Positions 1-52,949 of a stretch of DNA of 52,949 nt are shown one piece after another. Position numbers and translations under genes: made by a program. The notes below the pieces were generated by a model. It was not told where the DNA came from. It ran no database searches and worked only from the letters and a program-made list of their open reading frames with translations. Within the stretch, counting starts at the first letter, position 1. The number at the start of each line of letters is the position of its first letter. Source of the DNA: Polyangiaceae bacterium (GTDB lineage Bacteria > Myxococcota_A > Polyangia > Polyangiales > Polyangiaceae); NCBI GenBank assembly GCA_046351395.1, contig JAXLYP010000017.1, forward strand, positions 193,508 to 246,456. The letters are read 5' to 3'.

Positions 1-242
1 TGCGTGCGGTCCGCTCGGCGCTCGAGGAGCTCACCGATCGCGAGCAGGACATCCTCCGGGTGACGGCGCTCTACCAGCGCCACGGCGAGAAGCACCAACG
101 TTTGCCGAACGACGTCTCGAGCGATCTCGCGACGCGTTGGGGCACGAACAACGAGAACATCCGCGCGATCCGCAGCCGCGCGATGAAGAAGCTCGAGGCT
201 CGCCTCCGAGAGGTGCTGCACGACGACGGGGGGGCGCGGTGA
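1..242 (+). CDS. RNA polymerase sigma-70 family (ECF-type) sigma factor, C-terminal fragment (5' end outside window)
   Basis: The frame from nt 3 reads RAVRSALEELTDREQDILRVTALYQRHGEKHQRLPNDVSSDLATRWGTNNENIRAIRSRAMKKLEARLREVL. This is a typical sigma-70 region 4 HTH. Stop TGA at 240-242. Confidence 0.75.
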   Translation, partial: RAVRSALEELTDREQDILRVTALYQRHGEKHQRLPNDVSSDLATRWGTNNENIRAIRSRAMKKLEARLREVLHDDGGAR

Positions 243-1415
243 CCGTGGAACGAAAGGACGACGAGGTGGAGGCGATCGTGAGGCGCGCCGTCGGCGGGCT
301 CCTGCCGACGACGGAGGACGAGGTCCGGCGCGCGGAAGAAGAAGGTGTCGAGTTCGATGGAGAGCTGCCCGCAGGGCTCGCGTCCTTTCGACCGCGCGCC
401 GACGCCCAGCCGGCTCGAGGAGGCGCGTCGGCGGAACCATCGAGGAGCGCCGCGCCCGCCCGCGCACCGCGGTCACGACGGCGGGCAGGGTCGCGGACGT
501 CGTCTCGCTCGAGGATCGGCGCGCCCGGCGTCCGTCGGCGGTCCTCACGCACGCGGCGTTCGGCGCGCTCTGCGGGCGGCCGCCGCCGCGGCCGTCGTGC
601 TCTTCGTCCAGCGTCCTTCCAAGGAGATCGCGGGCGCGGGCCGCGCGGACGATCGCTCCCCGGGAGCGAGCGCGCAGACACACGCCACGCCAGCGCCGAG
701 CGCCGATCCCCCTCGGATCCAGGTCCCGGCGGGGCCCGCGTGCGCATCGAGCCCGACCGAGTGCCCCTCGGGCCGGGCGTGCGTTCCGACCTCGATGGAC
801 GAGATCAGCGCGAGCCGCTATCGCCTGAGGGTCGGTGATTTCGCGCCGACCGAGATCGGGAAGGAGGCGCTCTCGCGGGGACCCATCGACGTCTGCGCGC
901 GCGTGGGCGCCTCGGAGATCGCGTGCCGCCCGGCGCGCATCGGAGAGACGAGCAGCATGGTCGTGCTGCCGATCACGTTCAGCGGCAGCGAGGGCCTCTC
1001 CGGTGTCACGATCGACGTGCGCTTCCGCGGCGCGCAGGTGCCCATCGGACAATGGTCCGGACCGCTCGGCCTGTCCGCGAAGGGCCTCTGCAACGGTCAG
1101 CTCGTCGAGCCGACGCAGCCCGGGGGAGACAAACTCGGGACCATCTCACTCTTCGCCGACGACGCGACGTACGTCGAGGTCGGTCGCGCCGCGACGAGCA
1201 CGGACGCGGAGGCCATCGGCGCCGCGTTCGACACGCCGCTGCCCCTCCGCCTGTTCGAATCGAGCCGCCTTGGACCGGAGAAGTTCGTGGTCGCGTTCGG
1301 GCCCGTCACCGTCGTGGAGGCCGAGCGGATTCGGTGGGCGGTGAACGACGGGGGCGGGCACGCGACCGTGTCGCTCGGAGCAGACTTCCTTGGGGCTCCT
1401 CGCGCGCTTCGCTGA
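239..1415 (+). CDS. Putative anti-sigma factor / membrane-anchored extracytoplasmic protein (5' 330 nt not readable in one frame)
   Basis: GTG 239 overlaps the sigma stop (GTGA). Its frame gives an acidic N-terminus (VTVERKDDEVEAIVRRAVGGLLPTTEDEVRRAEEEGVEFDGELP). A second frame gives 'VVSLEDRRARRPSAVLTHAAFGAL'. The 345..1415 frame gives an Ala-rich TM helix (AAAAAAVVLFV) and a 280-aa non-repetitive domain with high GC3. Its position after an ECF sigma gene supports the call. Confidence 0.45.
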
Positions 1416-1499
1416 GCTGCTTCTCAGGCCGGTTTGGGGTGGCCCGTGAGGTGTCCCATCCCGCCTTCTCGGACGCCCACGCATGGCGCTTGGCGCCGG
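1389..1499. repeat. Copy 1 of a ~110-bp imperfect direct repeat (partner at 4206-4320)
   Basis: By-eye alignment: ...gggctcctcgcgcgcttcg..gagct..tcagg..ttgggg.ggcccgtgaggt...cccatcccgcc(c)ttctcggacgcccacgcat.gcgct... It is shared with 4206-4320 and carries small indels, including a 1-nt deletion in this copy. Confidence 0.7.
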
Positions 1500-1693
1500 C
1501 CTTGCCGTTCCAAGTGAAGCGGACCTCGATGAGCCTCTCTGGCTCGCCGTGGACCACCGGATAGTAGTCGTGGAACTGGATGTCGAACACGGTGGAGACC
1601 GGCTCGGACGGTTCGTCGATCACCGTCGCATCTTCGAAGTCGGGGCGAGGGAACTCCGCGCGGTGGACGTTCGCTTCTCCAGGCGTTGCCCAT
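1424..1693 (-). pseudogene. Small ORF / gene remnant sharing its 3' end with the methyltransferase gene at 4242-5039; frame-disrupted
   Basis: ATG 1693 and stop 1424 are in one frame. The protein-like, high-GC3 translation (EFPRPDFEDATVIDEPSEPVSTVFDIQFHDYYPVVHGEPERLIEVRFTWNGKAGAKRHAWASEKAG) is in the +1 frame, which has no start codon. The tail MGHLTGHPKPA* parallels GGMGLYLTGRPKAS* of the paralogous 3' end. Confidence 0.4.
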
Positions 1694-1780
1694 CGGACGA
1701 GGCGCGCCCCTCCGACGTCGGCAGGTCCGCCGAGGCGTGTCGGCGCTCGGGGCCGTCCTCGCGCCCGAGGTGAGGCGAGC

Positions 1781-3994
1781 TCACAGTCGCAAGATCGAGA
1801 GGAGGTTCGCGTAGTCGTCGGTGAAGGGGCGCGCGCCGGTCGGCGCGGCCGACCAGCCGAGCGCCTCGAGCGCGGCGCGCCTTTTGGGGGCTCGCGTCGC
1901 CGCGATCCAGCGGCTCGGGAGCGCGAGATCCTCGTCCGCTGCGGACCTCGCGCAGAGGAGGGGCGGCGCGCCCAGCGCGTCCAGCGCGGCGGCGAGCGGC
2001 CCCGCGAGATCGTAGAACCGGTTCGAGATCTGCACGGCCAGCACGCCATCGGGGGCGAGGACGCGCAGCGTGTCGGTGAGCGCCTCCATCGTGAGGAGGT
2101 GCACTGGGAGCGAGTCGCTCGAGAAGGCGTCGACGACGACCAGCGCGTACCTCTCGTCCGGCTCTGCGCGGAGCGAGAGGCGCGCGTCCCCCAGGACGAT
2201 CCGCGGGCGCTCCGGCGCGTCCGACACGTACGTGAAGAGGGTCGGGTTCGTCGCGATCGTGACGACGACCGGATCGATCTCGAAGAACGTCATCCTCACG
2301 CCGGGCTGGTCGTACGCGGCGAGCGTGCCCGCGCCGAGCCCGACCACCGCGACGTCGCCGCGCGCCTCCGCGTCGAGCGCGACGCCGAACACGTCCGCGA
2401 TCGGGCTACCTGGAGCGAAGTACGCCGTCGGCCGACGGCGCTTCTCCTGGGCCGTCCACTGCGATCCGTGCACCGTCGTCCCGCTGTAGAGGGTCGCGAC
2501 CTCGCCGCCCCGGGTCCGTCGGACCTCGCTCACGCCGAAGAAGCTCCGCCCGCGGTACGCCACCCCGGTGCGCAGCCCGAACGCGCCGATGACGAGCGCC
2601 GTGGCGGTCGTCGCGACGAGGATCCACGGTCGCGTGCCGAGCAGGAGCAGCAGCCCGCCGACCACGAGCGACAACAAACCGATCTGGCGATCCCTCCCGC
2701 CGTCCCGGACGAGGATCACGGCGAGCACGCCCGCGCCGAAGACGTAGGGACCCAGGCGCCCGGCGAACTCTCCGAGGATGGATCGGAGGTCCTGCCCGCG
2801 CGCGCCCCAGGCGTCTCGGTGGAGCGCGACCGCGACGAGCGCGCCGAGGAGAAGGATGGGGTACTCCCAGATGTCGGGGAACGCGCGCGGCGCCACGAGC
2901 GCGACGAACATCGAGCCCAGCGCGCCCCCGACGGACACGACGACGTAGAACTCGGTCGCTCGCGCGGGATCGGGGCGATCCCGCGCGAGGAGCCCGTGGA
3001 GCGCCACCACGACGACGCCGAACGCGACGAGCATGATCGGCAAGAGCGCGAGTACGGGCCCGGTCGACGCGCCGTAGAGGACCCAGAGCAACGTGATCAT
3101 CGCGGGCGCCGCGACGATCGCCCAGCGGACGACGCGTCGGGTCGAGAACGCGACGATGAAGGAGCCGATGTAGAGCGCGAGCGGCACGACCCAGACGAGC
3201 GGCGCCGCCACGAGATCCGTCGACAGGAACGTGGTCACCGCGGAGAGCAATCCCGAAGGGACCGCGGAGAGGAGCAACCAGCGCGCGCGCCGTCGATGCG
3301 TGATGCGGGGGGGCTCGGCCCGGGCCTCGTCCAGTGTGGCGCGGGACCCGGTCGGCGAGAGAGCGCGCCCCCTCCACCTGGTGACCGCCGCGAGCGCGAG
3401 CGCCAAGACGAGCGCGGCGTACGCCGCGAACCACGCGTGGCGCTGCGCGCGGAGCCCGAGGCGGGGCTCGACGAGGAGAGGGTAGGCGAACAGCGCGAGC
3501 ATCGAGCCCGCGTTGCTGATCGCGTAGAGCCAATAGGGATCGCGCTCGCCCTGCGGTCCGAGCGAAGACCGATACCAAGCCGAGAGCAGCGGGGTGGTCG
3601 CGGTGAGGACGAACAACGGCAGCCCGATGACGACGACGAGCAGCCGGAGCAGCTCCAGCGCGGCGGGGAGCGACCCGATGCCGAGATCGGAGAGGCGATC
3701 CGGGACGAGGAGCGACAGCGCGAGCCCGAGCGACGCGAGCCCCATGTGCACGATCGGCCCCCAACGACCGAGCCGCGTGATCGAGAGGTGCGCGTAGACG
3801 TAGCCCGCGACGAGGCAAATCTGGAAGAAGCAGAGCGCGGTAGCCCAGACCATCGGCGCGCCGCCGAAGACCGGCAGGAGGAGCTTTCCAACGAGCGGCT
3901 CCACGCTGAACAGCAAGAACGCGGAGAGCCCGATCGACACGGCGAAGGGCGCGGTCGTGCCGAGCGTCGTGGAGCGGGGGGGCGGAAGCGGCAC
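1781..3994 (-). CDS. Fused multi-TM (MFS-like) / spermidine synthase-like protein
   Basis: GTG at 3994 is the first in-frame start before the TM region. About 480 aa of hydrophobic helices are followed by a spermidine-synthase-like fold: VAVVGLGAGTLAAY (GxGxG), FFEIDPVVV, VVVDAFSSDSLPVHLLT. Ends ...DDYANLLSILRL*. Confidence 0.8.
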   Translation of the reverse strand: MPLPPPRSTTLGTTAPFAVSIGLSAFLLFSVEPLVGKLLLPVFGGAPMVWATALCFFQICLVAGYVYAHLSITRLGRWGPIVHMGLASLGLALSLLVPDRLSDLGIGSLPAALELLRLLVVVIGLPLFVLTATTPLLSAWYRSSLGPQGERDPYWLYAISNAGSMLALFAYPLLVEPRLGLRAQRHAWFAAYAALVLALALAAVTRWRGRALSPTGSRATLDEARAEPPRITHRRRARWLLLSAVPSGLLSAVTTFLSTDLVAAPLVWVVPLALYIGSFIVAFSTRRVVRWAIVAAPAMITLLWVLYGASTGPVLALLPIMLVAFGVVVVALHGLLARDRPDPARATEFYVVVSVGGALGSMFVALVAPRAFPDIWEYPILLLGALVAVALHRDAWGARGQDLRSILGEFAGRLGPYVFGAGVLAVILVRDGGRDRQIGLLSLVVGGLLLLLGTRPWILVATTATALVIGAFGLRTGVAYRGRSFFGVSEVRRTRGGEVATLYSGTTVHGSQWTAQEKRRRPTAYFAPGSPIADVFGVALDAEARGDVAVVGLGAGTLAAYDQPGVRMTFFEIDPVVVTIATNPTLFTYVSDAPERPRIVLGDARLSLRAEPDERYALVVVDAFSSDSLPVHLLTMEALTDTLRVLAPDGVLAVQISNRFYDLAGPLAAALDALGAPPLLCARSAADEDLALPSRWIAATRAPKRRAALEALGWSAAPTGARPFTDDYANLLSILRL

Positions 3995-4205
3995 CAGGCG
4001 CCGCCATGCTATCGGGTCTCGGGGACCGGGGGCTCCTCCGCACGCTGGTACGAACGTACCTGAGCGGATCGCCGCCGCACCTGGTGGCGAATCCCGCGCT
4101 GGACCGGACCTTTTTGGACCCCGCGCGATGCGCAAGCCAATGACCGCGCAAGGATGGTTCGAATGTCCAATGAGTCCACCGAGGGGCGTGCCGCCCGGAG
4201 CGTTC

Positions 4206-4320
4206 TTGTGGGCTCCTCGCGCGCTTCGACGAGCTCCTCCCTCAGGAGGCCTTGGGGCGGCCCGTGAGGTAGAGGCCCATCCCGCCCTTCTCGGACGCCC
4301 ACGCATAGCGCTCGGTGCCG
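4206..4320. repeat. Copy 2 of the ~110-bp imperfect direct repeat (partner at 1389-1499)
   Basis: Covers the last ~25 codons of the methyltransferase gene plus ~40 nt downstream of its stop. Aligned by eye to 1389-1499. Confidence 0.7.
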
Positions 4321-5039
4321 GGGACCCCGCGCGCGATGTCCAGGAGCTCCTCGGGCGCGTACGCGCGGAGCGCGGACACCGTCCCGTCCCACGCGAAGAG
4401 GAACGGGATGAGCGGCACCAAATAGGTGAGGAGCCAGCGCGACGCGCGCACCGGACGCACGAGCGGGACGAGCGCAAACGGCAGCGTGAAGAGCACGAGC
4501 GCGTTCGGCAAGAGCGCAAACGGCGACAGCGGCGCGGGCATCTTGCGCATCATCGGGTTCGCGGCGACGTCGAAGAACGCGACGTGCGCGCCGCTCGCGA
4601 CCGCATCCGCGAGGAGCGAATGGATCGCCTCGGGCGGGAAGTGGTGGAGCGCCCCGAACATGGTCCGCAAACCTCGGAGATCGGAGGGGACGTGCATCGC
4701 GTCGACCGGCTCGCCGTGCACCGCCACGTTCGCGAGTCCCCGCGTCCGCCCGATGGTCGCCTCATTGGGGTGCCGATCGGTCAGCAGGAACCGCACGTCC
4801 GTCCGCCCTCGCGCCGCGAGCGCCCTCGCCATGAAGAGCGCCCCTCCGCCGCCGCCGGAGCAGAGGTCGACGACCTGCTGCCCGCCGCTCGCGTCGATCG
4901 CGCGCTCGAGGACGTCGACGAGCGGCTGGTAGAACTTCACCAGCCCGAAGAAGGTATCCAAGAGGTCCGTCCCGCCGTCTCGAATCGCGCCCGGCATCCA
5001 GTCGAGATCCTCGAGCTCCACGAAGTGCACGCGTCTCAT
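4242..5039 (-). CDS. Class I SAM-dependent methyltransferase with hydrophobic C-terminal segment
   Basis: ATG at 5039 (MRRVHFVELEDLDW...). Motif I is VVDLCSGGGGGALFMA. Ends ...RYAWASEKGGMGLYLTGRPKAS*. The upstream part of the track ORF (to 5249) is Arg/Ala-rich and was discarded. Confidence 0.8.
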   Translation of the reverse strand: MRRVHFVELEDLDWMPGAIRDGGTDLLDTFFGLVKFYQPLVDVLERAIDASGGQQVVDLCSGGGGGALFMARALAARGRTDVRFLLTDRHPNEATIGRTRGLANVAVHGEPVDAMHVPSDLRGLRTMFGALHHFPPEAIHSLLADAVASGAHVAFFDVAANPMMRKMPAPLSPFALLPNALVLFTLPFALVPLVRPVRASRWLLTYLVPLIPFLFAWDGTVSALRAYAPEELLDIARGVPGTERYAWASEKGGMGLYLTGRPKAS

Positions 5040-5154
5040 GGCCCGGGAGGATAGGGTCGTTCCTGCGCCGGAGAAGCGCGGCAGATCGCCGCGCCGGTGC
5101 GCTCTTGTCAGCCTCGGCCGCCCCGGCCGTCGTCTCCCCGCGAGGAGGTCAGCC

Positions 5155-5511
5155 ATGTCGGCTGCACGAAGGAGCTCGCTCGCTGCGGCGCTCACGCTCG
5201 CCGTGGTCCACGCGAACGAGGCGAACGCCGAGGAGCCGTTCCCGATCATTTCGCTCCGCGACGCGACGGTCGGCGTCGGTTCGACGGGAGCGCCCGCAGG
5301 GTGGATCGCGCTGCCGACGCTCGCGCTCTCGCCCTCGGGCGGGTCGAGCCTGCGCCCCGTTCTCGAGATCGACGCGATCGACGTCCAGCGCGGCGCCGTG
5401 GTCCCGATCCTTCGCCTCGAGCTGAAGCTCCCCGTCGCGGACTTCGTGCTCGACTGGAGCCCCGACCCCGCCCTCGGGACTCACGCCCGCCTCCGCGTGT
5501 CCCTGAATTGA
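5155..5511 (+). CDS. Small secreted protein, unknown function
   Basis: ATG 5155 is preceded by GAGGAGG (5142-5148). Signal peptide MSAARRSSLAAALTLAVVHANEANA. Non-repetitive 118-aa product. Confidence 0.6.
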   Translation: MSAARRSSLAAALTLAVVHANEANAEEPFPIISLRDATVGVGSTGAPAGWIALPTLALSPSGGSSLRPVLEIDAIDVQRGAVVPILRLELKLPVADFVLDWSPDPALGTHARLRVSLN

Positions 5512-5647
5512 CCGCTCGCCGCTCCGCCGCGCTGAATTTCGCGCCCGCCCCTCGGAGCGTCGTTCGCAAACCTCGGAATTTCGACCTCCCGACCAGCACG
5601 AAAGCCGCGAGAGGGATTTCATTCCGAGCTCGTCACAACGCGCACCG

Positions 5648-6859
5648 ATGCGACTCCGAAGCGCGCTCCTCCCCGCCTTGGGTGTATTGTCTGTCGCGTG
5701 TGGGGGCGGCGCCTCACCTCGTGTGCAGGAGCCGAAGCCGACTGGGCAGTGGCGGGGATCATCGACTGGGCAGTGGACGGGATCCCCGACCGGTGTGCCG
5801 TGGGGTGGCTCCATCGTCGCGGGCGGCCTTGCGATCCTGCGGAGCGGCGCGTGTCCGCTCACGGAGATCGCGCCGGGGCAGTGGGCCCAAGCGGCGTGCG
5901 CGCCCATCGTCCAGTTCAAGAACGCGCTGCCCTATCGGGCGCCACCTTTCGTGGCGAGCGCGCTCCCCGCCTATGTAGACCACCGCGCCTCGGGGCTCGA
6001 GGGCCCCGTGAAGAACCAACAGAACGTGGGCGCGTGCGGCGCCTTCTCCGTCACGACCGCGATGGAGAACGCGCTCCGCAAGCAAGGCCGGCAGGACGTC
6101 CTCTCGGCGCTCCATTACTACGTGAAGTACGGCACGGTCGCCGGCACCGGCGAGAACGGCGACGCGATCACCACGGACGCCGTCTGGCCGTACGACCCCG
6201 TGAAGGCATGCCTCTTGTCGCCCGACGAGGGCGGGGACACGTGCGATCAGGACTTCGGCGTCGTGCGGGGCGGCGGTCGCGGCGATCCGCGGTTGCGCGC
6301 CGAGCAGGCGAACGCAGACAGTCGCGGGCTCGTGCGGCTCGACCGCGCGTGGAGCATCGATCCCCGGGACGTAGACGCCATCGCGGCGATCCTCGCCGCC
6401 GGCGACGACGTCGACGCGACCTTCGCGTTCGATCGGGATGCGTGGAGCTACCGGGGGATCCAGAGCGGCGTCTTCAGCCACTACCAGGGCCCCAAGGACT
6501 ATGGTCATGGCGTCGTCCTCGCGGGGTATCGCTGGGTGAACGGAGAGCGCCAGTTCCTCATCCACAACAGCTGGGGCGCCGACTGGGCGGAGAGCGGCTA
6601 TGCGTGGATGGCGGAGAGCGACGTCCGCGCGAACCTTTGCTCGGCCTACAAGATCGATCTCGCCGAAGCGGGGACGCCGCGCCGGCCCGAGGAGACGGCG
6701 CACTATTGTCCGGGCGGGCTCCCTCCCATCGGCAACCAATGTATCCCCCTCCCGCAAGCCTCGACCGCGTGTCCGCCGGGCACGATCGGCCTTCCGGGTC
6801 TTTGTCTGCCCACCGGGGGCATCAATCCCCTCGGAGACCTCGCGCCAGGTGCGCCGTGA
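5648..6859 (+). CDS. Papain-like (peptidase C1 family) cysteine protease lipoprotein
   Basis: Lipobox LGVLSVAC. Catalytic-Cys region VKNQQNVGACGAFSV, His region YGHGVVLAGY, and NSWGADWAESGYAWM (Asn-Ser-Trp). Confidence 0.8.
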   Translation: MRLRSALLPALGVLSVACGGGASPRVQEPKPTGQWRGSSTGQWTGSPTGVPWGGSIVAGGLAILRSGACPLTEIAPGQWAQAACAPIVQFKNALPYRAPPFVASALPAYVDHRASGLEGPVKNQQNVGACGAFSVTTAMENALRKQGRQDVLSALHYYVKYGTVAGTGENGDAITTDAVWPYDPVKACLLSPDEGGDTCDQDFGVVRGGGRGDPRLRAEQANADSRGLVRLDRAWSIDPRDVDAIAAILAAGDDVDATFAFDRDAWSYRGIQSGVFSHYQGPKDYGHGVVLAGYRWVNGERQFLIHNSWGADWAESGYAWMAESDVRANLCSAYKIDLAEAGTPRRPEETAHYCPGGLPPIGNQCIPLPQASTACPPGTIGLPGLCLPTGGINPLGDLAPGAP

Positions 6860-7703
6860 GCTCGGTCGCGACGCGCGTGTGGAGCTCGAGCACGGTGAAC
6901 CAATCGATGAGCTCGATGCGGAGCGCGCTCACGGCCGACGCGGCCCGCGCCGTGTGCGCGCGGGGGACCTCCGCGAGCGCATCGAGGAACCCCATGTCCG
7001 TCCCCGCTCCGACGGTCGCGCGCTCGCCGCGCGCGGTCTCGCACTCGACGAGCCCCGCGGTGACGCGGATCCAGTGGTTCGCGACATCTCCCGCGCTCCA
7101 GAGGACGTCGCCTCGCTGAAACCGCACGTCCGTGGACGCGCTCGCGATCTCCGCGAGGCCCTCCACGTTCGCGCGCGCGATGGGCGATCTCCGGAGCTGG
7201 ATGACCCGCTCCACGACCGTCAGCTCCTCGTCCCGAAACGTGCCGTGCTCCGGCGGATCGGAGCGATTGGGCAATGGCCCGCGCTCCGCGAGGAGGTCCC
7301 GCGCGAGGCCCCGCAGCACGAAGCGCTGGAGCGCGAAATCCCGTTGGAGCGCGATCCGGACCGCGTCTCCGGGGATCTCGAGCGCGAGCGTCCGTGCCTC
7401 CGTCGTCGCGCTCAGGTGATCGCGCTCCGTGAGGAGCGCGGTGAACCCGAGCGCGCGCTGGCTCTCCACGCGGCCGACCAGGGTGCCTTCGTGCTCCACG
7501 CGCACGCTCCCCTCGAGCACGTAGAGCACGGACGTGATCGGATCGGTCGCGCGCCAGATCACCGCGCGCGGCCGAAACCGCCGGTAGCGGGAGCGCTCCG
7601 CCATGAGCAGGAGAGTGTCCACGCTGACCGATCGAAGATCGGGCATCGAGCCGAGGAGGCGGGCGCGCGCCTCGACGCTCGCGAGCTCGGGCTCAGCTTG
7701 CAT
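6822..7703 (-). CDS. Protein with two cyclic-nucleotide-binding (cNMP) domains
   Basis: Two repeats of a CAP/cNMP beta-roll pattern (…VIWRATDPITSVLYVLEGSVRVEHEG…; …VLWSAGDVANHWIRVTAGLVECE…). The start overlaps the upstream gene's end by 11 nt. Confidence 0.7.
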   Translation of the reverse strand: MQAEPELASVEARARLLGSMPDLRSVSVDTLLLMAERSRYRRFRPRAVIWRATDPITSVLYVLEGSVRVEHEGTLVGRVESQRALGFTALLTERDHLSATTEARTLALEIPGDAVRIALQRDFALQRFVLRGLARDLLAERGPLPNRSDPPEHGTFRDEELTVVERVIQLRRSPIARANVEGLAEIASASTDVRFQRGDVLWSAGDVANHWIRVTAGLVECETARGERATVGAGTDMGFLDALAEVPRAHTARAASAVSALRIELIDWFTVLELHTRVATELTAHLARGLRGD

Positions 7704-10515
7704 GCGGAGTGTCTCGTGGTGCAGAAGGGAACAGCGACGTCGAGGACGGAATCGAGGCTCGGCGCGTCACCTCCGGCGCCTCGGGTTCGGCCGCGCGATC
7801 GGGAGCTCCAGCGAGGAGGGCGCGGGCGCGCGAGAAGTCGGTCACGTCCGGCTCCTCCCTACAGAGCTCCTCGATCCGCGGGAGCTGACTCGTCATCCCG
7901 AGCTCCGCCGCGTGATAGGCAGCGAACTTGCGGAGGATCGCGCTCGAGCTCCCCAGCATCTGCGCGATCGCCGTCTCGTAGTCGAGATCCACGGATGCAT
8001 GGAACTCCTTCCCGCGCGTGCGTCGCTCGACGTCGTCGACGTCATCGACGAGCCCGATGACGGCGTCGCGCAGCGGATTCTTGAGGACGATGTGGATGAG
8101 CTCGACGGCGGTCGCGCGGTGCTCCTTCCCGCCCCGCTCGATGCTCGTGAAGATCGCGTCGATCTCCTCGTTCGGGTTGAGCAGCGCCAGCAGCCGGAAC
8201 ACGCGACCCACCATGTGTCGCTGCTTGTCTCGCAGCAAATCCACGAGCAGGCCGTGCCCGACCGTCGCTCGGCGTGGGTCCTCCTCCCGCCCGCGCCGGA
8301 GCGCGACGAACCGATCGAAGGACCGGTAGGCGCGGGCGACCGTGCGCTGGATCTCCTCCCCGAGGAGGCGCTCGTCGAGGCGCGTCTCGGGCCGCGCGAC
8401 GACGATCTGTCCGAGCGCGAGGATCGAGCGATACCGCACCATCCCATCGGGCTCCTGTCCGAGGTTCGCGAGCAGGATCTCGGGCGCCTCGGGCGAGTCG
8501 ATGTCCGCGAAGAGGCTCGGCACGAGCCTCCGCACCGCCCGCGGGCGATCCCGATCGCGGAGCGCGCGGACGATCGCGCCCGCGCCCGCGGGGCCCGCGG
8601 CGCTCAGCGCGAGGCGGACGTCCGCGCCCACCTGACTGTCTGCGAGCAGGTCGACCAGGGTGTTCGCGGACGTCTCGGTCGCGAGCCCGCCGAGCGCCGC
8701 GATCGCCGCGCGGCGGACGTCGAGCTCGCGCGCGCGCGTGAGCTCGACGATCTCGGGCTCGAAGCGGGTCGCCTTGCGCCAGCCGACGACCTCGGCCAGG
8801 AGGCGCCGGCTCTCCACGCTGCCCTCCGAGACGATCCGCCCGAGCTCGTGGTGAGCCTCTTCCGCCTCCATCATGGAGAACGCAGCCATCGTCGTGAGGA
8901 TCGCCGCGCGGATGTCCGGCGAGGTCTCCCGCGCGAGCTGCTCTCTCCACCGCGTCGCGTCCGGCGCGAGCACCGCGCGAGCGGCCATCGCCTCGGCGCG
9001 GACGCGGATGGAGGGGTGGCGATCCAAGTGGGTGAGCGCGTGGAGCGCGACCTTCCGACCGCGCACGCCGAAGATCCGGAGCGCGGTCACGACGACGGTC
9101 TCCGACGGGTGATACAGGATGAGCCCCGGGATGACGTGGGCCTTCCCCTCCCGATCCAAGATCCGTAGCGAAGACACGACCGTGCTCTCCGCTTCGCTCT
9201 CGAGCGACTCGAGGAGCGACTCGAGGGAGGCCATGTCGAGCCGCATGAGCGCGCCCGCGAGCCGCCTCCGACCGGACGCGAGGGCGTCCTTGAAGAGCTG
9301 CGCGTAGTCGCCTCGGAGCCATGTCGCGAGGACGACCGCGCCCGCGGCCGTGACGACGAGGAGGACGGCGAGCCATCGCGGTGGCAGCTCGGTCGCCACC
9401 CCGACGAGGATGACGACCGAGCCCACCATCTGGGCGCCCCGTTGACCGAGCGCGTCCATGAAGCTCTTGGCGACCGTCCGCGGACCGTCCTCGAGGGGCA
9501 CGAGCAGGAGCTCCGCGGCCGTGCGGTGCACGCTGAAGCGCATGCTGCCGTCCACGGCCTTCGTGATCACGGCGGGCGCGAGCGTGCCCGTGATCGCGAC
9601 GCCGAGGCCCCCGGCGACGAGCCCGAACGGCAGCACCGCGAACACCAACGGGAGAGGCAAGCGCGCGACGAGCGATCGGACCGCGAACACCTGAACGCAG
9701 ACCGAGATCACGTTCAGGACCACGTTCACGCGGCCGAACACGCGCGCGAGCTGGTCGTGCGCGAAGTGGGCGGTGATCTGCGACTTGAAGATGAAGTCCG
9801 AGATCGTGACGGCGATCGTGATGAGGCCGCAGACCGCGACCACCCGTCGGATGTAGGGGTGGCGAAGGGCCGTGCCGAGGCGCTCGCCGAGCGTCCCGTC
9901 GCGCCCGTCGTGCTCGCCGTCGCGCGCGCGTTCGTCGAGGCCGCCGCTCGAGAACAGCATCGGCATCCAGGCGGCGCCGAAGAACAGCACGCCCGCGAAG
10001 AGGGAGAGGTTCGCCGGCGCGACCCACGTGACGAGCCCGACCGCGCCGCTGCCGAGGATCGCGCCGAGCCCGGCTCCGAGCCCGATCATCCCGTAGAGCC
10101 GTTTGGCCTGGCGAATCGAGAAGAGCCCTCCAACGAGGGACCAGAAATGGATGAGGACAATCGTCGAGAGGACGCCCGACCAGATGTAGAAGACATAGAG
10201 CCCGACCTCACCCAGGCTCGGCAGCGCACGGGAGAGCGCGATCGTCCCGAGCGACGAGGCGACCGTCCAGCCGATCAGCACGCGCCGCGGCGTCGTGCGC
10301 CGGAACACGGCTTGGGCGCGCGTCGCGACGAGCGTCGCGGCGGCGAGCGCGACGTACACCCAAGGGAGTCGGCTCGTCGGGATGTGGGCGAGGAACATCG
10401 CGTCGCGCGTCGCCTCGAGGATGCTGTGGCCGGCCACGAAGACGAACAGGAAGACAAAGGCGGTGATCGCATCCCGCCGCTCCGATCGCCGCACCGGGAA
10501 GAGCCGCCGCAGCAC
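7693..10515 (-). CDS. TLC-family (ATP/ADP-translocase-like, Npt-type) membrane transporter fused to a C-terminal HEAT-repeat domain
   Basis: 940 aa. The N-terminal ~430 aa are multi-TM and carry the family-typical block HFWSLVGGLFSIRQAKRLYGMIGLGAGLGAILGS (compare Rickettsia Tlc FWQFANQIT..AKRFYSMFGL). The C-terminal half has HEAT-like repeats (…RRAAIAALGGLATETSANTLVDLLAD…). GTG start is 1 nt after the upstream stop. Confidence 0.8.
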   Translation of the reverse strand: MLRRLFPVRRSERRDAITAFVFLFVFVAGHSILEATRDAMFLAHIPTSRLPWVYVALAAATLVATRAQAVFRRTTPRRVLIGWTVASSLGTIALSRALPSLGEVGLYVFYIWSGVLSTIVLIHFWSLVGGLFSIRQAKRLYGMIGLGAGLGAILGSGAVGLVTWVAPANLSLFAGVLFFGAAWMPMLFSSGGLDERARDGEHDGRDGTLGERLGTALRHPYIRRVVAVCGLITIAVTISDFIFKSQITAHFAHDQLARVFGRVNVVLNVISVCVQVFAVRSLVARLPLPLVFAVLPFGLVAGGLGVAITGTLAPAVITKAVDGSMRFSVHRTAAELLLVPLEDGPRTVAKSFMDALGQRGAQMVGSVVILVGVATELPPRWLAVLLVVTAAGAVVLATWLRGDYAQLFKDALASGRRRLAGALMRLDMASLESLLESLESEAESTVVSSLRILDREGKAHVIPGLILYHPSETVVVTALRIFGVRGRKVALHALTHLDRHPSIRVRAEAMAARAVLAPDATRWREQLARETSPDIRAAILTTMAAFSMMEAEEAHHELGRIVSEGSVESRRLLAEVVGWRKATRFEPEIVELTRARELDVRRAAIAALGGLATETSANTLVDLLADSQVGADVRLALSAAGPAGAGAIVRALRDRDRPRAVRRLVPSLFADIDSPEAPEILLANLGQEPDGMVRYRSILALGQIVVARPETRLDERLLGEEIQRTVARAYRSFDRFVALRRGREEDPRRATVGHGLLVDLLRDKQRHMVGRVFRLLALLNPNEEIDAIFTSIERGGKEHRATAVELIHIVLKNPLRDAVIGLVDDVDDVERRTRGKEFHASVDLDYETAIAQMLGSSSAILRKFAAYHAAELGMTSQLPRIEELCREEPDVTDFSRARALLAGAPDRAAEPEAPEVTRRASIPSSTSLFPSAPRDTPHAS

Positions 10516-10516
10516 G

Positions 10517-11965
10517 TCAGAACCCCGTCGTCCCGCCGACGAGGAACCGGACGCTCTCGGGCTCGCCGCCCTCCGCGAACGGCTTCGTCCCGAAGCCCAA
10601 GAGGAGGTTCAACGCGTGGTCACGGTGATTCGGCGATTGGAACCCCCCGACGAACGAGAACCGGAGTCGCTCGAGTTCGAAGTCCTCGAAGTCGCGCCCG
10701 AACACGTTCCCCACCTGCGCGCGGAGCGTGGCGTCGACGAACGACCAGATGGGCCAGGTGTACGTGACGCTCGCCGCGGCGGACGTCTCGCCGAGGAGGC
10801 GCCCGGGGGTGAAGCCGAGGAGGGGCTCGTCGTCGGGCACGCGATCGGTCCGACCGCTCCCGATGAGCTCCGTGAACGGCACGCGCGCCGTGCTCGAGAA
10901 GGGCTCGATCGCGCGGACGTCCACGAGGAGCCCGAGCACGCGCCGCGTCCCCGTGACGTCGATGAACCCGCCCACGGACCCGCCCACCTGCGCCCACTCG
11001 ACGTGCGACCCGACGTCGCTCCCGAGCTCGGCGTGCGCGTCGAGCCCGACCCCGGAGCCCGGCCCTGGGCGCGGCTGTCGCGAGTCGAGCACGACGCGCC
11101 CACCGACCTTCACCGCGGTGTATCCGGCGAACCCGTCGGGGAGGGGATAGAGCCCTCGAGCGACCGCGCGGGAGATGGGCAGCGTAGGACACTCGTGTGG
11201 CCATACCGGGCAGCTCTCGTCGGAGAACGAGTGGTGCCGGACGACGGCCCAAGCCTCCACGAAATTGGCCTTTCGCGGCTCCACGTGGGTCCGAATGCCG
11301 CCTCCGACCGAGCGCTGCTCGAACCTCGACTCGTCCGCGTAGCGAGACCGGTACCCCACACCGTAGAACAGGTAGTCGGCGCGGACGACCCCGTCCGCCT
11401 CGAGCTGCAGGTTGGAGCGCACGCGGTGAGAGCCGTCGGGTTCGACCTCGACGTCGAGCGGGACGCGGTCGACCACGCGAGCTGCGAAGTACCTCTCGCC
11501 CCCCGTCGCGACCGACGCGCGGAGTTGATTGTCTGTCACGAGGAAGTCGTCGTAGAAGTGGTAGAGGCCGACGCTCGGACGAAAACCGAACTCGTAGAAC
11601 GCCGTCGGGATGAGGCCCACGTTGTGGTGAGGGCCGAACGTGAAGAAGTCGGTCACCTTCGCCACGATGCCCTCGCGGTCGATCACCGTGGTGATCGCGC
11701 CGAGGGGGCGCCGGATGACGTAGTCCGAGACCACGTAGAGCGGCGCGAAGAGGACGCGGGGGATCCAGAGCGCGCCCTCCGCCGCGGTCGTCTCGCGCGG
11801 TCTGCCCTCGTAGTCCTGCGGTGGGCGCTTCTCTCCGGGCGGCCGGGATGGATCCTCGGGGAGCACGGCGGGGTGCTCGGGGACGTCCCCCCGCGCCGGG
11901 GGCGCCGCCGCGAGGGCAGCGCCGAACGCGAAGACCATGGCACCGAGCGCCTTGGGCGAGTTCAT
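10517..11965 (-). CDS. Outer-membrane beta-barrel protein (paralog of 23156-24616)
   Basis: Signal peptide MNSPKALGAMVFAFGAALAAAPPARG. Alternating beta-strand patterns. C-terminal ...RFLVGGTTGF* (terminal Phe OMP signature). The start overlaps the upstream stop (ATGA). Confidence 0.75.
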   Translation of the reverse strand: MNSPKALGAMVFAFGAALAAAPPARGDVPEHPAVLPEDPSRPPGEKRPPQDYEGRPRETTAAEGALWIPRVLFAPLYVVSDYVIRRPLGAITTVIDREGIVAKVTDFFTFGPHHNVGLIPTAFYEFGFRPSVGLYHFYDDFLVTDNQLRASVATGGERYFAARVVDRVPLDVEVEPDGSHRVRSNLQLEADGVVRADYLFYGVGYRSRYADESRFEQRSVGGGIRTHVEPRKANFVEAWAVVRHHSFSDESCPVWPHECPTLPISRAVARGLYPLPDGFAGYTAVKVGGRVVLDSRQPRPGPGSGVGLDAHAELGSDVGSHVEWAQVGGSVGGFIDVTGTRRVLGLLVDVRAIEPFSSTARVPFTELIGSGRTDRVPDDEPLLGFTPGRLLGETSAAASVTYTWPIWSFVDATLRAQVGNVFGRDFEDFELERLRFSFVGGFQSPNHRDHALNLLLGFGTKPFAEGGEPESVRFLVGGTTGF

Positions 11966-13779
11966 TGGAGGGCCGCGCCCGGCTCGTCGGGCCTCTGGAT
12001 GGCGACCATCTTGAAGTGGGAGGACGCCCCGAGATCGTACAAATGAACGCGCAGCGGACCCCGCGCCGCGCCGTTCGAGACGTCGAGCACCGCGTATCGA
12101 AGGGGGTGATCGTCGGGCAGCGAGCGGTCGTCCACGACGCGCGGTAGATCCACGCAGACCGTCGCATCGTCGCCGAGGCTGACGGGGAGGGCCTTTCGCT
12201 GGTCGAGGTCGAGCCCCGTCCGGAGCTCGGCGGCGTACGTGAACCGCGTCCTCGGCCAGGTGGTCGTCTTGTGCGCGAGATCGGTCGCGCAGACGCGGTC
12301 GCCCTCGACGGTCACGTCCGCCAGCGGGGATACGACGCTGAAATACCGCGTGAGGATCTCGTCCCTTCGTTGGATGAGTGTCCGCGTGAGGAACTCCGTC
12401 GCGCGAGGGTCCGTGTAGTCGCCGACCCGCACCGCGGCCGCGATGTTCGCGTCGGTGAAGCGCGACAGGATGCGCGCCGCCCACGCGCCGTCCTCCTCCG
12501 TCATGCGAGCGAACGCGGGGTTCGGGTAGCCGCCCTTCCAGTCCTCGGGCACGAAGTCCGGCCTGAAATAGTCGAACATCGGGAGCTCGGTGTTCGCGAC
12601 GGGCCGGTCCCATGGGCGCTCGAACGAGCCGAGCGTCAGGAGGTCGATCGCCACGTCCTCCGGATCGAAGTAGTAGCTGTGGTTGATCCTCCGGTTCCAG
12701 CTCTCCCATTGCCAATGGCTGCCAAAGCAGTCCCCGAGGTCGATGTACCAATGTGTCGTCCGCCCCGGAGAGGAGTCCTTCGACTCGGGGTCCACGGCGT
12801 CCCAGGTGGTCATCGTGTTTTGCTCGCGCGAATCGAAGTGCCCGAGCCACGCGGCCATGAGCCGCGCTCCGCGGAGATCCCTTCGGTCCTCGTGAGGGAT
12901 GATGTCGTTGGGATCGTCTTCTCGCGTCTCCTCGTACCGGAAGGGGCCGATCGCGCGTCCTGGGAGCCACCGCGACGCCACCATTCGTACGAGCCCACCT
13001 CGCTTCTGTGCGCTGTCGAGGATCGCCTGGAGCTTCCCGTCGTCGAACGGCATTTTGGTGCCCGTATTGTCTGCGTAATCGAGCCCGGGCTCGAGCCTGA
13101 GCCAGGACTTGTCGACGTAGACAATCGTGTCGCACGCGGTCCACCAGCCCGCGGCGTGGTAGAGCCTGGACGCGATGGATGTCGCCCCGGTCGCCTTCTC
13201 GCCTTCGCCCTCGGCGTCTGCCTTCAGCATGAACTTGCCGACGCCCTCGATCTCGACCCGAAAGCCCGGGTTCGCGCCGTTCGCCTTGCCCATGTCGACG
13301 CGCCAGGCGCCCGGTTCGTGCGGGGCCGTGGCGATCGTCTTGTGGCCGCAGCTCCCGCGCGTGATCTCCTCGTCGGTCATCGGCCTCACGCCGATGCGGT
13401 TCGTGAACCAGCTCGAGTCGGGCACCTCGTCGACCGCGTTCACGTTCCGCGCAGCGAAGCCGACGTCCGCGGCGAAGAACTTCACGATGGGCCGGAAGAT
13501 GGTCTTGTCGGCGACGTCCCATAGGAACGGGGACTCGTACTCTTCGGGCCGACAGAGTTGCTTCTTCGCGTCCTTCGGATCGGGGCGACACGGCACTCGG
13601 ACCGCCCGCAGATCCTCGTCGATCCAGACCGGGTCGCGGAGCGGGAACCGCCGGATGCCACCGCACCCCGCGACCGAGGTCGCCGCGCCGCTCGCCAGCG
13701 CCGCGCCGATCACGACTCGGCATGCGGCTCGCAGAATCTTTACGGCCCCCGCCTCGCGATGAGCCCACCGAATCGCCAT
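11962..13779 (-). CDS. Lipoprotein with atypical kinase-like (PKL/PI3K/CotH-like) signature
   Basis: Lipobox ATSVAGC. Candidate nucleotide-binding Lys (GKFMLKAD), catalytic-loop-like LMAAWLGHFDSREQNTM and DFG-like WYIDLGDCFG. 605 aa, non-repetitive, high GC3. Confidence 0.6.
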   Translation of the reverse strand: MAIRWAHREAGAVKILRAACRVVIGAALASGAATSVAGCGGIRRFPLRDPVWIDEDLRAVRVPCRPDPKDAKKQLCRPEEYESPFLWDVADKTIFRPIVKFFAADVGFAARNVNAVDEVPDSSWFTNRIGVRPMTDEEITRGSCGHKTIATAPHEPGAWRVDMGKANGANPGFRVEIEGVGKFMLKADAEGEGEKATGATSIASRLYHAAGWWTACDTIVYVDKSWLRLEPGLDYADNTGTKMPFDDGKLQAILDSAQKRGGLVRMVASRWLPGRAIGPFRYEETREDDPNDIIPHEDRRDLRGARLMAAWLGHFDSREQNTMTTWDAVDPESKDSSPGRTTHWYIDLGDCFGSHWQWESWNRRINHSYYFDPEDVAIDLLTLGSFERPWDRPVANTELPMFDYFRPDFVPEDWKGGYPNPAFARMTEEDGAWAARILSRFTDANIAAAVRVGDYTDPRATEFLTRTLIQRRDEILTRYFSVVSPLADVTVEGDRVCATDLAHKTTTWPRTRFTYAAELRTGLDLDQRKALPVSLGDDATVCVDLPRVVDDRSLPDDHPLRYAVLDVSNGAARGPLRVHLYDLGASSHFKMVAIQRPDEPGAALQ

Positions 13780-14649
13780 CCGATCGCCGTGCGCGCGGCC
13801 GAGCTCCTCGGCTCGAGTCCGCTGCTCGTGCTCGCGGGCGTGGGCGTGTTCTCGATCGGGCTCGTCCTCGTTCTCGTCGTCCTCGCGAGGTGGATGAGCG
13901 CGCGGGGCCTCGGCTGGCGGAAGGCCCTCTTTCGACGCGCCGCGCGCGCTGTCGGCGCCGCCCCGAGCGCGCGCGCGAGGCTCTCGCGGCTCGTCCGGCT
14001 CGAGTACGAGCTCGTCCACCTGGGACTTGGGCTCGCGCTCCTCGCCGGGCTGGTCGTGTTCGTGGCGCTCGCGGTCTCCGTCGTCGACGACGGCGCAGTC
14101 GCGGCGTTCGACGAGTCGCTCGCGCGTGCGGTCCACCGATCGACGCCGCCCGAGCTCGTGCGCGTCATGCTCGTCGCGACCTCGCTCGGCGGCGGTGAGG
14201 CCGTCCTCGTCGTCGCGGTGGTCGTCGCGGTGGGGCTCCTGGTGCGGCGGCGATGGCACCTCGCCATCGGCTGGATCACGGCGGAGGCGGGCGCGGGCCT
14301 CTTCAACGCGCTCCTCAAGTCGCTCTATCGGCGCGCGCGTCCCACGCTCGACGATCCGTTCACGAGCGCATCCGGGTGGAGCTTCCCGAGCGGACACTCC
14401 ATGGGGACGATCGTCACCGCTGGGATGCTCGCTTATGTGTTCTCCCGGTTCTACCCGCCGGGGTGGCCGCGCTTCGTGGCCGTCTTCCTCGCGACGCTGT
14501 GGACGCTCGTCATTGGGTTCAGCCGCGTGTGCCTCGGCGTCCACTACGCGAGCGACGTGCTCGGAGGGTTCGCCGCGGGCGCGGTGTGGCTCGTCGTTTG
14601 CGTTTCGGGCCTCGAGGTGGCGTTGCGCCCCAATCGCTCGGCCGTTTAG
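13759..14649 (+). CDS. PAP2 family membrane phosphatase (canonical motifs)
   Basis: KSLYRRARP (KX6RP), FPSGHS (PSGH), SRVCLGVHYASD (SRX5HX3D). Multiple TM helices. The ATG 13759 start would overlap the divergent gene's start by 21 nt; an alternative GTG lies ~13786. Confidence 0.85.
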   Translation: MSPPNRHPIAVRAAELLGSSPLLVLAGVGVFSIGLVLVLVVLARWMSARGLGWRKALFRRAARAVGAAPSARARLSRLVRLEYELVHLGLGLALLAGLVVFVALAVSVVDDGAVAAFDESLARAVHRSTPPELVRVMLVATSLGGGEAVLVVAVVVAVGLLVRRRWHLAIGWITAEAGAGLFNALLKSLYRRARPTLDDPFTSASGWSFPSGHSMGTIVTAGMLAYVFSRFYPPGWPRFVAVFLATLWTLVIGFSRVCLGVHYASDVLGGFAAGAVWLVVCVSGLEVALRPNRSAV

Positions 14650-14773
14650 TCCGTCCCAGTCGTGACGTTTTGCCCCGATTCGTGGCGTTGGTGCGCGCCA
14701 GTCTGCCCTCGAGACGGGTGCCGCGCAGTCGCCAAGTCCGTCGTCCCCCATCGAAGAGAACCGAGGCCACGAC

Positions 14774-15790
14774 ATGCCAACCGTCCTGTCGCAACCGCGT
14801 CGTACCGCGCCCGCATTCGCAGCACGTTCGATGTTCTTCGGTGTCTTGATCAATGGGATCGTCCCTTCGTCCGCGCTCGCAGATCCGCAAGTGGACACAG
14901 CGCCGAGCGCTCCGACGGAGAAGGCAACCGCCGCGCCCACGCCGCTCGCCACGAAGAGCGCCGCGGAGAAGAAGCCGGACTCGCTGGATTGGGATCCGCG
15001 TTGGCCGGAGGTGAAACCCTACGAGTACATCCTCACCGGTGTGTTCGCGCTCGCAGCGATCGGTGGACAGGCGATCCCCGGCGGCCCGAGGTGGACGGGG
15101 CACAACGCGTTCGACGACGCGGGCCGCGAGGCGTTGCTCTTGCCGGACTTCGAGGATCAGGAGCGCGCGAAGGACTTCAGCGACGTGGGCCTCGTGATCC
15201 TCGTGAACCAAGCGCTGATCGACAATCTCTTCGTCACGTGGTGGGCGCGTGATCACCCGAAGACCGCATGGCAGCTGTCCGTGATCGACACCGAGACGCT
15301 GGCGTTCAGTATCGGCGTGGACGCGCTCGTCGCCGGCGCGACGGGCCGCGAGCGCCCGTACGTCGAAGCGCTGTGCGATCAGGAGGACCACAAGAATCGC
15401 GGCTACTGCGACGGGAGCAACCGCTACCGAAGCTTCTTCAGCGGACACTCCACGGCCGCGTTCACCCTGGCGGGGCTCACGTGCATCCATCACGCGGAGC
15501 TCGGTATTTACGGCCACCCCGTCGCTGACGCGTTCGCGTGCGGCGGCGCGATGGCGACGGCGACGGGCGTCGCGCTCCTCCGTGTCGCCTCTGATCAGCA
15601 CGATCTCTCGGACGTGCTCGTCGGGGCAGTGTGGGGCACCGCGACCGGGGTCACGCTGCCGTGGCTCCTCCACTACCGGGGCGGGGCGAAGGTCGAAGAG
15701 AAGAAGCCGGACCCGCATGCCGCCGTCGAGGCCCCGCCGCCGGGCGTGGTCGTCACGCCGAGCGGCGCGTACGTCATGGGAGCGTTCTGA
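14774..15790 (+). CDS. Secreted PAP2-like phosphatase (paralog of 16722-17639)
   Basis: The N-terminus has RR followed by a hydrophobic signal (…QPRRTAPAFAARSMFFGVLINGIVPSSALA). Motifs GRERPY, FFSGHS, RVASDQHDLSD. Alternative start at ATG 14831. Confidence 0.75.
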   Translation: MPTVLSQPRRTAPAFAARSMFFGVLINGIVPSSALADPQVDTAPSAPTEKATAAPTPLATKSAAEKKPDSLDWDPRWPEVKPYEYILTGVFALAAIGGQAIPGGPRWTGHNAFDDAGREALLLPDFEDQERAKDFSDVGLVILVNQALIDNLFVTWWARDHPKTAWQLSVIDTETLAFSIGVDALVAGATGRERPYVEALCDQEDHKNRGYCDGSNRYRSFFSGHSTAAFTLAGLTCIHHAELGIYGHPVADAFACGGAMATATGVALLRVASDQHDLSDVLVGAVWGTATGVTLPWLLHYRGGAKVEEKKPDPHAAVEAPPPGVVVTPSGAYVMGAF

Positions 15791-15793
15791 GCG

Positions 15794-16690
15794 ATGGGGT
15801 CCTCGAGAGAACGCCGATGGAGCGTCGCCGCGCGATCGATCTTCGTGGTCGTGATCGCCGTTCTCACCCGAGAGGCGCGCGGTCAAGTGCTCGACCTCCC
15901 GGACGCGACGACGAACCCGACCGCGCCACCGCGGGACGTGGATCAGAAGCTCCCCTATTGGGAGAGAGGAGAGATCCGGCCATTCACGTCGGCGGTGTTC
16001 GACGTCGGCGGGTTCTTCGTGCGCCCCGAGTTGAACGTCGGCTACGGGCAGCCGCACTTCAACTGGATCGGCGCGGAGATCTTCAGCAAGCTCACGCTCG
16101 GCGGCGTGACGCTCGGAGCGGGCGTCCACGGTCAGATCCCGAACGTCGACGCGCGCCTCGGCGTGCGGTCGTTCCGGTCGGCGGATCAACGCCTGCTCCA
16201 GCGCAAGAACGTGTATCGGGAGTCGGACCCGACGATCCTCGATCAGCCCGCCTCGGCCTACGACAGCGTCGACGCGGATCTCGCGGTGAACGTCCGCGCG
16301 CTCGGAGGATCCGTCAGCTTGGAGACGCGCGCGCTCGCGCTCTTCCAGGTCCCCGACGGATATGACGTCTTCGAGGACGTGTTCCGCGTCGTGGTCCGAC
16401 CGCCGCTCGTCTGGCAGGCGAAATTGACGTATGTCGTCTTCGCGGGCTGGGACGATCGCCTCGCGCTCGGGTTCACGACGGAGCTCCTCGGCGCTCCAGC
16501 GAGAGACAACCTCGTCTTCCGCGTCGGCCCGGTGCTCACCGTCGCGTTGACGGAGCACCTCCAGGCGATCGGCGGCGGCGCCTTCGCGATCCTGTACCAC
16601 GACGATCTCGGCCTCAGCGGGTCGGATCTCGGGCAGATCGGTCTGCGCTACCGTTGGGCGTCGGGAGAGCCTTACCCCGACTTCCCGTGA
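15794..16690 (+). CDS. Secreted protein, possibly beta-barrel; unknown function
   Basis: Starts 3 nt after the preceding stop. Signal-like SIFVVVIAVLTREARG. Alternating-residue strands (e.g. LALGFTTELLG, LVFRVGPVLTVAL). High GC3. Confidence 0.55.
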   Translation: MGSSRERRWSVAARSIFVVVIAVLTREARGQVLDLPDATTNPTAPPRDVDQKLPYWERGEIRPFTSAVFDVGGFFVRPELNVGYGQPHFNWIGAEIFSKLTLGGVTLGAGVHGQIPNVDARLGVRSFRSADQRLLQRKNVYRESDPTILDQPASAYDSVDADLAVNVRALGGSVSLETRALALFQVPDGYDVFEDVFRVVVRPPLVWQAKLTYVVFAGWDDRLALGFTTELLGAPARDNLVFRVGPVLTVALTEHLQAIGGGAFAILYHDDLGLSGSDLGQIGLRYRWASGEPYPDFP

Positions 16691-16717
16691 CGGGCGGCCC
16701 TCGCCGAGGGCCGCCCG
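16691..16717. terminator. Perfect 12-bp-stem hairpin between convergent genes (putative bidirectional terminator)
   Basis: cgggcggccctc-gcc-gagggccgcccg. It lies between the stop at 16690 (+) and the stop at 16722 (-). No U-tract. Confidence 0.5.
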
Positions 16718-16721
16718 TGCT

Positions 16722-17639
16722 TCAGAACTGCCCGCCCCAGGAGAGCTGCACGGGCGGCCGCGCGGTGACGAGCGGCGCGGACGCCGCCGCGCTCGTGTTC
16801 GGGCCGTCGACGGTCTGCGTGTAGTGCAGGGCGAGGGGGACCGCGAGGCCTACCCCGTACCCGAAGAGGAAGCCGCTGATCGCGTCGCTCATCCAGTGCC
16901 GATCGGAGATGACGCGCATCCCGGCGATGGTGACGGCGAGGGCCGTCGAGCCGACGCACGCGACGACGTCGGGCGCGCCGCCCCCGTAGAGCGGGACATA
17001 GGCGTGGTGGGCGCACGTCAGCCCCGCGCCGACCGCGCTCATCGTCGCGTGACCGCTGAACCAGCTCGCGTTGACGCCGAAGGAGCCACAGTCGTACGCC
17101 CAGCCTTTGTCTGTTTGGCATCCGATCCCGGCTGGGCGCTCCCGCGCGGCGAGCCGGTGGTTCACGCGCATGACGAGATACGCGATCCCGTAGGCCTCGA
17201 GGTTCATCGCCGTCAGCTGCTGGAGCATATCGAGGTTCTCGTCGATCGCCGGGACGAGGACTCCATCGATGAGGACGGGGTAGGCGGCGCTCACGGCGAG
17301 CAAGACGTCGCTCGCGATCTGAATGCCGCGTCGATCCTTAAGCCGCGGCATCGCGACGGCGTCGCGGGCGATCTCGTCGAACAGGATGGGCCCGATCCAC
17401 CGGGGCTCGATGGGCTGTTCGGTCCCGAACTCGATGATGCCCGCGCCGGTGATCGACAGGGCGGTGAGCGTGTACTCGCCCCACACGACGCGCGGGTGGG
17501 ACTCGTCCCAGTGCAGGCGGTGCTCGTCCTTGGCCTGCGCCGCTGCGCGCTCGCATGGCGCGAAAGCTGCGAGCGCCGCGCCCAGAAGGATCGCGTGTTG
17601 GTGTCTGTGCAGCGAGGAGTTCACCAGGGGATCCGTCAC
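16722..17639 (-). CDS. Secreted PAP2-like phosphatase (paralog of 14774-15790)
   Basis: The GTG start overlaps the upstream stop (GTGA). Motifs ARERPA, WFSGHA, RVISDRHWMSD. Ends ...QLSWGGQF*. Confidence 0.75.
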   Translation of the reverse strand: MTDPLVNSSLHRHQHAILLGAALAAFAPCERAAAQAKDEHRLHWDESHPRVVWGEYTLTALSITGAGIIEFGTEQPIEPRWIGPILFDEIARDAVAMPRLKDRRGIQIASDVLLAVSAAYPVLIDGVLVPAIDENLDMLQQLTAMNLEAYGIAYLVMRVNHRLAARERPAGIGCQTDKGWAYDCGSFGVNASWFSGHATMSAVGAGLTCAHHAYVPLYGGGAPDVVACVGSTALAVTIAGMRVISDRHWMSDAISGFLFGYGVGLAVPLALHYTQTVDGPNTSAAASAPLVTARPPVQLSWGGQF

Positions 17640-18190
17640 TCGGGTGAGGGGGTCGACGTCGAGGGCTTGGGCGGTTCGGGCGGGGGCGGCGGTGTGGGCT
17701 CTCGCAGCGAGGGCACCGCGGACGCGCTCGATCCTGGCGTGGGCTGCTCCTTCGTCCCCCCCTTGTCGATCGGCGGGCCCTTCTCCGTCCCGTTCGGATC
17801 CTGTTCGGAGGGCTCGAGGTGCTCCTTCGCGTCACGGACAAAGCCGCTCGTGGGGACGTATTTGTAGGTCGCCTTTTGTCCACAGCCGCTGACGCCGAAC
17901 GTCGTCGCGTCGAGCTCGGTGACGTCGAGCGCCGTGTTGCCGCAGGTGAGGTCGAACGCCGCGCGCTCGCGCAGCGAGACCCAGTCGTCCTTCACGGGGT
18001 CGTGGATGATGACGTCCTTCTTCCCGCAGCCCGTGACGATCCGGATCGGGCCGGCGTGGTTCGTCTCGATGTCGTCCTCCTCGCACTCGAGCGTGTGCCG
18101 AGCCTTCGGCATGATCGATGGCCAGAAGCACGCCCCGATCAGCGTCCCCGAGACCACGGAGAGTGTGACGGCAAGCCTCGATGCGCTCAT
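17636..18190 (-). CDS. Lipoprotein with Pro-rich C-terminal tail, unknown function
   Basis: ATG 18190. Lipobox SGTLIGAC. Cys-containing globular part, then a ...TPPPPPEPPKPSTSTPSPE* tail. Confidence 0.65.
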   Translation of the reverse strand: MSASRLAVTLSVVSGTLIGACFWPSIMPKARHTLECEEDDIETNHAGPIRIVTGCGKKDVIIHDPVKDDWVSLRERAAFDLTCGNTALDVTELDATTFGVSGCGQKATYKYVPTSGFVRDAKEHLEPSEQDPNGTEKGPPIDKGGTKEQPTPGSSASAVPSLREPTPPPPPEPPKPSTSTPSPE

Positions 18191-18280
18191 GAGCTCCGGC
18201 CTCGTCCGAGGGACGTGAAGGTGCGCGGAGGGACCGCGCCGTGAACGAGCGCCCGTGGGGCGTTCATCTCGAAGAGCCAC

Positions 18281-18956
18281 TCACGAGCGCGATCCAAGGA
18301 CCGGACCATCGCCGAGGTCGTCCAAGTGGGAGGTGTCGGCGAGGCGCGTGGGGGTCCAGGCGAGCCCCGCGCTGTCGAGCCGGAATAGACTGGCCACGGG
18401 GCATGGAATGTCCTCCTCCGTGCCCGTGAGACCCTTCACGATCCCGAGGATGGCGACCGCGTGCGTCACGAGAAGGAGTGATCCGTCGTAGGTCGCGGCG
18501 AGGGCACGAGCGGTGAGGGCCGAGCGCGCGAACGCCTCCTCGATCGTCTCGAGCGATGGGGGCACCGAGCGGCGTGTGGCTCCGGTCCACCTCGACCCGC
18601 TCGAGGCGCGCTCGGAGCTCGTCCGCGGACAGCATGTCTCCTAGCCCCGGCCCCCAGTCGGGCCGCTGGAGCTCCGCGAGCCCCGGCTCGAGCGCCACGC
18701 CGCCTCCGATCACGCGCGCGACCTCGGCGGCGGTCTGGACGCAGCGGAGATAGGGGGACGACACGATCCGCGTGATGCCCGACGTCCCGAGGCGTGTCGC
18801 CACGGCTCGGGCCTCCTCGAGGCCGCGCGCGGACAATCCGGGATCGTGGGGCCGCGGGGCGGTGCGCCCCCACTCGAGGTCACTGAAATCGGCGCGGTCA
18901 CCGTGCCGAACCAGCCAAAGCGTTCGGGCGCGGACGGGCTCTGTGGCTGAGGTCAT
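18281..18956 (-). pseudogene. Histidine phosphatase (phosphoglycerate-mutase-like) family gene split by a frameshift
   Basis: The N-terminal half (ATG 18956) has LWLVRHGDRADF (RHG motif). The C-terminal half, in another frame (18281..18565), has ETIEEAFARSALTARALAATYDGSLLLVTHAVAILG. The frames meet at a G5/C5 run (18558-18562). Confidence 0.7.
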
Positions 18957-19543
18957 CGACGCTCCACGGGCACACAGCGTGCTTGGTTGGTATTCGATGC
19001 ACGTCCTCCGCCATGCGGTGATGGGTGCGAGCATGGCGCTCGCCGGCTGCGCCTCGTCGCCCATGCCCGCGTGGCCCGTGTCGACCCCTGCGGAGCTCTG
19101 TCAGGACCCGACCCTCGGCCCCTCCGACTTCTGCATGCCCGCCGCGCGCATCGAGGTGTGGCTCCGCGAGGGCGACTTTCGGATCACGAACGTGGCGTTC
19201 TCGAGCTCGGGCGTGACGCGCCCCTACAAACTCAGGCTCGAGCTCGCGTCGGGGCTGACCATCAACGCGAAGTTCAAGCGCGCGCCGGACGATCTCGAGG
19301 CGTTCAACAACAGCCCGCGGCGCGAGCTCGCCGCCTATGAGATCCAGAAGCTGTTCTTGGACCCGGACGACTACGTCGTCCCTCCGACGGTGCTCGCCTG
19401 CATCCCGGCGCGCACCGAGCTGATGCCGGAGCTCGAGCCGCACCCGAGGGCGACGTGCGCGATCGGCGTACTCGCGTATTGGGTGGAGGGCCTCACGGAC
19501 CAGGGGGTCGTCGACCCCGCGCGGTGGGCGGCGGACGCGGGGT

Positions 19544-19551
19544 ACCGCGAC
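19544..19551. repeat. Target-site duplication (left copy), ACCGCGAC
   Basis: An identical 8-mer directly flanks both IS ends (19544-19551 and 21071-21078). Confidence 0.85.
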
Positions 19552-21070
19552 GTACCCGTTCACCCGTCGGACGGGATCAGCGTGGGGACTTCCAGTTGAG
19601 CTGGGTCGCAAGCTGCAAGGAGGAAGCCGAGGATCGACCTTCGCTGGAGGCGAAGCGAATGGATCACGGTCATGACTCGCTGGGCGAACAGGCATCCTCG
19701 CTCGCTCTGGGAGCCGTAAGAGACCTTGCGCCAAAGCACGAACGGCGCAGCGCGCGCTCGGCATGATTATCAGGGATCCACTTCAGGCTCGAAGGCGAAC
19801 GTGAGGAGGGCGGCCTTGTGTTCGAGTATGTCGAGGCAGGAGCCGGAGACGCCGCGCAGGCGCAGCCCCGCGCCGCGTTCGAGGAGTCCCTCGAACGCCA
19901 TCTGCGCTGGTCGCCATCCTCTGGTACTTGGCGCGTGAGGGTGCCGTCCCGCACCTTGTGCCAGGCGGCAGCACAAGGTGAGAGAGCAGAGAAGGTCCTC
20001 CCCGAGTTGGCGTCCCGCGTCCTTGCGTTCGGAGAAGGCGACGAACTTCCTGATGAGGTGCGCCCAGCAGATCTGCCGCCGCCCTGATGGCCCAGAAGCC
20101 GAACTGCGAGCCTCGGTCCGTCACCAAGGATCCCGGAGAGGGCCCATGAGCGCGGCGATTGTCCGCGACAAGCATCGGCGGTGACGAAGAACACAGCGAC
20201 GGACCGCGTTGCGATCGTCCAGAGCGCGGCATACAGGCCGGCGACTCGCCAGGTGCTTCCGTCCACGTGCTTCACGGGGTGCGCGCGGACGTAGCAGGCC
20301 GCGGCATCCACCGGGGCAGCGATAGCGTCGTTGATCCGCTCCTCGGCCTCGCTGAGGGCGCCGAGCGAGACTGGGATGCCGAAGATCTCGGAGAGGTACT
20401 CCCGGCAACTGTCGCGCCACTGTCCGCGCGCCGAGGAACAGCCGATGAACGCGAGCAGCCGGGGACCGAACATGTGGCTCGGGACGCTGCCGGCAGACTC
20501 GCCCACGTCGTCTTCCCGCAGTCCTTGCAACAGGCCCCGCCCATGACGATCTCGTGAACGTCCGGCTTGATCCTTCGGGGATGTCGACGACCTGATGCAG
20601 GCGCGGGTCGATCCCCTCCGCCGCGAGATTCCGTCCGCCGCATCCTCGACATCTCTTCGGCGCCAGCTTCGTCCGACGGGTCACCTTCTCGGGCGGGAAC
20701 AGCACGCGGGTGTTCGGCTTGTGTCCGGGCTGGCCGCCGCGACTTCGACCGGTCGGCTTCTTCTCGGGTCGAGTCCCAGGTAGATCGGTCGACGGAGGCT
20801 TGCCCGACTCCTCGAGTTCTGCCCCAGCTGCTGCTCGAGGTCGGCGACTCGCACCTTGAGCTGCGCGATCTCCGCGTCCTGCCCGCGATGATCGGTGTCG
20901 CGCTCCGCGACCATGGCAAGCAGCGCCGCGACCTGGGCTTCCAACTTCGCCAGACGCTTGCCGACCGAGGTCACCGACCCACTCGATCATGCGGCGATCC
21001 TCGTGTCGATCCCCGATCGCGTATGATCACATATGATCATGTATGGCTGCTCGACCCGGTGAACGGGTAC
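19552..21070 (-). mobile_element. IS66-family insertion sequence (single-ORF type), 1519 bp, transposase degenerate
   Basis: Perfect 13-bp terminal inverted repeats GTACCCGTTCACC (19552-19564; reverse complement at 21058-21070). The 8-bp TSD is typical of IS66. Internal IS66 transposase motifs are present. Confidence 0.8.
19560..20974 (-). pseudogene. IS66-family transposase, multiply frameshifted
   Basis: Family-typical segments are spread over all three frames: leucine-zipper LAKLEAQVAALLAMV…LEQQLGQNS; GKPPSTD…GGQPGHKPNTR…CRGCGG; FGPRLLAFIG…IFGIPVSLGALSEAE…HVDGSTW; LVTDRGSQF; QICWAHLIRKF; PDNHAERALRR; FVLWRKVSYGSQSERG. Confidence 0.7.
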
Positions 21071-21078
21071 ACCGCGAC
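21071..21078. repeat. Target-site duplication (right copy), ACCGCGAC
   Basis: See the left copy. Confidence 0.85.
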
Positions 21079-21719
21079 AACCTCGGGAACTTGAACGTGC
21101 TGACGGCGCTCATCGGTCACCAAGACGACATTGGAGTGAACTTCTACCGGTCGAAGGACGCGGCGCGCCCGCGGCTATTGTCTGTCGACAATGGGCTCGC
21201 GTTCGGCGCGATGGGAGACAATCCCATTCGGTTCTTCAGCAGCGCATGGAGCGACGTGCGAGTCCCGCTCCTGCCTTCGAAGACGGTGGACAGGCTCGGC
21301 TCGGTCGACCGGGCGCGCCTCGAGCCCCTCGGCGTGGTCGCGCAGATGCGCCTCGAGGGCGGCGCGTTCCATCCCATCCCACGGACGCCGACGCTCGATC
21401 CGAACCAGGCCGTGCGCTGGAACGGGGACGACGTCCAGCTCGGGCTCACCGCCGAGGAGATCACGGACGTCGATGTCCGGCTGGCACGGCTCCTCGGCGC
21501 GATCGACTCCGAGGAGGTCCAGCGCGGTCGTCCCCGCGAATCGAAGTGATCGCTCGCTTCGAGGGGAGATCGCTGCCGACGATCGACGTCGCCGAGGAGG
21601 GCGGTGCGCTCGCCACCTCGGCGTGGGTCGAAAGTGCCTCGACTTGGCACCCAAATGCCACATCGAGCCGCCCTGCGAGCCCTCCTCGGGCTGGTGCGCG
21701 AATCGCATGAGCACCAAGG

Positions 21720-23159
21720 ATGAGCAACGCGCCGCGACGATCGTCGAGTCCACCCGATCCCAAAGAGGTCGCCCGGCGCTCCCTCGTCGAACGAGCGCTC
21801 GGGGTGATCACCGAGGTGAGGGCAGGCGAGGGGGGGACCGCACTCCTCATGACGCTCAATGTCTTTCTGCTGCTCACCGCATACTATCTCATCAAGCCGG
21901 TCCGTGAGGGCCTCATCGGGAGCGTGAAGCACGGCCCCGAGTACAAGAGCTACATGGGGGGCGCGGTCGCGCTCGCGCTCTTCGCCATCGTCCCGCTCTA
22001 CGGGATGCTCGCCGCGAGGCTGAAGCGGAACGTGCTCATCTCGAGCGTCTCGCTCTTCTTCGTCGCGAACCTCGTCGGCTTCTGGATGCTCGGCCGCCTC
22101 CCCTGGGTCGCGACCGAGACGGGGGCGACGGTCTATGCGCTCGCGTTCCTCCTCTGGGTGGGCGTGTTCAACCTCATGATCGTCGCGCAGTTCTGGGCGT
22201 TCGCCGCCGACGTGTACACCGACGAGCAGGGGAAGCGGTTGTTCGCGCTCATCGGTCTGGGCGCGTCCGTCGGCGCGGTGATGGGGAGCCTGGTCATGAA
22301 CCGCGTCGTGACCGAGCTCGGCACGGAGCACATGATGCTCGTCGCCGCCGTGACGCTCGCGCTCGCGACGGCGGTGACGCTGCTCATCCATCGGCGCGAG
22401 TCCCGGCGGCCGCGGGCGCCGGACCCGGAGAAGGAGCGGAAACAGCGCGAGGAGAAGGAGGCGAAGCAGAGCAGTCAGGGCGCGTTCTCGCTCGTGCTCC
22501 ACGACCGGTATTTGCTGCTCATCGCGGCGTTCACCGTGCTCTTCCAGATCGTGAACACCAATGGCGAGTTCATCCTCTCGAGCCTCGTGGCGGACGCGTC
22601 GCGCGCCGTGACCGAGACGCGAGAGGAGCAGAAGGCGTGGATCGCCTCGTACTACGGGAGCTTCTTTCTCTGGGTGAACATCGCGGGCGTGGCGATCCAG
22701 ACGTTCCTCGTCTCGCGGATCGTGAAGTGGGGCGGGCTCAAGGTCGGCCTCCTCATCTTCCCCGTCGTCGCGCTCATCAGCGAGGCGGCCATCGCGGTCG
22801 TCCCGGTGCTCCTCCTCGTTCGGATCGGCAAGACGGCGGAGAACTCGCTCGACTATTCGCTCAACAACACGCTCCGCAACGCCCTCTGGCTCCCCACGAC
22901 GACGCGCGCGAAGTACGTCGCGAAGCAGGCGATCGACAGCTTCGTGTCGCGCGTGGGCGACATGGGGTCGGCGCTCGCGATCTTCATCCTCATCGACGCG
23001 CTCCACTTGACCGTGCGAGCGGTCGCGACGCTCAACGCGTGCCTCGTCCTCGCTTGGATCTACGTGTCGATCGAGATCGTCCGCGAGAACGGCAAGCTCA
23101 CCGAGGACGCGAAGGGCAAAGCGCTTTCACGGCTGGAGGCGGCGGGGGCGAGCGCGTGA
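21720..23159 (+). CDS. TLC-family (ATP/ADP-translocase-like, Npt-type) membrane transporter
   Basis: 479 aa, multi-TM. LLMTLNVFLLLTAYYLIKPVREG; signature block QFWAFAADVYTDEQGKRLFALIGLGASVGAVMGS. An upstream ATG at 21707 in another frame (MSTKDEQRAATIVEST) leaves the true start uncertain. Confidence 0.8.
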   Translation: MSNAPRRSSSPPDPKEVARRSLVERALGVITEVRAGEGGTALLMTLNVFLLLTAYYLIKPVREGLIGSVKHGPEYKSYMGGAVALALFAIVPLYGMLAARLKRNVLISSVSLFFVANLVGFWMLGRLPWVATETGATVYALAFLLWVGVFNLMIVAQFWAFAADVYTDEQGKRLFALIGLGASVGAVMGSLVMNRVVTELGTEHMMLVAAVTLALATAVTLLIHRRESRRPRAPDPEKERKQREEKEAKQSSQGAFSLVLHDRYLLLIAAFTVLFQIVNTNGEFILSSLVADASRAVTETREEQKAWIASYYGSFFLWVNIAGVAIQTFLVSRIVKWGGLKVGLLIFPVVALISEAAIAVVPVLLLVRIGKTAENSLDYSLNNTLRNALWLPTTTRAKYVAKQAIDSFVSRVGDMGSALAIFILIDALHLTVRAVATLNACLVLAWIYVSIEIVRENGKLTEDAKGKALSRLEAAGASA

Positions 23160-24616
23160 GGACACCGGGGGCGAGCCTCACCCTCGTCCTCGTGTGCGCG
23201 CTCGCGGGCAGGTCCGCGACGGCGCGCGCGGACGGCGCGAGCCCCCCCGCGCCGCCGCCGCACCCGTCGACGCTCCCAGAGGACGCGCGCCGCGCCCCGG
23301 GGGAGAAGCGCCCGCTGCAAGAGTACGAGGGGCGCCCGCGCGAGACCACGACCGCGGAGGACGCCCTCTGGGTCCCACGCGTCCTCCTGTTCCCCGCGTA
23401 CCTCGTCTCGGAGTTCGTGGTTCGGAGGCCGCTCGGCGCGATCGACACCGCGCTCGAGACGGGCTCGACGGGCGGCCGGCTCATCGACGTGTTCACGTTC
23501 GGACCGCGCCACAACGCCGGTTTGGTCCCGACCGCGTTCTACGACTTCGGGTTCCGTCCGAGCGCGGGGCTCTACCTCTTCTACGACGACTTCCTCGCGA
23601 CAGACAATCAGCTCCGCGCGGCGTTCGCGACCGGCGGAGAGCGGTATTTCAGGGCGCGGGTGGTGGACCGAATCCCCCTTCACGTCGTCCGGGGCGAGGA
23701 CGGCGAGCACGAGGTCAGGGCGAACCTCCAGCTCGAGCTCGCTGGGCTCGCGCGGCCCGACCATCGGTTCTACGGCCTCGGCTTCGGATCGAAGAGCGCG
23801 CACGGATCGGAGTTCGAACAGAGATCGGTCGGGGGAGGAGTCCGCTTCCGCGCGGAGCCCTGGAGGTGGTCCTTCCTCGAGTCTTGGGTGCTCTATCGGC
23901 ACCACGACTTCTCGGATGGGGGGTGCGACGCACGCCCGTCGGACTGTGATCACCCGCCGATCTCATGGGCCATCGAGAGGGGCTGGTACGCGGCGCCAGT
24001 GGGCTTCGACGGATACCAGACAATCAAAGTCGGCGCGCGAGCGGTGGTGGACACGCGCCCGGATCGACCCGCGCCGGGATCGGGCGCGGGCTCGGAGATC
24101 CGCTTGGAGCTGACGAACGACACGCGCGGCGGGGAGTGGGCGGAGGGGGGCGCCACCGTGGGCGGCTTCCTCGATCTCACCGGGACGCGGAGGGTCCTCG
24201 AGCTGACGCTCGACGTGCGCGCCCTCGAGCCGCTCTCGTCGGGAACGGCGATCCCGTTCACCGAGCTCGTCGGCGCGGCCCGCATGGATGGAATCCTCGA
24301 GGACGGCGTGCTGCGCGGGTTCATCGCGGGTCGCCTGCTCGGAGAGAGCTCCGTGGTGGCCTCGCTCGGGTATTCGTGGCCCATCTGGGCCTGGGTCGAC
24401 GCCACTCTGCAAGCCCAAGTCGGCAACGTGTTCGCGCACCGGCTCGCCGATTTCGCGCCGGAGCGGCTGCGGTTCTCGTTCGTCGGCGGCTTTCGATCAC
24501 CGAATCACCGGGACCACGCGCTCAACGTGCTGCTGGGGTTCGGGACCGAGCCGTTCGCCGACGGCGGCTCGCCGGAGAGCCTGCGGTTCCTCATCGGGGG
24601 CACGACCGGGTTCTAA
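23156..24616 (+). CDS. Outer-membrane beta-barrel protein (paralog of 10517-11965)
   Basis: The GTG start overlaps the TLC stop (GTGA). Signal peptide …LVLVCALAGRSATARA. Long collinear identity blocks with the paralog (FTFGPRHNAGLVPTAFYDFGFRPSAGLYLFYDDFLATDNQLRA; RLRFSFVGGFRSPNHRDHALNVLLGFGTEPFADGG). Ends GGTTGF*. Confidence 0.8.
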   Translation: MRTPGASLTLVLVCALAGRSATARADGASPPAPPPHPSTLPEDARRAPGEKRPLQEYEGRPRETTTAEDALWVPRVLLFPAYLVSEFVVRRPLGAIDTALETGSTGGRLIDVFTFGPRHNAGLVPTAFYDFGFRPSAGLYLFYDDFLATDNQLRAAFATGGERYFRARVVDRIPLHVVRGEDGEHEVRANLQLELAGLARPDHRFYGLGFGSKSAHGSEFEQRSVGGGVRFRAEPWRWSFLESWVLYRHHDFSDGGCDARPSDCDHPPISWAIERGWYAAPVGFDGYQTIKVGARAVVDTRPDRPAPGSGAGSEIRLELTNDTRGGEWAEGGATVGGFLDLTGTRRVLELTLDVRALEPLSSGTAIPFTELVGAARMDGILEDGVLRGFIAGRLLGESSVVASLGYSWPIWAWVDATLQAQVGNVFAHRLADFAPERLRFSFVGGFRSPNHRDHALNVLLGFGTEPFADGGSPESLRFLIGGTTGF

Positions 24617-24653
24617 CGACGAGGGCGCCGGGGTACTCTCCGCGGTCACGCCG

Positions 24654-26060
24654 ATGACCGAAGCGCTACCCGACGACGCCGAGATCTTGGGAACGCTCGA
24701 TGAACTCATCGAGCGCCTTTCGAAGAGCAAGCGCGGCGCTGATCTCCGGAACGCGCTGCACGACGCGAAGCGCTTGAGGAGCGCGACGCTCAAGTGGGGC
24801 ATCATCCCGCCTCCGCCCGATGCGCGGCGCGAGCTGCTCGACCGCGTCGCGCAGCTCCTCGCGCTCGCGGCGGGTGCCCAGGCGGACGGGGACGACGGTG
24901 AGCGTCCGCCGGAGTCGGCGCGGTCGCGGTCTTCGAGGAAGGCGCGCGGCGCGGCCCTCGAGGAGAAGCCCGCGCGTGGCGCAGCGTCGCTCGGTTCGCG
25001 CATCCACGACGAGGCGACGAAGCCCGAGGGGCGGTTTCCGAGCATCCACGACGAGGAGACCGCGCCCCTCCCGAGCAGGCCGCCCACCGCGGCGGAGCGC
25101 CGACGAGGCAAGGCGCGCGCGGAGGGCGCGTATGCGAAGTCGGTGCACGACGAGGACACCGCGCCCGGGCCCGAGGTTCGTGCGGCGCAAGCGGTGGAGG
25201 CGCGCGTGATTCGCCGGCCCGAGATCGCCGACGAGGAGACGGTCCGCGAGGGCTATCGCAAGGCCGCTCCACCGAAGTCGTCTCCCACACCGGTGGCCGC
25301 GCCGCCGTCGAAGGCGCCGTCCGCGCCTCCGCCGAAGGCGCCCTCCCCGACGCCACCGAAGGTGCCGTCTGCGCCTCCGCCGAAGGCGCCCTCCGCACCG
25401 CCGCCGAAGTCGCCGTCCGCGCCCCCTGCACCGCACCCCAAGCTCCAGCGGACGCAGAGCGGCGCGGTCGCGCTCGCGCCGCTCCAGGACCTCGACCTCA
25501 GCGACCTCGAGCTCTTCGCGGCGCCGCCGAGCAAGAGCTCGCTCTCGGCGAGCCCGCAGCTACCGCCGATCGTCATGCCCGCATTGTCCGACGGGGGCGC
25601 CGCGCCCAAGTCGAAGATCGAGGGGTTCAGCACGTCGGTCTCCACGCCCAAGATGGCCGCGGTGCGGCCGCCCCCGTCCAAGCCGACCGAGCCGCTGCCC
25701 GCCGTGAAGGAGGCTTCGGGCGTCACCATCGTGCGCGGGAATGCGTCGGCGTGGCGGCCGCTCCCCGCCGCTCCCGCGGTGCTCGTGCGCACCGTCCAGT
25801 CGACGGCGACGGGCGTGATCGCGCTCGTCAAGCTGCCCGTCTCGGCGCGTGTCCCCTCGAAGCGAGTGGACGGCGAGGTGCAGCTCTTCGTGTTGATTGG
25901 AGGCATCACGCTCGGTCCGCACGAGCTCGCCGCGGGCGACGCGTGTCGCCTCGAGAAGGGCTCGACGCGACAAGCGATCACGACGACGGGCCCCGCGACG
26001 ATCCTCTACGTGGGCCCGAGCCTCGGCGGCGACACGACCGATCCACAGGCCGACGTCTGA
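24654..26060 (+). CDS. Repeat-containing Pro-rich protein with C-terminal cupin-like beta domain, unknown function
   Basis: ATG 24654. Four (I/V)HDE(E/D)T-type motifs. PPPKAPSA-type octapeptide repeated about 5 times. The C-terminus (…GEVQLFVLIGGITLGPHELAAGDACRLEKG…) looks like a small beta-barrel. Confidence 0.6.
   Translation: MTEALPDDAEILGTLDELIERLSKSKRGADLRNALHDAKRLRSATLKWGIIPPPPDARRELLDRVAQLLALAAGAQADGDDGERPPESARSRSSRKARGAALEEKPARGAASLGSRIHDEATKPEGRFPSIHDEETAPLPSRPPTAAERRRGKARAEGAYAKSVHDEDTAPGPEVRAAQAVEARVIRRPEIADEETVREGYRKAAPPKSSPTPVAAPPSKAPSAPPPKAPSPTPPKVPSAPPPKAPSAPPPKSPSAPPAPHPKLQRTQSGAVALAPLQDLDLSDLELFAAPPSKSSLSASPQLPPIVMPALSDGGAAPKSKIEGFSTSVSTPKMAAVRPPPSKPTEPLPAVKEASGVTIVRGNASAWRPLPAAPAVLVRTVQSTATGVIALVKLPVSARVPSKRVDGEVQLFVLIGGITLGPHELAAGDACRLEKGSTRQAITTTGPATILYVGPSLGGDTTDPQADV
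25300..25430 (+). repeat. Tandem 24-bp coding repeat (~5 units; PPPKAPSA octapeptide)
   Basis: ccgccgaaggcgccctcc-type units read directly in the sequence. Protein: APPSKAPSAPPPKAPSPTPPKVPSAPPPKAPSAPPPKSPSAPP. Confidence 0.75.
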
Positions 26061-26075
26061 GCGCGGAGGGAACGG

Positions 26076-27797
26076 GTGGCCGACGCGCAGACCGAACGCT
26101 GCGAGGGATGTGGCGCCGAGCTGACCGCGGGCGCCCGCTTCTGCGCGACGTGTGGGCGCCCGGTCGCCGCGCTCGCTCCAACCGAGCTGCACGCCCCGAG
26201 GTTCGACGCGACCCCCGCGATGCGCCTCGCGCCGGGGACGATGCTGGGGAGTTACCGGATCGAGGCGCTCCTCGGCGAAGGCGGGATGGGCGTCGTCTAC
26301 CGCGCGCGCGACGAGGTCATGCACCGCACGGTCGCGCTCAAATGTCTGCACACGAACCTCGCGGGGGACGCGGGGATCCGCCGGCGCTTCGGGCGAGAGG
26401 CGCGCGCGCTCGCGACGGTCGTGCACCCGAACGTCGTGCGCGTGTACGACTTCGTCGATCACGAGCACGTCCCCGCGATCGTCATGGAGCTCGTCGACGG
26501 ACCGAGCCTGTCCGCGCACGTCGCGGCGTGGCGTGAGTCCGTCCCGTTCGAGGAGATCCGCGGCCTCTTCGGGCAGATCCTCGCCGCCGTCGGCCACGGG
26601 CACGACAACGGCATCATCCACCGCGATCTCAAGCCAGACAATGTGCTGCTCGCGCGGGAGGCGCGCGGGCTCCGCCCGAAGGTCGTGGATTTCGGGCTCG
26701 CGAAGATCCTCGAGGGGACGACGTACACCGTCACGGGCGCCCTCCTCGGGACGTGCCGGTACATGGCGCCCGAGCAGGTGCAGGACCCGGAGCGCGCGGA
26801 TCTGCGCGCCGACATCTATTCGCTGGGCGTCACCCTCTATCAGCTCGTGACGGGGAGCGTGCCCTTCGATCGGGCGACCCACTTCGCGGTCATGATGGCG
26901 CACGTCAACGAAGCACCGCGCCCGCCATCCTCGATCCGCGCGGACGTCCCTGCGCTCCTCGAGCGCCTCGTCCTCGACGCGCTCGCGAAGGATCCGAGCG
27001 CGCGCCCTCCCTCGTGCGCCGTGTTCCGCGAGCGGCTCGACGAGGCGCTCGCGGCGTACGAGCCGGAGGACGCACCGCCGGGCTCGCTCCCGCGCGTCGT
27101 GCGAGGGGCGGAGACGGCAGATCTCGTGCTCGTGCCCGAGGGTCCGTTTCTCTTTGGCCCGCACCGGCGCCGCGTCGATTTGGACGCGTTCTACATCGAT
27201 CGGACGCCGGTCACGAACGGCGAGTTCGCCGCGTTCGTGAGGGCCACGCGATATGCGCCGTCGGACGAGGGGAGCGGACGGTTCCTGCATCACTTCCGGG
27301 GTGGGAAGGCGCCCGTCGGCGCGGAGCATCACCCGGTGACGCACGTCTCGTGGACCGACGCGCGGGCGTACGCGACGTGGGCGGGCAAGCGACTCCCGAC
27401 GGAGGCGGAGTGGGAGAAGGCCGCGCGAGGGACGGACGGACGGAGGTACCCATGGGGCCGCGCGGAGCCCACCGCGGATCGCGCGAACTACGGGAAGCTG
27501 AACGGTGGAACGACGCCCGTCACCGCGCACGCCGCGGGAGCGTCACCGTACGGTGTGTTGGATCTTGCGGGCAATGTCTGGGAGTGGTGCGAGGACGTCG
27601 ACGATCCCGCGTTTTACCTCGACGGTCCTACGCGGAACCCGAAGAACGCGCCGCGCGCGGGCGAGCGCGCGCGGCACGTGGTGCGCGGCGGCTCCTGGCT
27701 CTACGGCCCGCGCGCCCTGCGCACGGTGTACCGCGCGAGCTTCGAAGCGCACTATCGCGTCGCGAGCGGCGGATTCCGCTGCGCGCGCTCCGCCTGA
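26076..27797 (+). CDS. Ser/Thr protein kinase with N-terminal zinc-ribbon and C-terminal FGE-sulfatase (SUMF1-like) domain
   Basis: CEGCGAELTAGARFCATCG; kinase motifs GEGGMGVVYRA, VALK, HRDLKPDNVLL, DFGLAK, APE. FGE domain: PVTHVSWTDARAYATWAGKRLPTEAEWEKAARG, GNVWEWCED, VVRGGSW. Confidence 0.85.
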   Translation: MADAQTERCEGCGAELTAGARFCATCGRPVAALAPTELHAPRFDATPAMRLAPGTMLGSYRIEALLGEGGMGVVYRARDEVMHRTVALKCLHTNLAGDAGIRRRFGREARALATVVHPNVVRVYDFVDHEHVPAIVMELVDGPSLSAHVAAWRESVPFEEIRGLFGQILAAVGHGHDNGIIHRDLKPDNVLLAREARGLRPKVVDFGLAKILEGTTYTVTGALLGTCRYMAPEQVQDPERADLRADIYSLGVTLYQLVTGSVPFDRATHFAVMMAHVNEAPRPPSSIRADVPALLERLVLDALAKDPSARPPSCAVFRERLDEALAAYEPEDAPPGSLPRVVRGAETADLVLVPEGPFLFGPHRRRVDLDAFYIDRTPVTNGEFAAFVRATRYAPSDEGSGRFLHHFRGGKAPVGAEHHPVTHVSWTDARAYATWAGKRLPTEAEWEKAARGTDGRRYPWGRAEPTADRANYGKLNGGTTPVTAHAAGASPYGVLDLAGNVWEWCEDVDDPAFYLDGPTRNPKNAPRAGERARHVVRGGSWLYGPRALRTVYRASFEAHYRVASGGFRCARSA

Positions 27798-27863
27798 GGC
27801 CGGGGCGCCGAGCGCGCTTTTTCAGAGGCTCACCGCCCGCGGGGACCGTACACTCGGCCTCGC

Positions 27864-28361
27864 ATGCTCGATCGACCCCAGATCCTCGCCGAGCTCGCGC
27901 GCACCCGGACCCAACCGGTGGACGTGGAGGAGCTCCGCTCGCTCGGGTTTCCTCCGCACTATCTCGCGCTCGTCGCGGAGGTCGGGGTGCAGGAGATCGC
28001 GCCCGACTTCCTGATGCCGACGTCGATGCACGTCGCCGTCGAGAACCTCCGGAACGCGAAGCGACTCGGCTCGTACCTCGTCTTCGGGGTCTCCGCGTCG
28101 GGGGACATGTGGCTGCTCGACAAAGATCCGTCGAGGGATCGCGTCGCGTTCCTCCCGCAAGAAGAGGAGAGCGGGCCGCGGGTCGAGCTCGGCATCGGCC
28201 TCGACCAGTGGTTCGAGCTCGCGCTGTTCATGCGCACGCACGAGGCCGCGAAGGCGCGCGCGAAGAGCGAGAGCGAGAAGCGCGCGCTGAAGGCGCGCGC
28301 CAAGAAGTTCATCGAGACGATGTCGCGGACGCTCGCGGAGGCGTACCCGTACCTCCTCTGA
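27864..28361 (+). CDS. SMI1/KNR4 (SUKH-superfamily) immunity-like protein
   Basis: 165 aa. EELRSLGFPPHYLALVAEVG and YLVFGVSASGDMWLLDKDPSRDRVAFLPQE match the SUKH pattern (recognised by eye). Confidence 0.55.
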   Translation: MLDRPQILAELARTRTQPVDVEELRSLGFPPHYLALVAEVGVQEIAPDFLMPTSMHVAVENLRNAKRLGSYLVFGVSASGDMWLLDKDPSRDRVAFLPQEEESGPRVELGIGLDQWFELALFMRTHEAAKARAKSESEKRALKARAKKFIETMSRTLAEAYPYLL

Positions 28362-28363
28362 AC

Positions 28364-29629
28364 GTGGGCAACGGAACTTCGATCCCCGCTCACGCGGAGC
28401 TCGGCGACTCGCACAACTTCGGGCGCCGCGTCTCGATCTCGGGCGATCGGGTGCGGAAGCCCCGCACGCTGTTCTGGGAGTGGCTGGTCCTCGCGGCAGA
28501 CAGTCCGCTGCGCCTCGCGCTCGATCGCATGGCGCGCGAGGCGCCGGCGTCGTCCGGCCTCGACGCGAACGCGTTCTCGTTCTTGCCTTCGCTGGCGTTC
28601 TCGGGGCACGAGTCGCGCGAGGGAGGCGAGGTCGAGCGCGTCGACCTGGATCCGCTGCCCGCGCTCTCGGACGGCGAGAGGACCCGATTTGCGAGGCTCG
28701 TGGGCCGCTCGATCGCCCTCTTCGCGTGGCTCGGGGTGTCCGACCTGCACTGGGAGAACCTCGTGCTCGGCGTCCGGAGGGACGGTGGAGTGGTGTTCGG
28801 CCCGCTGGACGTCGAGATCATCCTGAGCGACCTCTCGCTCCCGACGGAGACGAAGCTGCTCCCGGACGCGGATCCGGAGTACGCGGCGCTCTGTCGGCAC
28901 GCGTGCGGTGTGCGCCGGGCCCTGCCGTGGCTCGGCAAGCCGATCCGCGCGGGGGATCTCGTCGCGATGGCCTCGGACTATCGCGCCACGCTCGCGCTCC
29001 TCGACCGACAGTCCAACGCGGTCGCGGAGGCGCTCGCGGGCCTACCGGGGCTCGCGGACGCGCCGATCCGCGTTTGTCTGCGCAGCACGGGCGACTACGT
29101 CGAGGCGCGACGCGCCGTGCGCCGAAGCGCGCTCTGGCCTCCCTTGCTGGACGCCGAAGCGGAGCAGCTCGCGCGCGGAGACATTCCCTATTTCTTCCGT
29201 CTGTACGGGCGCCCCGGGATTCACTGGTTCCCCGAGCCGGAGTTGAAAGAGCTCGGGACGCTGCCTTCGAAGGGGGACGTCCCCAAGCTCGATAGGCTGC
29301 TCTCCGTGGCCAAAGGCCTCCGCTCGAGCTCGCGAAAGAGCCTCCGCGAAGAGGGCCTGTTCGCGCTGCTGGGCGCGTTCGATCATCCGTCGATGGGAGG
29401 AAAGTACGAAGATCGCGGCCTCGAGGTCGCGTTCCAGCGGCGCTCCATCGTGCTGACGCTGAAAGGGGGAGAGGAGCTGCGTGCGCACCGCGATTTGGGG
29501 GCGTACGTCGGGAGCGTCTATTTGCCGTGCACCTGCGGGGAGGTCCGCACGGTGTTCGTCCCTCCCGTGACCACCTGCGAAGGCGGGACCGCGGCTCCGC
29601 CACCTGCGAAGGTCAAACCGGGTCGGTGA
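28364..29629 (+). CDS. Stand-alone DUF4135 (LanM N-terminal dehydratase / lipid-kinase-like) domain protein
   Basis: GTG lies 3 nt after the SUKH stop. VRKPRTLFWEW; FARLVGRSIALFAWLGVSDLHWENLVLG (DxHxEN motif); VFGPLDVEIIL (DxE). No LanC-like cyclase domain follows. Confidence 0.6.
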   Translation: MGNGTSIPAHAELGDSHNFGRRVSISGDRVRKPRTLFWEWLVLAADSPLRLALDRMAREAPASSGLDANAFSFLPSLAFSGHESREGGEVERVDLDPLPALSDGERTRFARLVGRSIALFAWLGVSDLHWENLVLGVRRDGGVVFGPLDVEIILSDLSLPTETKLLPDADPEYAALCRHACGVRRALPWLGKPIRAGDLVAMASDYRATLALLDRQSNAVAEALAGLPGLADAPIRVCLRSTGDYVEARRAVRRSALWPPLLDAEAEQLARGDIPYFFRLYGRPGIHWFPEPELKELGTLPSKGDVPKLDRLLSVAKGLRSSSRKSLREEGLFALLGAFDHPSMGGKYEDRGLEVAFQRRSIVLTLKGGEELRAHRDLGAYVGSVYLPCTCGEVRTVFVPPVTTCEGGTAAPPPAKVKPGR

Positions 29630-29636
29630 TCGCGGA

Positions 29637-30266
29637 TCAAGGGCAGCCCCCATCGATCACGAGTCCAGTCCGGCCGAGCGGCTCGGCGTCGGGCGTCCAG
29701 TCGAGCCCGTCCGCGAACGACATCACGCCCTCCACGTCCACCGCGCAGGGGGGAGCTGAAATCGCGAGCTTCCCACCGAGCGAGGTCGCGTTCGCGATCT
29801 CGCCGATGGGTGTAGGCGGACCGATCCCGGTCCACGGCGCGCAGTCGTCCGCGTCGTGGGTGACGCGCGCGAACTTGATGAGATCGAGCGGGTATTGCCC
29901 GAGATCGACGACCTCCATCGAGAGCGCGTCGAGCCCGAGCTGGAAGCAGAGATCCCGCGCGTCGTCGCGCTTGAGGATCGCGACGGCCCCGGCGTTCGTG
30001 AAGAGGTTGATGGCGCTGTAGGCGTCGCAGGGACCCGCGCACGATCCACTCCCCGTGCTGCTCGACGCGCTCGCGCTCCCGGCTCCACTTCCGGTCGCGC
30101 TCGAGCCGACGGTCGTTCCGCCCCCATCATCCTCGAGCGTGGCGACGTCGCGACACGCGCCGAGGAGCACAATCGCGATCACGAGGGTCGCCCGCGGCGC
30201 CGTGCGCTCGCGAAGGAGTGCTCCGAGGGAGGTCCCTTGGGGTGCGGTTTCGCCGCGCGCCCTCAT
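29637..30266 (-). CDS. Lipoprotein, unknown function (translationally coupled to the TssC-like gene)
   Basis: ATG 30266 overlaps the upstream stop (ATGA). Lipobox IVLLGAC. Gly/Ser-rich linker followed by a Cys-containing globular domain. Confidence 0.65.
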   Translation of the reverse strand: MRARGETAPQGTSLGALLRERTAPRATLVIAIVLLGACRDVATLEDDGGGTTVGSSATGSGAGSASASSSTGSGSCAGPCDAYSAINLFTNAGAVAILKRDDARDLCFQLGLDALSMEVVDLGQYPLDLIKFARVTHDADDCAPWTGIGPPTPIGEIANATSLGGKLAISAPPCAVDVEGVMSFADGLDWTPDAEPLGRTGLVIDGGCP

Positions 30267-31615
30267 GGATCGAGCGTCCCTTTCAAGCTGAGCGTGAAGA
30301 ACGCGCCCATGTGCTTGAAGTGCGGGCGCAGCCTCAGATCGAAGGAGCGCCACGCCTCGCCGTCGGTCGAGTCGCGCACGATCACCTGCACCTTCCGCAG
30401 CGGCCTTCGCCCCCGGAGCGCGGGGGGCACGACCTCCCGATCGGCGACGTATTGGCCCGCCCAGTCGTTGAGCTCGCGTTCGTCGTCCACTGCCGTCGTC
30501 GCCCATGATGGCTTTTCGACACGCCGAGGGGGCGCGCCCGGGACGAGCGCCTCTGGGTCGTTGATTTGGAAGGAGCGGTGCACCACCTTCAGGTACTGAC
30601 CAATCCTCGTGGAGATGAACACGTAGGGGAGCTCGGTGCCGAGCCGGTGGTTGAACTCGGCGGCGCGCGCCTCCTCCGAGTTGCCGAAGCGCTTGGGCTT
30701 CATGAGCGACCGCGCCGAGAAGAAGCCCGCGGACGTCGCGTCGACGAAGGAGAGGGGAATGAACCCCTCCTCCGACAGATCGTACTCGGTCCGCTCGCCG
30801 AGGTTCGCGTCGAGCGGCGAGATCGCGCCCTCGGGCGCGCGCGGCAGGTCCTCGATCAGGCCGTCCGCGCGCCCGACGATGTTCGGACACCAGCGGTACT
30901 TCGCGAACGACGACGTGAGGCGCGTCGCGAACGCAACGACCGCGAGCCCCCAAGCGAGATCTTCGGCGCGAGCGGTCTCGTCGTACGTGAAGCCCCCGAG
31001 CGTCTCGGTCGCCTCACGGGCAACGGCGAAGGGAGCGCGGAGGAGGAATCGGCCCACGGTGAGCCCCAGGAGGGATGCGCTCGCCTGGTCTCGCAGTGCA
31101 GCGAACGCGCGGTGATGCGCGGCGAAGTGCGCAAGAAGATCGACCGTGCCGATCGCGCGGCGGTCCTCGATCCCGAAGAAGCCTGGTGAGGCGGCCGCGA
31201 TGAAGGGGGCGAGGGAGCACGTCCCGACCTCCGCGATGCGCTCGAGGAGCGTGATGTCCTCCGGCGTGGGGTCGAACTCGAAGTCGGCGAGGATCGCCCC
31301 GTACGGTCGGTCGGTCGCGCCTCGGGCCGTCACCGCAAAGAACGCGCTCTCGCGCGCGGGCGCGCCGGAGCGCACGAGGTCGACGCGGAGCTCGTCGAGC
31401 GTACACGGGTAGAACGCGATCTCGATGTTCTCGCGGAAGTTCGTCCGCTCGACCAGGAACGCGAGGCTCCGCCACGCCCGCTCGAGGCGCTGGAACTTCG
31501 GGTGATGGAGGATCGCGTCGAGCTGCGCGGCGATCCGACGGTCCAGCGAGTCGATGATCGCGTCCGCGCGCGTGGCGGCGAGATCGACGAGGAGCGCATC
31601 ATCGTGCCGTACCAT
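30263..31615 (-). CDS. tssC: TssC/VipB-like contractile sheath large-subunit homolog (orphan, N-terminally short)
   Basis: 450 aa. QLDAILHHPKFQRLERAWRSLAFLVERTNFRENIEI, APFIAAASPGFFG, FATRLTSSFAKYRWCPNIVG, EEGFIPLSF, LRLRPHFKHMGAFFTLSL. These are collinear with the canonical TssC blocks as I recall them from V. cholerae VipB. Confidence 0.8.
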   Translation of the reverse strand: MVRHDDALLVDLAATRADAIIDSLDRRIAAQLDAILHHPKFQRLERAWRSLAFLVERTNFRENIEIAFYPCTLDELRVDLVRSGAPARESAFFAVTARGATDRPYGAILADFEFDPTPEDITLLERIAEVGTCSLAPFIAAASPGFFGIEDRRAIGTVDLLAHFAAHHRAFAALRDQASASLLGLTVGRFLLRAPFAVAREATETLGGFTYDETARAEDLAWGLAVVAFATRLTSSFAKYRWCPNIVGRADGLIEDLPRAPEGAISPLDANLGERTEYDLSEEGFIPLSFVDATSAGFFSARSLMKPKRFGNSEEARAAEFNHRLGTELPYVFISTRIGQYLKVVHRSFQINDPEALVPGAPPRRVEKPSWATTAVDDERELNDWAGQYVADREVVPPALRGRRPLRKVQVIVRDSTDGEAWRSFDLRLRPHFKHMGAFFTLSLKGTLDP

Positions 31616-31675
31616 CCTGGCATTCGGACCTGCGCGACCTCGCTTGTCAAGGCACGGTGCGCCGATGAAGGCGCC

Positions 31676-32371
31676 GTGATAACGAGCGTCGTGGACGCGA
31701 CCCCGCCCGCCCCGAAACCCGACTCGACGCCTTGCGAGGTGTGCCGGCGTCCTCGCTTCGCGTGCGTGTGCGACCGCGTCGTCGCTTACCCCACCGAGCG
31801 GCGCGTGTTGATCCTGCAGCATCCGCAGGAGCAGGACGCGCTCCTCGGCACCGCGCAGCTCCTCGCGGCGAGCTTGCCGGCGGCGCGCATCGTCATCGGG
31901 TTGAGCTGGCCGAACCTCGGCGCGGCGCTCGGCGAGCCCGAGGTGGACGTGAAGAAGTGGGCGGTGTTGTTCCCCGATCGCGAAGCGGAAGGCGAGGGCG
32001 TCGCCACGCGCCGCGGAGCTCCGGTGGATCCGCGCGCGCTCTCGGGGATCGTCGTGCTCGATGGCACGTGGTCGAAGGCGAAGGCGCTCTGGTGGCGGAA
32101 CCCGTGGCTCACGAAGCTGCACCGCATGACGCTGAAGCCGAAGCAGCCCTCGATCTACGGCAGGCTGCGAGCGGAGCCGAAGCGCGAATACGTCTCCACG
32201 CTCGAGTCCGTGGGCGCCGCGCTCACGCTCTCGGGCGAACCCCCGGAGATCGAAGCGGGCCTCTCGCGCGTCTTTCGGACGCTCGTGCAGCGTGTCCGAG
32301 ACGCGGACGTCGCCCCCGAGGAGCGCAGGCTTTCGAAGAGCACGCGGCCCCCGCGACGACGGCCGGGCTGA
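31676..32371 (+). CDS. DTW-domain protein (tRNA-uridine aminocarboxypropyltransferase family)
   Basis: N-terminal Cys cluster CEVCRRPRFACVCD. DGTWSKAKALWW (DTW motif). Start GTG 31676 (alternative 31691). Confidence 0.75.
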   Translation: MITSVVDATPPAPKPDSTPCEVCRRPRFACVCDRVVAYPTERRVLILQHPQEQDALLGTAQLLAASLPAARIVIGLSWPNLGAALGEPEVDVKKWAVLFPDREAEGEGVATRRGAPVDPRALSGIVVLDGTWSKAKALWWRNPWLTKLHRMTLKPKQPSIYGRLRAEPKREYVSTLESVGAALTLSGEPPEIEAGLSRVFRTLVQRVRDADVAPEERRLSKSTRPPRRRPG

Positions 32372-32622
32372 CTGGACGACCCGGCGTCTGCCCGTGGATA
32401 CGTGCGACGACCACCGAGCGCACGCAATTCCGCGGAGGACCGCGGCTGAATGGCTCCGTTCTGCGGCGGGTCCTCCACCGCATTCCACGACCGCCCTCCT
32501 GGGCGAAGTGGACAAAAGGCTCCGAATGTCCTCCTCGCGTTGGCGCGCGACGAGGAACTCCGCACGTCGCGGGTGCTCCGCGCGCCGCTCCCCGGGCCAA
32601 CGCGCTGATAGCGTCTCCATCG

Positions 32623-34107
32623 ATGGACGCAGAACCGGAGTCCGACGCTCGCGCGCCGTCGTCGGCGCCGACCTCCGCACCCCTGTCGGACGCGGAGCCC
32701 GCGGTGTCCACGCCAATGTCTGTCGCCGATCCGCCGCGACCCGAGCCCGCGCGACCGACGAGGCCCAGCCGAGATCGACGCGTCGTCGCGGGGATCGTGG
32801 CCGCGCTCGTGGCGGTCGCGGTCGCCGCGTGGGTGATCGTTCGCGCGCTCGCGGGAGCGCCGCGCGTCGCGTTCGGTGTGGCCGCGCTGTCGTCCGACGA
32901 GGCGATCCTCTTCACGCGCCGCGGGGACGGCGCGGCGGCGCGCGTGAACGCCGTCGAGCTCGTCCGCGCGACTGGAGGCCTCCGGTGGACTCATGACGTG
33001 AGCCCACTCGAACCGTTCGAGGTGTCCGGGTACTCCGCAGTCGCCGCGAGTGACGATCGCGTCGTCCTCTCCGGCGCCCGCGACGGGGGGACGGTCGTCG
33101 AAGCGCTCGTTCGGACGTCGGGCGACTTCGCGTGGGCGACCGTCGTCGCGCGGGACGCGTCCACGCCGCGCGCGGGGCCGATGCTGCTCGTGGACGCGCC
33201 TCGCGTGTACGCGATCCACGCGAAGGCGGGTGGGGGAGCGGCGATCACCGCGCTCGAGCTGGACGCGGGCCACGCGCTCTGGACGCTCGACCTCGCCTCG
33301 CCGGACGCGCCGGTCGTGCTGCTCGCGGCGGAGCGTCTCCTCGTCGGGGGGAGCGACGGCGTCGCGCTCGTCGACGGCGTCACCGGTGGAGTGAAGCGCG
33401 CGGTCCCGATGAGACAGATCGCGTGCGAGACGCCGCTCGGGGTCGTCGGGTTCGACGGGGCTCATCACGTGACCCTGTTCGCCCCGCCCGGGCCGACCGG
33501 TGAATCGGGGGCGTCGGTGACCGAGCTCGATCGAAATGCGTCGCGTGGCCCGTGCGGCGTGCGCGGCGAGGATGTGGTGTTCAGCGTCGTCCGGGACGGC
33601 AGGCGCGGCCTCATGCGACTCGAGCCGACGACGGGGAGGCAGCGGTGGATCGTGGATCTCGGCTCGGTCGAGCTCGGCGCATTCGAGACGGTCGACGGGC
33701 GGCTGCCCCGCTTCCTCCCCGTCGCGCTGACGCGTCGAGCGGACGACGCGACCCACGTGGCGGTCGTCGACGTGGACGAGGGCGTCGTCGTCAGAGACCC
33801 ACCCATCGACGCGCGCGCGAGCGCGTTCGTGAGCGCTGAGCGCGCGTGGATTCGCGCCGGTTCGGTGATCGTCGCCCTCGACCCTGCGACGGGGAACATC
33901 GAGCGCGCAACCTCCTATCCCTCGCTCTTTCGGGAGGGCGTCGTCCGTCGCGACGACGCGCGGTTCGGTGTCCTCTTCGCCGTCGGGGACGACAGTCGCC
34001 GTCCCCCCGACCTACCGTGGATCGCGATCGATCTCGCGACCGCGCTCACGCGCCGCACGAACGGTGGGGTCGCGTCGACCGACGTGACGGCTCGCGGCTG
34101 GCCCTGA
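32623..34107 (+). CDS. Membrane-anchored PQQ-like beta-propeller repeat protein
   Basis: Pro/Ala-rich N-terminus, TM VVAGIVAALVAVAVAAWVIV, then recurring blades (GGLRWTHDV, GHALWTLDL, GRQRWIVDL). Confidence 0.5.
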   Translation: MDAEPESDARAPSSAPTSAPLSDAEPAVSTPMSVADPPRPEPARPTRPSRDRRVVAGIVAALVAVAVAAWVIVRALAGAPRVAFGVAALSSDEAILFTRRGDGAAARVNAVELVRATGGLRWTHDVSPLEPFEVSGYSAVAASDDRVVLSGARDGGTVVEALVRTSGDFAWATVVARDASTPRAGPMLLVDAPRVYAIHAKAGGGAAITALELDAGHALWTLDLASPDAPVVLLAAERLLVGGSDGVALVDGVTGGVKRAVPMRQIACETPLGVVGFDGAHHVTLFAPPGPTGESGASVTELDRNASRGPCGVRGEDVVFSVVRDGRRGLMRLEPTTGRQRWIVDLGSVELGAFETVDGRLPRFLPVALTRRADDATHVAVVDVDEGVVVRDPPIDARASAFVSAERAWIRAGSVIVALDPATGNIERATSYPSLFREGVVRRDDARFGVLFAVGDDSRRPPDLPWIAIDLATALTRRTNGGVASTDVTARGWP

Positions 34108-34276
34108 GGGGCCATCTGGACTTCGAGCGCGCGCGGAGTCCGCTGACGGGCGCTCGATCGTCGTCGATGGATCGGCTGGGACGCCGCCTCGGTCGTCCTC
34201 CGCGCGCACGGATCCGCTGGCATCTCGTCCGCTCATCGACTGGCGGAGACACGCGTGCGGGCGTAAAAGCAGCGCC

Positions 34277-35062
34277 GTGCCCACGAGACGCGTTGCCCTG
34301 TGGTGTTCGGTTGCGTGCATGTTCGTCGCGGGTTGCGCGAGCTCGAAAGGGGTCGAGCGCGAATCCGCCGGCGACCGCTCCCCCGCGACGAGCCCTGCAC
34401 CGCGGATCTCGCGCGGGCCGATCGTCGTCAACGGCTACCCCACGAATGTCGGAAGTGGGTTCGCCGCCGTCGCGACGTACGCGGGATTCACCCGCGACGG
34501 GCGGGAGCTCGGCCTCTGCTGGAGTGACGGCGCCTCCGACGAGATGCATTGTCGCTTCGAGGACCGCGCGGGGGGCGCACGCGGGTTCGACGCGCCCTTG
34601 GCGACGCAGTTCACAATCGCGAGCGGCGAGGTCGCGACCTGGCTCGCGGCGCAGGGCATCCGGCCGTTCGAGCGAATGAAGGGACCGGACGCCGCCGCGT
34701 GGGACTCGCTGCCGCCGCCGCTCGTCGGAGAGTGGAAGCACCCCGAGATCACCCTCGAAGTGCGGGAAACTCCGCCCGTCGTCGCGCCCGGGGGTGTCGC
34801 CACGACGCCGCCTCGCCTCGAGCTCGGTGGCAGCATGCCTGGCCGCGCGCCCTTCTTTCCCTACGTGTTCGAGCCCGCGGACGATCCGCTCGACGCGCAC
34901 TACATGCAGGCGGTCTTGCTCGCGCTCTCCCCCGATGGGACCGAGCTCGGCCTCATCACACAATCCCCTCGGGGGGAGTACGACACGAGCTTCGTCATCC
35001 GCCGGATCCCACTCGACGACCTCGGGGCTCGCATCAAATTCCGCCGGCCGTGCTGCCGCTGA
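34277..35062 (+). CDS. Lipoprotein, unknown function
   Basis: Lipobox MFVAGC. Non-repetitive 261-aa product with high GC3. Confidence 0.65.
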   Translation: MPTRRVALWCSVACMFVAGCASSKGVERESAGDRSPATSPAPRISRGPIVVNGYPTNVGSGFAAVATYAGFTRDGRELGLCWSDGASDEMHCRFEDRAGGARGFDAPLATQFTIASGEVATWLAAQGIRPFERMKGPDAAAWDSLPPPLVGEWKHPEITLEVRETPPVVAPGGVATTPPRLELGGSMPGRAPFFPYVFEPADDPLDAHYMQAVLLALSPDGTELGLITQSPRGEYDTSFVIRRIPLDDLGARIKFRRPCCR

Positions 35063-35103
35063 CACGGGGGCGTCCGATGGACGTTCCCTTCACGCCAAGC
35101 CCA

Positions 35104-35850
35104 TCAGAACGAGCCGTGCACGAGGATCCCGGTCGGACCCACCGACACTTCCGCGGTGACACCCGACGTCGCGGCGCGCGCGCCGCGCGTCTCGTCGGGG
35201 ACCTGCTTCGCCCCCACGGCGAGGAGGGGAATGCCGACACCGATCATGGCGATGCCACCGATGAGGAAGCCCGTCGCCACCCCCGATTGCACCTCTGCGT
35301 CCGCGTACCGGGCGTTGCACGCCGCGTCGACAGGGTCGATGCTGCAGGAGTTGGCGAGGGTGTCGTTGGCGAGCGAGAGTCCGATCGCGCTGGCGGTGAG
35401 GGTGACCGCGCCCGTGCCCAAGAGGACGCCGCCCGCGATCATCATCTCGGGGCTGTTCGTTCGCGTAGGACCGACGTATTTCGGAACAGGCGGTCCAACG
35501 GGGACCTGCACCGCTCCCGCGATGGTGAGCGGCAGCCCGACGAGGACGAGCGGACCACCGACGATGGTGCCGAGTGAACCCCAGAGGATGCCGCCCCAAC
35601 CGCCCTCGGCGAACGACACGCCGGCCGTGACGATCCCGACGGTGCCGAGCCCGAGCAGCACGCTGCCGCTGACCACCATCCCGGGGCTGTTCATCCGCGT
35701 CTCCGACTGCGGCGCGGGCGCGGGCGTGCCGGCGGGGGGAAGCGAGGTGATCGTCTCCTCCGCGCGCGTCGTGGACGGGATGGCGAGCGCGAGCGACGTT
35801 GCACAAGCAGCTGCCGCGAGAGGTCCGATGCCGGGCCCTGGTCTCTTCAT
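35104..35850 (-). CDS. Secreted/membrane protein with Gly-rich hydrophobic repeats, unknown function
   Basis: Signal peptide …ACATSLALAIPSTTRA. Repeated NSPxMxxxGxxLLGxG hydrophobic segments. Ends ILVHGSF*. Confidence 0.6.
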   Translation of the reverse strand: MKRPGPGIGPLAAAACATSLALAIPSTTRAEETITSLPPAGTPAPAPQSETRMNSPGMVVSGSVLLGLGTVGIVTAGVSFAEGGWGGILWGSLGTIVGGPLVLVGLPLTIAGAVQVPVGPPVPKYVGPTRTNSPEMMIAGGVLLGTGAVTLTASAIGLSLANDTLANSCSIDPVDAACNARYADAEVQSGVATGFLIGGIAMIGVGIPLLAVGAKQVPDETRGARAATSGVTAEVSVGPTGILVHGSF

Positions 35851-36203
35851 GCGGCGAATCAGAACAGGAGCGGCGCCAACGCGAAAGGTGAATGGCGGCG
35901 GGAGCCCGTGGGAGCGAGCTGCCGCCCGAGATCGTTCAGGAAACCGCGCGTCGGTTCAGGGCGGCCGCGCCCAGCGCGATCCTTCAGGGCGTAGCTCGTC
36001 CGCCGCGAAGGTCTCCACAGGGTCGTCGCTCGAGGGCGTCACTCCACGGAGCAGACTCAGGCCACCGGTGTAGTCCAAGGACCACGCGCGCCATTGTCTG
36101 CATACCCAGTGTCGATCGCGTCATCACGCCCGGGTGTCCGCGCGGGACTCGCGGTGGCGAGCGCGTCGTCCGACTGGAGTATCACCGAGCGGGCCGGCTC
36201 TCT

Positions 36204-36223
36204 GACAGTATGGAAATCCATGG
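36204..36223 (+). promoter_or_regulatory. 20-bp conserved element, copy 1 (GACAGTATGGAAATCCATGG)
   Basis: One of three near-identical elements in the 35851-36679 intergenic region. Contains the inverted repeat ATGGA-AA-TCCAT. Confidence 0.5.
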
Positions 36224-36333
36224 TAGTGCGTGGTGACGGCAGCGCGCTTCGAGCGCAGTCGGCGTGATAGGGAGAACCCTTGGTTCGGTGCGCGTGAAAC
36301 GAACCCGCGCCGATCGGGCGCGCTGGTCGCCGA

Positions 36334-36353
36334 GACAATATGGAAATCCATGG
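36334..36353 (+). promoter_or_regulatory. 20-bp conserved element, copy 2 (GACAATATGGAAATCCATGG)
   Basis: As copy 1. Preceded by gcgctggt, as is copy 3. Confidence 0.5.
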
Positions 36354-36403
36354 GTTTGGTGAGCCGGATAGGCGGTTCTCGGGACGCGCTGGTTCTTTCC
36401 TCA

Positions 36404-36423
36404 GACAATATGGAAATCCCTGG
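36404..36423 (+). promoter_or_regulatory. 20-bp conserved element, copy 3 (GACAATATGGAAATCCCTGG)
   Basis: As copy 1. Followed by an A8 run at 36449-36456. Confidence 0.5.
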
Positions 36424-36679
36424 GCGGCGCGCACGAACGTGGCCGCCGAAAAAAAAGGCGCAGGAATCCCTCCATGGCGGGGACGAGGAATATCTCTCTC
36501 GCTCCACGACGGTCGCGCGCATTTCAGGTGTGTTGGTTTGATGGGTTGCAATGGACGCAATCGCTGCGGACGAATGCAGGTCTTGCGCGTCTCGCGTCTG
36601 CCGTGAAGTACCCCCCTTGGGATGGAGTCTAGCGCAGGAGGCCGTCGTCGTGGTGTGAAAGCTGCAGCCGCTGAGGGGC

Positions 36680-37753
36680 GTGACGACCTCCATTCCGCCA
36701 GCGTTCGACGAGGCGCTCGACCCTGCTCCGAGATGTGAGGACGCCGTCGCCATCCTGGACGCGCTCAGCGCTGCGGTGCTCGCGGCGCGCTCCGACGGCG
36801 TCATCACGTGGGCGAACCCATGGGCTGCGCGCGTCCTCCGGCGCTCACGGGCCTCGATCATCGGGCGAAACCTCGCGGATGTGCTGCCTCTCTCGTTCGC
36901 GGTCGGGGAGGACACGCCCTCGGAGCACCGCCGCGGTGAGCTCACTTATCAAGCGGACGACGGCTCCCGTTGTCAGCTCGGATTTTCGCTCGCTCGGCGG
37001 GCCGTCACGGCGCCGGACGAGGTCGCCATCATCGCGCTGTTCCAAGAGATCTCGAGCCTCATCGAGCTGCGACGCCAGCGCGATCGACTCCTCCAGATGG
37101 CGGCGCTCGGGGACGCCCTCCCAGCGGTGCTCCACGAGGTCCGCAACCCGCTCGCGGCGATCACCACGGCGCTGGAGGTTTTGACCGAAGACGAGGGGCC
37201 GCTGCAAGCGGATCTCCACGCGGTTCTGAACGAGGCGCGCCGCGCCACCCTGACGCTCGACGGGCTCGGGGGCCTCGCGCGCGAAACCCACAGTCGGAAG
37301 TGGGAAGCCATCGATCACGCGGTCGCGGAGGCCACCCGAGTGCTCGAACCCACCGCCGCGAGGCGGGGTATTTCCCTTCGAACGACGGGGCCGGCGCTCC
37401 CGCTCCTGCCGCTCGATCGCGCGGCGATCAGCGGCGTGGTGTTCAATCTCGTGCGCAATGCCATCGACGCGTGCGGCGAGGGTGATGTGGTCGCCGTCGA
37501 GGCCCGTTTGCCGTCGCCGAACGAGTTCCTGCTCGAGGTTCGCGACACGGGCCATGGCATGTCCGTTCCCATCGTGAAGCGCTGCACGGAGCTCTTCTTC
37601 ACGACGAAGGATACCGGGTCTGGGATTGGGCTCGCATTGTGCAAGCGGTTCGCGGAGTCGTCGGGAGGATCGCTGGAAGTGGAGAGCGAACTCGGGCGGG
37701 GGACGACGGTATCGGTTCGCGTCGCTCTCCGCACCGACGCACGAGGAGGGTGA
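36680..37753 (+). CDS. PAS-domain sensor histidine kinase
   Basis: PAS-like N-terminus (AILDALSAAVLAARSDGVITWANPWAARVL). H-box LHEVRNPLAAI. N/G boxes VFNLVRNAIDA, DTGHGM, GSGIGLALC. Confidence 0.85.
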   Translation: MTTSIPPAFDEALDPAPRCEDAVAILDALSAAVLAARSDGVITWANPWAARVLRRSRASIIGRNLADVLPLSFAVGEDTPSEHRRGELTYQADDGSRCQLGFSLARRAVTAPDEVAIIALFQEISSLIELRRQRDRLLQMAALGDALPAVLHEVRNPLAAITTALEVLTEDEGPLQADLHAVLNEARRATLTLDGLGGLARETHSRKWEAIDHAVAEATRVLEPTAARRGISLRTTGPALPLLPLDRAAISGVVFNLVRNAIDACGEGDVVAVEARLPSPNEFLLEVRDTGHGMSVPIVKRCTELFFTTKDTGSGIGLALCKRFAESSGGSLEVESELGRGTTVSVRVALRTDARGG

Positions 37754-37754
37754 C

Positions 37755-38120
37755 ATGTCACGTGTCGACAACCTGAACAAGATTCTACGTGGGCTGCAGA
37801 GCGCTTCGCCGGACGTCGAGGCGAGCGCGCTCATCTCGGACGATGGGCTCATGATCGCGAGCGCCCTGCCACAGCACATCGACGAGACGCGCGTCGCCGG
37901 GATGAGCGCCACGCTCTCGAGCCTGGGTACGCGCGCGGCGGCCGAGCTCGAGCGCGGCAACGTCGAGGAGGTCCTCGTGCGGGGCTCGAACGGCTATGCC
38001 GTCATGCTCGCCGCGGGGTCCGGGACGCTCCTCTTGGTCCTTGCGAGCAAGCAGGCGAAGCTCGGCCTCATCTTCCTCGACATGCGTCGGGCGGTCGACG
38101 ACATCCGTCGCGTCCTCTAG
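37755..38120 (+). CDS. Roadblock/LC7 (MglB-like) domain protein
   Basis: ATG lies 1 nt after the HK stop, with GAGGAGGG upstream. LRGLQSASPDVEASALISDDGLMIASALP…LLLVLASKQAKLGLIFLDMRRAV is the typical Robl_LC7 pattern. Confidence 0.75.
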   Translation: MSRVDNLNKILRGLQSASPDVEASALISDDGLMIASALPQHIDETRVAGMSATLSSLGTRAAAELERGNVEEVLVRGSNGYAVMLAAGSGTLLLVLASKQAKLGLIFLDMRRAVDDIRRVL

Positions 38121-38266
38121 ACCCGTTCGAGAAGCGAGCAGATCCCCGGGCCCGGGCGCGACAAAGCGTCATCGGGGTGACGCCCGAGCGTCATCGTTTT
38201 GACAGTCTTCGCGCGATCCACGCGTTAGAACGTACCCAACAGCCGATCGATAGGAGGGGGTCTTCG

Positions 38267-39026
38267 ATGCCCAATACGATTTTGTTCGATCAAGGTGCCC
38301 ACAAGAACGTCCTGCTCGAGGACGTGTCCGCGGGCAGCCACGCCCGTACAAGCCAATCAGCACGTCATCGTCGACCACGCGTCGGGCATGATCCTCGACC
38401 CGGGCGGACACAAGGTCTACTCGAAGGTCCTCTCCGGCACGCTCGCCACCCTCGGCAAGGCGAAGCTCGAGATCCTGTTCCTGTCGCACCAAGATCCGGA
38501 CATCGTCGCCGCGACGAATGGCTGGCTGATGACCACGGACGCCGTGGGCTACGTCTCCGCGCTGTGGACTCGGTTCGTCCCGCATTTCGGGCTCGATCAC
38601 CTCGTCCAGTCCCGCCTCCTGCCGATCCCGGACGAGGGCATGCGGATGAAGCTGGGCCAGAGCGAGCTGCTCATCCTCCCCGCGCACTTCCTCCACTCGC
38701 CGGGAAACTTCCACGTCTACGACCCCGTCTCGAAGATCCTCTACAGCGGCGATCTCGGGGCATCCATTGGTGGGGATTACGTCGAGGTGACCGACTTCGA
38801 CGCGCACCTCCCACTCATGGCGGGGTTTCACCGGCGCTACATGGCTGGGGGGGCCGCGATGCGCGGCTGGGCGAAGATGGTCCGCCAGTTGCCGATCGAG
38901 ATCATCGCGCCGCAGCACGGGGCGCTGTTTCGCGGGAAGGAGATGGTCGATCGGTTCATTGGATGGTGCGAGGGCATGCAGTGCGGACTGGATGTGATGG
39001 GCGATGGTTACCGCATCCCCGCTTGA
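38267..39026 (+). pseudogene. MBL-fold / oxygen-binding di-iron (ODP-like) protein gene with apparent 5' frameshift
   Basis: Strong RBS (TAGGAGGGGG) 8 nt before ATG 38267, giving MPNTILFDQGAHKNVLLEDVSAGSHA with high GC3. The rest (…VQANQHVIVDHASGMILDPGGH…ILFLSHQDPDIV…) is in the 38295..39026 frame. The frames meet near CCC 38343-38345. Confidence 0.6.
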
Positions 39027-40158
39027 GTCCCCGCGCCGCACCGTGCTCGTCGTGGAGGACGAGCCGATGCTGCGCGCCTCGATGGTCAAGGGGCTCGCGA
39101 AGCTCTCGTCGGTCGCGCTCGTCGACGCCGGCTCGCTGCGAGAGGCGCGGCGACTCGCCGAGCTGCACCGCCCCGTGCTGGTCGTGAGCGATCTCGACCT
39201 GCCCGACGGCTCGGGGATCGAAATGGCGTCGACGCTCGACGAGCTCGGTCTTCGCGTCCCGATCCTGTTCGTGTCGGCCTACGTGCGGGAGTACCAGGGG
39301 CGATTGCCGAAGCGGCCGGGGATCGAGGTCTACGAGAAGCCGCTGCCCCTCGAGCGCCTTCGGAGCGCGGTGGAGGCGCACCTCGGGATCGAAGCCGAGG
39401 CTTCGCCGTTCGGTGTGATCGACTTCGTCCAGCTCGCCGGCATGGGGCGGCGCTCGGTCGTCATCGAGGTGCGAGGCCGGATCGCGGGGAGCGGGCGAAT
39501 CGTCATCCGCGCGGGCGAGGTGTGGTCGGCGCGCGACGAGCGGGGCGAAGGAATGGAAGCGTTCAAGCGCCTCGCGTTCCTTCGGGACGCGGTCGTCACG
39601 TGCCGCTCGTTCGATCGTCGCGACTCGTCTCCTCGCATCATCCAAGGGGGCTGCGAGAGTGTCCTGCTCGAGGCGGCGCGCCAGTACGACGAAGCGGGCG
39701 GGGCGCCGCCGGAGCGCGACGAGCTCGGCGACCTCGACGAGGGCTGGGACTCCCGAGACGCGGGCCGCGGTGACAGCTGGGAAGGCTCCGCGCGGTCGCA
39801 CGACCCCGTCGTCTCGTCCACGCCGGTGCCGCCCGGCCGGCATCGGTCCGAGGTTCGCCCGGTCGTGCCGGAGCCCCGAGGGGAATGGCGCTCCGCGACC
39901 CTGACGCCCGCGGTCGACGAGCCGCCGCCGACTCAGCCCTCGACGCGACTTCGTGACGTCGATCCGCGCGAGCTCGCGACGGTCGCACGGCTCGCGGCGG
40001 GGTTCTCCGACGTGTACGAGCGGGGCGTCGACGCGCTGCTCGCGAAGGACTATCGCAAAGCGTACGCGGCGTTCCTCGAAGCGCGAGAGCTCTCGCCGGA
40101 GGACCGGCGGGTCGAAGCGAACCTCGTCCGCCTCCGAGAGATGGGGTTCGGAACGTGA
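39004..40158 (+). CDS. Response regulator: receiver + DUF4388 domain + TPR-like C-terminus
   Basis: TVLVVEDEPML…VLVVSDLDLPDGSG (receiver). FGVIDFVQLAGMGRRSVVIEV…IVIRAGEVWSARDERGEGMEAFKRL (DUF4388 pattern). C-terminal YRKAYAAFLEARELSPED. Confidence 0.75.
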   Translation: MVTASPLESPRRTVLVVEDEPMLRASMVKGLAKLSSVALVDAGSLREARRLAELHRPVLVVSDLDLPDGSGIEMASTLDELGLRVPILFVSAYVREYQGRLPKRPGIEVYEKPLPLERLRSAVEAHLGIEAEASPFGVIDFVQLAGMGRRSVVIEVRGRIAGSGRIVIRAGEVWSARDERGEGMEAFKRLAFLRDAVVTCRSFDRRDSSPRIIQGGCESVLLEAARQYDEAGGAPPERDELGDLDEGWDSRDAGRGDSWEGSARSHDPVVSSTPVPPGRHRSEVRPVVPEPRGEWRSATLTPAVDEPPPTQPSTRLRDVDPRELATVARLAAGFSDVYERGVDALLAKDYRKAYAAFLEARELSPEDRRVEANLVRLREMGFGT

Positions 40159-40817
40159 GGCGCGCCGCGTTCGCCGTTCCCGGAGAGGAACTCGGAGTAT
40201 GGGCGCCCGCCACGCTCCTGTCGTGCGGCGCCCTGGGCGCGGTCGTCGTCGCGGTCCTCCTCGGATCCCCCGCCGTCCCCGCGGAGGCGAGCTCGATGTC
40301 GCGCGCGACGCCGGGCGCGGAGGGCGCCGCAGCGACGGTGTCCACGGACGCGATCCGCCCGCCGACCGCGCCGTCGATCGCGCCGCCGCCGCCTGCACCG
40401 AGCGCGATCGCTGCACCCCCGGGCCCCTCGGGGTCGGGCGGGGCGATCCCTCAATGTCCACCCGTGCGGGTGGGCTTCCAATCGAACGCGTTCGGCCCGA
40501 GCCCCGCGGCGATCACCGAGCTCGACCGGCTCGCGGCGTGGCTGCGCGAACATTCGGACACGACGCTCGTCGTGAGCGGGCACGCCGACGCGGTGGGCAC
40601 GGAGGACGGCAATTTGCGCCTCAGTCACATCCGCGCGGAGTCGATCGCGCGAGAGCTCTCGGCGCGAGGGGTGGCTCGGAGCCGCATGACGGTGCGGGGG
40701 TATGGAGCCTATCAGCCCCTCGAGGGCGTGCTCGAGGACGCCGCAGACAATCGAAGGGTCGTCATCTATGTCCGCGGGGATTGTCTCCGCGGCTTCGAGG
40801 AGGTCATAGGACCATGA
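40155..40817 (+). CDS. OmpA-family (peptidoglycan-binding OmpA_C-like) protein
   Basis: The GTG start overlaps the RR stop (GTGA). TM/signal, Pro-rich linker, then VVSGHADAVGTEDGNLRLSHIRAESIAREL…GYGAYQPL…DNRRVVIYV. Confidence 0.75.
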   Translation: MRRAAFAVPGEELGVWAPATLLSCGALGAVVVAVLLGSPAVPAEASSMSRATPGAEGAAATVSTDAIRPPTAPSIAPPPPAPSAIAAPPGPSGSGGAIPQCPPVRVGFQSNAFGPSPAAITELDRLAAWLREHSDTTLVVSGHADAVGTEDGNLRLSHIRAESIARELSARGVARSRMTVRGYGAYQPLEGVLEDAADNRRVVIYVRGDCLRGFEEVIGP

Positions 40818-41746
40818 TCGTGACACTCACCTTGGTCACCGTGGGCGCGGCGTCCGCGTTGCTGGGCTCGGGATACCTCTTCGGTGCGCGGCGGGGGCGA
40901 ACGGCGCGCGCTGCGCTCGCGGCGCACGCGGAGTCGCGCGAGGTCGCGCTGCGCGAGGCGGAGTCGAGGCTGTCGCTCGAGCGGCGGACGGCGGAGAGCG
41001 ACGCGGCGCGAAGACGGGAGCTCGAGTCGATCCTCGTCCCGCTCACGCGTCAAACCCAGACCTCGAACGAGGAGCTCGAGAAGGTGGAGGAGCTCAAGCG
41101 AGAGGTGCGGGCGATCGCCCGGTCCCTCGCGGAGCGCGACAGCCATCAAGACGAGCTCCGACGCGAAGTCCGGGGCGCGCTCGCGTCGTTCGCGAAGCAG
41201 CCCGGGGACGAGGCGAAGCTCGAGGGCCACGTGCGACGGCTCGTCGCGCCGCTCCTCCAGCGCGAGGAGCAGTCGGAGAAGCTGCGCGACGCGCTGCAGG
41301 AGGTGCTCCGACCCATGATCGAGCGGGAGCGCATGGGACGCGATCTCGCGCGCCTCCCGCCGTCCACGAGCGGGCTCGGCGGGCTCCCCAAGCTGCTCGA
41401 CGCGATCGCCGAGCGGGGCGGGTTCACCGCGGTGGTGCTGAGCGACGACGTGGGGCTCCCGCTCGCGGCGAGCGCGGGCGCCCTGGACGTCGAGACGCTG
41501 GCGGGCTCCTCGTCGCTGCTCCTCACGCTCGCGGACCGCGCCGCGCGCGATGGCGCACCCCCGCCCCAGGCGGTCGTCGTTCGCGACGCGTCGAACCAGA
41601 CACTCCTTCACCGCATCTTCCGCGTCGGGGACGAACGCTTCATGCTGACGGCGGTCGCCCGCGGCGTCGAGATCGCGACGGGCGCGCTGGATCCGGCGCT
41701 TGGAACGCTGGAGCGCGCGCTCGCGCGCAACAACATCGCGGCGTGA
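40814..41746 (+). CDS. Membrane-anchored coiled-coil protein with C-terminal Roadblock/LC7-like domain
   Basis: The ATG start overlaps the OmpA stop (ATGA). N-terminal TM MIVTLTLVTVGAASALLGSGYLF. Charged coiled coil. C-terminus GGFTAVVLSDDVGLPLAASAG…LLHRIFRVGDERFMLTAV. Confidence 0.65.
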   Translation: MIVTLTLVTVGAASALLGSGYLFGARRGRTARAALAAHAESREVALREAESRLSLERRTAESDAARRRELESILVPLTRQTQTSNEELEKVEELKREVRAIARSLAERDSHQDELRREVRGALASFAKQPGDEAKLEGHVRRLVAPLLQREEQSEKLRDALQEVLRPMIERERMGRDLARLPPSTSGLGGLPKLLDAIAERGGFTAVVLSDDVGLPLAASAGALDVETLAGSSSLLLTLADRAARDGAPPPQAVVVRDASNQTLLHRIFRVGDERFMLTAVARGVEIATGALDPALGTLERALARNNIAA

Positions 41747-41797
41747 TCCGCGGAGGGGCGCGGGCCGGCCCCTTGGACGCGGGGCAAACACACCCCG

Positions 41798-42376
41798 CTA
41801 TTGGAACCGGAGCTCGCGGACGAACGCGTAGGTCTTGGGCGCGAGCCGCAGCTGAAAGCTCTGTCCGCCCTCGTTCGCGCGCGACTCGAGGTCTTTTTTG
41901 TAGCGCACGGTGACGACCACGTTCCCCTCGGCGTCGGTTCCTTCGATCGTGTGCGTCCAGGCGTCGGCGGGCCACGCTCGCTTGTCGGAGACGTACGCTT
42001 CGACGGCGATCGCGACGCGCGCGTCGTCGATGTCGTCGGGCCACGGCATGACGAGTTTGCTCTCGCCGGGCGCGATGGGGCCGACGTGATCGAGGACGGA
42101 TGCGTACTTGGGATCGCCCGGCGCGTACTTCCTTTGCGCGGGCGCGGGCCGGAAGAGATCGAGGACGATCGTCCCGTCCGGGAGCATCCTCGCTTGACCA
42201 ATCGCTTCCATGGGACCTCCGCTCGACGCTGGGGCCGATGGTAGCCGCCCTTCCGCGCTTGGCGCGACGGACGCACCCGCGGGCGCCGACGGGGATCCCG
42301 TGGGTGTCCGAGGATCGGCGGAGGAGCAGGCGAAGAACGTGAGGGCGAGGGCGAGGGCCGAACCCGGGAAACGCAT
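41798..42376 (-). CDS. Lipoprotein, unknown function
   Basis: ATG 42376. Lipobox LTFFACS. 192 aa, non-repetitive. Confidence 0.65.
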   Translation of the reverse strand: MRFPGSALALALTFFACSSADPRTPTGSPSAPAGASVAPSAEGRLPSAPASSGGPMEAIGQARMLPDGTIVLDLFRPAPAQRKYAPGDPKYASVLDHVGPIAPGESKLVMPWPDDIDDARVAIAVEAYVSDKRAWPADAWTHTIEGTDAEGNVVVTVRYKKDLESRANEGGQSFQLRLAPKTYAFVRELRFQ

Positions 42377-42384
42377 GCGCGGTT

Positions 42385-43050
42385 CTACGGGCTCGCGGCC
42401 GCCGCGGTCTGCCCGGCTCCGTCGTTTCCTGTGGGCTCGACGACCGGGCTCGCCCCGGTGTCGCGGGCGCGACCCACGAGCTCGTAGTCGTGCTCGAATT
42501 CGGCGCGGACGGCGCCGCGCTCGTCGACCAACCAGGTCGGGGCGACGTGGCGGGGCACTTTGATGCGCTCGGACGGCACGTGACTCCGGAACGCGACGTC
42601 CCAGAGCGGGCTCGTCACACCGTGGTTGAGGCGGGGCGTCTTGTGGTGGTGCAAGAGGTGATGCCGGCGCGCCCAACGCCCGTACGCCGTGGTCGGGGGC
42701 CGCGTGTGGATCCAGCGGTGGAGGACCTCGTACCCGCCATAGACGAGGGAGAAGCCGGCGGCGAACGAGAGGGCGCGACGCGGTCCCACGAGGGGCGTGA
42801 GGGCGCCGCCGAGGAGAGGGATAGCGACCGCGGCGGCGCGCACTTTGCGCGCGGTGGGCGCGAAATAGGTCGGGGTCGCGTGGTGGGCGAGGTGCTCGGC
42901 GTTGAACTCCGCCGCGAGCCCCGAGGGCGTGAGCTTCTCGAGGAGGTTCGGCTTGAGCGCGCGCTTCGGTCCGTGACCGACGAACCGATGAATCGCGTAT
43001 TCGCTCGCCGACCAGCCGAGCCCGCCGAGCGCCATCCAGAGTATCGACAT
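42385..43050 (-). CDS. Fatty-acid hydroxylase / sterol-desaturase-family membrane protein
   Basis: Histidine boxes HRFVGH, EHLAHH, HRWIH, RHHLLHHH. Start ATG 43050 overlaps the TetR stop (TGATG). Confidence 0.75.
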   Translation of the reverse strand: MSILWMALGGLGWSASEYAIHRFVGHGPKRALKPNLLEKLTPSGLAAEFNAEHLAHHATPTYFAPTARKVRAAAVAIPLLGGALTPLVGPRRALSFAAGFSLVYGGYEVLHRWIHTRPPTTAYGRWARRHHLLHHHKTPRLNHGVTSPLWDVAFRSHVPSERIKVPRHVAPTWLVDERGAVRAEFEHDYELVGRARDTGASPVVEPTGNDGAGQTAAAASP

Positions 43051-43820
43051 CACACACGTCCCTTCTTCTTCTTGATCCCAGGCTTCGATGCGGCGGGCTC
43101 GGTCTCTCCGGGCCGCGCGGTGCGAGTCAGTTGGTGCGCGGCGGAGAGCCGCGCGGGGGTCGCCCCCCAGCTCGTGAGCAGCGCGCCGGACGCGAAGCGA
43201 CCAATGTCTGCGACGCTCGGCGCGCGGCGCGCGACGCGACGCGCTTTGTCCATGCAGTGAGCCCCGTGGAGCGCGGACCAGAACGCGTAGACGCGCGCGT
43301 TCGCGTCCCCGGGGGAGAGCGCCTCGGTCTCTTGAGCGAGCGCGAAGACGGACTCCATGCGCTCGAGGAAGGCCCCGAGGAGCGGAGCGGTCTTCGTCGC
43401 CTCTTCGTCGGAGAGGAGTTGTCGGGGGTCCCCGAGGAGGCGCGCGACGAGGCGCCACTCGTGCGGGTGCGTATCGGGGAGAGAGAGGTAGAGGTCGGCG
43501 AGCGTGAGGAGCGTCGCGAGGCTCGCCGTAGCGGGTGCGACCTTGCCGAGCGTCGCGGTGAGGGTCTCGAGCTCGGATTCGAAGTGCGCGCTGATCTCGC
43601 GCACGGCGCGCCGCTGCAGGGCGGCGATGAGCGCGTCCTTGGAAGGGAAGTAGCGGTAGATGGCCGTCGTCACGAGCCCGAGGGTCTGCGCCACGCGCTG
43701 GAGGGTCAGCCCGTCGAGATCGTCGGACTCGAGGATCTCCATCGCGCGGTCCAGGATCGCCTCCGTGCGGAGCTCCCGCCGGTCGCTCGCCCGCGTCGTG
43801 GCGTCGCCGTTGTGAATCAT
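43050..43820 (-). CDS. TetR/AcrR-family transcriptional regulator
   Basis: HTH LTLQRVAQTLGLVTTAIYRYFPSKDAL. ATG 43820 (alternative GTG 43826). Confidence 0.85.
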   Translation of the reverse strand: MIHNGDATTRASDRRELRTEAILDRAMEILESDDLDGLTLQRVAQTLGLVTTAIYRYFPSKDALIAALQRRAVREISAHFESELETLTATLGKVAPATASLATLLTLADLYLSLPDTHPHEWRLVARLLGDPRQLLSDEEATKTAPLLGAFLERMESVFALAQETEALSPGDANARVYAFWSALHGAHCMDKARRVARRAPSVADIGRFASGALLTSWGATPARLSAAHQLTRTARPGETEPAASKPGIKKKKGRV

Positions 43821-43845
43821 GTTCACAATAGTGAACCACGTTCAC
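43811..43845. promoter_or_regulatory. Two adjacent palindromes (putative TetR operators) overlapping the tetR start
   Basis: TGTGAATCATGTTCACA (43811-43827) and GTGAACCACGTTCAC (43831-43845). Both have GTGAA(C)-N-(G)TTCAC symmetry. Confidence 0.55.
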
Positions 43846-43972
43846 GTTGGTGTCAAGCGGGGAGGGATGAAAGGGTTGGGGAGGGATGAACGAGTTGGGG
43901 CGTACGCTCGTCAGACGCCATGCGAACGTTCCCCGCGTCGCGGGATTCCTCCCAGCACTCGAACGACCCCGG

Positions 43973-44728
43973 ATGACGCGCTTCTCTCGAACTTCAACGT
44001 GGGCGATGTGCGCGCTGATCCTCGCGGGGTGCGGCGGCAGTCCCGCGCGTGTCGCGGGGGACCGCGGTCCGAGCGCGTCGGCGAGCGTGGCGGCGAATCC
44101 ACCCGGGGCCACGAGCGCGCCCGAGCCGGTGGGAGGGGACGGCGAGCGGGTCGTGGCGGGCGAGTCGCCCGGGACTCCCGTGATCGCGCCGCCGCCCCCG
44201 GAGGAGCCGCGCCCCGCGCTGCTCTCGACGTGTGAGGAGCGCCGGAGCATCGTGATCCACAAGGCGGAGCGGACGTTGGAGCTTCGATGCGGGGACGCGC
44301 TCGCGGCGCGGTTCGCGGCGTCGCTCGGGAATGCGCCGGAGGGCGCGAAGCAGCACGAGGGGGACGGGCGAACGCCGGAGGGGGACTACTTCATCAGCAT
44401 GAAGTACCCGAGCCAGTACCATCGGTCGCTCCAGCTCGCGTATCCGAACGTCGCGGACGCGGACGCGGGGCTCGCGAAGGGGACGATCAAAGCGACGGAG
44501 CACGCGAAGATCGTGCAGGCGTACGCCACGTGTCGCGAGCCACCCCAGACGACGGCGCTCGGGAGCTTGATCCAGATCCACGGCGGCGGCGGCGGTCCGG
44601 ACGTGGGCGATTGGACGCTCGGTTGCGTCGCCGTGGACAACGACGAGATCGAGGTGGTGTTCGCGTTTCAAAAGCCGGGGTGCGACGCGCAGAATCGCCC
44701 GAACACGCTCGTCCGAATCCTTCCTTGA
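43973..44728 (+). CDS. L,D-transpeptidase (YkuD-domain) lipoprotein
   Basis: Lipobox LILAGC. HEGDGRTPEGDYFI, IQIHGGGG, WTLGCVAVDNDEI (catalytic His/Cys context). Confidence 0.75.
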   Translation: MTRFSRTSTWAMCALILAGCGGSPARVAGDRGPSASASVAANPPGATSAPEPVGGDGERVVAGESPGTPVIAPPPPEEPRPALLSTCEERRSIVIHKAERTLELRCGDALAARFAASLGNAPEGAKQHEGDGRTPEGDYFISMKYPSQYHRSLQLAYPNVADADAGLAKGTIKATEHAKIVQAYATCREPPQTTALGSLIQIHGGGGGPDVGDWTLGCVAVDNDEIEVVFAFQKPGCDAQNRPNTLVRILP

Positions 44729-44918
44729 GGGGCCGACCGCTCCCACGGGCATCGCGGATTGTCTGTCACGCCGCGGGCGCGCGCTCGCTCGGCGGTCGAC
44801 GCGGCGGTGGGACGCGCGCACGCGGGGTCGTTCTCGAGGTGGGGCGGGCGCCTGACGGGAGGCTCGGGAGGCGGTCGACGCGTGCAGCGGGCTGCGCGGA
44901 ACGCGCTATCGTCGACGT

Positions 44919-46043
44919 GTGAGCTCCTACCGAGACGAGCGCGAGGCGCTCCGAGCGCGCGTCGACTCCCTCCAGACGGACGTCGATGGGAAGCAGCGCG
45001 AGCTCGACGCGCTGCGCGCCGCGGGGCCTCCGGCCGAGCGCCTCGACGAGATGGAGCGGCAGGTCGCGGAGGCGCAGCGCGAGATCAAGCGCATGCGCGC
45101 GGCGTATGGGCCGCCGCGATCCCGGTGGCGCGGTGTGGTCGCGGGGGTCGTCGTCGGCGCCGGGGTCGCGACGGGCGTGATGCTCCTCGTGAGAACGAGC
45201 TCCGATCCCGCGCCCGTTTCGGTGGCGTCAGGGAGCGCTCGCCGTGTGAGCCTCGGGTCGTCCGCCGCGGCGGACGTGCGACCGCCACCACTACCTCTGC
45301 CTCCGACTCCGGCGCCGTCCGCGTCGGCGCGACCGTCGCGCACGATGCAGACGGCGTGGAACGCGAAGGTGAAGCGCGCGAAGGGAGCGCCCGTCGCGCT
45401 GGGGGCGCCGTGCGTCGTGAGCGCGACGCTCGTCGAGGACGGGGCGGTCCACGCGTGGGGCGTCTCGGTGAAGTGCGGGGAGGTCTCGCTCTACTCGGCG
45501 AAGGACACGTTCAACGGGACGTCGTCGATCGTGTCCTCGGTGGAGGAGGAGAAAGGGCCCAAGGGGTTCGCTCGCGCGCTCGCGTACGAGGACAAGGGCG
45601 ATCGATCGGGGCGGAGCCAAATCTCGATCGCGACGTGGGACCACGCCGCTCGCGTTTGGGACGAGGGCGTGCGCGCGATGGAGGTGGAGCTCGACGTCGA
45701 CGCGTTCGACGCGCCCACGGAGGAGCACTTCGATCCGAGGACGGGGACGCGGTGCGCGCGCACGAGCGGAGGCGCGCGCGTGAAGAGCGTCGAGGGTATG
45801 CCGGGCGTGCTCGTGGGCGCGCGGTGCACGGTCGCGACGGAGCCCGCGGACGCGGAGTGCAGGGTGACGGTGAAGTGCGGCACGACGCTGCTCTACGATC
45901 GCGGCTTCGCGCCGGTCATCGACGGGGTCATCATGGACGACGCGCCGACCTCGAGCGGGGGCGACCCGCGCCTGCGAATCGAGGGTCGGTCGGTGCTCGT
46001 GTCGGACGAGGGGTGGTCGGTGGGAATCGAGCGCGACAAGTAG
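44919..46043 (+). CDS. Membrane-anchored protein: N-terminal coiled coil, TM, duplicated Cys-containing beta domain; unknown function
   Basis: GTG 44919. TM GVVAGVVVGAGVATGVMLLV. Two related modules (APCVVSATL…VSVKCGEVSLY / ARCTVATEP…VTVKCGTTLLY). Confidence 0.6.
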   Translation: MSSYRDEREALRARVDSLQTDVDGKQRELDALRAAGPPAERLDEMERQVAEAQREIKRMRAAYGPPRSRWRGVVAGVVVGAGVATGVMLLVRTSSDPAPVSVASGSARRVSLGSSAAADVRPPPLPLPPTPAPSASARPSRTMQTAWNAKVKRAKGAPVALGAPCVVSATLVEDGAVHAWGVSVKCGEVSLYSAKDTFNGTSSIVSSVEEEKGPKGFARALAYEDKGDRSGRSQISIATWDHAARVWDEGVRAMEVELDVDAFDAPTEEHFDPRTGTRCARTSGGARVKSVEGMPGVLVGARCTVATEPADAECRVTVKCGTTLLYDRGFAPVIDGVIMDDAPTSSGGDPRLRIEGRSVLVSDEGWSVGIERDK

Positions 46044-47180
46044 ATGAACGCACCGCTCTCATGGCCGGTGACGGTGTTCTTCGTCCTCGTGTTCGGGGTG
46101 CTTCTCCCGCTCGGGGTCGCGGTCATCGCCGCGATCCGCGTGAGAGGGTACCTCGCGCGAGCGAGGCATTTTCGGGACGCGGCGAGCGCGCCGTTCACCG
46201 GTCGCCCGGGGCCCGCCGTGCTGAGCGGGCGGACGCGATGGATCGAGCCCGCGGAGTGCCCGGTCCACGTGACGATCACGCAGGCGGGATCGGAGCGGAC
46301 CGCGAAGGGCAACCCGTACGTCGCGTGGACGGAGCAGGGCCGGCGCGCGCACTTCGCGCCGTTCGAAGTGGAGACGGGGAAGACCCCGATCCGCGTCGAG
46401 CCGGACGACGAGACGCTGTACGCGGACGCGCTGGACGAATCGGAGATTGTCGGTCCGGGTGTCCGTGAGAAGCGAGCGCGCCTGAGTCAGGGCGAGCCGG
46501 TGTGGATCGAGGGAGCGCTACGGCCGACGCGCAACCGGACGGGGGCGGCGACGGCGTATCGGGGCGCGGTGGCGACGGATCCGGAGTCCGTCACGCGCCC
46601 GCTCGTGTTCATGCGCAAGCCGTTCGAGCCGCTGGTGATCCACACGTCGCCTCCTGGGCAGGAGCAGCGATCGCGCATTTTGTTCAACGTCGCGGCGATC
46701 GCGGGCGCGATCGCGGTGTTCCTCGCGATGAACCTCGTGGTGAACCGGGACTTCGTCGACTCGCTGCTCCACGGCCGGGTCGCGCTCGGGGTGGCGACGG
46801 GGCGGCGGACGGAGATCGGCGCCCGGAGCAAGACGGGGGCGGTGATTCGGCTCGTGCACTTCGTGACGTTCGAGCTTCCGCCGAGCGAGCTCGAGCGGAC
46901 GGTCGAAGCGCGCACGGATCCGGAGACGTACGCCGAGGTCGAGCAAGACGAGCACACGCGCAAGACGTGTAGCCGGCTGGTCCGGTACACGCCGGGGGAT
47001 CCGTGGAATGCGGTGCTCGGAGAGCGCCCCCTCGCGCGGTGGTGGGTGGTGGTGGTGTCGCCGATCGTGATGATCCTCGCGGCCGCCTACTTCCTTCAAG
47101 AGCGGAACCTCAGGCCCTGGTACGAGGGGAGGAAGCTGAACGAGACGGAGCCCGGGCGGCTGCCGTGGAGCCCGCGCTGA
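46044..47180 (+). CDS. Three-TM membrane protein, unknown function
   Basis: The ATG directly follows the preceding stop. TMs VTVFFVLVFGVLLPLGVAVIAAI, ILFNVAAIAGAIAVFLAMNLVV, WWVVVVSPIVMILAAAYFL. Confidence 0.6.
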   Translation: MNAPLSWPVTVFFVLVFGVLLPLGVAVIAAIRVRGYLARARHFRDAASAPFTGRPGPAVLSGRTRWIEPAECPVHVTITQAGSERTAKGNPYVAWTEQGRRAHFAPFEVETGKTPIRVEPDDETLYADALDESEIVGPGVREKRARLSQGEPVWIEGALRPTRNRTGAATAYRGAVATDPESVTRPLVFMRKPFEPLVIHTSPPGQEQRSRILFNVAAIAGAIAVFLAMNLVVNRDFVDSLLHGRVALGVATGRRTEIGARSKTGAVIRLVHFVTFELPPSELERTVEARTDPETYAEVEQDEHTRKTCSRLVRYTPGDPWNAVLGERPLARWWVVVVSPIVMILAAAYFLQERNLRPWYEGRKLNETEPGRLPWSPR

Positions 47181-48072
47181 CGGGCGCCGCGTGGACGGAT
47201 TGGATGTACGCGCTCGGTGATGCGCCGACGACGCGCTTGAAGTCGCGCGCGAAGTGGGCCTGATCGGAGTAGCCGAGGGCGAGCGCGAGATCGGCGAGGG
47301 ATGGGGGCGAGGGGGCCTTGAGGCGCTCCGCGGCTTCATGGAGTCGATAGCGAGCGAGCACCCACTTCGGGGTGACGCCGACGAAGCGCTGGAACTGGCG
47401 CTGGAGGGTGCGGACGTCGACGCGCGCGATCCGCGCGACGTCCTCGACGCGCACGAGGGTTCGATCCTCGGAGATCCGCTCCACGAGGTCGCGGACGCGC
47501 GCGATCTCGACGGGGGGGCGCTCGAGGCGGGGGCGGAGGAAGGCTTCGGACGCGTCGATCCGCGCCGCGGTGTCCGGGAGGGATGCGATGAGGCGCCCGA
47601 GCTCGATTCCAGGGGCGCCGAACAGGTCCTCGATGGGGACGACCTTCCCCGTGAGGGTGTGGAGCGAGCGCCCGAGGACGGGGTGGAAGCAGGCGGGTCG
47701 GAATTTGATGCCGAACACCCAGCCATCCCCGTGGAGCGTGCGCTCGAAGCGCGCGCGGGGCACGCCGCTCACCTCGGCGGTCGGGGCGCGTCTGGATTGC
47801 TGGCTCTCGAAGAGGATGTGGACCGTGGGGTGCGGGAGCGTCGCGGCGGTGAAGGGGGCACGAAGGGCCCATTGGACGCTCCAGAAGTGGGCGATGCTGT
47901 GCGCGAGCGCGGCGGAAGGCGCGACGCGATCGTGATGTGTGGTGCCGTTCGGTGCGGGCGGATGGGCGTGAAGGACGCCTCTCGGCGGACCGAGTCGGGG
48001 GCTCTGCGAGCTGAACCGGTCGTGGGCCGACGAACTGAGTGCACGTGCGGGCCGAGGCGTCAGACCCGTCAT
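47110..48072 (-). CDS. AraC-family transcriptional regulator
   Basis: C-terminal HTH pair (VEDVARIARVDVRTLQRQFQRFVGVTPKWVL; LADLALALGYSDQAHFARDFKRVVGASPSAY). The 3' end overlaps the convergent gene by ~70 nt. Confidence 0.75.
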   Translation of the reverse strand: MTGLTPRPARALSSSAHDRFSSQSPRLGPPRGVLHAHPPAPNGTTHHDRVAPSAALAHSIAHFWSVQWALRAPFTAATLPHPTVHILFESQQSRRAPTAEVSGVPRARFERTLHGDGWVFGIKFRPACFHPVLGRSLHTLTGKVVPIEDLFGAPGIELGRLIASLPDTAARIDASEAFLRPRLERPPVEIARVRDLVERISEDRTLVRVEDVARIARVDVRTLQRQFQRFVGVTPKWVLARYRLHEAAERLKAPSPPSLADLALALGYSDQAHFARDFKRVVGASPSAYIQSVHAAPVSAGSTAAARAPSRSASSPRTRA

Positions 48073-48426
48073 CGTAGGTGAAGGAGCGCGACTCGGGGGG
48101 GTTGGGTGGGCCCCCACTCGCGCGCTGGCGCGCGCGGTCTCCCCCTTGTCCGTGCTCGGGCGCGCCCGCGGCGGTGACTTTTTCGTGCGGGGCGCTCGTG
48201 CGGCGCGCCCTGCGCGCGGACGGGGGAGACAGGTCCGACTCACCCCACCCGCTGGATCGTGTGGCGACGATCGACAAGACCCGGTCGCGGCTCCGAGGGT
48301 GCCTCCATGTCGCGAGCCCGGGCTTCAATGCGGGGTATCGGGGGACCGCTCTCCTCGCATCTTGGAGGCGGTAGCCGCCCCCTCGCGCCTATCGCGCGCG
48401 GCGACTCACGTCGCGCGGGGTGCGGT

Positions 48427-48482
48427 GAAGACTCATGCCCCCAAGTTCCCACGTGCGCGAGATGGACACTACTGCGCGGGAA
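48427..48482. repeat. Copy A of a ~55-bp repeat in the 3' region of the Gly-rich lipoprotein paralogs
   Basis: gaagactcatgcccccaagttcccacgtgcgcgagatggacactactgcgcgggaa, versus copy B at 50163-50219. Confidence 0.65.
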
Positions 48483-50106
48483 GCTTCAGCGTCTCCGCGC
48501 CGGATCCGTCGTCGCCCTTGCCGCCGGCATCCGATGCACCACCCAGCCCGCCGCCCGCTCGCGTGGACGTGAAGCCAGCGGCCGGTGCCGAGGTCACGTA
48601 GGCGATTGCCAACGAGTGTCCGCCGTGGCCGCCGCCACCCGCGCCGCCATTGCTGCCCTGGCCTCCCTTGCCTCCATCGCAGGCCGTCGGGGTGCCGGCG
48701 CCAGAGCCGGCATTGCCGCCCTTTCCGCCGACCGCACCAAACTGTCCAGCTGCGCCGCTTCCGCCGGCGCCACCCTTGCCGACGGTGAAGCTCACGCCCG
48801 AGAGAGTTGGGGCCGCGCCCAGGACGATCATCCCGATGCTCGCGCCCCCAGCGCCGCCTCCGGGGGCTCCGTGGCCCCCGCAACCGCCCGCGCCGCCGCC
48901 GCCCCTGCTCGCGCCGCGAATGTCTGCGAGAGGCGGCGTCACGTCCTTGAGTCCCTTCGCGCCGCCGCCTCCGCCTCCGAGGCCGGGACGCCCGTCCTCG
49001 CCGACTCCGCCGGAAGCTCCTGCGTAGCCCATCGAGGAGATTGTCCCCGGCAGGGTCGCGTTCGGGCCCGGCATGACGGAGGCGCCGTTGGAGCCCTGAT
49101 GTCCGGGCGCGCAGCCACCCCCCATGTCACCAGGTCCTCCCACGCCATCATTCCCCGCCACAATCGGGGGCGTTGGCGTCGCAGTCCCATCATCACCCTT
49201 TATGCCGTCGCTTGCGACCGCAACGACCTTTCCACCCTCTCCTCCAGCCCCGCCAGTGGTCGTGCAAAACGGGTTCGTCCCCGGGAGTCCACCTGGATTG
49301 GTCATGGTCGGCGTGGTCGTGTTGGCGTCGGCCCCGACGCCGCCCGCGATGGGGGCGGCCATCGAGTTTGTCGGACCGATGTTGTCCGTCGGCGTGGTGC
49401 TGTCCTGTCCCGCGGCAGCGTCGCCCGTCTCCACGTCCACGTCCGCAAACACGGACGGGACCTCGCCCACGATCACTCCAATCGCGCTCGAGCCCGGCGC
49501 CGCGCCCGCAGTCGCAAGGACCTTCAGGCGGTCGACCTCCGTCGTCCCCTGACCATCCGCCAGCCTCAGGCCGATCTCGCCCGCATCCGGCTCGAGCGTG
49601 GTGCGCGCGTCCGCCGCCTTGATCTTGTACCCCGCCGAACAATCCAGGCCGCCATACACGACCACCCCCGCCGGAAGCACGATGCCGCTCGTGTCCGTCA
49701 GCGCGCCCTCACAGACATAGATCGTCTTGCCCGCCGTCCACGCGATGACCGCGGCGCTCAACGTCTTGAGGGGCGCCGCCATCGTCCCCGCCTGCATGTT
49801 GTCGCCCCCCACCGGGTCGACGAACACCCCGCACGAGTCCCCCTTCGTCGGACCGCTCGTCAGAGACACGGCGCAGTCCATCGACACCCCCGTGCTGCTC
49901 GACGTCATCGTCGCGGATGACGAATTCGTCATGCTCGCCGCCGTCGTACTCGAGGTCGCGCCTCCTGCGCCCCCGGAGCAAGGAGCCGAGTGATCCGCGC
50001 AGGAGTCCGTGGACTCCGAGGGGCACCCGGCCATGAGGCTCGCGAGCGCGAGCGACGCCACGAGCGCGCAGGCGCTGGTCTTGATGTGCGAACGAGGAAG
50101 CGTCAT
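48469..50106 (-). CDS. Gly-rich (beta-helix-like) lipoprotein, paralog of 50299-51897
   Basis: ATG 50106. Lipobox SLMAGC. Ser/Thr linker, conserved N-domain (…CGVFVDP…KTIYVCEGAL…), then a long GGxGG-rich region. Ends …ETLKLPAQ*. Confidence 0.7.
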   Translation of the reverse strand: MTLPRSHIKTSACALVASLALASLMAGCPSESTDSCADHSAPCSGGAGGATSSTTAASMTNSSSATMTSSSTGVSMDCAVSLTSGPTKGDSCGVFVDPVGGDNMQAGTMAAPLKTLSAAVIAWTAGKTIYVCEGALTDTSGIVLPAGVVVYGGLDCSAGYKIKAADARTTLEPDAGEIGLRLADGQGTTEVDRLKVLATAGAAPGSSAIGVIVGEVPSVFADVDVETGDAAAGQDSTTPTDNIGPTNSMAAPIAGGVGADANTTTPTMTNPGGLPGTNPFCTTTGGAGGEGGKVVAVASDGIKGDDGTATPTPPIVAGNDGVGGPGDMGGGCAPGHQGSNGASVMPGPNATLPGTISSMGYAGASGGVGEDGRPGLGGGGGGAKGLKDVTPPLADIRGASRGGGGAGGCGGHGAPGGGAGGASIGMIVLGAAPTLSGVSFTVGKGGAGGSGAAGQFGAVGGKGGNAGSGAGTPTACDGGKGGQGSNGGAGGGGHGGHSLAIAYVTSAPAAGFTSTRAGGGLGGASDAGGKGDDGSGAETLKLPAQ

Positions 50107-50162
50107 GGGTGTTCTCCGAACGGAGCGGCAGTTGGAGGGCGGAGGAGTGTGCGTGCGCGGAC

Positions 50163-50219
50163 GAAGACTCATGCCCCCAAGTCTTCTTACGTGCGCGAGA
50201 TGGACGCTATTGCGCCGAA
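50163..50219. repeat. Copy B of the ~55-bp repeat; contains a perfect 7-bp-stem hairpin
   Basis: gaagact-catgccccca-agtcttc (50163-50186), followed by ttacgtgcgcgagatggacgctattgcgccgaa. Confidence 0.65.
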
Positions 50220-50298
50220 AGTTAAAATTCTCGTGCCGCGGCCTCCTACGCTCGAGTCCAACCCCAACGAATCCCATGGTCGAGACTGCCGAAGCCAT

Positions 50299-51897
50299 TC
50301 ATTCGGGCAACTCCATGGACGCCGCGACGCTGCCGTCTGCGCCACTCGTCGCCTGATCAATACCGTTCGAGCCACCGCTGCCGCCCATGCCGGCGGTTCC
50401 GGGAGACGCGACTGTGGGCATCTCCGTCGGTGGCGATCCCGCATAGGCCACCGCGATAGCGTGCCCGCCACGACCGCCGCCCCCAGACCCGCCGTTCCCG
50501 CCGGAACCTCCAGTGCCACCACCACACGCGGGTTTGACGCCCCCGCCGCCCATACCCCCGCCCATGCCTGTGCCCCCCAGCTGACCAAGCTGCCCGTTCC
50601 CGCCTCTACCGCCGACGCCACCCGACCCGAGCGAGATGGAGACATTGCTGAATGAGATCGTCGAGTGGAACGACAGAACGCCGATGCTCGAGCCACCGCC
50701 GCCGCCACCGGTTCCCTTGGTACCCCCACAGCCCCCCGCACCGCCACTCCCGCCGCCAGCCCCGTGCACTGTGGCCGTGGCCTTCGATCCCCCGCCGCCT
50801 CCCGCGCCTTGGCCCCTCTTTCCAGATCCGCCGTCGCCACCCGACGCGTTTGCATAGGCGCCCGCCGTCAGCTGTCCGAAGGTACTCATCGATGCCCCTT
50901 GCCCGGTTGAGCCATCCATTCCGCCCGCGCCGAACCCTCCACCACCAACTCCGGTCGCGCAACTCCACATCACGCCGCCGTTGTCGCCGATTCCGCCCAG
51001 CGTGGGACCCAGGTTGTCGTCTCCATTGTCTCCGGCGGCTCCGTTTCCGTTCATGATGGTGCCTCCGTCACCGCCCTTGCCACCATTGCTTACACCGTCC
51101 GGGCACGTGTTGTTGGCCGATTTTGCGCCACCCGCAAGCATCACGTCTGCTGCATTCTTGCCAGGGTTGCCGCCTGGCGCCTGATTGGCCTGCGGCCCAC
51201 CGTCGACGCCGGCAGACCCGGGGGCGCCATCTCCGCCCACGAGTACCGCGTTGTTGATGTCCAGGGTGGCATTCGCAGCATGAACTACTACGCTCGAGGC
51301 TCCCATCGTGGTCGCCTTGGGTGAGGTCAGGTCGATTGAATCGACCACCGAGCCCCCTGAACCAGTGATAGAGAGTGCCGGCTGGTTGACGGATCCCATC
51401 ACCTGGGGGTGAGGGTTGGAGTGCGAAAACGTCCAGTCGGTGCATGACAGCCCGCCGAGCAGGGAAATGCCGCCTGGCAGTGTGATGGAACCGTCGAAGG
51501 ATCCGCTGCCGCAGACATATACGCGTGGCTTCTCACTCGTCGTTGCAGCAACGGCCTCAGCGATACTCCCCAGAGGATCCATCTGAGTTCCGCCTCCCGA
51601 CGCCCCCTGCTTTACGAACACGCCACACTCGGCACCGACCGGCTTCCCCTCGACGAGCGCACATTGCTCAGGGGTTCCGGTCGAGGAAGACACTGTTGAC
51701 GTACTCGTCATGCTCGCCGCCGTCGTGCTGGACGACCCCGAGCCACCACCCGTTCCCGACGGGCAGCCCGCGTCGTACAGTTCGGGGTGTGTGTTGCAGG
51801 TGTTCTCTTGGTCGAAGAACACGCATGAGCCCGTCAAGCAGGCGGCGACCAGCGAAAGTGCGATGGAACCTCGGGTCAACTGTCGCTGGCTTCTCAT
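50299..51897 (-). CDS. Gly-rich (beta-helix-like) lipoprotein, paralog of 48469-50106
   Basis: Lipobox CLTGSC. Same architecture (…CGVFVKQG…PRVYVCGSGSF…, then a GGxGG-rich region). Ends …ASMELPE*. Confidence 0.7.
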   Translation of the reverse strand: MRSQRQLTRGSIALSLVAACLTGSCVFFDQENTCNTHPELYDAGCPSGTGGGSGSSSTTAASMTSTSTVSSSTGTPEQCALVEGKPVGAECGVFVKQGASGGGTQMDPLGSIAEAVAATTSEKPRVYVCGSGSFDGSITLPGGISLLGGLSCTDWTFSHSNPHPQVMGSVNQPALSITGSGGSVVDSIDLTSPKATTMGASSVVVHAANATLDINNAVLVGGDGAPGSAGVDGGPQANQAPGGNPGKNAADVMLAGGAKSANNTCPDGVSNGGKGGDGGTIMNGNGAAGDNGDDNLGPTLGGIGDNGGVMWSCATGVGGGGFGAGGMDGSTGQGASMSTFGQLTAGAYANASGGDGGSGKRGQGAGGGGGSKATATVHGAGGGSGGAGGCGGTKGTGGGGGGSSIGVLSFHSTISFSNVSISLGSGGVGGRGGNGQLGQLGGTGMGGGMGGGGVKPACGGGTGGSGGNGGSGGGGRGGHAIAVAYAGSPPTEMPTVASPGTAGMGGSGGSNGIDQATSGADGSVAASMELPE

Positions 51898-51921
51898 GTT
51901 TCAAATCTCCAAGCTTCGGAA

Positions 51922-52800
51922 TCAGAAGTGCGTCGAGAGCTCGACGCCGAACGCATCTGTGCTGACGATGGGGACGACGGCCACGGGCGCGGGCTCGGAC
52001 TGTGGCTTTCCCAGCGCCCATATCAAGAGGACTGTGGAGGGGATGGCCACTACGCCCGCGCTGATGAACAACCACGGAGACGCGTTGCTCAACGTTCGCT
52101 TGTTCGTTTCGAAGTCCGTCCCCGCCTCGCACGGGTAGGAAGGGCAGTGAAAGTCCGGGTCGGCATTGGCCGCGACAGCGGTTCCAATGCCCGCACCGAG
52201 GAGTCCCGCGGTCACGCTCAGGCCCAAGATGGCCGGCCAAATCGGTCTGTGCTGCCCGGGCGGAGGCGTCGTCGGAAAAGGGATGACCACGGGCTCTGGT
52301 GGCTTCGTGCCCGCCACCGCATCGAAGTCCACCGCACCCTTCTTGGCGCCCGAGGTCGCTTCGAAGTGGTGCTTGCCCGGGTCCAAGAACAGCGTGATGG
52401 GGCCGCGTCCCATAGGCTGTGAATCGATGGTGATATCCGCCGAGGTCTCGGCACCCTGCACCGTCAGCTCGGCCACGTGCTCCTTCGCCTTCTTCAGGGC
52501 GTCCAGAAAGTCCTGCTCGACTCCCGACGTCGAATTCTTCGCGTAGAACGCGATGTGCGTCGCCCCCTCGCGGTACTTTCCGAGCTCGACCTCACACTTC
52601 CCCTGAAGTCCGCGGATCTGGCCGTGCTGGAAAATGGCCCACGCTGCTTCGGCTTTTGCGACGCACTCGCTCCAATCCTTTCGCCCCGCGGCGATTCCGG
52701 CCTGTTCGAACACCTTGGCGGCATCGTCCGCCGGGTCTGCGCTCGCCACCCCCGCCACGCTCATGGCGGCGAGTGAGGCGATCATCCATGACGCTTTCAC
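51922..52800 (-). CDS. Secreted protein with C-terminal membrane segments, unknown function (PEGA-like beta segment)
   Basis: The GTG start overlaps the upstream stop (GTGA). Signal peptide MKASWMIASLAAMSVAGVASA. ITIDSQPMGRGPITLFLDPGKHHFEA. Ends …GVELSTHF*. Confidence 0.6.
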   Translation of the reverse strand: MKASWMIASLAAMSVAGVASADPADDAAKVFEQAGIAAGRKDWSECVAKAEAAWAIFQHGQIRGLQGKCEVELGKYREGATHIAFYAKNSTSGVEQDFLDALKKAKEHVAELTVQGAETSADITIDSQPMGRGPITLFLDPGKHHFEATSGAKKGAVDFDAVAGTKPPEPVVIPFPTTPPPGQHRPIWPAILGLSVTAGLLGAGIGTAVAANADPDFHCPSYPCEAGTDFETNKRTLSNASPWLFISAGVVAIPSTVLLIWALGKPQSEPAPVAVVPIVSTDAFGVELSTHF

Positions 52801-52949
52801 GGTTTGCTCCCTCCGAACTTCGTCGAATAGGGACTGCTTGCTGTCGGTGCTGCGCTCGGCGTGACCTGGGGTGTCGTGGGGGTCGTGCCGACGCTCGGGC
52901 TCGTGCTCTTCACCGTCGGCGCGATCGGTGCCCCCGTCGTCACCGCCGG
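52797..52949 (-). CDS. 3' end of an upstream gene (Thr/Pro-rich tail); 5' end outside window
   Basis: Open frame reading …PAVTTGAPIAPTVKSTSPSVGTTPTTPQVTPSAAPTASSPYSTKFGGSKP*. Its TGA overlaps the next gene's GTG. Confidence 0.4.
   Translation of the reverse strand, partial: PAVTTGAPIAPTVKSTSPSVGTTPTTPQVTPSAAPTASSPYSTKFGGSKP

Follow-up and report, generated by a model that had tools for sequence, protein, structure and literature searches.

Organization of the locus

The window analyzed here, a stretch of 52,949 nt from the genome of a soil myxobacterium (Polyangiaceae), contains a minus-strand operon of four genes, K1-O1-N-C, together with three PAP2-family genes and a second module, K2-M2-O2 (Table 1). 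The operon genes are tightly packed, with an ATGA overlap between K1 and O1 (11962-11965), a gap of a single nucleotide between O1 and N (10516) and an 11-nt overlap between N and C (7693-7703), and the third-codon-position GC content (0.82-0.96) tracks precisely the four operon frames. A first-pass annotation had placed these frames and junctions at the same coordinates, all of which were confirmed, and had treated the four genes as a unit; the operon is real, but the functional unit appears to reach further, to the PAP2 genes and the second module. A start of K1 at ATG 13779 yields a normal lipoprotein signal peptide, while the NCBI product, called from an internal GTG, has 583 aa, so that the start position is uncertain. 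Among the neighbors, PAP2a weakly resembles the NCBIfam models of undecaprenyl-diphosphatase and PgpB, PAP2c is 33% identical to PAP2b, and the family search with U returned no match.

Table 1. Genes and other features of the operon and its surroundings in the window.
Feature	Coordinates	Strand	Description
Papain-like gene	5648-6859	+	Convergent with the operon
C	6822-7703	-	293 aa; two cNMP-binding-fold domains, cytoplasmic
N	7693-10515	-	940 aa, GTG start; NTT/TLC-like 12-TM domain and cytoplasmic HEAT repeats
O1	10517-11965	-	482 aa; predicted Omp85-superfamily outer-membrane barrel, signal peptide
K1	11962-13779	-	605 aa from ATG 13779; lipoprotein, predicted atypical kinase-like fold
PAP2a	13759-14649	+	Membrane PAP2 phosphatase, divergent from K1; PF01569 E 6e-21; start placed at ATG 13759 by inference
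PAP2b	14774-15790	+	PAP2-family, signal peptide; PF01569 E 9e-13
U	15794-16690	+	Secreted 298-aa protein, signal peptide; companion of PAP2b and K1
PAP2c	16722-17639	-	Third PAP2-family gene, PAP2b paralog; PF01569 E 3e-9
K2, N-terminal part	19021-19551	+	Fam20/PI4KII-like lipoprotein gene, split by insertion sequence
Insertion sequence	19552-21070		1519 bp, disrupts K2
K2, C-terminal part	21079-21549	+	Catalytic loop HxDxxxN and VDNGLAFG
M2	21720-23159	+	Short NTT/TLC-like MFS transporter, 479 aa
O2	23156-24616	+	O1 paralog, 62% identity; GTGA overlap with M2

The NTT-like transporters and the cNMP-binding protein

The assignment of N to the TLC family with fused HEAT repeats was upheld, as that of a distant TLC/NTT relative: PF03219 scores 32.3 bits (cut-off 21) on aa 106-158 only, i.e. 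53 residues, HEAT_2 is matched with E 6e-12, and Arabidopsis NTT1 (9j3j; E 5.8e-5, aa 108-408) is the sole PDB sequence match. The shorter M2 scores 60 bits on PF03219 (profile positions 148-487) and 61 bits on the MFS_1 profile PF07690, and its best PDB matches are ADP,ATP carrier protein 1 (chain 9j3n, E 4.5e-10) and NTT1 (5.6e-5), with other MFS proteins above 0.08. Canonical TLC/NTT proteins (PF03219, TC 2.A.12; NTT1 9j3j, 9j3n) are the only significant solved-structure relatives of both, essentially no other solved MFS transporter being matched in the PDB sequence search, and N and M2 share with them about 12 predicted TM segments. Both nevertheless score far below the TIGR00769 cut-off of 387 bits (22 bits for N and 55 for M2).

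Three charged residues of AtNTT1, E245, E385 and K527, matter for nucleotide transport (PMC4256464). The aligned residues are G/D/Q in N and G/E/D in M2, invariant within each family, so that the acidic position of E385 is kept while the other two are absent from both transporters of the window; relative to canonical TLC/NTT proteins, Gly or Ala stands in place of E245, and K527, the Lys associated with the transport of triphosphates, has become Gln in N and Asp in M2, the latter a reversal of charge. Membership in the NTT/TLC superfamily stands, but the ATP/ADP-translocase likeness drawn in the first-pass annotation does not extend to two of the three critical residues, so that ATP/ADP exchange cannot be assumed. 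All characterized NTT-family members transport nucleotides or NAD (PMC5381601, PMC4256464), and the substrate of an NTT is not readable from its sequence (PMC4256464).

C matches PF00027 in two stretches (E 1e-19), which bears out the tandem architecture proposed for this putative cNMP sensor, but the residues of its phosphate-binding cassette are not conserved. An NTT-HEAT fusion followed within a few nucleotides by a cNBD gene has been described by Major, Embley & Williams 2017 (PMC5381601), with the NTT-HEAT clade found in Deltaproteobacteria among others. N and C have exactly this architecture, TM domain then HEAT repeats with the cNBD gene following closely, differing in the two domains and degenerate cassette of C. 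Nowhere in the text of PMC5381601 is the pair linked to any kinase-fold lipoprotein, Omp85 barrel or PAP2 phosphatase, nor to a further NTT-like transporter of the short type. The first-pass annotation knew of no described system with this composition; the N+C pair has a precedent, whereas its linkage to K1 and O1 appears to be new.

The kinase-like lipoprotein and its Omp85-type barrel

The predicted structure of K1 is, with confidence, an atypical kinase of the CtkA, PI4KII, Fam20, HipA and CotH class, extended by a C-terminal Ig/FN3-like sandwich; the top fold match is CtkA, whose PDB entry describes it as a proinflammatory kinase. The kinase-like motifs FMLKAD, LGHFDSREQN and IDLGDCFG, noted in the first-pass annotation, are all present, with key residues that do not vary across 52 homologues, and all canonical catalytic positions are invariant in the family according to a mapping that is motif-based, without superposition, all structures being predictions. 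The lipobox is kept in 43 of 52 family members and seven Cys are invariant. Together, the kinase fold, the invariant catalytic positions, the lipobox and the invariant Cys point to K1 as a predicted active extracytoplasmic enzyme. Neither K1 nor K2 has a Pfam match, and membership of the Fam20/PI4KII families is not detectable by sequence. Fam20 and the type II PI 4-kinases are eukaryotic, in contrast to the bacterial, lipid-anchored K1 and K2, and K1 has additional N-terminal and Ig-like domains. The site of action is the cytoplasm for HipA, the mother cell for CotH and host cells for CtkA; to our knowledge, no Omp85 partner or nucleotide transporter of its own has been reported for any of the three.

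The outer-membrane beta-barrel call for O1 was upheld at superfamily level. O1 is, on sequence evidence, a divergent Omp85-superfamily barrel: it falls below the Pfam thresholds itself, but PF01103 is matched by 26 of the 55 O-family members, the family profile aligns with the loop-6 'RGF' region of BamA, and the barrel of about 400 residues resembles those of BamA, TamA, TpsB and PlpD. Unlike these, O1 has LGF where the O-family consensus has RGF, no POTRA domain was detected in it, and instead of a TpsA or patatin passenger it is paired with a lipoprotein of kinase fold. In one fusion of K1 to an Omp85 barrel, apparently a genuine one, the lipobox is kept, an internal signal peptide is lacking and K1 lies N-terminal to the barrel.

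The second module

The second module has the order K2::IS-M2-O2. The insertion sequence is bounded by perfect 13-nt terminal inverted repeats, GTACCCGTTCACC, and by an 8-bp target duplication, ACCGCGAC, at 19544-19551 and 21071-21078; it shows a weak IS66 transposase match and its ORFs are degenerate. K2 is inactivated by this insertion, and the module is therefore dispensable in this genome. The predicted fold of K2 is Fam20/PI4KII-like, and it retains, as does K1, the complete set of ATP-dependent kinase motifs, although the two are unrelated by HMM comparison and their hhalign match is weak. Of 43 metagenome loci with K2 relatives, 18 have an NTT-like transporter beside the gene, in many cases at a distance of 25-70 nt. 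K2 relatives occur with transporters in the absence of any barrel, and they also adjoin PAP2 or metallophosphatase genes; loci L087 and L088 have the order metallophosphatase-N-C-K2-M. Of the NTT-like transporters recovered from K2 loci, 14/22 keep the acidic/acidic/Lys pattern at the AtNTT1 positions. The K2 family supports the putative kinase-transporter link independently.

Conservation of the gene neighborhood

The survey covered 53 species-level K1 loci flanked by 5 kb or more on either side, all of them from the class Polyangia and many belonging to a single genus; the counts are not independent, because many of the loci are from closely related Sorangium genomes. A barrel gene is found in 40 of the 53 (median gap 47 nt) and an NTT-like transporter in 42, with none within 10 kb in 11 and no partner at all in five. 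Transporters of the M2 type lie within 10 kb of K1 in 40/53 loci and PAP2b homologues in 19/53, the latter mostly just upstream on the same strand, while U homologues adjoin K1 in 13/53. Gene order and strand vary among lineages. In a distance test on 43 related loci with 10-kb flanks on both sides, the nearest barrel copy lies within 5 kb of K1 in all 31 loci having one, and the nearest transporter copy in 33/35, a clustering which argues that the arrangement is not due to chance. The co-localization of transporter, barrel and lipoprotein, singled out in the first-pass annotation, thus holds strongly among relatives. The NTT-HEAT and cNBD pair, in contrast, occurs in only about one third of K1 loci and is not concentrated near K1; the constant partners of the kinase are the barrel and the short NTT-like transporter, rather than NTT-HEAT.

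Proposed nucleotide supply to a periplasmic kinase

The explanation tentatively favored, at somewhat less than an even chance, is an extracytoplasmic phosphorylation system with NTT-type nucleotide supply, opposed by periplasm-facing phosphatases. The operon would represent one form of an envelope module conserved in Polyangia (Myxococcota), in which K1 would act as an outer-membrane-anchored periplasmic enzyme, translationally coupled to O1 and probably docked on it. N, within the operon, and M2, nearby, would move nucleotide across the inner membrane, phosphate donor passing outward and spent nucleotide possibly returning, with the flux gated on the cytoplasmic side by the HEAT domain of N and by C. 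The target of K1 would be some envelope lipid, glycan or protein, from which the PAP2 phosphatases would strip the phosphate added. In contrast to canonical TLC/NTT proteins, transport may be outward, since the organism is free-living. The usual view holds that there is no ATP outside the cytoplasm; the recurring combination suggests, without proof, that in some bacteria a kinase working there is supplied with nucleotide. What counts most against such supply is that both transporters of the window lack two of the three critical NTT residues, the Lys among them. In addition, ATP would leak through an outer membrane with general porins, the TLC match of N is short and the TIGR00769 scores are low, 11/53 K1 loci lack a nearby transporter and 5/53 lack every partner, NTT-HEAT and cNBD are not concentrated near K1, and K2 is disrupted in this genome.

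The first-pass interpretation, partly supported overall, had offered ATP export for a periplasmic kinase beside nucleotide scavenging, in which nucleotides would enter via the barrel, be bound by the lipoprotein and be imported by the NTT-like transporter. Kinase supply fits better, because of the invariant catalytic residues, the co-encoded phosphatases and the second, sequence-unrelated family of secreted kinases that is likewise linked to transporters, although not as assured ATP/ADP exchange. Scavenging is quite unlikely: characterized NTTs are nucleotide importers, each envelope compartment has one component and the organism is from a predatory group, but K1 conserves catalytic residues beyond those needed merely for binding, the cargo would be broken down by the periplasm-facing phosphatases, N and M2 lack the triphosphate-linked Lys, and we know of no Omp85 barrel serving as a nutrient channel. 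A possible, if doubtful, alternative is that the transporters carry a non-nucleotide cargo tied to the kinase/phosphatase chemistry (a kinase substrate or product, a phospho-compound or a lipid head-group precursor), K1 using another donor or being a non-catalytic binding protein. The two invariantly replaced residues, the equal scores of M2 on the generic MFS_1 and TLC profiles, the unpredictability of NTT substrates (PMC4256464) and the richness of the clusters in phosphatases (PAP2, metallophosphatase, HAD) favor this alternative, set against the nucleotide or NAD cargo of all characterized NTTs (PMC5381601, PMC4256464), the solved NTTs being far ahead as PDB matches, the full kinase motif sets of K1 and K2, and the canonical residues of many K2-adjacent transporters.

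The adjacency of the barrel, overlapping K1 in the window, and the order of the fusion, K1 then barrel as in autotransporters, would also suit K1 as a type V or two-partner-like passenger, surface-displayed or released and acting on prey or matrix with external ATP, the transporters being linked otherwise, e.g. to salvage or signaling. CtkA, the top fold match with its proinflammatory annotation, is secreted, and myxobacteria are predators. Such a role is nonetheless unlikely, as searches of O1 and K1 revealed neither a POTRA nor a TPS domain, the N-terminal lipobox and C-terminal barrel of the fusion would fit a periplasmic tether more simply, K2 relatives occur with transporters but without a barrel, and the linkage to transporters and phosphatases would be left unexplained. 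That the neighbors are functionally unrelated and merely syntenic within a closely related group, as the restriction of K1 loci to Polyangia, many of one genus, might suggest, is very improbable: proximity persists despite extensive rearrangement of order and strand, a sequence-unrelated second kinase family from other samples is likewise associated, the operon genes are translationally coupled, and a K1-barrel fusion exists.

Organization of the operon and its divergent flank

The four minus-strand ORFs that the first-pass annotation had described as a packed operon are real and lie where it had placed them, with a third-position GC content (0.82-0.96) that follows exactly the four ORF frames in a window of ~70% GC. 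The junctions are likewise as claimed, comprising an ATGA overlap between K1 (a lipoprotein with a predicted kinase fold) and O1 (an Omp85-type barrel), a 1-nt gap between O1 and N (an NTT/TLC-type transporter fused to HEAT repeats) and an 11-nt overlap between N and C (a protein with a tandem cNMP-binding fold, encoded by a cNBD gene). The operon is flanked by a convergent papain-like gene and a divergent PAP2 gene. The K1 protein matches, at 100% identity, a hypothetical protein from a Polyangiaceae metagenome-assembled genome, and its start is uncertain, in that the ATG at 13779 yields a normal lipoprotein signal peptide and NCBI picks an internal GTG. Promoter and terminator scans gave nothing informative in this 70% GC DNA. 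A homologue of the papain-family (Peptidase_C1) lipoprotein gene is found ~9-10 kb from K1 in two related loci (L063 and L064).

Features of the window, with coordinates
Feature	Coordinates	Strand	Size	Remarks
Papain-family lipoprotein gene	5648-6859	+		3' end overlaps C by 38 nt
C	6822-7703	-	293 aa	
N	7693-10515	-	940 aa	GTG start
O1	10517-11965	-	482 aa	
K1	11962-13779	-	605 aa	counted from ATG
PAP2a, PAP2b, U, PAP2c	13759-17639			divergent from K1
Small predicted lipoprotein	17636-18280	-		lipobox LIGAC, Pro-rich C-terminal tail
Histidine-phosphatase (His_Phos_1) ORF	18264-19064	-		family match confined to first half
Second module (K2-IS-M2-O2)	19-24.6 kb	+		
Target duplication, first copy	19544-19551		8 bp	
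Insertion sequence within K2	19552-21070		1519 bp	
Target duplication, second copy	21071-21078		8 bp	
M2-O2 pair	21720-24616	+		8 kb from the operon
M2	21720-23159	+		start of O2 overlapped by GTGA
O2	23156-24616	+		62% identical to O1
Ser/Thr kinase-FGE-sulfatase fusion	26076-27797	+		N-terminal zinc ribbon
GC-skew region	42000-52000			

The unit exceeds four genes, as three PAP2-family genes (PF01569 E-values of 6e-21, 9e-13 and 3e-9 for PAP2a, PAP2b and PAP2c, respectively) and U, a 298-aa secreted protein to which no family could be assigned, run divergently from K1. The active sites of these PAP2 proteins presumably face the periplasm, as assumed from PgpB, LpxE and LpxT. In the closest K1 relatives, the PAP2b and U families lie directly upstream of K1. 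Between PAP2c and the histidine-phosphatase ORF is the gene for a small predicted lipoprotein without a family match; the histidine-phosphatase gene itself may be frameshifted, since the C-terminal half of its product is Arg-rich and seemingly out of frame.

The K1 lipoprotein family

The sequence of K1 has no match in Pfam, NCBIfam or the PDB (including a PDB profile search), and neither K1 nor K2/P0391, the lipoprotein of the second module, has Pfam or NCBIfam membership of the named families Fam20C, PI3_PI4_kinase, HipA_C or CotH; a single distant K1 relative shows a HipA_2 match below threshold. The family is large (3260 representatives at 50% clustering, E up to 0.001), and the AlphaFold2 model of K1, built from 52 homologues, is confident (pLDDT 85.5, pTM 0.86), displaying a bilobal kinase fold of the atypical branch of the protein-kinase-like superfamily (Fam20/PI4KII/CtkA/HipA/CotH). 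Foldseek independently returned Golgi casein kinase, Fam20A and PI4KIIalpha as the top matches. The lipoprotein motifs quoted in the first-pass annotation, whose component calls were right at the level of fold or superfamily, proved to be invariant throughout the K1 family. The invariant residues are K186/D188, H314-F-D316-x-R-E-Q-N321 and D347-x-x-D350-x-F-G, with the candidate ATP-binding Lys, catalytic-loop Asp/Asn and metal-binding Asp, placed by sequence motif only, in the expected order. The lipobox (SVAG|C) includes an invariant Cys39, the lipobox pattern being found in 43 of 52 members, and six more cysteines are invariant. The confident fold, the invariant motifs and the lipobox thus indicate that K1 is very probably an exported, lipid-anchored and catalytically competent kinase-fold enzyme.

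Barrels without a detected POTRA domain and an apparent kinase-barrel fusion

O1 alone gave no Pfam match, and the Omp85 family (PF01103) is matched by 26 of the 55 O-family members, with a best E-value of 1e-10. The O-family profile aligns with the loop-6 RGF region of BamA (E 0.045), and the loop-6 motif (V/I)RG(F/Y) reads MRGF in the consensus, LRGF in O2 (the O1 paralogue of the second module) and LLGF in O1. In contrast to BamA, TamA, TpsB and PlpD, which have at least one N-terminal POTRA domain, the O family shows none by Pfam (0/55 members), and the stretch ahead of the barrel is just some 60-100 residues long. The O-type barrels appear as Omp85 proteins without a detectable POTRA domain, although they may harbour a cryptic one. 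Kinase and barrel are joined in P0271, a protein of 1000 aa from the representative library, which unites a K1-type kinase lipoprotein (aa 6-568) and an Omp85-type barrel in one chain; this fusion is apparently genuine, because the lipobox is kept and an internal signal peptide is absent. Two other candidate fusions are gene-call artefacts, due to frameshift or read-through, that show adjacency only, namely a K1-PAP2 protein (P0281), which contains an out-of-frame Arg-rich stretch, and a transporter-barrel protein (P0219), which contains an internal signal peptide.

Conserved neighbourhood of K1

With each species represented by one genome, a scan yielded 162 K1 relatives, from which 80 loci, all from Polyangia, were kept and searched with the proteins of the window. 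The counts listed below, which use the 53 loci flanked by 5 kb or more on each side, overstate independence, since many of the loci belong to related Sorangium genomes.

Partners found within 10 kb of K1 in 53 loci
Partner	Loci	Remarks
Any NTT-like transporter	42/53	
O-type barrel	40/53	median gap 47 nt
Short M-type transporter (relative of M2)	40/53	
N-type transporter (relative of N)	21/53	
PAP2b	19/53	
HEAT	16/53	
U	13/53	
cNBD	12/53	
No listed partner	5/53	

Where a full 10 kb was available on both sides, the nearest barrel lay within 5 kb of K1 in 31 of 31 cases and the nearest transporter in 33 of 35. Gene order and strand differ between the loci, as illustrated by the arrangements in Sorangium (K> <O M>), L008 (N>C>M>..P>U>K>), L061 (M>O>K> <C<N) and L003 (M>O>K>N>C). 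Sorangium cellulosum So ce56, a culturable relative, has K1, the barrel and the M-type transporter (L033). From these counts a constant core emerges, consisting of K1, an O-type barrel and a short NTT-like transporter, with N plus C and PAP2b plus U as frequent accessories.

A second, insertion-split module

A second module is present in the window, in which the K2 lipoprotein gene lies upstream of M2, a short NTT-like transporter, and is interrupted by an insertion sequence. This element ends in perfect 13-nt terminal inverted repeats (GTACCCGTTCACC) and is bordered by a target duplication (ACCGCGAC); a weak match to IS66 transposase is all that its seemingly degenerate ORFs gave. Precise removal of the element restores an intact K2 ORF of 333 aa, which shares 69.5% end-to-end identity with intact homologues; the NCBI annotation covers the N-terminal half only. 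The motif residues of K2, again assigned by motif, are K95/K97, D206, N211 and D227-N-G. Its lipobox is ALAG|C, the pattern occurring in 30 of 62 members and others, such as that of L088, having a plain signal peptide. The model of an intact homologue (pLDDT 91) is likewise a bilobal kinase fold. The K1 profile HMM found no match to K2, and a K1-K2 hhalign comparison gave a no more than suggestive probability of 17%, with alignment confined to the catalytic loop and the DxG segment, so that K1 and K2 are treated as separate families with a common fold.

The contexts of K2 repeat the K1 theme. On the ENA metagenome contig L088 (1924-10076), a single strand encodes, in order, a metallophosphatase-like lipoprotein, NTT-HEAT, cNBD, K2, an MFS/TLC transporter and a 246-aa secreted protein; in L087 an MFS/TLC gene follows K2 by 22 nt, in L085 K2 is opposite a PAP2 gene and in L086 a metallophosphatase comes after K2. 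Within a metagenome scan, an NTT-like gene accompanies K2 in 18 of the 43 loci that have 3 kb or more of flanking sequence, and it often follows K2 after 25-70 nt. Two sequence-unrelated exported kinase-fold families, K1 and K2, therefore have the same partners. The 246-aa secreted protein of L088 ends in ...MVRF, and a homologue of it also flanks K2 in L087.

Transporters and the cNMP-fold protein

The match of N to PF03219, the profile of the TLC/NTT nucleotide transporters (TC 2.A.12), is just 53 residues long (32.3 bits, cut-off 21), and HEAT repeats (HEAT_2/HEAT) are found in the same ORF; the sole solved relative of its transmembrane domain is Arabidopsis NTT1 (aa 108-408, E 5.8e-5, phmmer). 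M2 scores 60 bits over PF03219 profile positions 148-487, and its best PDB matches are ADP,ATP carrier protein 1 (chain 9j3n, E 4.5e-10, aa 123-446, phmmer) and NTT1. The TIGR00769 scores of both are far under the cut-off.

In NTT1, four charged residues (K155, E245, E385 and K527) are important for transport, and K527 is tied to the transport of triphosphates as opposed to diphosphates (PMC4256464). Three of these, E245, E385 and K527, were compared, as K155 lies beyond the PDB fragment that aligned; residues E, E and K occupy chain positions 161, 301 and 443 of 9j3j, consistent with a constant offset of 84 from native numbering. The window N has G/D/Q at the three positions, in line with its family (G in 12 and A in 5, D in 16/17 and Q in 17/17), and the window M2 has G/E/D, thus keeping E385, a pattern uniform in the M family (35/35 at each position). 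Transporters from K2 loci show D/D/K in 14 of 22. N-type and M-type transporters often co-occur, which hints, speculatively, at distinct roles such as donor out and spent nucleotide in.

The cyclic-nucleotide sensor proposed in the first-pass annotation stands with respect to its fold, C matching PF00027 with two domains (E 1e-19, 70.7 bits), whereas its phosphate-binding cassette is degenerate. The cassette consensus, known from CAP and PKA, is Gly-Glu ... Arg-Ser/Thr-Ala. In an alignment of 18 cluster-associated C homologues, the Glu is missing; domain 1 also lacks the Arg, which in domain 2 appears only as PR-x-Y and only in a subset. C may have a ligand other than cAMP or cGMP. The window as a whole gave no match in Rfam or tRNA scans, and thus no riboswitch clue to a ligand.

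The NTT-HEAT fusion was described in 2017 by Major, Embley and Williams as monophyletic, widespread and uncharacterised, its gene often being trailed by a cNBD gene within a few nucleotides (PMC5381601). N and C match this architecture, with C-terminal HEAT repeats and the cNBD gene directly downstream (11-nt overlap), and are a member of it. Searches of the text of that study for a linked kinase, barrel or phosphatase came up empty. The N plus C pair is thus known, and for the full combination searches of the literature on NTT-HEAT, periplasmic kinases, bacterial Fam20 and periplasmic ATP revealed no counterpart. As far as searched, the coupling of exported kinase-fold lipoproteins, Omp85 barrels that are POTRA-less as detected, NTT-like transporters and periplasm-facing phosphatases is undescribed.

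A proposed model for periplasmic phosphorylation and its alternatives

Drawing on genomics and predicted structures, as do all functional statements here, we propose that K1 would reside at the outer membrane on its periplasmic side, lipid-tethered and barrel-associated, and would phosphorylate an envelope substrate with nucleotide provided by an NTT-type transporter, while N would be controlled from the cytoplasm by its HEAT domain together with the cNBD-fold protein and PAP2 or metallophosphatases would counteract the kinase. Taken whole, this barrel-linked, NTT-supplied and phosphatase-opposed arrangement is the best-supported possibility, which we put forward tentatively. Slightly more doubtful is the wider notion of a Gram-negative, nucleotide-dependent periplasmic phosphorylation, in which envelope-anchored Fam20/PI4KII/CtkA-like kinases would be served by dedicated NTT-family donor export, perhaps with retrieval of spent nucleotide, and reversed by periplasm-facing phosphatases. 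The proposed system may be likened to the Fam20 secretory kinases of the Golgi, which rely on ATP imported into the lumen.

The supply of nucleotide to a periplasmic kinase, one of two readings in the first-pass annotation, is favoured but unproven. The family link of N and M2 to nucleotide transport is reasonable, and both proteins are divergent, such that neither substrate nor direction can be inferred from their sequences; a non-nucleotide substrate, to which the altered NTT1 positions would lend themselves, is accordingly a rather unlikely but serious alternative. The other early reading, trans-envelope nucleotide scavenging, we consider quite improbable. The K1-barrel fusion would also suit a K1 displayed at the surface or secreted as the barrel's passenger, which we judge improbable, as a lipid anchor at one end of the fusion and a barrel at the other are most simply accommodated by a periplasmic topology. 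That the neighbours are functionally unrelated is barely credible: although related genomes inflate the counts, the persistence of partner linkage through rearrangement argues for selection.

To our knowledge, the periplasm is usually regarded as being without ATP, and the known envelope machines get their energy mechanically or via inner-membrane ATPases. The conserved genetic coupling of exported kinase-fold enzymes with relatives of ATP/ADP translocases makes a deliberate periplasmic nucleotide supply directly testable. If true, periplasmic phosphorylation of this kind would parallel, in prokaryotes, the secretory-kinase system of the Golgi and would depart from the rule of no ATP-driven chemistry in the periplasm. 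It would also provide a first functional context for the widespread NTT-HEAT/cNBD proteins, which occur also in cyanobacteria, chlamydiae and oomycetes, and a context for the NTTs of free-living bacteria generally, for Omp85 barrels without detected POTRA domains and for two large 'hypothetical' lipoprotein families. Should the substrate be a lipid or glycan of the envelope, a novel type of reversible envelope modification would be implied.

Other features of the window

Downstream of the second module, a single gene encodes a Ser/Thr protein kinase domain joined to an FGE-sulfatase (SUMF1-like) domain. Towards the end of the window, the GC skew is +0.11 to +0.17 at 42-48 kb and -0.11 past 48 kb, with a cumulative peak at ~48 kb.

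Follow-up and report, generated by a model that had tools for sequence, protein, structure and literature searches.

The sequence-specific DNA uptake systems of the Neisseriaceae and Pasteurellaceae rely on words, DUS (ATGCCGTCTGAA) and USS (core AAGTGCGGT), respectively, that are short, exact, and non-palindromic, stand out against the composition of the genome with a tens- to hundreds-fold over-representation, occur equally often in both orientations, at times as inverted pairs, and are accommodated inside genes through codon choice as well as in spacers. HIP1 of cyanobacteria (GCGATCGC), also eight bases long, reaches very high copy numbers in some lineages and occurs inside genes despite codon preference; it was long without a settled function and has been linked to cognate methyltransferases. 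Chi (GCTGGTGG in E. coli) and the KOPS/SRS words are likewise non-palindromic over-represented 8-mers, found about once per 5 kb. Lastly, stoperators and other multi-copy asymmetric operators, such as those of cluster A mycobacteriophages, comprise many asymmetric sites within some 50 kb, some of them intragenic. Hyper-abundant exact words of the DUS, USS, Chi, or HIP1 kind are rare, and each either exposed a dedicated DNA-recognition machine or stays a puzzle.

Here, we describe the word ATTGTCTG (reverse complement CAGACAAT) in a 53-kb stretch of DNA, hereafter the window, that comes from an NCBI metagenome-assembled genome (MAG) annotated as Polyangiaceae bacterium (locus tags U0414_). Within the window, the word has in common with DUS and USS all the properties listed above, and it differs from them in that its pairs lie 28 to 54 nt apart, inside genes and not at terminators. 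It contains the TGTCTG of the "wadDUS" dialect and the GTCTG of canonical DUS, a likeness judged by eye that is probably coincidental. Unlike HIP1, which is a G+C-rich palindrome of many cyanobacteria, it is asymmetric, A/T-rich, and so far seen in one lineage only. Chi and KOPS/SRS have a strand bias tied to the direction of replication and an enrichment of only a few-fold, whereas ATTGTCTG is more than 30-fold enriched in both orientations. In contrast to the stoperator arrays, it resides in chromosomal DNA, and its orientation is independent of transcription once coding constraints are counted. The window is an ordinary piece of chromosome encoding a kinase, outer-membrane proteins, transporters, and a type VI secretion sheath; a phage origin was rejected on the grounds of this gene content and of the lack of any phage match in the first 25 kb.

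The window holds 11 exact copies of the word, six on the plus and five on the minus strand, at precisely the positions listed in a first-pass annotation of the sequence, while dinucleotide-preserving shuffles yielded 0.31 copies on average and never more than 2; that annotation had derived about 0.35 copies from base composition. The excess is thus about 35-fold within these 53 kb of a single MAG. The Markov and codon-aware models proposed there as a check also predicted far fewer copies: the expectation was 0.12 to 0.34 under orders 0 to 3 and 0.93 under order 4, orders 5 and 6 being uninformative because their sub-words are made up mostly of the motif itself. When the called genes were shuffled among synonymous codons, 0.18 to 0.21 coding copies were expected against the eight observed (P ~ 1e-10.6), which supports the original proposal that the DNA word, not the protein, is under selection. 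Under this codon-aware null the word was the top outlier of all 8-mers in coding sequence, and its nearest competitors, like the other A/T-rich words ranking high, were overlapping or one-mismatch relatives of it. By frequency it ranked first in the window among all 8-mers with at least five A/T bases, with a G+C content of 37.5% in a genome of 70%. The copies were spread evenly (3, 3, 3, and 2 per quarter of the window) over 39 kb and at least nine unrelated genes or spacers, in coding and non-coding DNA, at a density of 0.21 per kb, or 0.30 per kb when the 7-mer ATTGTCT is counted instead. They were about twice as dense outside called genes (three in 10.3 kb) as in coding sequence (eight in 42.6 kb). 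The number of independent copies is 10, since those at 11528 and 23601 occupy homologous positions in two paralogous genes. The hexamer TGTCTG was preceded by two A/T bases in 19 of 27 cases (ca. 70%), in keeping with the three-quarters estimated earlier.

Eight of the 11 exact copies are coding. Two of them read on the sense strand as a rare leucine codon followed by serine: the copy at 5686..5693 (plus strand; GTA TTG TCT G) belongs to gene 5648-6859, where it falls within a lipoprotein signal peptide (…GVLSVAC), and that at 21177..21184 (plus strand; CTA TTG TCT G, LLSV) to ORF 21091-21549 (plus strand). The latter is part of ATTGTCTGTCGACAAT, a 6-4-6 dyad, and is followed 30 nt downstream by GAGACAAT, which is its inverted 7/8 partner (ATTGTCTC at 21215..21222 on the minus strand), written in rare codons as sense GGA GAC AAT. 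Five copies specify x-Asp-Asn. The copies at 11528..11535 (plus strand) and 23601..23608 (minus strand) both encode TDN as ACA GAC AAT in the BamA/TamA-like genes 10517-11965 (minus strand) and 23156-24616 (plus strand), respectively. The copy at 13066..13073 (plus strand) encodes ADN as GCA GAC AAT in gene 11962-13713 (minus strand) and has an inverted 7/8 copy 44 nt away, ATTGTCTA at 13118..13125 (minus strand), encoded ATT GTC TAC, in which ATT is a rare codon for Ile. The same GCA GAC AAT recurs at 40744..40751 (minus strand) in the OmpA-type motif …ADNRRV of gene 40155-40817 (plus strand), with the inverted 7/8 partner ATTGTCTC at 40780..40787 (plus strand), encoded by rare codons as GAT TGT CTC. 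At 26635..26642 (minus strand), CCA GAC AAT specifies the PDN of the catalytic loop HRDLKPDN of a Ser/Thr kinase-FGE gene, 26076-27797 (plus strand). The eighth copy, at 24017..24024 (minus strand), also belongs to gene 23156-24616 and is read as CAG ACA ATC (QTI); homologues vary at this position of the protein. The remaining three copies are intergenic, as had been reported: 36093..36100 (plus strand), 36402..36409 (minus strand), and 44758..44765 (plus strand), the last one 30 nt past the stop codon of gene 44006-44728. A further 7/8 copy, ATTGTCTC at 51025..51032 (plus strand), falls in a stretch with no called gene.

The codons used at these sites, GTA TTG TCT, CTA TTG TCT, and ACA/GCA/CCA GAC AAT, are indeed the rare ones that the first-pass annotation had pointed out, and in seven of the eight coding copies the departure from the preferred codons is fully synonymous, with the proteins intact. 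Most coding copies are two transitions (G>A, C>T) away from the preferred-codon version, CGGACAAC. The copies do fall in different reading frames, as claimed, albeit unevenly, with five of the eight sharing the frame NCA-GAC-AAT. Five of the six (S/T/P/A)-Asp-Asn sites in the window were written in this rare-codon form and so carry the word, as did the only Q-T-I site, while sites needing at least three unfavorable codon changes were nearly empty (none of four for R-Q and 2 of 30 for x-L-S-x, counting 5686 as coding). A constant, site-independent pressure acting against codon cost would give this pattern of occupancy. The codon for Asn following GAC was AAT in 8 of 14 cases, compared with 18% overall (P = 0.001), and the codon preceding GAC-AAT ended in A in six of eight cases, compared with 5% overall (P = 4.5e-7). 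Because of this second skew, a simple GAC-AAT codon-pair preference, named at the outset as a finding that would speak against the word, does not explain it.

With respect to orientation, the 7-mer ATTGTCT occurred eight times on each strand of the window. In coding DNA, CAGACAAT was found on the sense strand six times against 0.19 expected, and ATTGTCTG twice against 0.03, so that each orientation was enriched about 30- to 70-fold. Coding constraints alone predict a preference of about 7:1 for CAGACAAT on the sense strand, and 6:2 was observed; a sense-strand RNA signal was ruled out, as the sense bias matches this expectation.

The exact word was also sharply delimited. All its one-mismatch words pooled amounted to 25 copies against 11.7 expected, i.e., a 2-fold excess next to about 35-fold for the exact word, a contrast characteristic of a signal recognized as an exact word rather than through a degenerate operator matrix. 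Among the variants, those altered at edge positions, AATGTCTG, ATTGTCCG, and ATTGTCTC, were modestly enriched, the half-converted ATTGTCCG being present in five copies, and GTTGTCTG did not occur in the window. The variants AATGTCTG and TTTGTCTG listed earlier were present, at coordinates that had to be corrected by 0 to 2 bases. The wider class RTTGTCYG was 11-fold enriched, with 17 members in the window where the rate in 108 kb of relatives predicts 1.5 (P = 5e-13; P = 3e-6 when the upper 95% rate of the relatives was used). The word extended, more weakly, to (G)ATTGTCTG(TC): five copies reach ATTGTCTGTC, as the first-pass annotation had noticed, but only four of them go on to its TC(G/A)C, the copy at 21177 reading TCGA. 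Apart from this weak extension and the two paralogous gene copies, the flanks were unrelated. A REP, MITE, or other dispersed repeat was rejected, as nothing is conserved beyond the core and the copies encode conserved protein motifs such as HRDLKPDN, and so was a MITE with the word as its terminal inverted repeats, given the inconsistent arrangement of the pairs and their in-frame placement within conserved protein sequence.

The nearest relatives available in the collections share only about 60 to 70% protein identity with the window. The word was absent from 108 kb of DNA from such Polyangiaceae relatives together with a second Polyangiaceae MAG, U0271 (GCA_046351325.1; similar G+C content and locus-tag prefix), which contributed 43 kb with no copy, and in three relatives the PDN of the orthologous kinase is encoded CCG/CCC GAC AAC as opposed to CCA GAC AAT here. 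Given its A/T-rich composition, the word is rare in foreign DNA, other loci of more than 68% G+C containing one copy in 207 kb. A scan of the genome collection with the kinase returned relatives no more than 53% identical and no enrichment, with 29 copies observed versus 28 expected over all 80 loci; no enrichment was seen either in the flanks of 67 metagenome contigs having a word-coded kinase catalytic loop. One 2.6-kb contig carried two occurrences of GATTGTCGG, a possible lead to a dialect of the word. Homology searches for in-genome paralogues on other contigs recovered only the window proteins themselves and orthologues from other organisms, and an all-versus-all BLAST within the window revealed few paralogues. 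No relevant paper mentioning ATTGTCTG or CAGACAAT was found in the literature, the single match being concerned with a plant transcription factor, and a search on uptake sequences in myxobacteria yielded nothing. To our knowledge, sequence-specific uptake has not been described in the Myxococcota.

Our tentative reading, held with low confidence, is that ATTGTCTG may be a lineage-specific word, recognized in either orientation, whose copies build up through molecular drive in the manner of DUS and USS. It would be scattered over ordinary chromosomal genes and spacers of this Polyangiaceae genome. If DNA uptake or recombination involved a sequence-specific step that favored fragments bearing it, mutations creating the word at little protein cost would tend to spread, and nearly all sites at which the protein dictates six of the eight bases (x-Asp-Asn) would become filled despite the strong G/C bias of the codons. 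That a Polyangiaceae lineage evolved its own "self" word, distributed genome-wide by biased uptake or recombination, is possible but in our view rather improbable. Several observations speak against an uptake function. The density of the word is 3 to 5 times below that of DUS and USS and falls short of about one copy per kb; a scan of 40 window proteins turned up neither a competence gene nor a pilin receptor gene; and no relative has the word, whereas DUS and USS "dialects" are common to families, with the proviso that the relatives compared here are only 60 to 70% identical. The paired hexamers and the two copies in a repeated element suit a DNA-binding protein at least equally well.

The main alternative, possible but in our judgment rather improbable, is that the word is bound, as a full site or half-site, by an abundant sequence-specific protein, for example, a global regulator or a nucleoid-associated protein, and is kept by selection at each site. 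The ATTGTC hexamers do cluster in pairs 10 to 54 nt apart (P = 0.007; with 27 sites, four neighbor gaps measure 60 nt or less), three pairs of an exact and a near-exact copy are inverted with a spacing of 28 to 44 nt, and the ATTGTCTGTCGACAAT dyad at 21177, the higher density outside coding sequence, and the modest enrichment of the edge variants point in the same direction. So does a 24-nt element with the core ATGGAAATCCAT, present in three direct copies on the plus strand (36200..36423; starts at 36200, 36330, and 36400) upstream of a PAS histidine-kinase gene. Two of the three contain (C/G)AGACAAT: the second includes the 7/8 copy at 36332..36339 (minus strand; GAGACAAT on the plus strand), and the third, CTCAGACAATATGGAAATCCCTGG, includes the exact copy at 36402. 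This element is probably a separate regulatory element overlapping the word. Against a binding site, most copies lie deep within genes, the near-saturation of the synonymously accessible sites is hard to square with a regulatory benefit at each of them, and the word is non-palindromic and far sharper than the usual operator matrices. Nor did the copies keep to any regular distance from start codons or promoter-like sites, and scans with Rfam and for tRNAs, promoters, and terminators detected nothing associated with them. A resemblance to the DnaA box or the Pho box was dismissed, only five bases being common by eye.

It is unlikely that the word arose as a side effect of sequence-specific modification or repair, for instance, as an asymmetric methyltransferase or restriction target to which context-dependent mutation or biased mismatch repair converts near-matches. 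Type III, IIS, and BREX targets are asymmetric as well, the two transitions separating most coding copies from CGGACAAC run in the direction of cytosine deamination, and the enrichment of ATTGTCCG next to the absence of GTTGTCTG also speaks for such a conversion. However, the transition class RTTGTCYG as a whole is in excess, and transitions within a class, be they due to G>A/C>T errors or to deamination, cannot create an excess of the class itself. Moreover, two transitions do not suffice to turn common sequence into the intergenic copies or into those with TTG, a rare codon for Leu; avoidance, not enrichment, is the rule for restriction targets; and Vsr-type repair pushes toward C:G and not toward A/T.

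Methylation motifs give rise to nanopore errors (G>A and A>G) that can be mistaken for SNPs and that in current data hit a minority of motif instances (bioRxiv 10.64898/2026.01.14.699587). Systematic G>A/C>T miscalling of GTTGTCCG-type sequence at a methylated motif could therefore be considered for a word known from one assembly only, the more so as the 246-kb source contig and the 1.77-Mb contig of U0271 (presumably of the same submission) suggest long reads. Such an assembly or base-calling artefact is very improbable, since it would touch only some instances, would not raise the RTTGTCYG class, and would hardly leave seven of eight coding copies synonymous; the lack of copies in U0271 makes a generic pipeline artefact unlikely. 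A polar recombination or segregation signal of the Chi (RecBCD/AddAB) or KOPS/SRS (FtsK/SpoIIIE) type, suggested by the length and density of this non-palindromic G+T-rich 8-mer (one per 4.8 kb), which resemble those of E. coli Chi, and by the leftmost four copies being all plus and the following three all minus, is effectively excluded, in agreement with the first-pass annotation, as both orientations are separately enriched, the block pattern mirrors gene orientation, and the sense bias is explained by coding. Moreover, the intergenic and 7-mer copies on one side include both orientations, the GC skew shows no clear switch at 13 to 23 kb, the interval in which the coding copies change orientation, and a Pfam scan of 40 predicted proteins revealed none that functions at a replication origin.

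ATTGTCTG overrides codon bias at nearly every cheap site, A/T-rich as it is in a genome of 70% G+C. If the uptake-type reading is true, the word would represent the first system resembling uptake sequences beyond the Neisseriaceae and Pasteurellaceae, and one young enough for sister lineages to lack the word. Should the word prove to be genome-wide, it would offer a very clean case for studying the origin and spread of such words, might help to bin metagenome contigs of the lineage or to assign hosts to it, and would imply a novel sequence-specific DNA-handling protein in myxobacteria.

Within the window (52,949 bases, 70.0% G+C), the A/T-rich octamer ATTGTCTG and its reverse complement CAGACAAT (together, the word) were present in 11 copies, six on the plus strand and five on the minus strand, exactly at the coordinates and on the strands given in the first-pass annotation. 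Dinucleotide-preserving shuffles of the window yielded a mean of 0.31 copies and a maximum of 2, and Markov models of orders 0 to 4 predicted 0.34, 0.34, 0.12, 0.19, and 0.93, respectively, so that the excess reported there was confirmed; orders above 4 are circular for this word, its sub-words being mostly the motif itself. No other 8-mer with five or more A/T bases was as common in the window as this word, and the base 5' of TTGTCTG was A 11 times, T three times, and G or C never, in a genome of 70% G+C. One-mismatch words, when pooled, were only two-fold enriched (25 versus 11.7 expected), which marks the signal as one sharply defined word that extends weakly to (G)ATTGTCTG(TC). The word is a real sequence feature and statistically a very strong one.

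A gene map of the window derived from codon statistics, with one start corrected (gene 5648-6859), placed eight copies in coding sequence and three between genes. Shuffling of synonymous codons within genes predicted 0.19 sense-strand copies of CAGACAAT and 0.03 of ATTGTCTG, compared with six and two observed, which supports the earlier proposal that selection acts on the DNA word and not on the protein. When every 8-mer was scanned against this null, ATTGTCTG came first (P ~ 10^-10.6); the further A/T-rich top words (GATTGTCT, TTGTCTGT, AATGTCTG, and TGTCTGCG) were its overlapping or one-mismatch relatives, and the remaining ones were G+C-rich and over-represented only about two-fold. A general GAC-AAT codon-pair preference, raised as an alternative in the first-pass annotation, failed: AAT followed GAC in 8 of 14 Asp-Asn pairs versus 18% AAT overall (P = 0.001), and the codon before GAC-AAT ended in A in six of eight cases versus a 5% background (P = 4.5e-7). 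Occupancy of the encodable sites is strongly dependent on cost. Five of the six [S/T/P/A]-Asp-Asn sites were coded NCA GAC AAT and the sole Gln-Thr-Ile site in the window carried the word, which was present at none of the four sites requiring AGA-CAA and at 1 of 29 requiring xxA-TTG-TCT (2 of 30 with copy 5686 counted as coding). Copy 5686 lies in the signal peptide/lipobox region (GVLSVAC) of gene 5648-6859 and uses three rare codons, GTA TTG TCT; the gene product, a lipoprotein starting MRLRSALLPALGVLSVAC, has a Peptidase_C1 (papain-like) domain.

The gene content of the window is that of an ordinary chromosome, including a Ser/Thr kinase fused to an FGE-sulfatase domain, two BamA/TamA-like paralogues, TLC/MFS transporters, PAP2 phosphatases, a histidine kinase, an OmpA-like protein, a TetR-family regulator, and a gene for the type VI secretion sheath (TssC/VipB; 30263-31615, minus strand), downstream of which, on the same strand, lies a small gene (29637-30266) that matched nothing in Pfam. 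Two proteins of the window, U0414_27325 and U0414_27390, are annotated as hypothetical proteins of this Polyangiaceae bacterium MAG, encoded on a contig of 246,456 bp. A gene cassette present as an inverted duplicate (7693-13713, minus; 21804-26060, plus) comprises a TLC/MFS(-HEAT) transporter, a BamA/TamA-like outer-membrane protein (62% identity between the paralogues), and an unknown protein; a relative, locus L085, has the same order plus a cNMP-binding gene. The intervals 19600-21090 and 49909-51921 are without a confidently called gene; a long ORF at 50299-51897 was uncalled by the codon model, and its exact product had no match in the protein collection.

The relatives are distant (60 to 70% protein identity for the best). 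The word was absent from 108 kb of seven Polyangiaceae loci, namely, three kinase orthologues (L081 to L083), two BamA-like relatives (L084 and L085), and two loci of the MAG GCA_046351325.1 (U0271). The kinase catalytic loop is coded CCG/CCC GAC AAC in the orthologues and CCA GAC AAT in the window kinase. In 80 loci from a genome-collection scan the word occurred 29 times versus 28 expected, and the flanks of 67 metagenome contigs with a word-coded kinase loop were not enriched (6 versus 7.3). As far as can be seen, the word is confined to this lineage among the relatives sampled. L084 (Logan SRR14092372), which at 60% identity is closest to the BamA-like gene, carried GATTGTCGG at positions 743 and 2215, that is, two copies in 2.6 kb versus about 0.014 expected from composition; one of them, coded ACC GAC AAT CGG, occupies the site orthologous to that of the window's TDN copy. 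GATTGTCGG may be a related "dialect" of a neighbouring lineage, 2.6 kb being far too short to judge.

A close second among the readings, itself of low probability, is that an abundant DNA-binding protein recognises the word; the best argument for such a role is clustering, in that four of the gaps between neighbouring ATTGTC hexamers (27 sites) measured 60 nt at most (P = 0.007, for a statistic picked after seeing the data). Three exact copies had an inverted 7/8 partner 28 to 44 nt away, in each case coded by rare codons (13066/13118, ATT GTC TAC; 21177/21215, GGA GAC AAT; 40744/40780, GAT TGT CTC). A 24-nt direct repeat, CTC(T/A)GACA(G/A)TATGGAAATCC(A/C)TGG, with the 5-2-5 inverted repeat ATGGAAATCCAT as its core, is present three times at 36200-36423 (the starts lying 130 and then 70 nt apart), 260 to 480 bp upstream of a PAS histidine-kinase gene (36680-37753), and two copies of the word, one exact and one 7/8, fall within these repeats. 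The group resembles an array of binding sites for a regulator. A sigma-54-like TGG…TTGCA, seen by eye at about 36533-36549, has a spacing one base off consensus.

In the majority of coding copies, the changes that separate the word from its preferred-codon form CGGACAAC are G>A and C>T, the directions both of cytosine deamination, as a modification- or repair-linked bias would produce, and of methylation-linked nanopore error (bioRxiv 10.64898/2026.01.14.699587), as an artefact would. However, with all transition-equivalent words pooled as RTTGTCYG, 17 were still found in the window versus 1.5 expected from relatives (P = 5e-13, or P = 3e-6 with the relatives' upper 95% rate), which rules out transitions alone, real or artefactual, as the source of the excess. 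We therefore consider the bias unlikely and an artefact highly improbable, the latter also since the loci of the U0271 MAG, which, judging by its similar locus-tag prefix, we assign to the same submission, had no copies.

A polar Chi/KOPS-type signal, equally improbable, was rejected, in line with the first-pass annotation, because either orientation alone was 30- to 70-fold enriched in coding DNA, the 16 ATTGTCT sites were split 8 to 8 between strands, the intergenic copies were of both orientations, and GC skew showed no clear switch at 13 to 23 kb, where the orientation of coding copies flips. The 6:2 excess of CAGACAAT over ATTGTCTG on sense strands fits coding constraints (~7:1 expected) and is thus uninformative on transcription or replication. 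GC skew climbed abruptly to +0.15 at 44 to 48 kb and then dropped to -0.11 at 48 to 52 kb (window 44001-52000), coinciding with a gene-strand change.

The properties of the word are matched most closely by the DNA uptake sequences of Neisseriaceae and Pasteurellaceae (DUS/USS), which accumulate by molecular drive, and by the HIP1 octamer of cyanobacteria, which is unexplained. It is exact and asymmetric, orientation-independent, found in genes and spacers, near-saturating at low-cost sites, a compositional outlier in its own genome, and lineage-specific, and it is on these traits that we favour a word of uptake or recombination, tentatively, followed by a DNA-binding-protein site, with modification or repair bias, artefact, and polar signal ranked lower. 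Since its density is 3 to 5 times lower than that of DUS/USS and it is common to none of the sampled relatives, we liken the word to that family and claim no membership. We infer that the enrichment is genome-wide, beyond the 53-kb window. DNA carrying the word would be favoured in uptake or recombination, and the word would possibly have spread in this lineage as a recognition word in that way.

Follow-up and report, generated by a model that had tools for sequence, protein, structure and literature searches.

In 2017, Major, Embley and Williams (PMC5381601) catalogued the NTT-HEAT and NTT-HEAT-cNBD transporters found in free-living bacteria, and the passages of their paper on these proteins give their function as unknown and mention no kinase, Omp85 or phosphatase neighbours. 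The locus described here has the operon architecture given in those passages, an NTT transporter with C-terminal HEAT repeats being followed by a separate cNBD gene. It differs in that the transporter sits among lipoprotein kinases and an outer-membrane barrel, and the link to kinases is also found in other lineages. For the free-living NTTs, notably the NTT-HEAT-cNBD proteins distributed from cyanobacteria to chlamydiae, we know of no partner or role proposed since the 2017 catalogue.

The eukaryotic Fam20 kinases of the secretory pathway are supplied with ATP by exchangers of the ER and Golgi. Unlike them, the kinases of the cluster are bacterial lipoproteins without a Pfam Fam20 match, and the accompanying transporters belong to TLC/MFS and are unrelated to SLC35. 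Among bacterial atypical kinases that act outside the cytoplasm, Helicobacter pylori CtkA and Bacillus CotH are, to our knowledge, neither lipoproteins nor linked to a nucleotide transporter or an Omp85 partner; a further difference is that no sequence homology between the cluster kinases and solved structures was detected. The Omp85 partner systems (BamA, TamA/TamB, TpsB/TpsA) resemble the cluster in the RGF loop-6-like motif and C-terminal phenylalanine of the barrels and in a barrel gene that adjoins and is translationally coupled to its partner gene; the Pfam Omp85 model (PF01103) is matched by 12 of the 27 aligned members of the barrel family (best E 1e-10). They differ from the cluster barrels, which have a short N-terminal region with no POTRA domain detected and whose partner is a lipoprotein kinase instead of a secreted passenger or TamB-like protein. 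We know of no description of an ATP-dependent kinase system in the bacterial periplasm, and the module was not found described in the literature on periplasmic kinases, bacterial Fam20-like lipoproteins and NTT-HEAT partners.

Gene content of the cluster

The window, i.e. the whole stretch of DNA analysed (52,949 nucleotides), comes from a Polyangiaceae bacterium. With a probability of about 0.5, its part from 6.8 to 24.6 kb is a single envelope gene cluster. Rather than as a duplicated triad, the two loci are better taken, together with the intervening phosphatase genes, as a single rearranged cluster. It is conserved and uncharacterised, and combines ATP/ADP-translocase-like transporters and secreted lipoprotein kinases with a putative barrel of the Omp85 family. 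As judged from third-position GC and translation, the genes are real at the coordinates first noted for them. The features are as follows.

6822..7703, minus strand: cyclic-nucleotide-binding protein, last gene of the locus-1 operon (cNMP_binding, E 1e-19)
7693..10515, minus strand: NTT-HEAT fusion transporter, 940 aa; membrane part at about 1-430, HEAT repeats C-terminal
10517..11965, minus strand: barrel OMP1, 482 aa; ATGA overlap with the kinase A gene
11962..13779, minus strand: kinase A (locus-1 lipoprotein), 605 aa (583 aa in the NCBI call); kinase fold and C-terminal beta-sandwich
13558..14649, plus strand: PAP2 lipid-phosphate phosphatase; start codon uncertain owing to overlap with the beginning of the kinase A gene, which lies on the opposite strand
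14774..15790, plus strand: PAP2 phosphatase; homologs in 15 of 80 barrel loci
15794..16690, plus strand: 298-aa protein without a Pfam match; it and the PAP2 gene recur together in 9 of the 80 barrel loci
16722..17639, minus strand: third PAP2 phosphatase
18264..19064, minus strand: histidine phosphatase (His_Phos_1), divergent from kinase B; start codon uncertain
18997..19551, plus strand: kinase B (locus-2 lipoprotein), N-terminal part; signal peptide, lipobox ALAGC, beta-3 lysine K92; includes the left target duplication
19544..19551, no strand: target-site duplication, left copy, 8 bp, ACCGCGAC
19552..21070, minus strand: IS66-family insertion sequence, 1519 bp, terminal inverted repeats GTACCCGTTCACC
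21071..21078, no strand: target-site duplication, right copy, 8 bp, ACCGCGAC
21079..21549, plus strand: kinase B, C-terminal part; catalytic loop HQDDIGVN, metal-binding motif DNG
21720..23159, plus strand: short TLC/NTT-type MFS transporter, 479 aa, without HEAT domain; Pfam TLC and MFS_1
23156..24616, plus strand: barrel OMP2, 486 aa; LRGF loop-6-like motif, C-terminal phenylalanine

The original prediction had noted a different gene order at the two loci, and this was confirmed: it is kinase-barrel-transporter on the minus strand in locus 1 and kinase-transporter-barrel on the plus strand in locus 2. Translational coupling is present in both. The GTGA coupling described for OMP2 was likewise found, its GTG start at 23156 overlapping the TGA stop of the short TLC gene (GCGCGTGAGG). 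A proline-rich gene downstream (about 24650-26060) is conserved in no related locus and was left out of the module. None of the six cluster proteins matched the PADLOC models of anti-phage defence, and the defence-system reading was dropped on these grounds.

Kinase-fold lipoproteins and the IS66 insertion

Kinase A and kinase B are different families with a Fam20/PI4KII/CtkA/HipA-like kinase fold in common, both showing the bilobal fold of the PI3/4K-Fam20-HipA-CotH group. The HxDxxxxN loop, the metal-binding Asp (DxG) and the beta-3 Lys are conserved at 95-100% among approximately 120 homologs per family. In kinase A, the residues K186, H314, D316, N321 and D347 are kept in 121/121 sequences; in kinase B, K92 is kept in 114, D201 in 117, N206 in 116 and D222 in 118 of 118 sequences. 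Proteins with a kinase fold are sometimes pseudokinases or catalysts of other ATP-dependent reactions. Both proteins carry a signal peptide that ends in a lipobox cysteine, as bacterial lipoproteins do. The lipobox of kinase A is VAGC, its cysteine C39 being kept in 119 of the 121 sequences, and six further cysteines are invariant throughout this set. The N-terminus is hydrophobic in 104 of 120 members of the kinase B family, with a cysteine just behind in most of the N-termini listed.

Neither window kinase matched Pfam Fam20 (PF06702) or PI3_PI4_kinase (PF00454) at E values up to 0.1; faint precomputed PF00454 matches are present in a few kinase B relatives. The kinase B profile gave only marginal PI3K/ATM matches in the PDB (Vps34 at E 0.064), and nothing was found for kinase A in a sequence search of solved structures. 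BLASTP found no significant similarity between the two kinases (E 0.9), and profile-profile comparison aligned the catalytic loop only (E 0.042, probability 1%). On these values recent paralogy of the two lipoproteins was rejected and the common fold group alone retained. Both lipoproteins had been predicted to be kinase-like, and unrelated folds of the two had been named as a result that would speak against a second copy of the triad; both have the kinase fold.

The kinase B gene starts at 18997, ends at 21549 and is split by the insertion element. The transposase frame of the element lies on the minus strand and can be read only across several frame shifts; after frame repair, it matched DDE_Tnp_IS66 with 48 bits (cut-off 23.1) and DUF6444 as well. 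This match, the 8-bp target duplication and the terminal inverted repeats (13 bp, perfect, beginning with GTA) place the element in the IS66 family. It differs from the family in being only 1519 bp long, with one multiply frameshifted transposase frame and without tnpA or tnpB, and for these reasons the copy is decayed and probably immobile. Further IS copies were found neither in the window nor in any related locus examined. Removing the element and one duplicate in silico restored a kinase B frame of 341 aa. On a related metagenome contig (L087), an unbroken kinase B ortholog carries a single ACCGCGAC at the same position, which represents the empty site. The claim that an insertion sequence had knocked out the lipoprotein gene is thus borne out, and the uninterrupted gene that was to be sought in relatives exists. 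As one part of the cluster reading, and at the same even odds, the inactivation of kinase B by the decayed element is recent. Together, the broken allele of the window and its intact counterpart in the relative allow a natural comparison of the module in the presence and absence of one kinase. No promoter-like sites or convincing terminators were found around the element and in the 170-bp gap before the TLC gene.

Transporters and barrels

Both transporters pass the cut-off of 21 for Pfam TLC (PF03219, TC 2.A.12), the short TLC with 60 bits and the NTT-HEAT protein with 32.3 bits. A hydropathy scan revealed about 10-13 hydrophobic segments, at residues 15-400 in NTT-HEAT and 40-453 in the short TLC, in agreement with a polytopic membrane domain of 11-12 helices in each. 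The HEAT repeats of the former were detected by HEAT_2 at residues 563-636 (E 5.9e-12), and together with the downstream gene this transporter falls into the NTT-HEAT(+cNBD) clade; an operon of NTT-HEAT and cyclic-nucleotide-binding genes is also present in L088 and L089. The locus-2 transporter is shorter and has no HEAT domain according to Pfam, as had been predicted. The two are 23% identical (E 3e-15) and are two old subfamilies, NTT-HEAT and short, which occur together beside a single kinase in L174, L175, L003 and L046; elsewhere the two are also adjacent within single operons. In the PDB, the short TLC has its best sequence match in chains of ADP,ATP carrier protein 1 (E 4.5e-10). The TIGR00769 model has a trusted cut-off of 387; the score was 55 bits, and both transporters lie far below the cut-off. 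With such low similarity to characterised nucleotide transporters another substrate is possible.

OMP1 and OMP2 are 62% identical across 449 aa. The barrels had been called clearly paralogous, which holds, and the identical blocks quoted in support occur in both translations. The loop-6 motif is LRGF at 386 in OMP2 and a degenerate LLGF at 382 in OMP1; both proteins have the C-terminal aromatic beta-signal and end in GGTTGF. OMP1 and OMP2 alone gave no PF01103 match and one weak NCBIfam match (E 0.012), and their relatives are named as BamA/TamA family in the sources. POTRA models matched 0 of 27 barrel-family members. The conserved part ahead of the barrel starts about 70 residues into the protein and is too short for POTRA repeats, which sets these barrels apart from BamA/TamA/TpsB proper. 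Searching solved structures with the barrel profile returned nothing useful. As judged from these motifs and models, the paralogous OMP1 and OMP2 could be Omp85-type barrels without POTRA domains, an assignment that is part of the cluster reading and neither more nor less probable than it. Phylogenetic dating of the duplication had been proposed. In a neighbour-joining tree of the barrels OMP1 and OMP2 fall into one clade with orthologs of other organisms, hence their split is not recent.

Gene neighbourhoods and possible role

Among 58 Polyangia genome loci that extend for 4 kb or more on each side of the barrel, 43 have kinase A and 35 a short TLC within 3 kb of it. These counts are phylogenetically redundant, since 16 of the 58 informative loci have the Sorangium-type arrangement. 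Both genes are present in 36/58 when the TLC is counted as far out as 6 kb, and 10/58, the orphan barrels, have neither. The orphan loci L002, L007 and L010 have unrelated neighbours and were set aside as uninformative for function. The order and strand of the module genes vary among the Polyangia loci, and the short TLC is the usual partner of the kinase A and barrel pair. Sorangium strains with the module are cultivable and have complete genomes.

A TLC gene is found near a kinase-B-family gene in 20 of 80 metagenome loci, and within 3 kb of one in 10 of 25 loci with a flank of at least 1.5 kb on each side. L129 has an NTT-HEAT-cNBD fusion that overlaps the B-family kinase at its start; L174 is a tight operon of a phosphoesterase-like lipoprotein, NTT-HEAT, cNBD, kinase and short TLC; the order in L173 is NTT-HEAT-cNBD, two other genes, kinase and Metallophos. 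Taken together, these linkages speak for TLC, barrel and kinase lipoprotein as parts of a functional module. This agrees with the original prediction, for which lack of the TLC-barrel adjacency in other genomes would have been unfavourable; the adjacency of TLC, barrel and kinase-lipoprotein genes is widely conserved outside this genome.

The module as a whole suggests ATP-driven phosphorylation outside the cytoplasm. The two kinases would be outer-membrane lipoproteins and the two transporters inner-membrane proteins, which we regard as about as probable as the cluster itself. From the family assignments, the transporters are candidates for ATP export to the periplasm on behalf of the lipoprotein kinases. 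The TLC/NTT antiporters would exchange cytoplasmic ATP for periplasmic ADP, and the kinases would use the exported ATP to phosphorylate an envelope substrate, which may be a lipid, glycan or protein. The phosphatases could undo this modification, the HEAT and cNBD parts might gate the export from the cytoplasmic side, and the Omp85 barrel may serve as the outer-membrane partner of kinase A. In the textbook view the periplasm contains no ATP, which counts against the proposal. Its general form is held tentatively, at somewhat less than even odds: free-living Gram-negatives may combine NTT/TLC ATP export under cyclic-nucleotide control with outer-membrane Fam20/PI4KII-like lipoprotein kinases and periplasm-facing phosphatases. 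Two unrelated families of secreted kinase-fold lipoproteins, each repeatedly found beside NTT-type transporters, would give the latter a testable role, ATP export for envelope phosphorylation. If true, this would be a bacterial counterpart to the kinase system of the eukaryotic secretory pathway.

The same genes could also serve nucleotide scavenging, with the barrel admitting extracellular nucleotides, the kinase-fold lipoprotein binding or processing them in the periplasm and the TLC proteins importing them, like the NTTs of intracellular bacteria. Myxobacteria commonly feed on lysed prey or decaying matter, and kinase folds bind ATP. Import of nucleotides is, in the passages of PMC5381601 on the subject, the activity of all characterised TLC/NTT proteins. 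The conserved catalytic Asp and Asn and the metal-binding Asp argue for phosphotransfer over mere binding, however, and the phosphatases alongside fit a modification cycle better. Moreover, no solute-channel role is known for Omp85 barrels, and kinase-B-type systems of other lineages have no barrel. Scavenging is considered unlikely. Quite unlikely, too, is that the TLC-like MFS proteins carry a non-nucleotide substrate, such as a lipid or phosphorylated precursor, and that the cluster remodels envelope lipids and exports no ATP, the kinases using another phosphate donor or being pseudokinases. The weak match to nucleotide-transporter models and the additional match of the short TLC to generic MFS_1 would be explained in this way, as would the recurrence in the cluster of PAP2 genes, whose products have lipid phosphates as substrates on the outer side of the inner membrane. 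It fits poorly with the intact active-site residues of the kinases, with an ADP,ATP carrier as the closest PDB match of the short TLC, and with the position of the NTT-HEAT clade inside the NTT family in the relevant passages of PMC5381601.

Regarding the cluster reading itself, kinase B might be a chance neighbour of the TLC-barrel pair, functionally unlinked to it, and the IS insertion irrelevant to the module. Apart from the one in L087, its closest intact relatives, in L081-L086 (42-65% identity), stand amid unrelated genes and adjoin neither a TLC gene nor a barrel, so that the adjacency in the lineage of the window could be recent; no barrel lies beside kinase-B-type genes in the 80 metagenome loci. 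Such a coincidence is nevertheless improbable, since L087 has retained kinase B followed by a TLC ortholog (80% identity), and in random neighbourhoods a TLC gene would presumably turn up far less often than in the 20 of 80 distant loci.

Highly improbable is the original view of locus 2 as a rearranged duplicate of the whole lipoprotein/TLC/barrel triad, one copy decaying since the IS insertion: each locus does have a TLC-family gene and a kinase-fold lipoprotein, but of the three families said to occur twice the proposed pairwise identities uphold the barrels (62%), the transporters at superfamily level only (23%, from separate orthologous groups that co-occur beside a single kinase elsewhere) and not the lipoproteins, no kinase B homolog was found in 80 barrel loci, and in L001 the two barrel paralogs stand in tandem beside just one kinase A and one short TLC. 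Only the barrel is duplicated, and the data already point away from sister-group kinases and sister-group transporters. As to the phosphatases of the single cluster, PAP2 is also present in L175, and the pairing of the histidine phosphatase with kinase B recurs in L087, L092 and L093.

Gene content of the cluster

Loci 1 and 2 are best read as one cluster (6.8-24.6 kb), a new combination of genes built on the known NTT-HEAT theme of TLC transporters carrying HEAT repeats. No description of the kinase/transporter/barrel module was found in a literature search. The real reading frames listed here were chosen by third-position GC, the window having a G+C content of about 70%.

Locus 1
13779-11962, minus strand: kinase A, lipoprotein, 605 aa
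11965-10517, minus strand: OMP1, barrel, 482 aa
10515-7693, minus strand: NTT-HEAT, TLC + HEAT protein, 940 aa
7703-6822, minus strand: cyclic-nucleotide-binding (cNBD) protein
Locus 2
from 18997, plus strand: kinase B lipoprotein gene
21720-23159, plus strand: short TLC, 479 aa
23156-24616, plus strand: OMP2, barrel, 486 aa, with a GTGA overlap with the TLC gene

The junctions of locus 1 are, in order, an ATGA overlap, a 1-nt spacer and an 11-nt overlap; the locus is therefore a single tightly coupled operon. Its NTT-HEAT and cNBD gene pair represents an operon type catalogued by Major et al. 2017 (PMC5381601); in the portions of that paper considered here, the function is given as unknown, and kinase, barrel or phosphatase neighbours go unmentioned. 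Three PAP2 genes, genes for unknown proteins of 298 and 214 aa and a histidine phosphatase gene separate the two loci. Taken at their longest, the frames of kinase A on the minus strand and the first PAP2 gene on the plus strand share about 220 nt (13558-13779), and the NCBI annotation starts kinase A 22 codons further downstream, so that at least one of the two start codons is mis-set.

The exact OMP proteins are NCBI hypothetical proteins U0414_27390 and U0414_27325 from a Polyangiaceae metagenome-assembled genome (246-kb contig). Neither gives a Pfam match; PF01103 (Omp85) is matched by 12 of 27 aligned barrel relatives, and the source annotations name barrel relatives as BamA/TamA family. 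The barrels end in phenylalanine and have a loop-6 motif of the RGF type; POTRA domains are absent from them and from the 27 relatives.

Directly 3' of OMP2 lies a gene (about 24650-26060, plus strand) for a proline-rich protein; a 24-bp tandem repeat (5.3 copies, 25297-25423) encodes its PPKAPSAPPPK-type repeats, and the gene is conserved in none of the related loci. A gene at 26076-27797 (plus strand) encodes a 573-aa protein in which a Hanks-type Ser/Thr kinase domain is combined with a zinc ribbon and, at the C-terminus, an FGE-sulfatase domain. Within 42000-52949, GC skew is strongly positive at 42-48 kb (0.11 to 0.17) and about -0.11 beyond 48 kb, and the cumulative skew of the window reaches its maximum near 48 kb.

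Kinase families and their neighbourhoods

Kinases A and B belong to one fold group as separate families and are not recent paralogs. No significant similarity is found between them by BLASTP (E 0.9), and the profile-profile alignment of the two families covers the hinge and catalytic loop only (E 0.042). Kinase A has an extra beta-sandwich at its C-terminus. In each family, 95-100% of about 120 homologs keep the beta-3 lysine, the HxDxxxxN catalytic loop and the metal-binding aspartate of DxG. In the kinase A family the lipobox cysteine is almost invariant and six more cysteines are invariant; in most kinase B relatives a cysteine comes after a hydrophobic signal sequence. From these conserved features, both look like active kinases located outside the cytoplasm.

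A barrel-relative scan with one genome per species gave 80 loci, nearly all titled as Polyangiaceae or other Myxococcota and a few under broader names. Neighbours were counted in the 58 loci with at least 4 kb on each side of the barrel. A kinase of the A type lies within 3 kb of the barrel in 43 of them (within 500 bp in 39), a short TLC within 3 kb in 35, and both are present in 36 when the TLC is allowed up to 6 kb. Order and orientation vary (barrel-kinase-TLC, TLC-barrel-kinase), and in Sorangium the order is TLC-barrel-kinase with the TLC and kinase on the minus strand and the barrel on the plus strand. Sorangium cellulosum So ce56 has orthologs of the short TLC and of NTT-HEAT (locus L019, at about 8.74-8.76 Mb of the chromosome). 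The NTT-HEAT type occurs in a minority of barrel loci, being then followed by the cNBD gene. Kinase B homologs were found in none of the 80; together with the counts, this identifies the short TLC in locus 2 as the gene that usually accompanies the kinase A and barrel pair. In one related locus (L001), both barrel paralogs stand in tandem, accompanied by single kinase A and short TLC genes, a PAP2 gene and the 298-aa unknown. A barrel subgroup (L002, L004-L012), 41-47% identical to OMP2, has no kinase or TLC gene nearby and in L009 forms a tandem pair.

Five contexts of kinase B relatives (42-65% identity) contain no TLC gene and no barrel. The metagenome scan for kinase B gave 80 further loci, mostly at 35-42% identity; none has a barrel, and a TLC-type gene is found in 20, lying within 3 kb in 10 of the 25 loci with at least 1.5 kb on each side. 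In L129, the kinase start is overlapped by an 818-aa protein whose N-terminal region is TLC-like and which has HEAT and cNBD domains. L174 is a single tight operon of a lipoprotein with metallophosphoesterase-like motifs, NTT-HEAT, cNBD, kinase and short TLC, and L173 has a collinear NTT-HEAT-cNBD gene, two signalling genes, kinase and Metallophos gene. In other lineages (L174, L159, L098, L132 and L093), two accessory genes accompany kinase B types: the 452-aa lipoprotein with metallophosphoesterase-like motifs (L174 1924-3282) and a 246-aa protein (L174 9336-10076) that has no Pfam match and whose hydrophobic N-terminus is likely a signal peptide.

Both kinase families, which have no sequence relationship to each other, show linkage to TLC/NTT transporters and to phosphatases. 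PAP2 recurs in 15/80 barrel loci and the 298-aa protein in 9/80. In L175, from a MAG labelled Deltaproteobacteria, kinase A converges on a gene run made up of two TLC genes plus one for Omp85, and PAP2 adjoins this group. L087, L092 and L093 each pair kinase B with a histidine phosphatase gene. The phosphatases linked to both families probably act outside the cytoplasm.

Proposed ATP export and its alternatives

Nucleotide antiport is the established activity of NTT/TLC proteins, PAP2 enzymes work at the periplasmic face, and no source of ATP is known in the periplasm; combined with the gene linkage, this leads us to infer ATP-for-ADP exchange. The transporters would exchange cytoplasmic ATP for periplasmic ADP, with the flux regulated by the HEAT and cNBD parts; the exported ATP would fuel the lipoprotein kinases, and phosphatases would undo the kinase-made modification. 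Tight barrel linkage is limited to kinase A, and the barrel may be its outer-membrane partner or target. With its presumed substrate and transport direction and putative kinase activity, the whole account of export, phosphorylation and reversal is given a probability of about one half. In function, the nearest parallel is Fam20, a kinase of the eukaryotic secretory pathway, together with its ATP exchanger; the window system resembles it in fold and logic and not by common sequence-family membership. The linkage makes testable the long-standing question of the role of NTTs in free-living bacteria and, likewise, whether ATP-dependent chemistry can occur in the periplasm.

Rival readings are nucleotide scavenging, a non-nucleotide substrate of the transporters, chance neighbourhood and duplication of a whole triad. 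Both transporters pass the Pfam TLC threshold and have the polytopic membrane domain (HEAT repeats in the long one only); the short TLC also matches MFS_1 and, among solved structures, hits chains of ADP,ATP carrier protein 1 (E 4.5e-10). In 10 of the 58 barrel loci, neither kinase A type nor short TLC lies by the barrel. Neighbours kept despite shifting order and orientation are the pattern expected for a functional module, and the 58 informative loci uphold the module of TLC, barrel and kinase lipoprotein put forward in the original prediction.

That prediction, which is partly supported, also read locus 2 as a second, rearranged copy of the triad with an IS-split lipoprotein gene. Its observed features (genes, IS split, GTGA-coupled barrel) are confirmed by translation, the IS boundaries and the repaired 341-codon frame. 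Duplication of the whole triad fits the barrels, which are paralogs (62% identity over 449 aa, BLASTP), but fails for the transporters (23% over 334 aa, E 3e-15), the dissimilar lipoproteins and a kinase B absent from the barrel loci. In the neighbour-joining tree, OMP1 clusters with orthologs of other organisms and OMP2 is the basal branch of that clade; the barrel duplication is therefore not recent.

Insertion sequence in kinase B

Kinase B is interrupted by a true insertion sequence, and the predicted knockout is real. The element (19552-21070, 1519 bp) has 13-bp perfect terminal inverted repeats and the 8-bp direct repeat ACCGCGAC on both sides, and its excision with one ACCGCGAC copy restores an uninterrupted kinase B frame. 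The minus-strand IS frame, once several frame shifts are conceptually repaired, matches DDE_Tnp_IS66 and DUF6444; no second copy was found in the window. The element looks like an immobile IS66 copy or else an assembly collapse of a repeat. It is shorter than canonical IS66 members, which are typically about 2.5 kb.

An uninterrupted gene is present in the 3.6-kb public contig L087, syntenic with 16986-22337: its kinase B ortholog, 69% identical, is intact and has ACCGCGAC once, at the matching position, and a TLC ortholog (80% identity) comes next. The insertion is thus recent and lineage-specific. The kinase B-TLC gap is 170 bp in the window (21550-21719) and 63 bp in L087 (2954-3016); the shorter gap hints at co-transcription there and at a possible polar effect of the IS in the window.

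What the first reader, a model, noticed from the sequence alone, without database searches (positions are those of the whole stretch)
29637..31615. Orphan, N-terminally short TssC-like sheath gene translationally coupled to a lipoprotein, with no other T6SS genes nearby
The ORF at 30263-31615 is collinear with the T6SS sheath large subunit TssC/VipB (HHPKFQRLERAWRSL.FLV…, APFIAAASPGFFG, FATRLT.SFAKYRWC, LRLRPHFK…). I find no tssB, hcp, vgrG, baseplate, tssJLM or clpV in the surrounding 20 kb on either side. The upstream neighbour is a divergent DTW gene only 60 nt away. Only about 35 residues precede the HHPxFQ block. Canonical TssC (about 490-500 aa, from memory) has a longer N-terminus that contributes to sheath interlocking and ClpV binding. 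The gene instead ends in an ATGA overlap with a 209-aa lipoprotein gene. This could be a sheath-fold protein recruited to a different, envelope-associated role, or a spare subunit for a T6SS encoded elsewhere.
Basis: partly seen in the sequence, partly recalled or inferred. Interest (0 to 1): 0.7.

Follow-up and report, generated by a model that had tools for sequence, protein, structure and literature searches.

The report
Orphan short T6SS sheath (TssC) paralog
This is a real but divergent stand-alone copy of the type VI secretion sheath protein TssC, from a little-known "short" lineage in Polyangia myxobacteria that lacks the handle used to recycle the sheath; its link to a lipoprotein is peculiar to this one organism.

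Summary
Window 30263-31615 (-) encodes a 450-aa TssC/VipB protein. It passes TIGR03355, carries both Pfam domains, and its AF2 model matches solved T6SS sheaths at TM 0.75-0.81. It lacks about 50 N-terminal residues, the segment that includes the ClpV-binding helix. It overlaps a 209-aa lipoprotein gene by ATGA. No other T6SS gene is detectable in the 53-kb window.

It is not a recent duplicate. It belongs to a separate clade of short TssC paralogs ("TssC-S", my working name) found in Sorangium, Minicystis and Polyangiaceae MAGs. In Sorangium these coexist with a canonical 494-aa TssC, are present in only some strains, and evolve about 8-10 times faster.

In five independent TssC-S loci the translationally coupled partner is a ~245-aa ferritin-like di-iron protein, not a lipoprotein. 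The lipoprotein has only two homologues among 5.8 billion proteins. The TssC-lipoprotein pair recurs only in near-identical contigs, so an envelope role is not supported.

TssC-S keeps the helix that aligns with the TssB-binding helix and the C-terminal handshake strands. My best guess (about 0.4) is an auxiliary, ClpV-blind sheath subunit for a T6SS encoded elsewhere. A T6SS-independent exaptation and slow decay are not excluded.

The parts
30263..31615 (-). tssC-S: 450-aa orphan, N-terminally short TssC/VipB-family sheath protein
   Evidence: Pfam VipB and VipB_2 and TIGR03355 above cutoff. PDB sequence matches to VipB/TssC at 1e-89. AF2 pTM 0.76 and Foldseek TM 0.75-0.81 to 5urx, 5urw and 3j9g. 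Identical to NCBI MFO0616352.1.
31508..31600 (-). Residues 6-36: one long predicted helix. It aligns with the domain-3 helix of canonical TssC (TssC1 S66-M86), which packs against the TssB C-terminal helix. Everything N-terminal of it in canonical TssC (ClpV-binding helix and H1) is absent.
   Evidence: DSSP on the AF2 model. Alignment to 5urw and 3j9g. D25, Q31 and I35 are invariant across short and canonical TssC. Structural role taken from PMC5807055.
30512..30565 (-). Residues 351-368: an 18-aa loop insertion found in the window protein but in none of the 10 other TssC-S proteins aligned with it. It lies between the VipB and VipB_2 domains.
   Evidence: Alignment A1. Low pLDDT at residues 354-372. 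The VipB_2 match starts only at profile position 39.
30284..30331 (-). Residues 429-444 (LRPHFKHMGAFFTLSL): the C-terminal strands that form the inter-subunit handshake in T6SS sheaths, nearly invariant in the short clade
   Evidence: R430, P431, F433, K434, G437, F439 and L442 are invariant in A1, A4 and A6. Role of the TssC C-terminal strands taken from PMC5807055.
30263..30266 (-). ATGA: the tssC-S stop codon overlaps the lipoprotein start codon (translational coupling)
   Evidence: Sequence read directly. The same 4-nt overlap is present in L004 and L005.
29637..30266 (-). 209-aa lineage-restricted lipoprotein: signal peptide, Gly/Ser-rich linker, then a Cys-rich domain of about 130 aa of unknown fold
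   Evidence: No Pfam or NCBIfam family, including TssJ models. Only 2 homologues among 5.8e9 proteins. Conserved Cys pattern. AF2 model unusable at pLDDT 29.
30153..30167 (-). Lipobox L34-L35-G36-A37-C38 of the lipoprotein
   Evidence: Conserved in alignment A2, followed by the invariant stretch RDVAT.
31616..31675 (.). 60-nt divergent spacer between tssC-S and the DTW gene (start at GTG 31676)
   Evidence: No sigma-70-like consensus was found.

Best explanation
SHOWN. The gene encodes an intact, divergent paralogue of the T6SS sheath large subunit TssC. It belongs to an old, patchily distributed and fast-evolving lineage of short TssC proteins in Polyangia, which I call TssC-S as a working name. 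These proteins are encoded away from T6SS clusters. They lack the first ~50 residues of canonical TssC, which carry the ClpV-recognition helix and helix H1 of the outer domain 3. They keep the helix that aligns with the TssB-binding helix, domains 1 and 2, and the C-terminal handshake strands.

INFERRED. The protein still needs a TssB to fold, and it still polymerises through the handshake. It would then act as an auxiliary or variant sheath subunit that pairs with TssB and co-assembles with a T6SS encoded elsewhere in the genome. Protomers containing it would present no handle for ClpV, much as pyocin and phage sheaths lack domain 3 and are not recycled.

The ATGA-coupled lipoprotein is a lineage-specific replacement of the clade's usual coupled partner, a ~245-aa ferritin-like di-iron protein. 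It is co-expressed with the TssC-like gene here, but it is not a conserved functional partner.
For: Identity and fold.

A clade separate from canonical TssC:
- In Sorangium So ce291, So ce1335 and So ce1000 a 435-436-aa short form coexists with a 494-aa canonical TssC in the same genome, at about 51% identity.
- In 193 of 200 NJ bootstrap replicates, the smallest clade holding the window protein and the Sorangium short form contains only short-type proteins. It never contains canonical Polyangiaceae TssC. The window's sister group is always short-type.

Retention of assembly elements:
- The C-terminal handshake strands are nearly invariant.
- The helix that aligns with the TssB-binding helix is conserved.
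- 36 of 43 universally conserved TssC columns are kept.
- Roles of these elements come from PMC5807055, PMC3840085 and PMC5048182.

A short linker before this helix is compatible with a working T6SS: natural TssB-TssC fusions have only about 30 residues between the TssB domain and this helix (canonical TssC has about 65 residues before it), and one such fusion sits in an operon with hcp and tssE.

Selection: dN/dS is 0.27-0.36 among Sorangium orthologues.

Link to T6SS islands: in two Sorangium genomes the module lies beside VgrG, PAAR-like or Rhs islands.

The lipoprotein pairing is not conserved, while the ferritin-like partner is.
Against: - No tssB or other T6SS gene could be shown for this MAG. 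The rest of the genome was not retrievable. No canonical TssC with a neighbouring accession number turned up.
- TssC-S evolves about 8-10 times faster than canonical TssC in the same Sorangium strain pairs: 75-79% identity against 97-98%. That is unexpected for a subunit that must fit a conserved lattice.
- It is present in only about 7 of the more than 40 Sorangium strains listed.
- Most TssC-S loci have no T6SS gene within 10 kb.
- A conserved ferritin-like partner has no known place in sheath biology.
- Some relatives are fused to unrelated domains: P0139 carries a ~370-aa C-terminal extension that looks like WD40 repeats by eye, and P0144 and the Minicystis copy carry long N-terminal extensions.
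- Strict monophyly of all 16-18 short-type proteins has only 14-30% bootstrap support.
Confidence: 0.4

Rival explanations
1. Exaptation. TssC-S proteins are sheath-fold proteins that no longer work in a T6SS. They act with their translationally coupled partner, usually a ferritin-like di-iron protein and in this genome a lipoprotein. A possible role is a cytoplasmic scaffold or filament, or a redox- or iron-related module.
For: - The two-gene module (TssC-S plus a ~245-aa ferritin-like protein with two ExxH motifs, 4-nt overlap) is conserved in five divergent lineages and usually sits away from any T6SS gene.
- The partner gives coherent weak matches to Rubrerythrin, EncB, Dps-like proteins, bacterioferritin and designed di-iron proteins.
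- Evolution is about 8-10 times faster than in canonical TssC, and distribution is patchy.
- Relatives carry fusions to other domains.
- A sister-group short TssC (P0257) is also orphan and lies next to a thioredoxin-domain gene.
- The ClpV handle has been lost.
Against: - The most conserved segments are exactly the sheath-assembly elements. The C-terminal donor strands have no obvious role in a non-polymerising protein.
- In solved sheaths TssC shares a beta-sheet with TssB (PMC5807055), so folding without TssB is doubtful.
- The window copy lacks the ferritin-like partner entirely.
- Every Sorangium strain in which I saw TssC-S and could check (So ce291, 302, 726, 1000, 1335) also lists a canonical TssC.
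Confidence: 0.3
2. Decaying relic. The window copy is an old duplicate under relaxed selection. It has lost its partner and is drifting towards pseudogenisation. The long ORF survives largely because stop codons are rare at 70% GC.
For: - The window copy has lost the clade's usual partner.
- It carries an 18-aa insertion seen in none of the 10 other TssC-S proteins aligned.
- Its Pfam scores are much lower than those of the TssB-TssC fusion relatives scanned: VipB 216 bits against 267-383 bits.
- It keeps 84% of universally conserved columns, below the 5th percentile (86%) of other TssC proteins.
- In So ce291 the partner gene is already disrupted.
- TssC-S is absent from most Sorangium strains.
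- Very long spurious ORFs are common in this window.
Against: - The protein is collinear with TssC over its full length, with no frameshift or stop.
- Codon-position GC content is gene-like: GC3 0.89, GC2 0.49.
- It folds confidently as a TssC.
- The precise ATGA coupling is maintained in a second sample.
- dN/dS is 0.27-0.36 in Sorangium orthologues. Window against L004 shows 3 synonymous and 2 non-synonymous differences, too few to be decisive.
- Intact members persist across more than a dozen 50%-identity clusters.
Confidence: 0.15
3. The sheath-fold protein works together with the coupled lipoprotein at the cell envelope, for example as a TssJ-like anchor pair.
For: The ATGA translational coupling and the conserved lipobox. 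The pair is retained in two other metagenomic contigs.
Against: - Those two contigs are about 99% identical to the window and so are not independent.
- The lipoprotein family has only one further member, probably a paralogue in the same MAG.
- It matches no TssJ Pfam or NCBIfam model.
- TssC-S has no signal peptide. A cytoplasmic protein and a lipoprotein exported across the inner membrane would sit in different compartments.
- The relatives examined pair with a ferritin-like protein that has no evident signal peptide or hydrophobic segment, stand alone (L007), or carry an N-terminal extension (L010).
Confidence: 0.07

Closest known systems
Canonical T6SS sheath large subunit TssC / VipB / ImpC (TIGR03355; Pfam PF05943 + PF18945), e.g. 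M. xanthus TssC (5urw/5urx) and V. cholerae VipB (3j9g)
   Same: Same two-domain architecture and fold: 38-39% identity and TM 0.75-0.81. The conserved motifs are kept (PRFLLR, YRWCPNI, RPHFKxMGAFFTL), as are the C-terminal handshake strands and the helix that aligns with the TssB-binding helix.
   Different: - Lacks about 50 N-terminal residues (ClpV-binding helix and H1).
- Not next to tssB or any T6SS gene.
- Carries an 18-aa loop insertion.
- Sits in a separate, fast-evolving clade.
- Translationally coupled to a non-T6SS gene.
Auxiliary or orphan T6SS modules (hcp / vgrG / PAAR islands encoded away from the main cluster)
   Same: A T6SS structural-family gene encoded away from the core cluster. 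In two Sorangium genomes the short tssC lies beside VgrG, PAAR-like or Rhs islands.
   Different: The orphan islands described in the paper I found comprise hcp, vgrG and/or PAAR, not sheath genes (abstract of PMC13098142, seen). I found no paper describing orphan tssC paralogues. Most TssC-S loci have no VgrG within 10 kb.
R-type pyocin and phage tail sheath proteins, which lack the T6SS-specific domain 3 and are not recycled
   Same: A reduced outer layer and no ClpV handle. By analogy the assembly would be non-recyclable (PMC5807055).
   Different: TssC-S is unmistakably a T6SS-type TssC by sequence. It still has the domain-3 helix that pairs with TssB. No tube, baseplate or other tail genes lie nearby.
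Natural TssB-TssC (VipA-VipB) fusion proteins, found among the database relatives closest to the short-clade profile
   Same: Only about 30 residues lie between the TssB domain and the helix that aligns with TssC1 S66-M86, against about 65 residues before that helix in canonical TssC.
   Different: The fusions carry their own TssB domain, and the one checked sits in a T6SS operon with hcp and tssE. The window protein has no TssB domain and no T6SS context.

Membership tests
TssC / VipB (T6SS sheath large subunit) | Sequence match above the curated cutoff of the equivalog model TIGR03355, and both Pfam domains in order | tested here: met
   TIGR03355 302.5 bits against cutoff 271.5. VipB 9e-64 and VipB_2 3.5e-19. 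The margin is modest and the match starts at profile position 46.
TssC / VipB (T6SS sheath large subunit) | TssC fold (domains 1 and 2 plus the domain-3 helix) | tested here: met
   AF2 pTM 0.76. Foldseek E 6e-34 and TM 0.75-0.81 to 5urx, 5urw and 3j9g. Phage and CIS sheaths score far weaker.
TssC / VipB (T6SS sheath large subunit) | C-terminal strands that form the inter-subunit handshake | tested here: met
   LRPHFKHMGAFFTLSL is present and nearly invariant across short and canonical TssC. Conservation of sequence only; function was not tested.
TssC / VipB (T6SS sheath large subunit) | N-terminal ~60-residue segment with the ClpV-binding helix (typical of ClpV-recycled T6SS-i sheaths) | tested here: not met
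   Residue 16 aligns with residue 66 of 5urw. An HMM of the canonical Polyangiaceae N-terminus gives no score above shuffled controls on the short N-termini.
TssC / VipB (T6SS sheath large subunit) | Encoded next to tssB within a T6SS gene cluster | tested here: not met
   No T6SS family among the ~40 ORFs of the 53-kb window. No TssB or VgrG HMM hit. By contrast, the large majority of the canonical loci fetched have tssB immediately upstream.
TssC / VipB (T6SS sheath large subunit) | Forms a contractile sheath with TssB around an Hcp tube | not testable with these tools
   Needs the rest of the genome, complex modelling, or experiment.
Short orphan TssC clade (TssC-S; operational group defined here) | Phylogenetic placement with the short Sorangium/Polyangia paralogues and apart from canonical Polyangiaceae TssC | tested here: met
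   NJ tree. The clade joining the window protein to the Sorangium short form is exclusive in 193 of 200 bootstraps and never includes canonical TssC. Strict monophyly of all peripheral members is weak, at 14-30%.
Short orphan TssC clade (TssC-S; operational group defined here) | Short N-terminus with an acidic, Leu-rich motif (DDxLLxxLxxxR) directly before the domain-3 helix | tested here: met
   The window has HDDALLVDLAATR. The motif is present in most members that have a complete N-terminus.
Short orphan TssC clade (TssC-S; operational group defined here) | 4-nt overlap with a downstream ~245-aa ferritin-like (2x ExxH) protein gene | tested here: not met
   tblastn with three partner sequences finds nothing in the window (best E 0.24). 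A lipoprotein gene occupies that position. L007 also lacks the partner.
TssJ (T6SS outer-membrane lipoprotein) | Sequence match to TssJ models (Pfam T6SS-SciN, NCBIfam TssJ) | tested here: not met
   The lipoprotein matches no Pfam family at E<=0.1. Its only NCBIfam hit is an irrelevant one at E 0.08.
TssJ (T6SS outer-membrane lipoprotein) | Transthyretin-like beta-sandwich fold | tested here: inconclusive
   The AF2 model built from the 3-sequence alignment has pLDDT 29 and pTM 0.18, so no fold comparison was possible.
TssJ (T6SS outer-membrane lipoprotein) | Encoded with tssL and tssM | tested here: not met
   No such genes in the window.

The most novel reading that the evidence does not exclude
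Short orphan TssC proteins of Polyangia are a distinct, T6SS-independent use of the contractile-sheath fold. In this reading a sheath-derived protein works with a translationally coupled di-iron ferritin-like partner, or in this genome with a swapped-in lipoprotein. It might form a cytoplasmic polymer or scaffold tied to iron or redox biology and would no longer serve as part of a secretion machine.
Probability: 0.25. Interest if true: 0.75.

Novelty: new variant of a known kind. Interest (0 to 1): 0.45.

Why it matters
T6SS sheath genes are regarded as strictly clustered core components, always paired with tssB. The auxiliary islands described in the paper I found comprise hcp, vgrG and PAAR.

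This work points to a recurrent lineage of stand-alone tssC paralogues. They have lost the ClpV recycling handle, keep the polymerisation elements, evolve fast, and are usually coupled to a ferritin-like protein.

Two outcomes are possible:
- They feed into T6SS sheaths. That would be a natural way of making sheath protomers that ClpV cannot disassemble, and so a possible means of tuning sheath stability or turnover.
- They do not. That would be an example of the contractile-sheath fold being re-used outside an injection machine.

Either outcome can be tested in culturable Sorangium strains. For the window itself, the practical message is that the automatic annotation "type VI secretion system contractile sheath large subunit" should not be taken as evidence of a T6SS at this locus.

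Tried and rejected
1. Retained ClpV helix. I asked whether the short N-terminus (DDDLLxxLIPxR) is the ClpV-binding helix left behind by an internal deletion. An HMM of the canonical Polyangiaceae N-terminus, run with --max on the short N-terminal peptides, scored -2.2 to -0.5 bits. Shuffled controls reached 6.2 bits. There is no support for the idea, though the peptides are too short to exclude it.
2. Recent duplicate of the resident canonical TssC. Rejected: about 49% identity, and the two never group together in 200 bootstraps.
3. Lipoprotein as TssJ. No sequence match, and the AF2 model was unusable.
4. Conservation of the lipoprotein pairing. Only two homologues exist. A scan of GTDB species representatives found none. 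The context of P0122 could not be retrieved.
5. Remnant of the ferritin-like partner in the window. tblastn was negative.
6. Rest of the source contig or MAG. P0001 is not in the contig index. Accession numbers only suggest that the canonical TssC hits from the same study belong to other MAGs.
7. Anti-phage defence. PADLOC found nothing for TssC-S, the lipoprotein, the ferritin-like partner or the neighbouring genes.
8. Promoter and terminator scan of 29300-32000. No promoter consensus, and terminator-like hits at the chance level.
9. Targeted GTDB scan with a short-clade N-terminal alignment. It mostly returned canonical tssB-tssC loci, because the chosen patterns are shared. It yielded only three further short-type loci: L007, L008 and L010.
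10. Third large protein search, with the short-clade profile. It added almost no new short members.
Full report
**1. What is in the sequence**

The window is 70% GC. The protein at 30263-31615 (-) is identical to NCBI MFO0616352.1, annotated [quoted passage not shown], from a 246-kb contig.

The mechanical ORF is 817 codons long. The coding signal (GC3 0.89, GC2 0.49) and the homology both begin at ATG 31615, which gives 450 aa.
- Pfam finds VipB (9e-64, residues 18-304) and VipB_2 (3.5e-19, residues 375-447).
- The NCBIfam equivalog TIGR03355 scores 302.5 bits against a cutoff of 271.5, and the match starts at profile position 46.
- Against solved structures, residue 16 aligns with residue 66 of M. 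xanthus TssC. Residue 17 aligns with the fifth residue of the VipB chain in 3j9g, which begins at residue 61.
- An AF2 model (pLDDT 71.6, pTM 0.76) matches M. xanthus and V. cholerae sheath subunits at TM 0.75-0.81.

The stop codon overlaps the ATG of a 209-aa ORF by ATGA. That ORF has a signal peptide ending in a conserved lipobox (LLGAC38), a Gly/Ser linker and a Cys-rich domain.

A DTW-domain gene diverges from the tssC-like gene. With a GTG start at 31676 the spacer between them is 60 nt.

About 40 ORFs across the entire 52.9 kb were scanned with Pfam, and the unassigned ones with NCBIfam. No other T6SS component appeared. TssB and VgrG HMMs that I built here also found nothing in a six-frame translation.

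**2. What the missing N-terminus is**

According to PMC5048182, ClpV is recruited to contracted sheaths through an N-terminal TssC helix (residues about 15-35). The first ordered VipB residue in the contracted sheath is residue 61.

According to PMC5807055, the inter-subunit handshake is built from TssC strands beta11 and beta12, the C-terminal strand of a neighbouring TssC, and the N-terminal strand of TssB. The TssC N-terminus belongs to the outer domain 3. There helix 66-86 packs with the TssB C-terminal helix, and helix H1 (39-54) contacts an adjacent protomer. Pyocin sheaths lack domain 3 and are not recycled.

The window protein starts about 10 residues before the equivalent of helix 66-86, and the model shows one long helix over residues 6-36. 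It therefore lacks the ClpV handle and H1. It keeps the helix that aligns with the TssB-binding helix, domains 1 and 2, and the C-terminal strands.

**3. It belongs to a distinct clade of short paralogues**

The database search returned two classes of relatives:
- canonical TssC of 492-494 aa, at 44-47% identity;
- a short class of 431-444 aa, at 46-49% identity and 99% coverage.

Sorangium So ce291, So ce1335 and So ce1000 each have one of each class in the same genome. The two forms are about 51% identical within So ce291.

A profile search of 1.84 billion cluster representatives, followed by an NJ tree, places the window protein among short-type proteins: P0125, P0134, P0141, P0142, P0128, P0123, P0003, P0018, the Sorangium group, P0025 and P0094. 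They are separate from canonical Polyangiaceae TssC.
- In 193 of 200 bootstraps, the smallest clade containing the window protein and the Sorangium short form holds only short-type proteins.
- Canonical Polyangiaceae TssC is never inside that clade.
- The window's sister group is always short-type.
- Strict monophyly of all 16-18 members is weakly supported (14-30%), because a few peripheral sequences move about.

Members share an N-terminal motif, DDxLLxxLIPxR, and the window has HDDALLVDLAATR. This supports the start codon and the coherence of the group.

The clade is accessory and fast-evolving.
- Short forms appear in about 7 of the more than 40 Sorangium strains whose canonical TssC is listed.
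- Between the same strain pairs, short forms are 75-79% identical while canonical TssC is 97-98% identical.
- dN/dS is 0.27-0.36.

The window protein keeps 36 of the 43 columns that are at least 85% conserved in other TssC proteins. That is 84%, against a mean of 93% and a 5th percentile of 86% for the others. It also has an 18-aa insertion (residues 351-368) that none of the 10 other TssC-S proteins aligned with it carries.

**4. Genomic context of the clade**

The short tssC is followed, with a 4-nt overlap, by a gene for a 240-247-aa protein in these loci:
- Sorangium So ce861, So ce1335 and So ce726 (L002, L003, L008);
- an unrelated assembly (L006);
- two JGI metagenome lineages (the P0125 contig, and L088/L089).

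The partners are homologous, at 46-96% identity. They carry invariant E...ExxH...E...ExxH motifs. They give weak but coherent matches to Rubrerythrin, DUF455, EncB, Dps-like proteins, bacterioferritin and designed di-iron proteins. I conclude that the partner is a ferritin-like di-iron four-helix-bundle protein.

In So ce291 this partner gene is disrupted. It is absent from the window and from a Polyangiaceae MAG in which the short tssC stands alone (L007). In Minicystis rosea the ORF carries an N-terminal extension of about 260 aa.

VgrG, PAAR-like or Rhs islands lie within 10 kb in only two Sorangium genomes. None of the short-type loci has tssB upstream. The large majority of the canonical loci fetched in the same scan do.

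**5. The lipoprotein**

It has two homologues among 5.8 billion proteins.
- One is 98% identical and lies on two short Logan contigs that also carry the tssC-like gene with the same overlap. They differ from the window by 5 nt in 1206 (the tssC-like gene) and by 8 nt in 630 (the lipoprotein gene), so they come from the same population.
- The other is 58% identical (MFO0614671.1, locus tag U0414_18945). Its accession number is only 1,681 away from that of the window's TssC. It is therefore most likely a paralogue elsewhere in the same MAG. No TssC closer than 49% identity exists that could sit beside it.

No relative was found in GTDB species representatives. The protein matches no TssJ or other family model. 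Its AF2 model is unusable at pLDDT 29.

The clade's usual partner has been replaced here.

**6. Interpretation**

These points are shown:
- the identity and fold of the protein;
- the loss of the N-terminal segment;
- the orphan status within 53 kb;
- membership of a separate short-paralogue clade;
- the non-conservation of the lipoprotein pairing;
- the conserved ferritin-like partner elsewhere in the clade.

The function is inferred. The segments under the strongest constraint in the clade are the sheath-assembly elements: the C-terminal handshake strands RPHFKxMGAFFTL, the motifs PRFLLR and YRWCPNI, and the helix that aligns with the TssB-binding helix. In solved sheaths TssC shares a beta-sheet with TssB (PMC5807055).

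I therefore favour, at about 0.4, an auxiliary sheath subunit that uses a TssB and a T6SS encoded elsewhere and cannot be grabbed by ClpV. One supporting point: natural TssB-TssC fusions have only about 30 residues between the TssB domain and this helix, and one of them sits in an operon with hcp and tssE.

Several findings weigh against this and favour a T6SS-independent exaptation (about 0.3):
- the roughly ten-fold rate acceleration;
- the patchy distribution;
- the conserved ferritin-like partner;
- fusions of relatives to unrelated domains;
- orphan short TssC genes in a sister group.

Slow decay of this particular copy (about 0.15) is compatible with the loss of the partner, the insertion and the eroded conservation. 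It is opposed by the full-length collinearity, the gene-like codon statistics and the maintained ATGA coupling. The envelope model is unlikely (about 0.07). A recent duplication is refuted.

**7. Novelty**

Full-text searches found no description of orphan short tssC paralogues or of a TssC-ferritin-like module. The orphan islands in the one relevant paper I found concern hcp, vgrG and PAAR.

I rate this a new variant of a known kind. The protein is a TssC by sequence and fold, but it fails two contextual or structural features typical of canonical TssC. Interest is moderate. The clade-level pattern is worth a specialist's attention and can be tested in culturable Sorangium. The window's own copy is a derived, partner-less member whose function remains inferential.

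Noticed in passing
L002:11329-12072, L003:11308-12051, L006:5874-6605, L008:11281-12003, L088:10312-11034 (not in the window): A conserved ~245-aa ferritin-like di-iron protein (two ExxH motifs; weak matches to Rubrerythrin, EncB, Dps-like proteins and bacterioferritin) is translationally coupled by a 4-nt overlap to short orphan tssC genes in several Polyangia lineages. It is disrupted in L001 (So ce291). I found no literature on this two-gene module.
   Followed up: partly
Proteins P0127, P0129, P0131, P0132, P0133, P0137, P0145, P0147; L090:58-1875: Natural single-chain TssB-TssC (VipA+VipB) fusion proteins of 550-711 aa are common among the database representatives closest to the short-clade profile. 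One of them (P0129) sits in an operon with hcp and tssE. I did not check whether they are frameshift or assembly artefacts.
   Followed up: partly
L067:9827-11299 (Sorangium cellulosum So ce56); similar loci L055, L063, L064, L068, L082, L086: Sorangium genomes carry a third tssC paralogue of 490 aa. It is full-length, with a ClpV-type helix (SLLAELLAET), and 73% identical to the canonical TssC of the same genome. It has no tssB within 10 kb and no T6SS neighbours. Orphan tssC copies therefore appear to be a recurrent feature of this group.
   Followed up: partly
Proteins P0139 (784 aa), P0144 (830 aa); L010:9215-11308 (Minicystis rosea, 697 aa ORF): Short-type TssC-like proteins fused to other regions. 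P0139 has a ~370-aa C-terminal extension that looks like WD40 repeats by eye. P0144 and the Minicystis ORF have N-terminal extensions of about 400 and 260 aa. None was checked with domain models or for gene-calling artefacts.
   Followed up: no
L091:437-3516 (GCA_046128665.1): A 428-aa short TssC from a sister group (P0257) is also orphan. It lies 33 nt downstream of a 586-aa thioredoxin-domain (DsbH-like) gene. Together with the ferritin-like partner, the thioredoxin gene in L001, and the globin and flavin-reductase genes near P0125, this hints at a redox or iron theme around orphan short TssC genes. It could be coincidence.
   Followed up: no
window 26220-27797 (+): A Ser/Thr protein kinase fused to an FGE-sulfatase (formylglycine-generating-enzyme-like) domain (Pfam 2.4e-48 and 1.2e-54).
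   Followed up: no
window 27864-29629 (+): Two genes separated by 2 nt, convergent on the lipoprotein gene. The first encodes a 165-aa protein with no family; by eye it resembles SUKH/SMI1-type immunity proteins, with no HMM support. The second encodes a 421-aa protein that matches only the last ~27 positions of DUF4135, the LanM dehydratase region (Pfam 3.4e-8; TIGR03897 at 4e-4). Its stop codon lies 7 nt from that of the lipoprotein gene.
   Followed up: no
window 7693-10515 (-) and 21804-23159 (+): Two proteins related to TLC-type ATP/ADP transporters or MFS. One is a 940-aa protein with HEAT repeats. Three PAP2-family phosphatase genes lie at 13789-17639.
   Followed up: no
window ~42000-52000: GC skew is strongly positive from about 42 to 48 kb (up to +0.21), then turns negative from 48 kb (down to -0.18). 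This coincides with a switch of coding strand. GC content drops to 0.63 at 51-52 kb.
   Followed up: no
window 31571-31603 (-), residues 5-15 of the TssC-like protein: The acidic, Leu-rich N-terminal motif (DDxLLxxLxxxR) is conserved in most short TssC proteins. It loosely resembles published ClpV-binding helices (for example EAEC TssC2, ATDDCLEEIINNTRA), but it has no statistical similarity to the canonical Polyangiaceae N-terminus. Its role is unexplained.
   Followed up: partly

Follow-up and report, generated by a model that had tools for sequence, protein, structure and literature searches.

A lineage-specific three-copy 20-bp element upstream of a conserved sigma-54-type promoter in a Polyangiaceae bacterium: a possible young binding-site cluster

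What are three near-identical 20-bp elements doing in the non-coding gap between two divergent genes of an uncultured Polyangiaceae bacterium, and do they belong to the control region of the signalling operon that begins at the end of this gap? The question was raised by a sequence-only reading of a 52,949-nucleotide stretch of contig JAXLYP010000017.1 (the whole stretch analysed, hereafter the window), which singled out the gap at 35851-36679 and proposed either an array of binding sites for a dimeric regulator or a structured or small RNA. The gap is bounded by the following genes:

35104..35850, minus strand: divergent gene for a predicted secreted or membrane protein of 248 aa, with a signal-peptide-like N-terminus and no Pfam family
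36680..37753, plus strand: PAS-HisKA-HATPase histidine kinase, first gene of the signalling module
37755-38120: Roadblock/LC7 protein
38295-39026: ODP-type metallo-beta-lactamase-fold protein (diiron)
39004-40158: receiver-DUF4388/PATAN response regulator
40155-40817: OmpA-domain protein

The starts of both flanking genes are those of the public annotation, and the two proteins (248 and 357 aa) are each 100% identical to the annotated versions. The module order, kinase, Roadblock/LC7, ODP, receiver (often with PATAN) and OmpA, recurs in distant Myxococcota (loci L008 and L086-L089, and also L091), and the upstream neighbours of the module differ in every genome. No convincing open reading frame had been reported for the gap, and this is confirmed by a GC3 profile that is flat over 35851-36679, with internal reading frames at 0.56-0.69 compared with 0.82-0.86 in the flanking genes. 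A pseudogene was also considered for the gap and rejected on the basis of the flat codon-position G+C together with the lack of any significant Pfam or PHROG match among these internal reading frames. The gap had further been described as A/T-richer than its surroundings, which is true of 36200-36600 (59-61% G+C) but not of 35851-36200 (69%). A G+C content of 59-60% is the ordinary non-coding level here, as the intergenic stretch 38100-38400 illustrates.

The elements themselves are all on the plus strand, at exactly the coordinates given by the sequence-only reading, and lie upstream of the signalling operon as it had stated:

36200..36223, plus strand: repeat copy 1 in its 24-nt form; 20-mer at 36204-36223, GACAGTATGGAAATCCATGG
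36314..36327, plus strand: box A preceding copy 2, TCGGGCGCGCTGGT, 6 nt ahead of the 20-mer
36330..36353, plus strand: repeat copy 2 in its 24-nt form; 20-mer at 36334-36353, GACAATATGGAAATCCATGG
36379..36393, plus strand: box A preceding copy 3, TCGGGACGCGCTGGT, 10 nt ahead of the 20-mer
36400..36423, plus strand: repeat copy 3 in its 24-nt form; 20-mer at 36404-36423, GACAATATGGAAATCCCTGG, with the short palindrome broken
36423..36456, plus strand: immediately downstream of copy 3, a G+C-rich hairpin (GGCGGC-N13-GCCGCC) and then an A8 tract

A search of both strands of the window for the 20-mer, allowing up to 3 mismatches, returned exactly these 3 matches compared with 0.00 expected from 100 dinucleotide shuffles. 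The 12-mer and 10-mer cores (ATATGGAAATCC and GACAATATGG) led to the same three sites. The copies agree at 19-20 of 20 positions and thus differ by at most one base, and the conserved unit reaches 22-24 nt (CTCnGACAnTATGGAAATCCnTGG). Together they cover about 220 bp. The reported spacings of 130 and 70 bp follow from the 20-mer coordinates and correspond, centre to centre, to 12.4 and 6.7 helical turns, so that the copies are out of phase. Each 20-mer holds ATGG half-sites of 4-5 bp, repeated directly with a period of 10 bp and separated by an A/T-rich spacer. The inverted repeat ATGGA-AA-TCCAT, which had been ascribed to every copy, is present in the array, but it is broken in copy 3, comprises only 5+5 positions and does not by itself exceed chance.

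Outside the element, the flanks of the three copies are statistically unrelated and unalignable, with box A as the single exception. The string gcgctggt, previously noticed before copies 2 and 3, proved to be part of this 14/15-nt box, TCGGG(A)CGCGCTGGT, the score of which was reached by 0 of 2000 shuffles. Degenerate fourth and fifth copies, which would lie near 36270 and 36463 and give a period of about 65 bp, do not rise above background, and Tandem Repeats Finder (TRF) reported no tandem array in the region. Two smaller features had been read correctly as well, namely the A8 run at 36449-36456 and the hairpin ggttcg-N12-cgaacc at 36282-36305. The hairpin and A8 tract that follow copy 3 are not terminator-like on either strand and may act as an intrinsic bend. 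Neither IHF nor DnaA boxes were found in the gap.

The array is also present in an independent assembly. A Logan contig (L082) is 100% identical to the window over 34921-36432, including all three copies, and it ends at 36432, within the G+C hairpin just past copy 3. Only the metagenome-assembled genome therefore joins the array physically to the kinase operon. The same species is contained in SRR14234094, at 99.85% identity (L092).

The three-copy element is the sole clustered non-coding repeat with at least three copies in the window. Other repeats there are of different kinds. A perfect-tandem 19-bp duplication (GGGGAGGGATGAAAGGGTT / GGGGAGGGATGAACGAGTT) at 43859-43896 lies in a 60-bp gap between a TetR-family gene (43050-43826, minus strand) and a YkuD L,D-transpeptidase gene (43886-44728, plus strand), where it doubles the ribosome-binding site and ATG and creates a 7-codon upstream open reading frame that overlaps the real start. 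Five repeats with a 24-nt period (25297-25440) and four 17-nt repeats (25002-25240) fall in a 590-aa open reading frame (24288-26060) without a Pfam family, the product of which is probably a repetitive, Ala/Gly/Pro-rich protein. The window also encodes a protein with a type VI secretion sheath (VipB/TssC) domain (30263-32716, minus strand; E = 3.9e-63), listed with a long N-terminal extension that overlaps a plus-strand reading frame with a PQQ/BamB-like repeat. In addition, there are two TLC/MFS-type ATP/ADP-transporter-like proteins (7693-10608, minus strand, and 21720-23159, plus strand), one of them fused to HEAT repeats, and a Ser/Thr protein kinase with an N-terminal zinc ribbon that is fused to an FGE-sulfatase (formylglycine-generating-enzyme-like) domain (26076-27797, plus strand).

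Comparison with related loci bears directly on whether the element is a conserved part of the operon. The closest operon relatives (82-86% nucleotide identity), namely L090 (85%) and L091 (82.6%), align with the window by BLAST only from 36548 rightwards, with a faint MAFFT similarity that may extend back to about 36505. Their upstream 147-230 nt are alike mutually, unlike the window, and free of the 20-mer. On the other side, the upstream gene has relatives in L083-L085 (about 75% identity) that align only up to 35897 and have another divergent neighbour at that place. Between these edges lies a stretch without counterpart, about 610-650 bp long:

35898..36547, strand not assigned: lineage-specific segment to which relatives show no detectable homology, delimited by BLAST edges at 35897 and 36548 and holding all three copies

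In every relative the far-side neighbours of the two flanking genes are different, and by these alignments the segment is lineage-specific DNA at a synteny breakpoint. Kinase-operon relatives at 74-86% identity (L008, L010, L090 and L091) contain neither the element nor homology to its segment, and the same is true of the upstream-gene relatives L083-L085. The 20-mer is likewise missing from the upstream regions of L086 and L089, and no repeat of this three-copy kind was seen in the orthologous intergenic regions. Upstream DNA and neighbouring proteins of the relatives showed no homology to the window, and a borderline local alignment of L091 8-126 to 35990-36120 of the window, the score of which was reached by 1 of 300 shuffles, was not reproduced by MAFFT. 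Absence of the element from orthologous upstream regions is the outcome that the sequence-only reading had itself named as refuting its proposal.

Wider searches gave the same picture. With its two variable positions left free, the 20-mer is absent, chance matches aside, from 185,579 GTDB species genomes, from JGI metagenomes and from IMG/VR. The matches that were returned are single and come nearly all from low-G+C contigs, mainly of gut Clostridia; two fall in loci above 58% G+C, both with unrelated flanks. The segment showed no similarity to plasmid and phage records, and a literature search with the 12-mer found nothing relevant. A dispersed repeat of the REP or MITE kind was considered as well; no further copy of the 20-mer was found in the window or the public collections, and no inverted-repeat pair brackets the lineage-specific segment. 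The element is real but private; protein-binding sites specific to this lineage are the most that it could represent, and it is no conserved element of regulation or RNA.

Conservation resumes close to the kinase gene, where a sigma-54-type promoter adjoins the start codon in every orthologue lineage examined (L009, L010, L008, L086/88, L089, L090 and L091):

36548..36679, plus strand: proximal control region of the kinase operon, about 130 nt, conserved with L090 and L091
36651..36666, plus strand: sigma-54-type promoter TGGTGTgaaagCTGCA (GG-N10-GC, -24/-12), with 14 nt from the -12 GC to the GTG start at 36680
L009, 34-49: orthologue promoter TGGTACggacgCTGCA
L010, 372-387: orthologue promoter TGGCACattcgGTGCA
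L008, ~866-881: orthologue promoter GGGCACagcgaTTGCG
L086/L088, L086 ~3974-3989: orthologue promoter GGGCCCgcttcGTGCT
L089, ~3974-3989: orthologue promoter TGGCACtcgccTTGCC
L090 and L091: orthologue promoter TGGTGCgaaagCTGCA

The distance from the -12 GC to the start codon is 12-14 nt (41 nt in L008), and a nearly leaderless sigma-54 mRNA is thus predicted, which in the window would start at about 36677, 1-3 nt ahead of the GTG. The pattern TGG-N9-TGCW has only 13 matches in the ~106 kb of two-strand window sequence, which gives a chance match within a 30-nt slot a probability of p ~0.004. The ancestral control region, judged by what the relatives retain, is this proximal stretch of about 130 nt and not the repeat array. 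It contains G+C-rich words that recur upstream of the orthologues: of 5 orthologue proximal regions, all 5 contain ACGCGC and 3 contain CTTGCGCG, and GCAATGG, GACGCAA and CTTGCGCG are common to 36548-36600 and the orthologue upstream regions, in both cases against a control of mononucleotide shuffles only. The true, conserved activator site of the operon may lie at these shared words. A weak minus-strand match to a sigma-54-like promoter (TGGAGGGATTCCTGC, TGG-N9-TGC, 7/12) was also noted at 36460-36474, facing the divergent gene; it is within chance expectation, with ~0.5 expected in the region on a base-composition estimate, and a real promoter there would put all three repeats inside a leader of ~600 nt.

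Given this arrangement, the most economical reading of the elements would be a binding-site array, that is, a young, lineage-specific cluster of three 20-24-bp sites for one DNA-binding regulator, to which a probability of roughly 0.4 is assigned. The copies sit in the non-coding gap between divergent genes, and their sharp edges against unrelated flanks imply either constraint on a discrete site or else an unusual patch-copying origin. Segmental duplication followed by drift would not be expected to yield such sharp-edged copies, whereas constraint on a discrete site would. The uniqueness of the array among the non-coding repeats of the window and its presence in the Logan contig also speak for this reading. 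Sigma-54 promoters depend on an activator bound upstream, and it is because the kinase promoter must be activated in this way that a site cluster is the best guess; the promoter downstream is context in favour of upstream protein binding. Each 20-mer could serve as a full site for a dimer, which would contact either two ATGG half-sites phased by 10 bp, in the manner of winged-helix response regulators, or else the short ATGGA/TCCAT inverted repeat. The bound protein would then add a species-specific input to one or both divergent genes, most plausibly by reaching the sigma-54 holoenzyme through a loop that spans the A8 tract and the hairpin.

Several observations count against such a binding-site cluster. 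The element is missing from orthologous upstream regions and its carrier DNA has no homologue, and the conserved control region comprises only the proximal ~130 nt, which means that the operon does not need the 20-mer sites. Near-identity over all 20 positions exceeds what is usual among the sites of one regulator, and neither the 185,579 species genomes nor the JGI metagenomes contain a similar site. No regulator was found nearby: the domain scan of the response regulator at 39004-40158, the binder suggested by the sequence-only reading, detected no DNA-binding domain, which makes this protein a poor candidate binder of the repeats, and the 53-kb window encodes no enhancer-binding protein (no GAFTGA motif). 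The spacing is wide and unphased, and the sites lie upstream of both genes at a distance, 261-461 bp from the -12 element of the kinase promoter and 354-573 bp from the start of the divergent gene. A more specific version, in which the array is a newborn enhancer with three dimer sites formed de novo in junction filler DNA and recruiting a lineage-specific activator more than 250 bp from a conserved, near-leaderless sigma-54 promoter, must be regarded as a long shot.

Among known systems, the array would work most like an enhancer or operator site cluster. Sites of sigma-54 upstream activating sequences (UAS) are closely spaced on one helical face, which allows activator dimers to assemble into a hexamer. 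NtrC sites at glnAp2 and the Nla28 sites of Myxococcus xanthus are examples, and the locus shares with them a long non-coding region in which several copies of a site precede a -24/-12 promoter, here with an A-tract between the three sites and the promoter. Unlike them, the sites are not adjacent but 70 and 130 bp apart, stand 261-461 bp away, are not conserved together with the promoter and have no activator gene nearby within the 53-kb window. Close spacing and conservation alongside the promoter are two defining UAS features that the array lacks. To our knowledge, the 20-mer motif resembles no published enhancer site. The array can also be likened, by inspection, to OmpR/PhoB-type arrays such as pho boxes, which share the direct ATGG half-sites with a 10-bp period, the A/T-rich spacer and the presence of several boxes; however, the half-sites here are just 4-5 bp and the operon contains no winged-helix regulator. 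Myxobacteria use many sigma-54 activators, and Myxococcus enhancer-binding proteins use tandem repeats, with characterised half-sites no more than 25 bp apart (PMC9765219), far closer than the copies here. The three-copy array is best described as a putative cis-regulatory site cluster. The 20-mer was also considered as a promoter in its own right, of the sigma-70, ECF or sigma-54 kind; it was rejected on the basis that inspection revealed no conserved partner hexamer at a fixed spacing and that no promoter-like sites were found.

The most serious alternative, although an unlikely one, is that the repeats are a neutral by-product, in which 35898-36547 is young filler at a rearrangement breakpoint and the repeats and box A arose from short templated copying or small duplications with indels, so that the 20-24-nt patches seem conserved merely through recency. 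The different far-side neighbours of both genes in all relatives and the end of homology at 35897 and 36548 are what such an origin predicts, the near-identity of the copies suits a young age, and the motif is private to the lineage, with neither a cognate regulator nor an RNA signal or mobile-element gene close by. However, 20-mers that differ by at most one base within unalignable flanks require selection or an unusual copying of patches, and the retention of box A with the 20-mer at variable spacing also suggests constraint. The same breakpoint in lineage-specific DNA could instead carry the relic of a mobile-element end, with subterminal transposase-binding sites (Tn7-, Mu- or Tn402-like) or integrase att arm-type sites and the remainder lost. 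Tn7-like and Mu-like ends carry several transposase-binding repeats of ~20-22 bp in the same orientation, an architecture that fits three direct ~22-bp sites over ~220 bp at an irregular spacing of 70-130 bp, with a TG (36203-36204; TGACAG...) before the outermost copy. This explanation is nevertheless doubtful to a greater degree. The reading frames scanned across the window encode no transposase, integrase or TniQ/TnsC-like domain, no inverted partner copy or second end was found in the 36 kb on the left or the 16.7 kb on the right, there is no tRNA in the window, and neither plasmid nor phage records show similarity. The lack of family members in GTDB species genomes, JGI metagenomes and IMG/VR speaks against an active transposon family, and with the orientation expected of such an end, the conserved operon would fall within the mobile element. 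A terminus is not definable, since homology of the relatives ends at 35897 and not at 36203, and no target-site duplication can be assigned.

Action at the RNA level is very unlikely. Under this explanation the repeats would act as protein- or RNA-binding motifs in a transcript, either a small RNA or a long 5' leader belonging to the divergent gene, for instance as mini-hairpins that contain GGA or through pairing of the quasi-palindrome between copies. A hairpin of 4-5 bp can form within each copy, two copies can pair with each other in the minimum free energy (MFE) fold, and the weak minus-strand match at 36460-36474 would read through all copies to the divergent gene. The structured or small RNA originally offered as an option nevertheless finds no support: the best hit of an Rfam 15 scan has E = 6.4, far below gathering scores, the MFE z-scores are -1.33 (plus strand) and -1.26 (minus strand), the segment has no homologues in the collections, and the promoter and terminator searches gave 0 sigma-70-like sites and 1 weak terminator-like site compared with 0.6 expected. 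An orphan mini-CRISPR array or a set of replicon iterons is compatible with the direct orientation and the repeat length of 20-24 nt, but is effectively refuted by the remaining evidence. The would-be spacers are unequal (106 and 46 nt) and, compared with the window, gave as their best match one G+C-rich 16-mer and nothing convincing; TRF found no array, the degenerate copies are at background, the scanned reading frames of the window contain no cas or rep domain, and for iterons the spacing is not in helical phase and the gap has no DnaA box.

The significance of the locus depends on which of these explanations applies. If the sites of the putative binding-site cluster are functional, a conserved sigma-54-driven signalling operon would have gained a species-specific input through newly arisen DNA, and this would be modestly interesting for the study of how regulation evolves in myxobacteria. 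If the newborn-enhancer version were true, the locus would offer a snapshot of the rewiring of an oxygen/redox (ODP)-Roadblock-PATAN signalling module, and if the repeats are neutral, it would be a rearrangement scar. Either way, no new RNA family, mobile element or conserved regulatory code is revealed. The more general by-product of the analysis is the conserved sigma-54 promoter that abuts the start of the kinase-Roadblock-ODP-PATAN module, the position of which predicts that this widespread module is under the control of an enhancer-binding protein and that its translation proceeds from a nearly leaderless mRNA.
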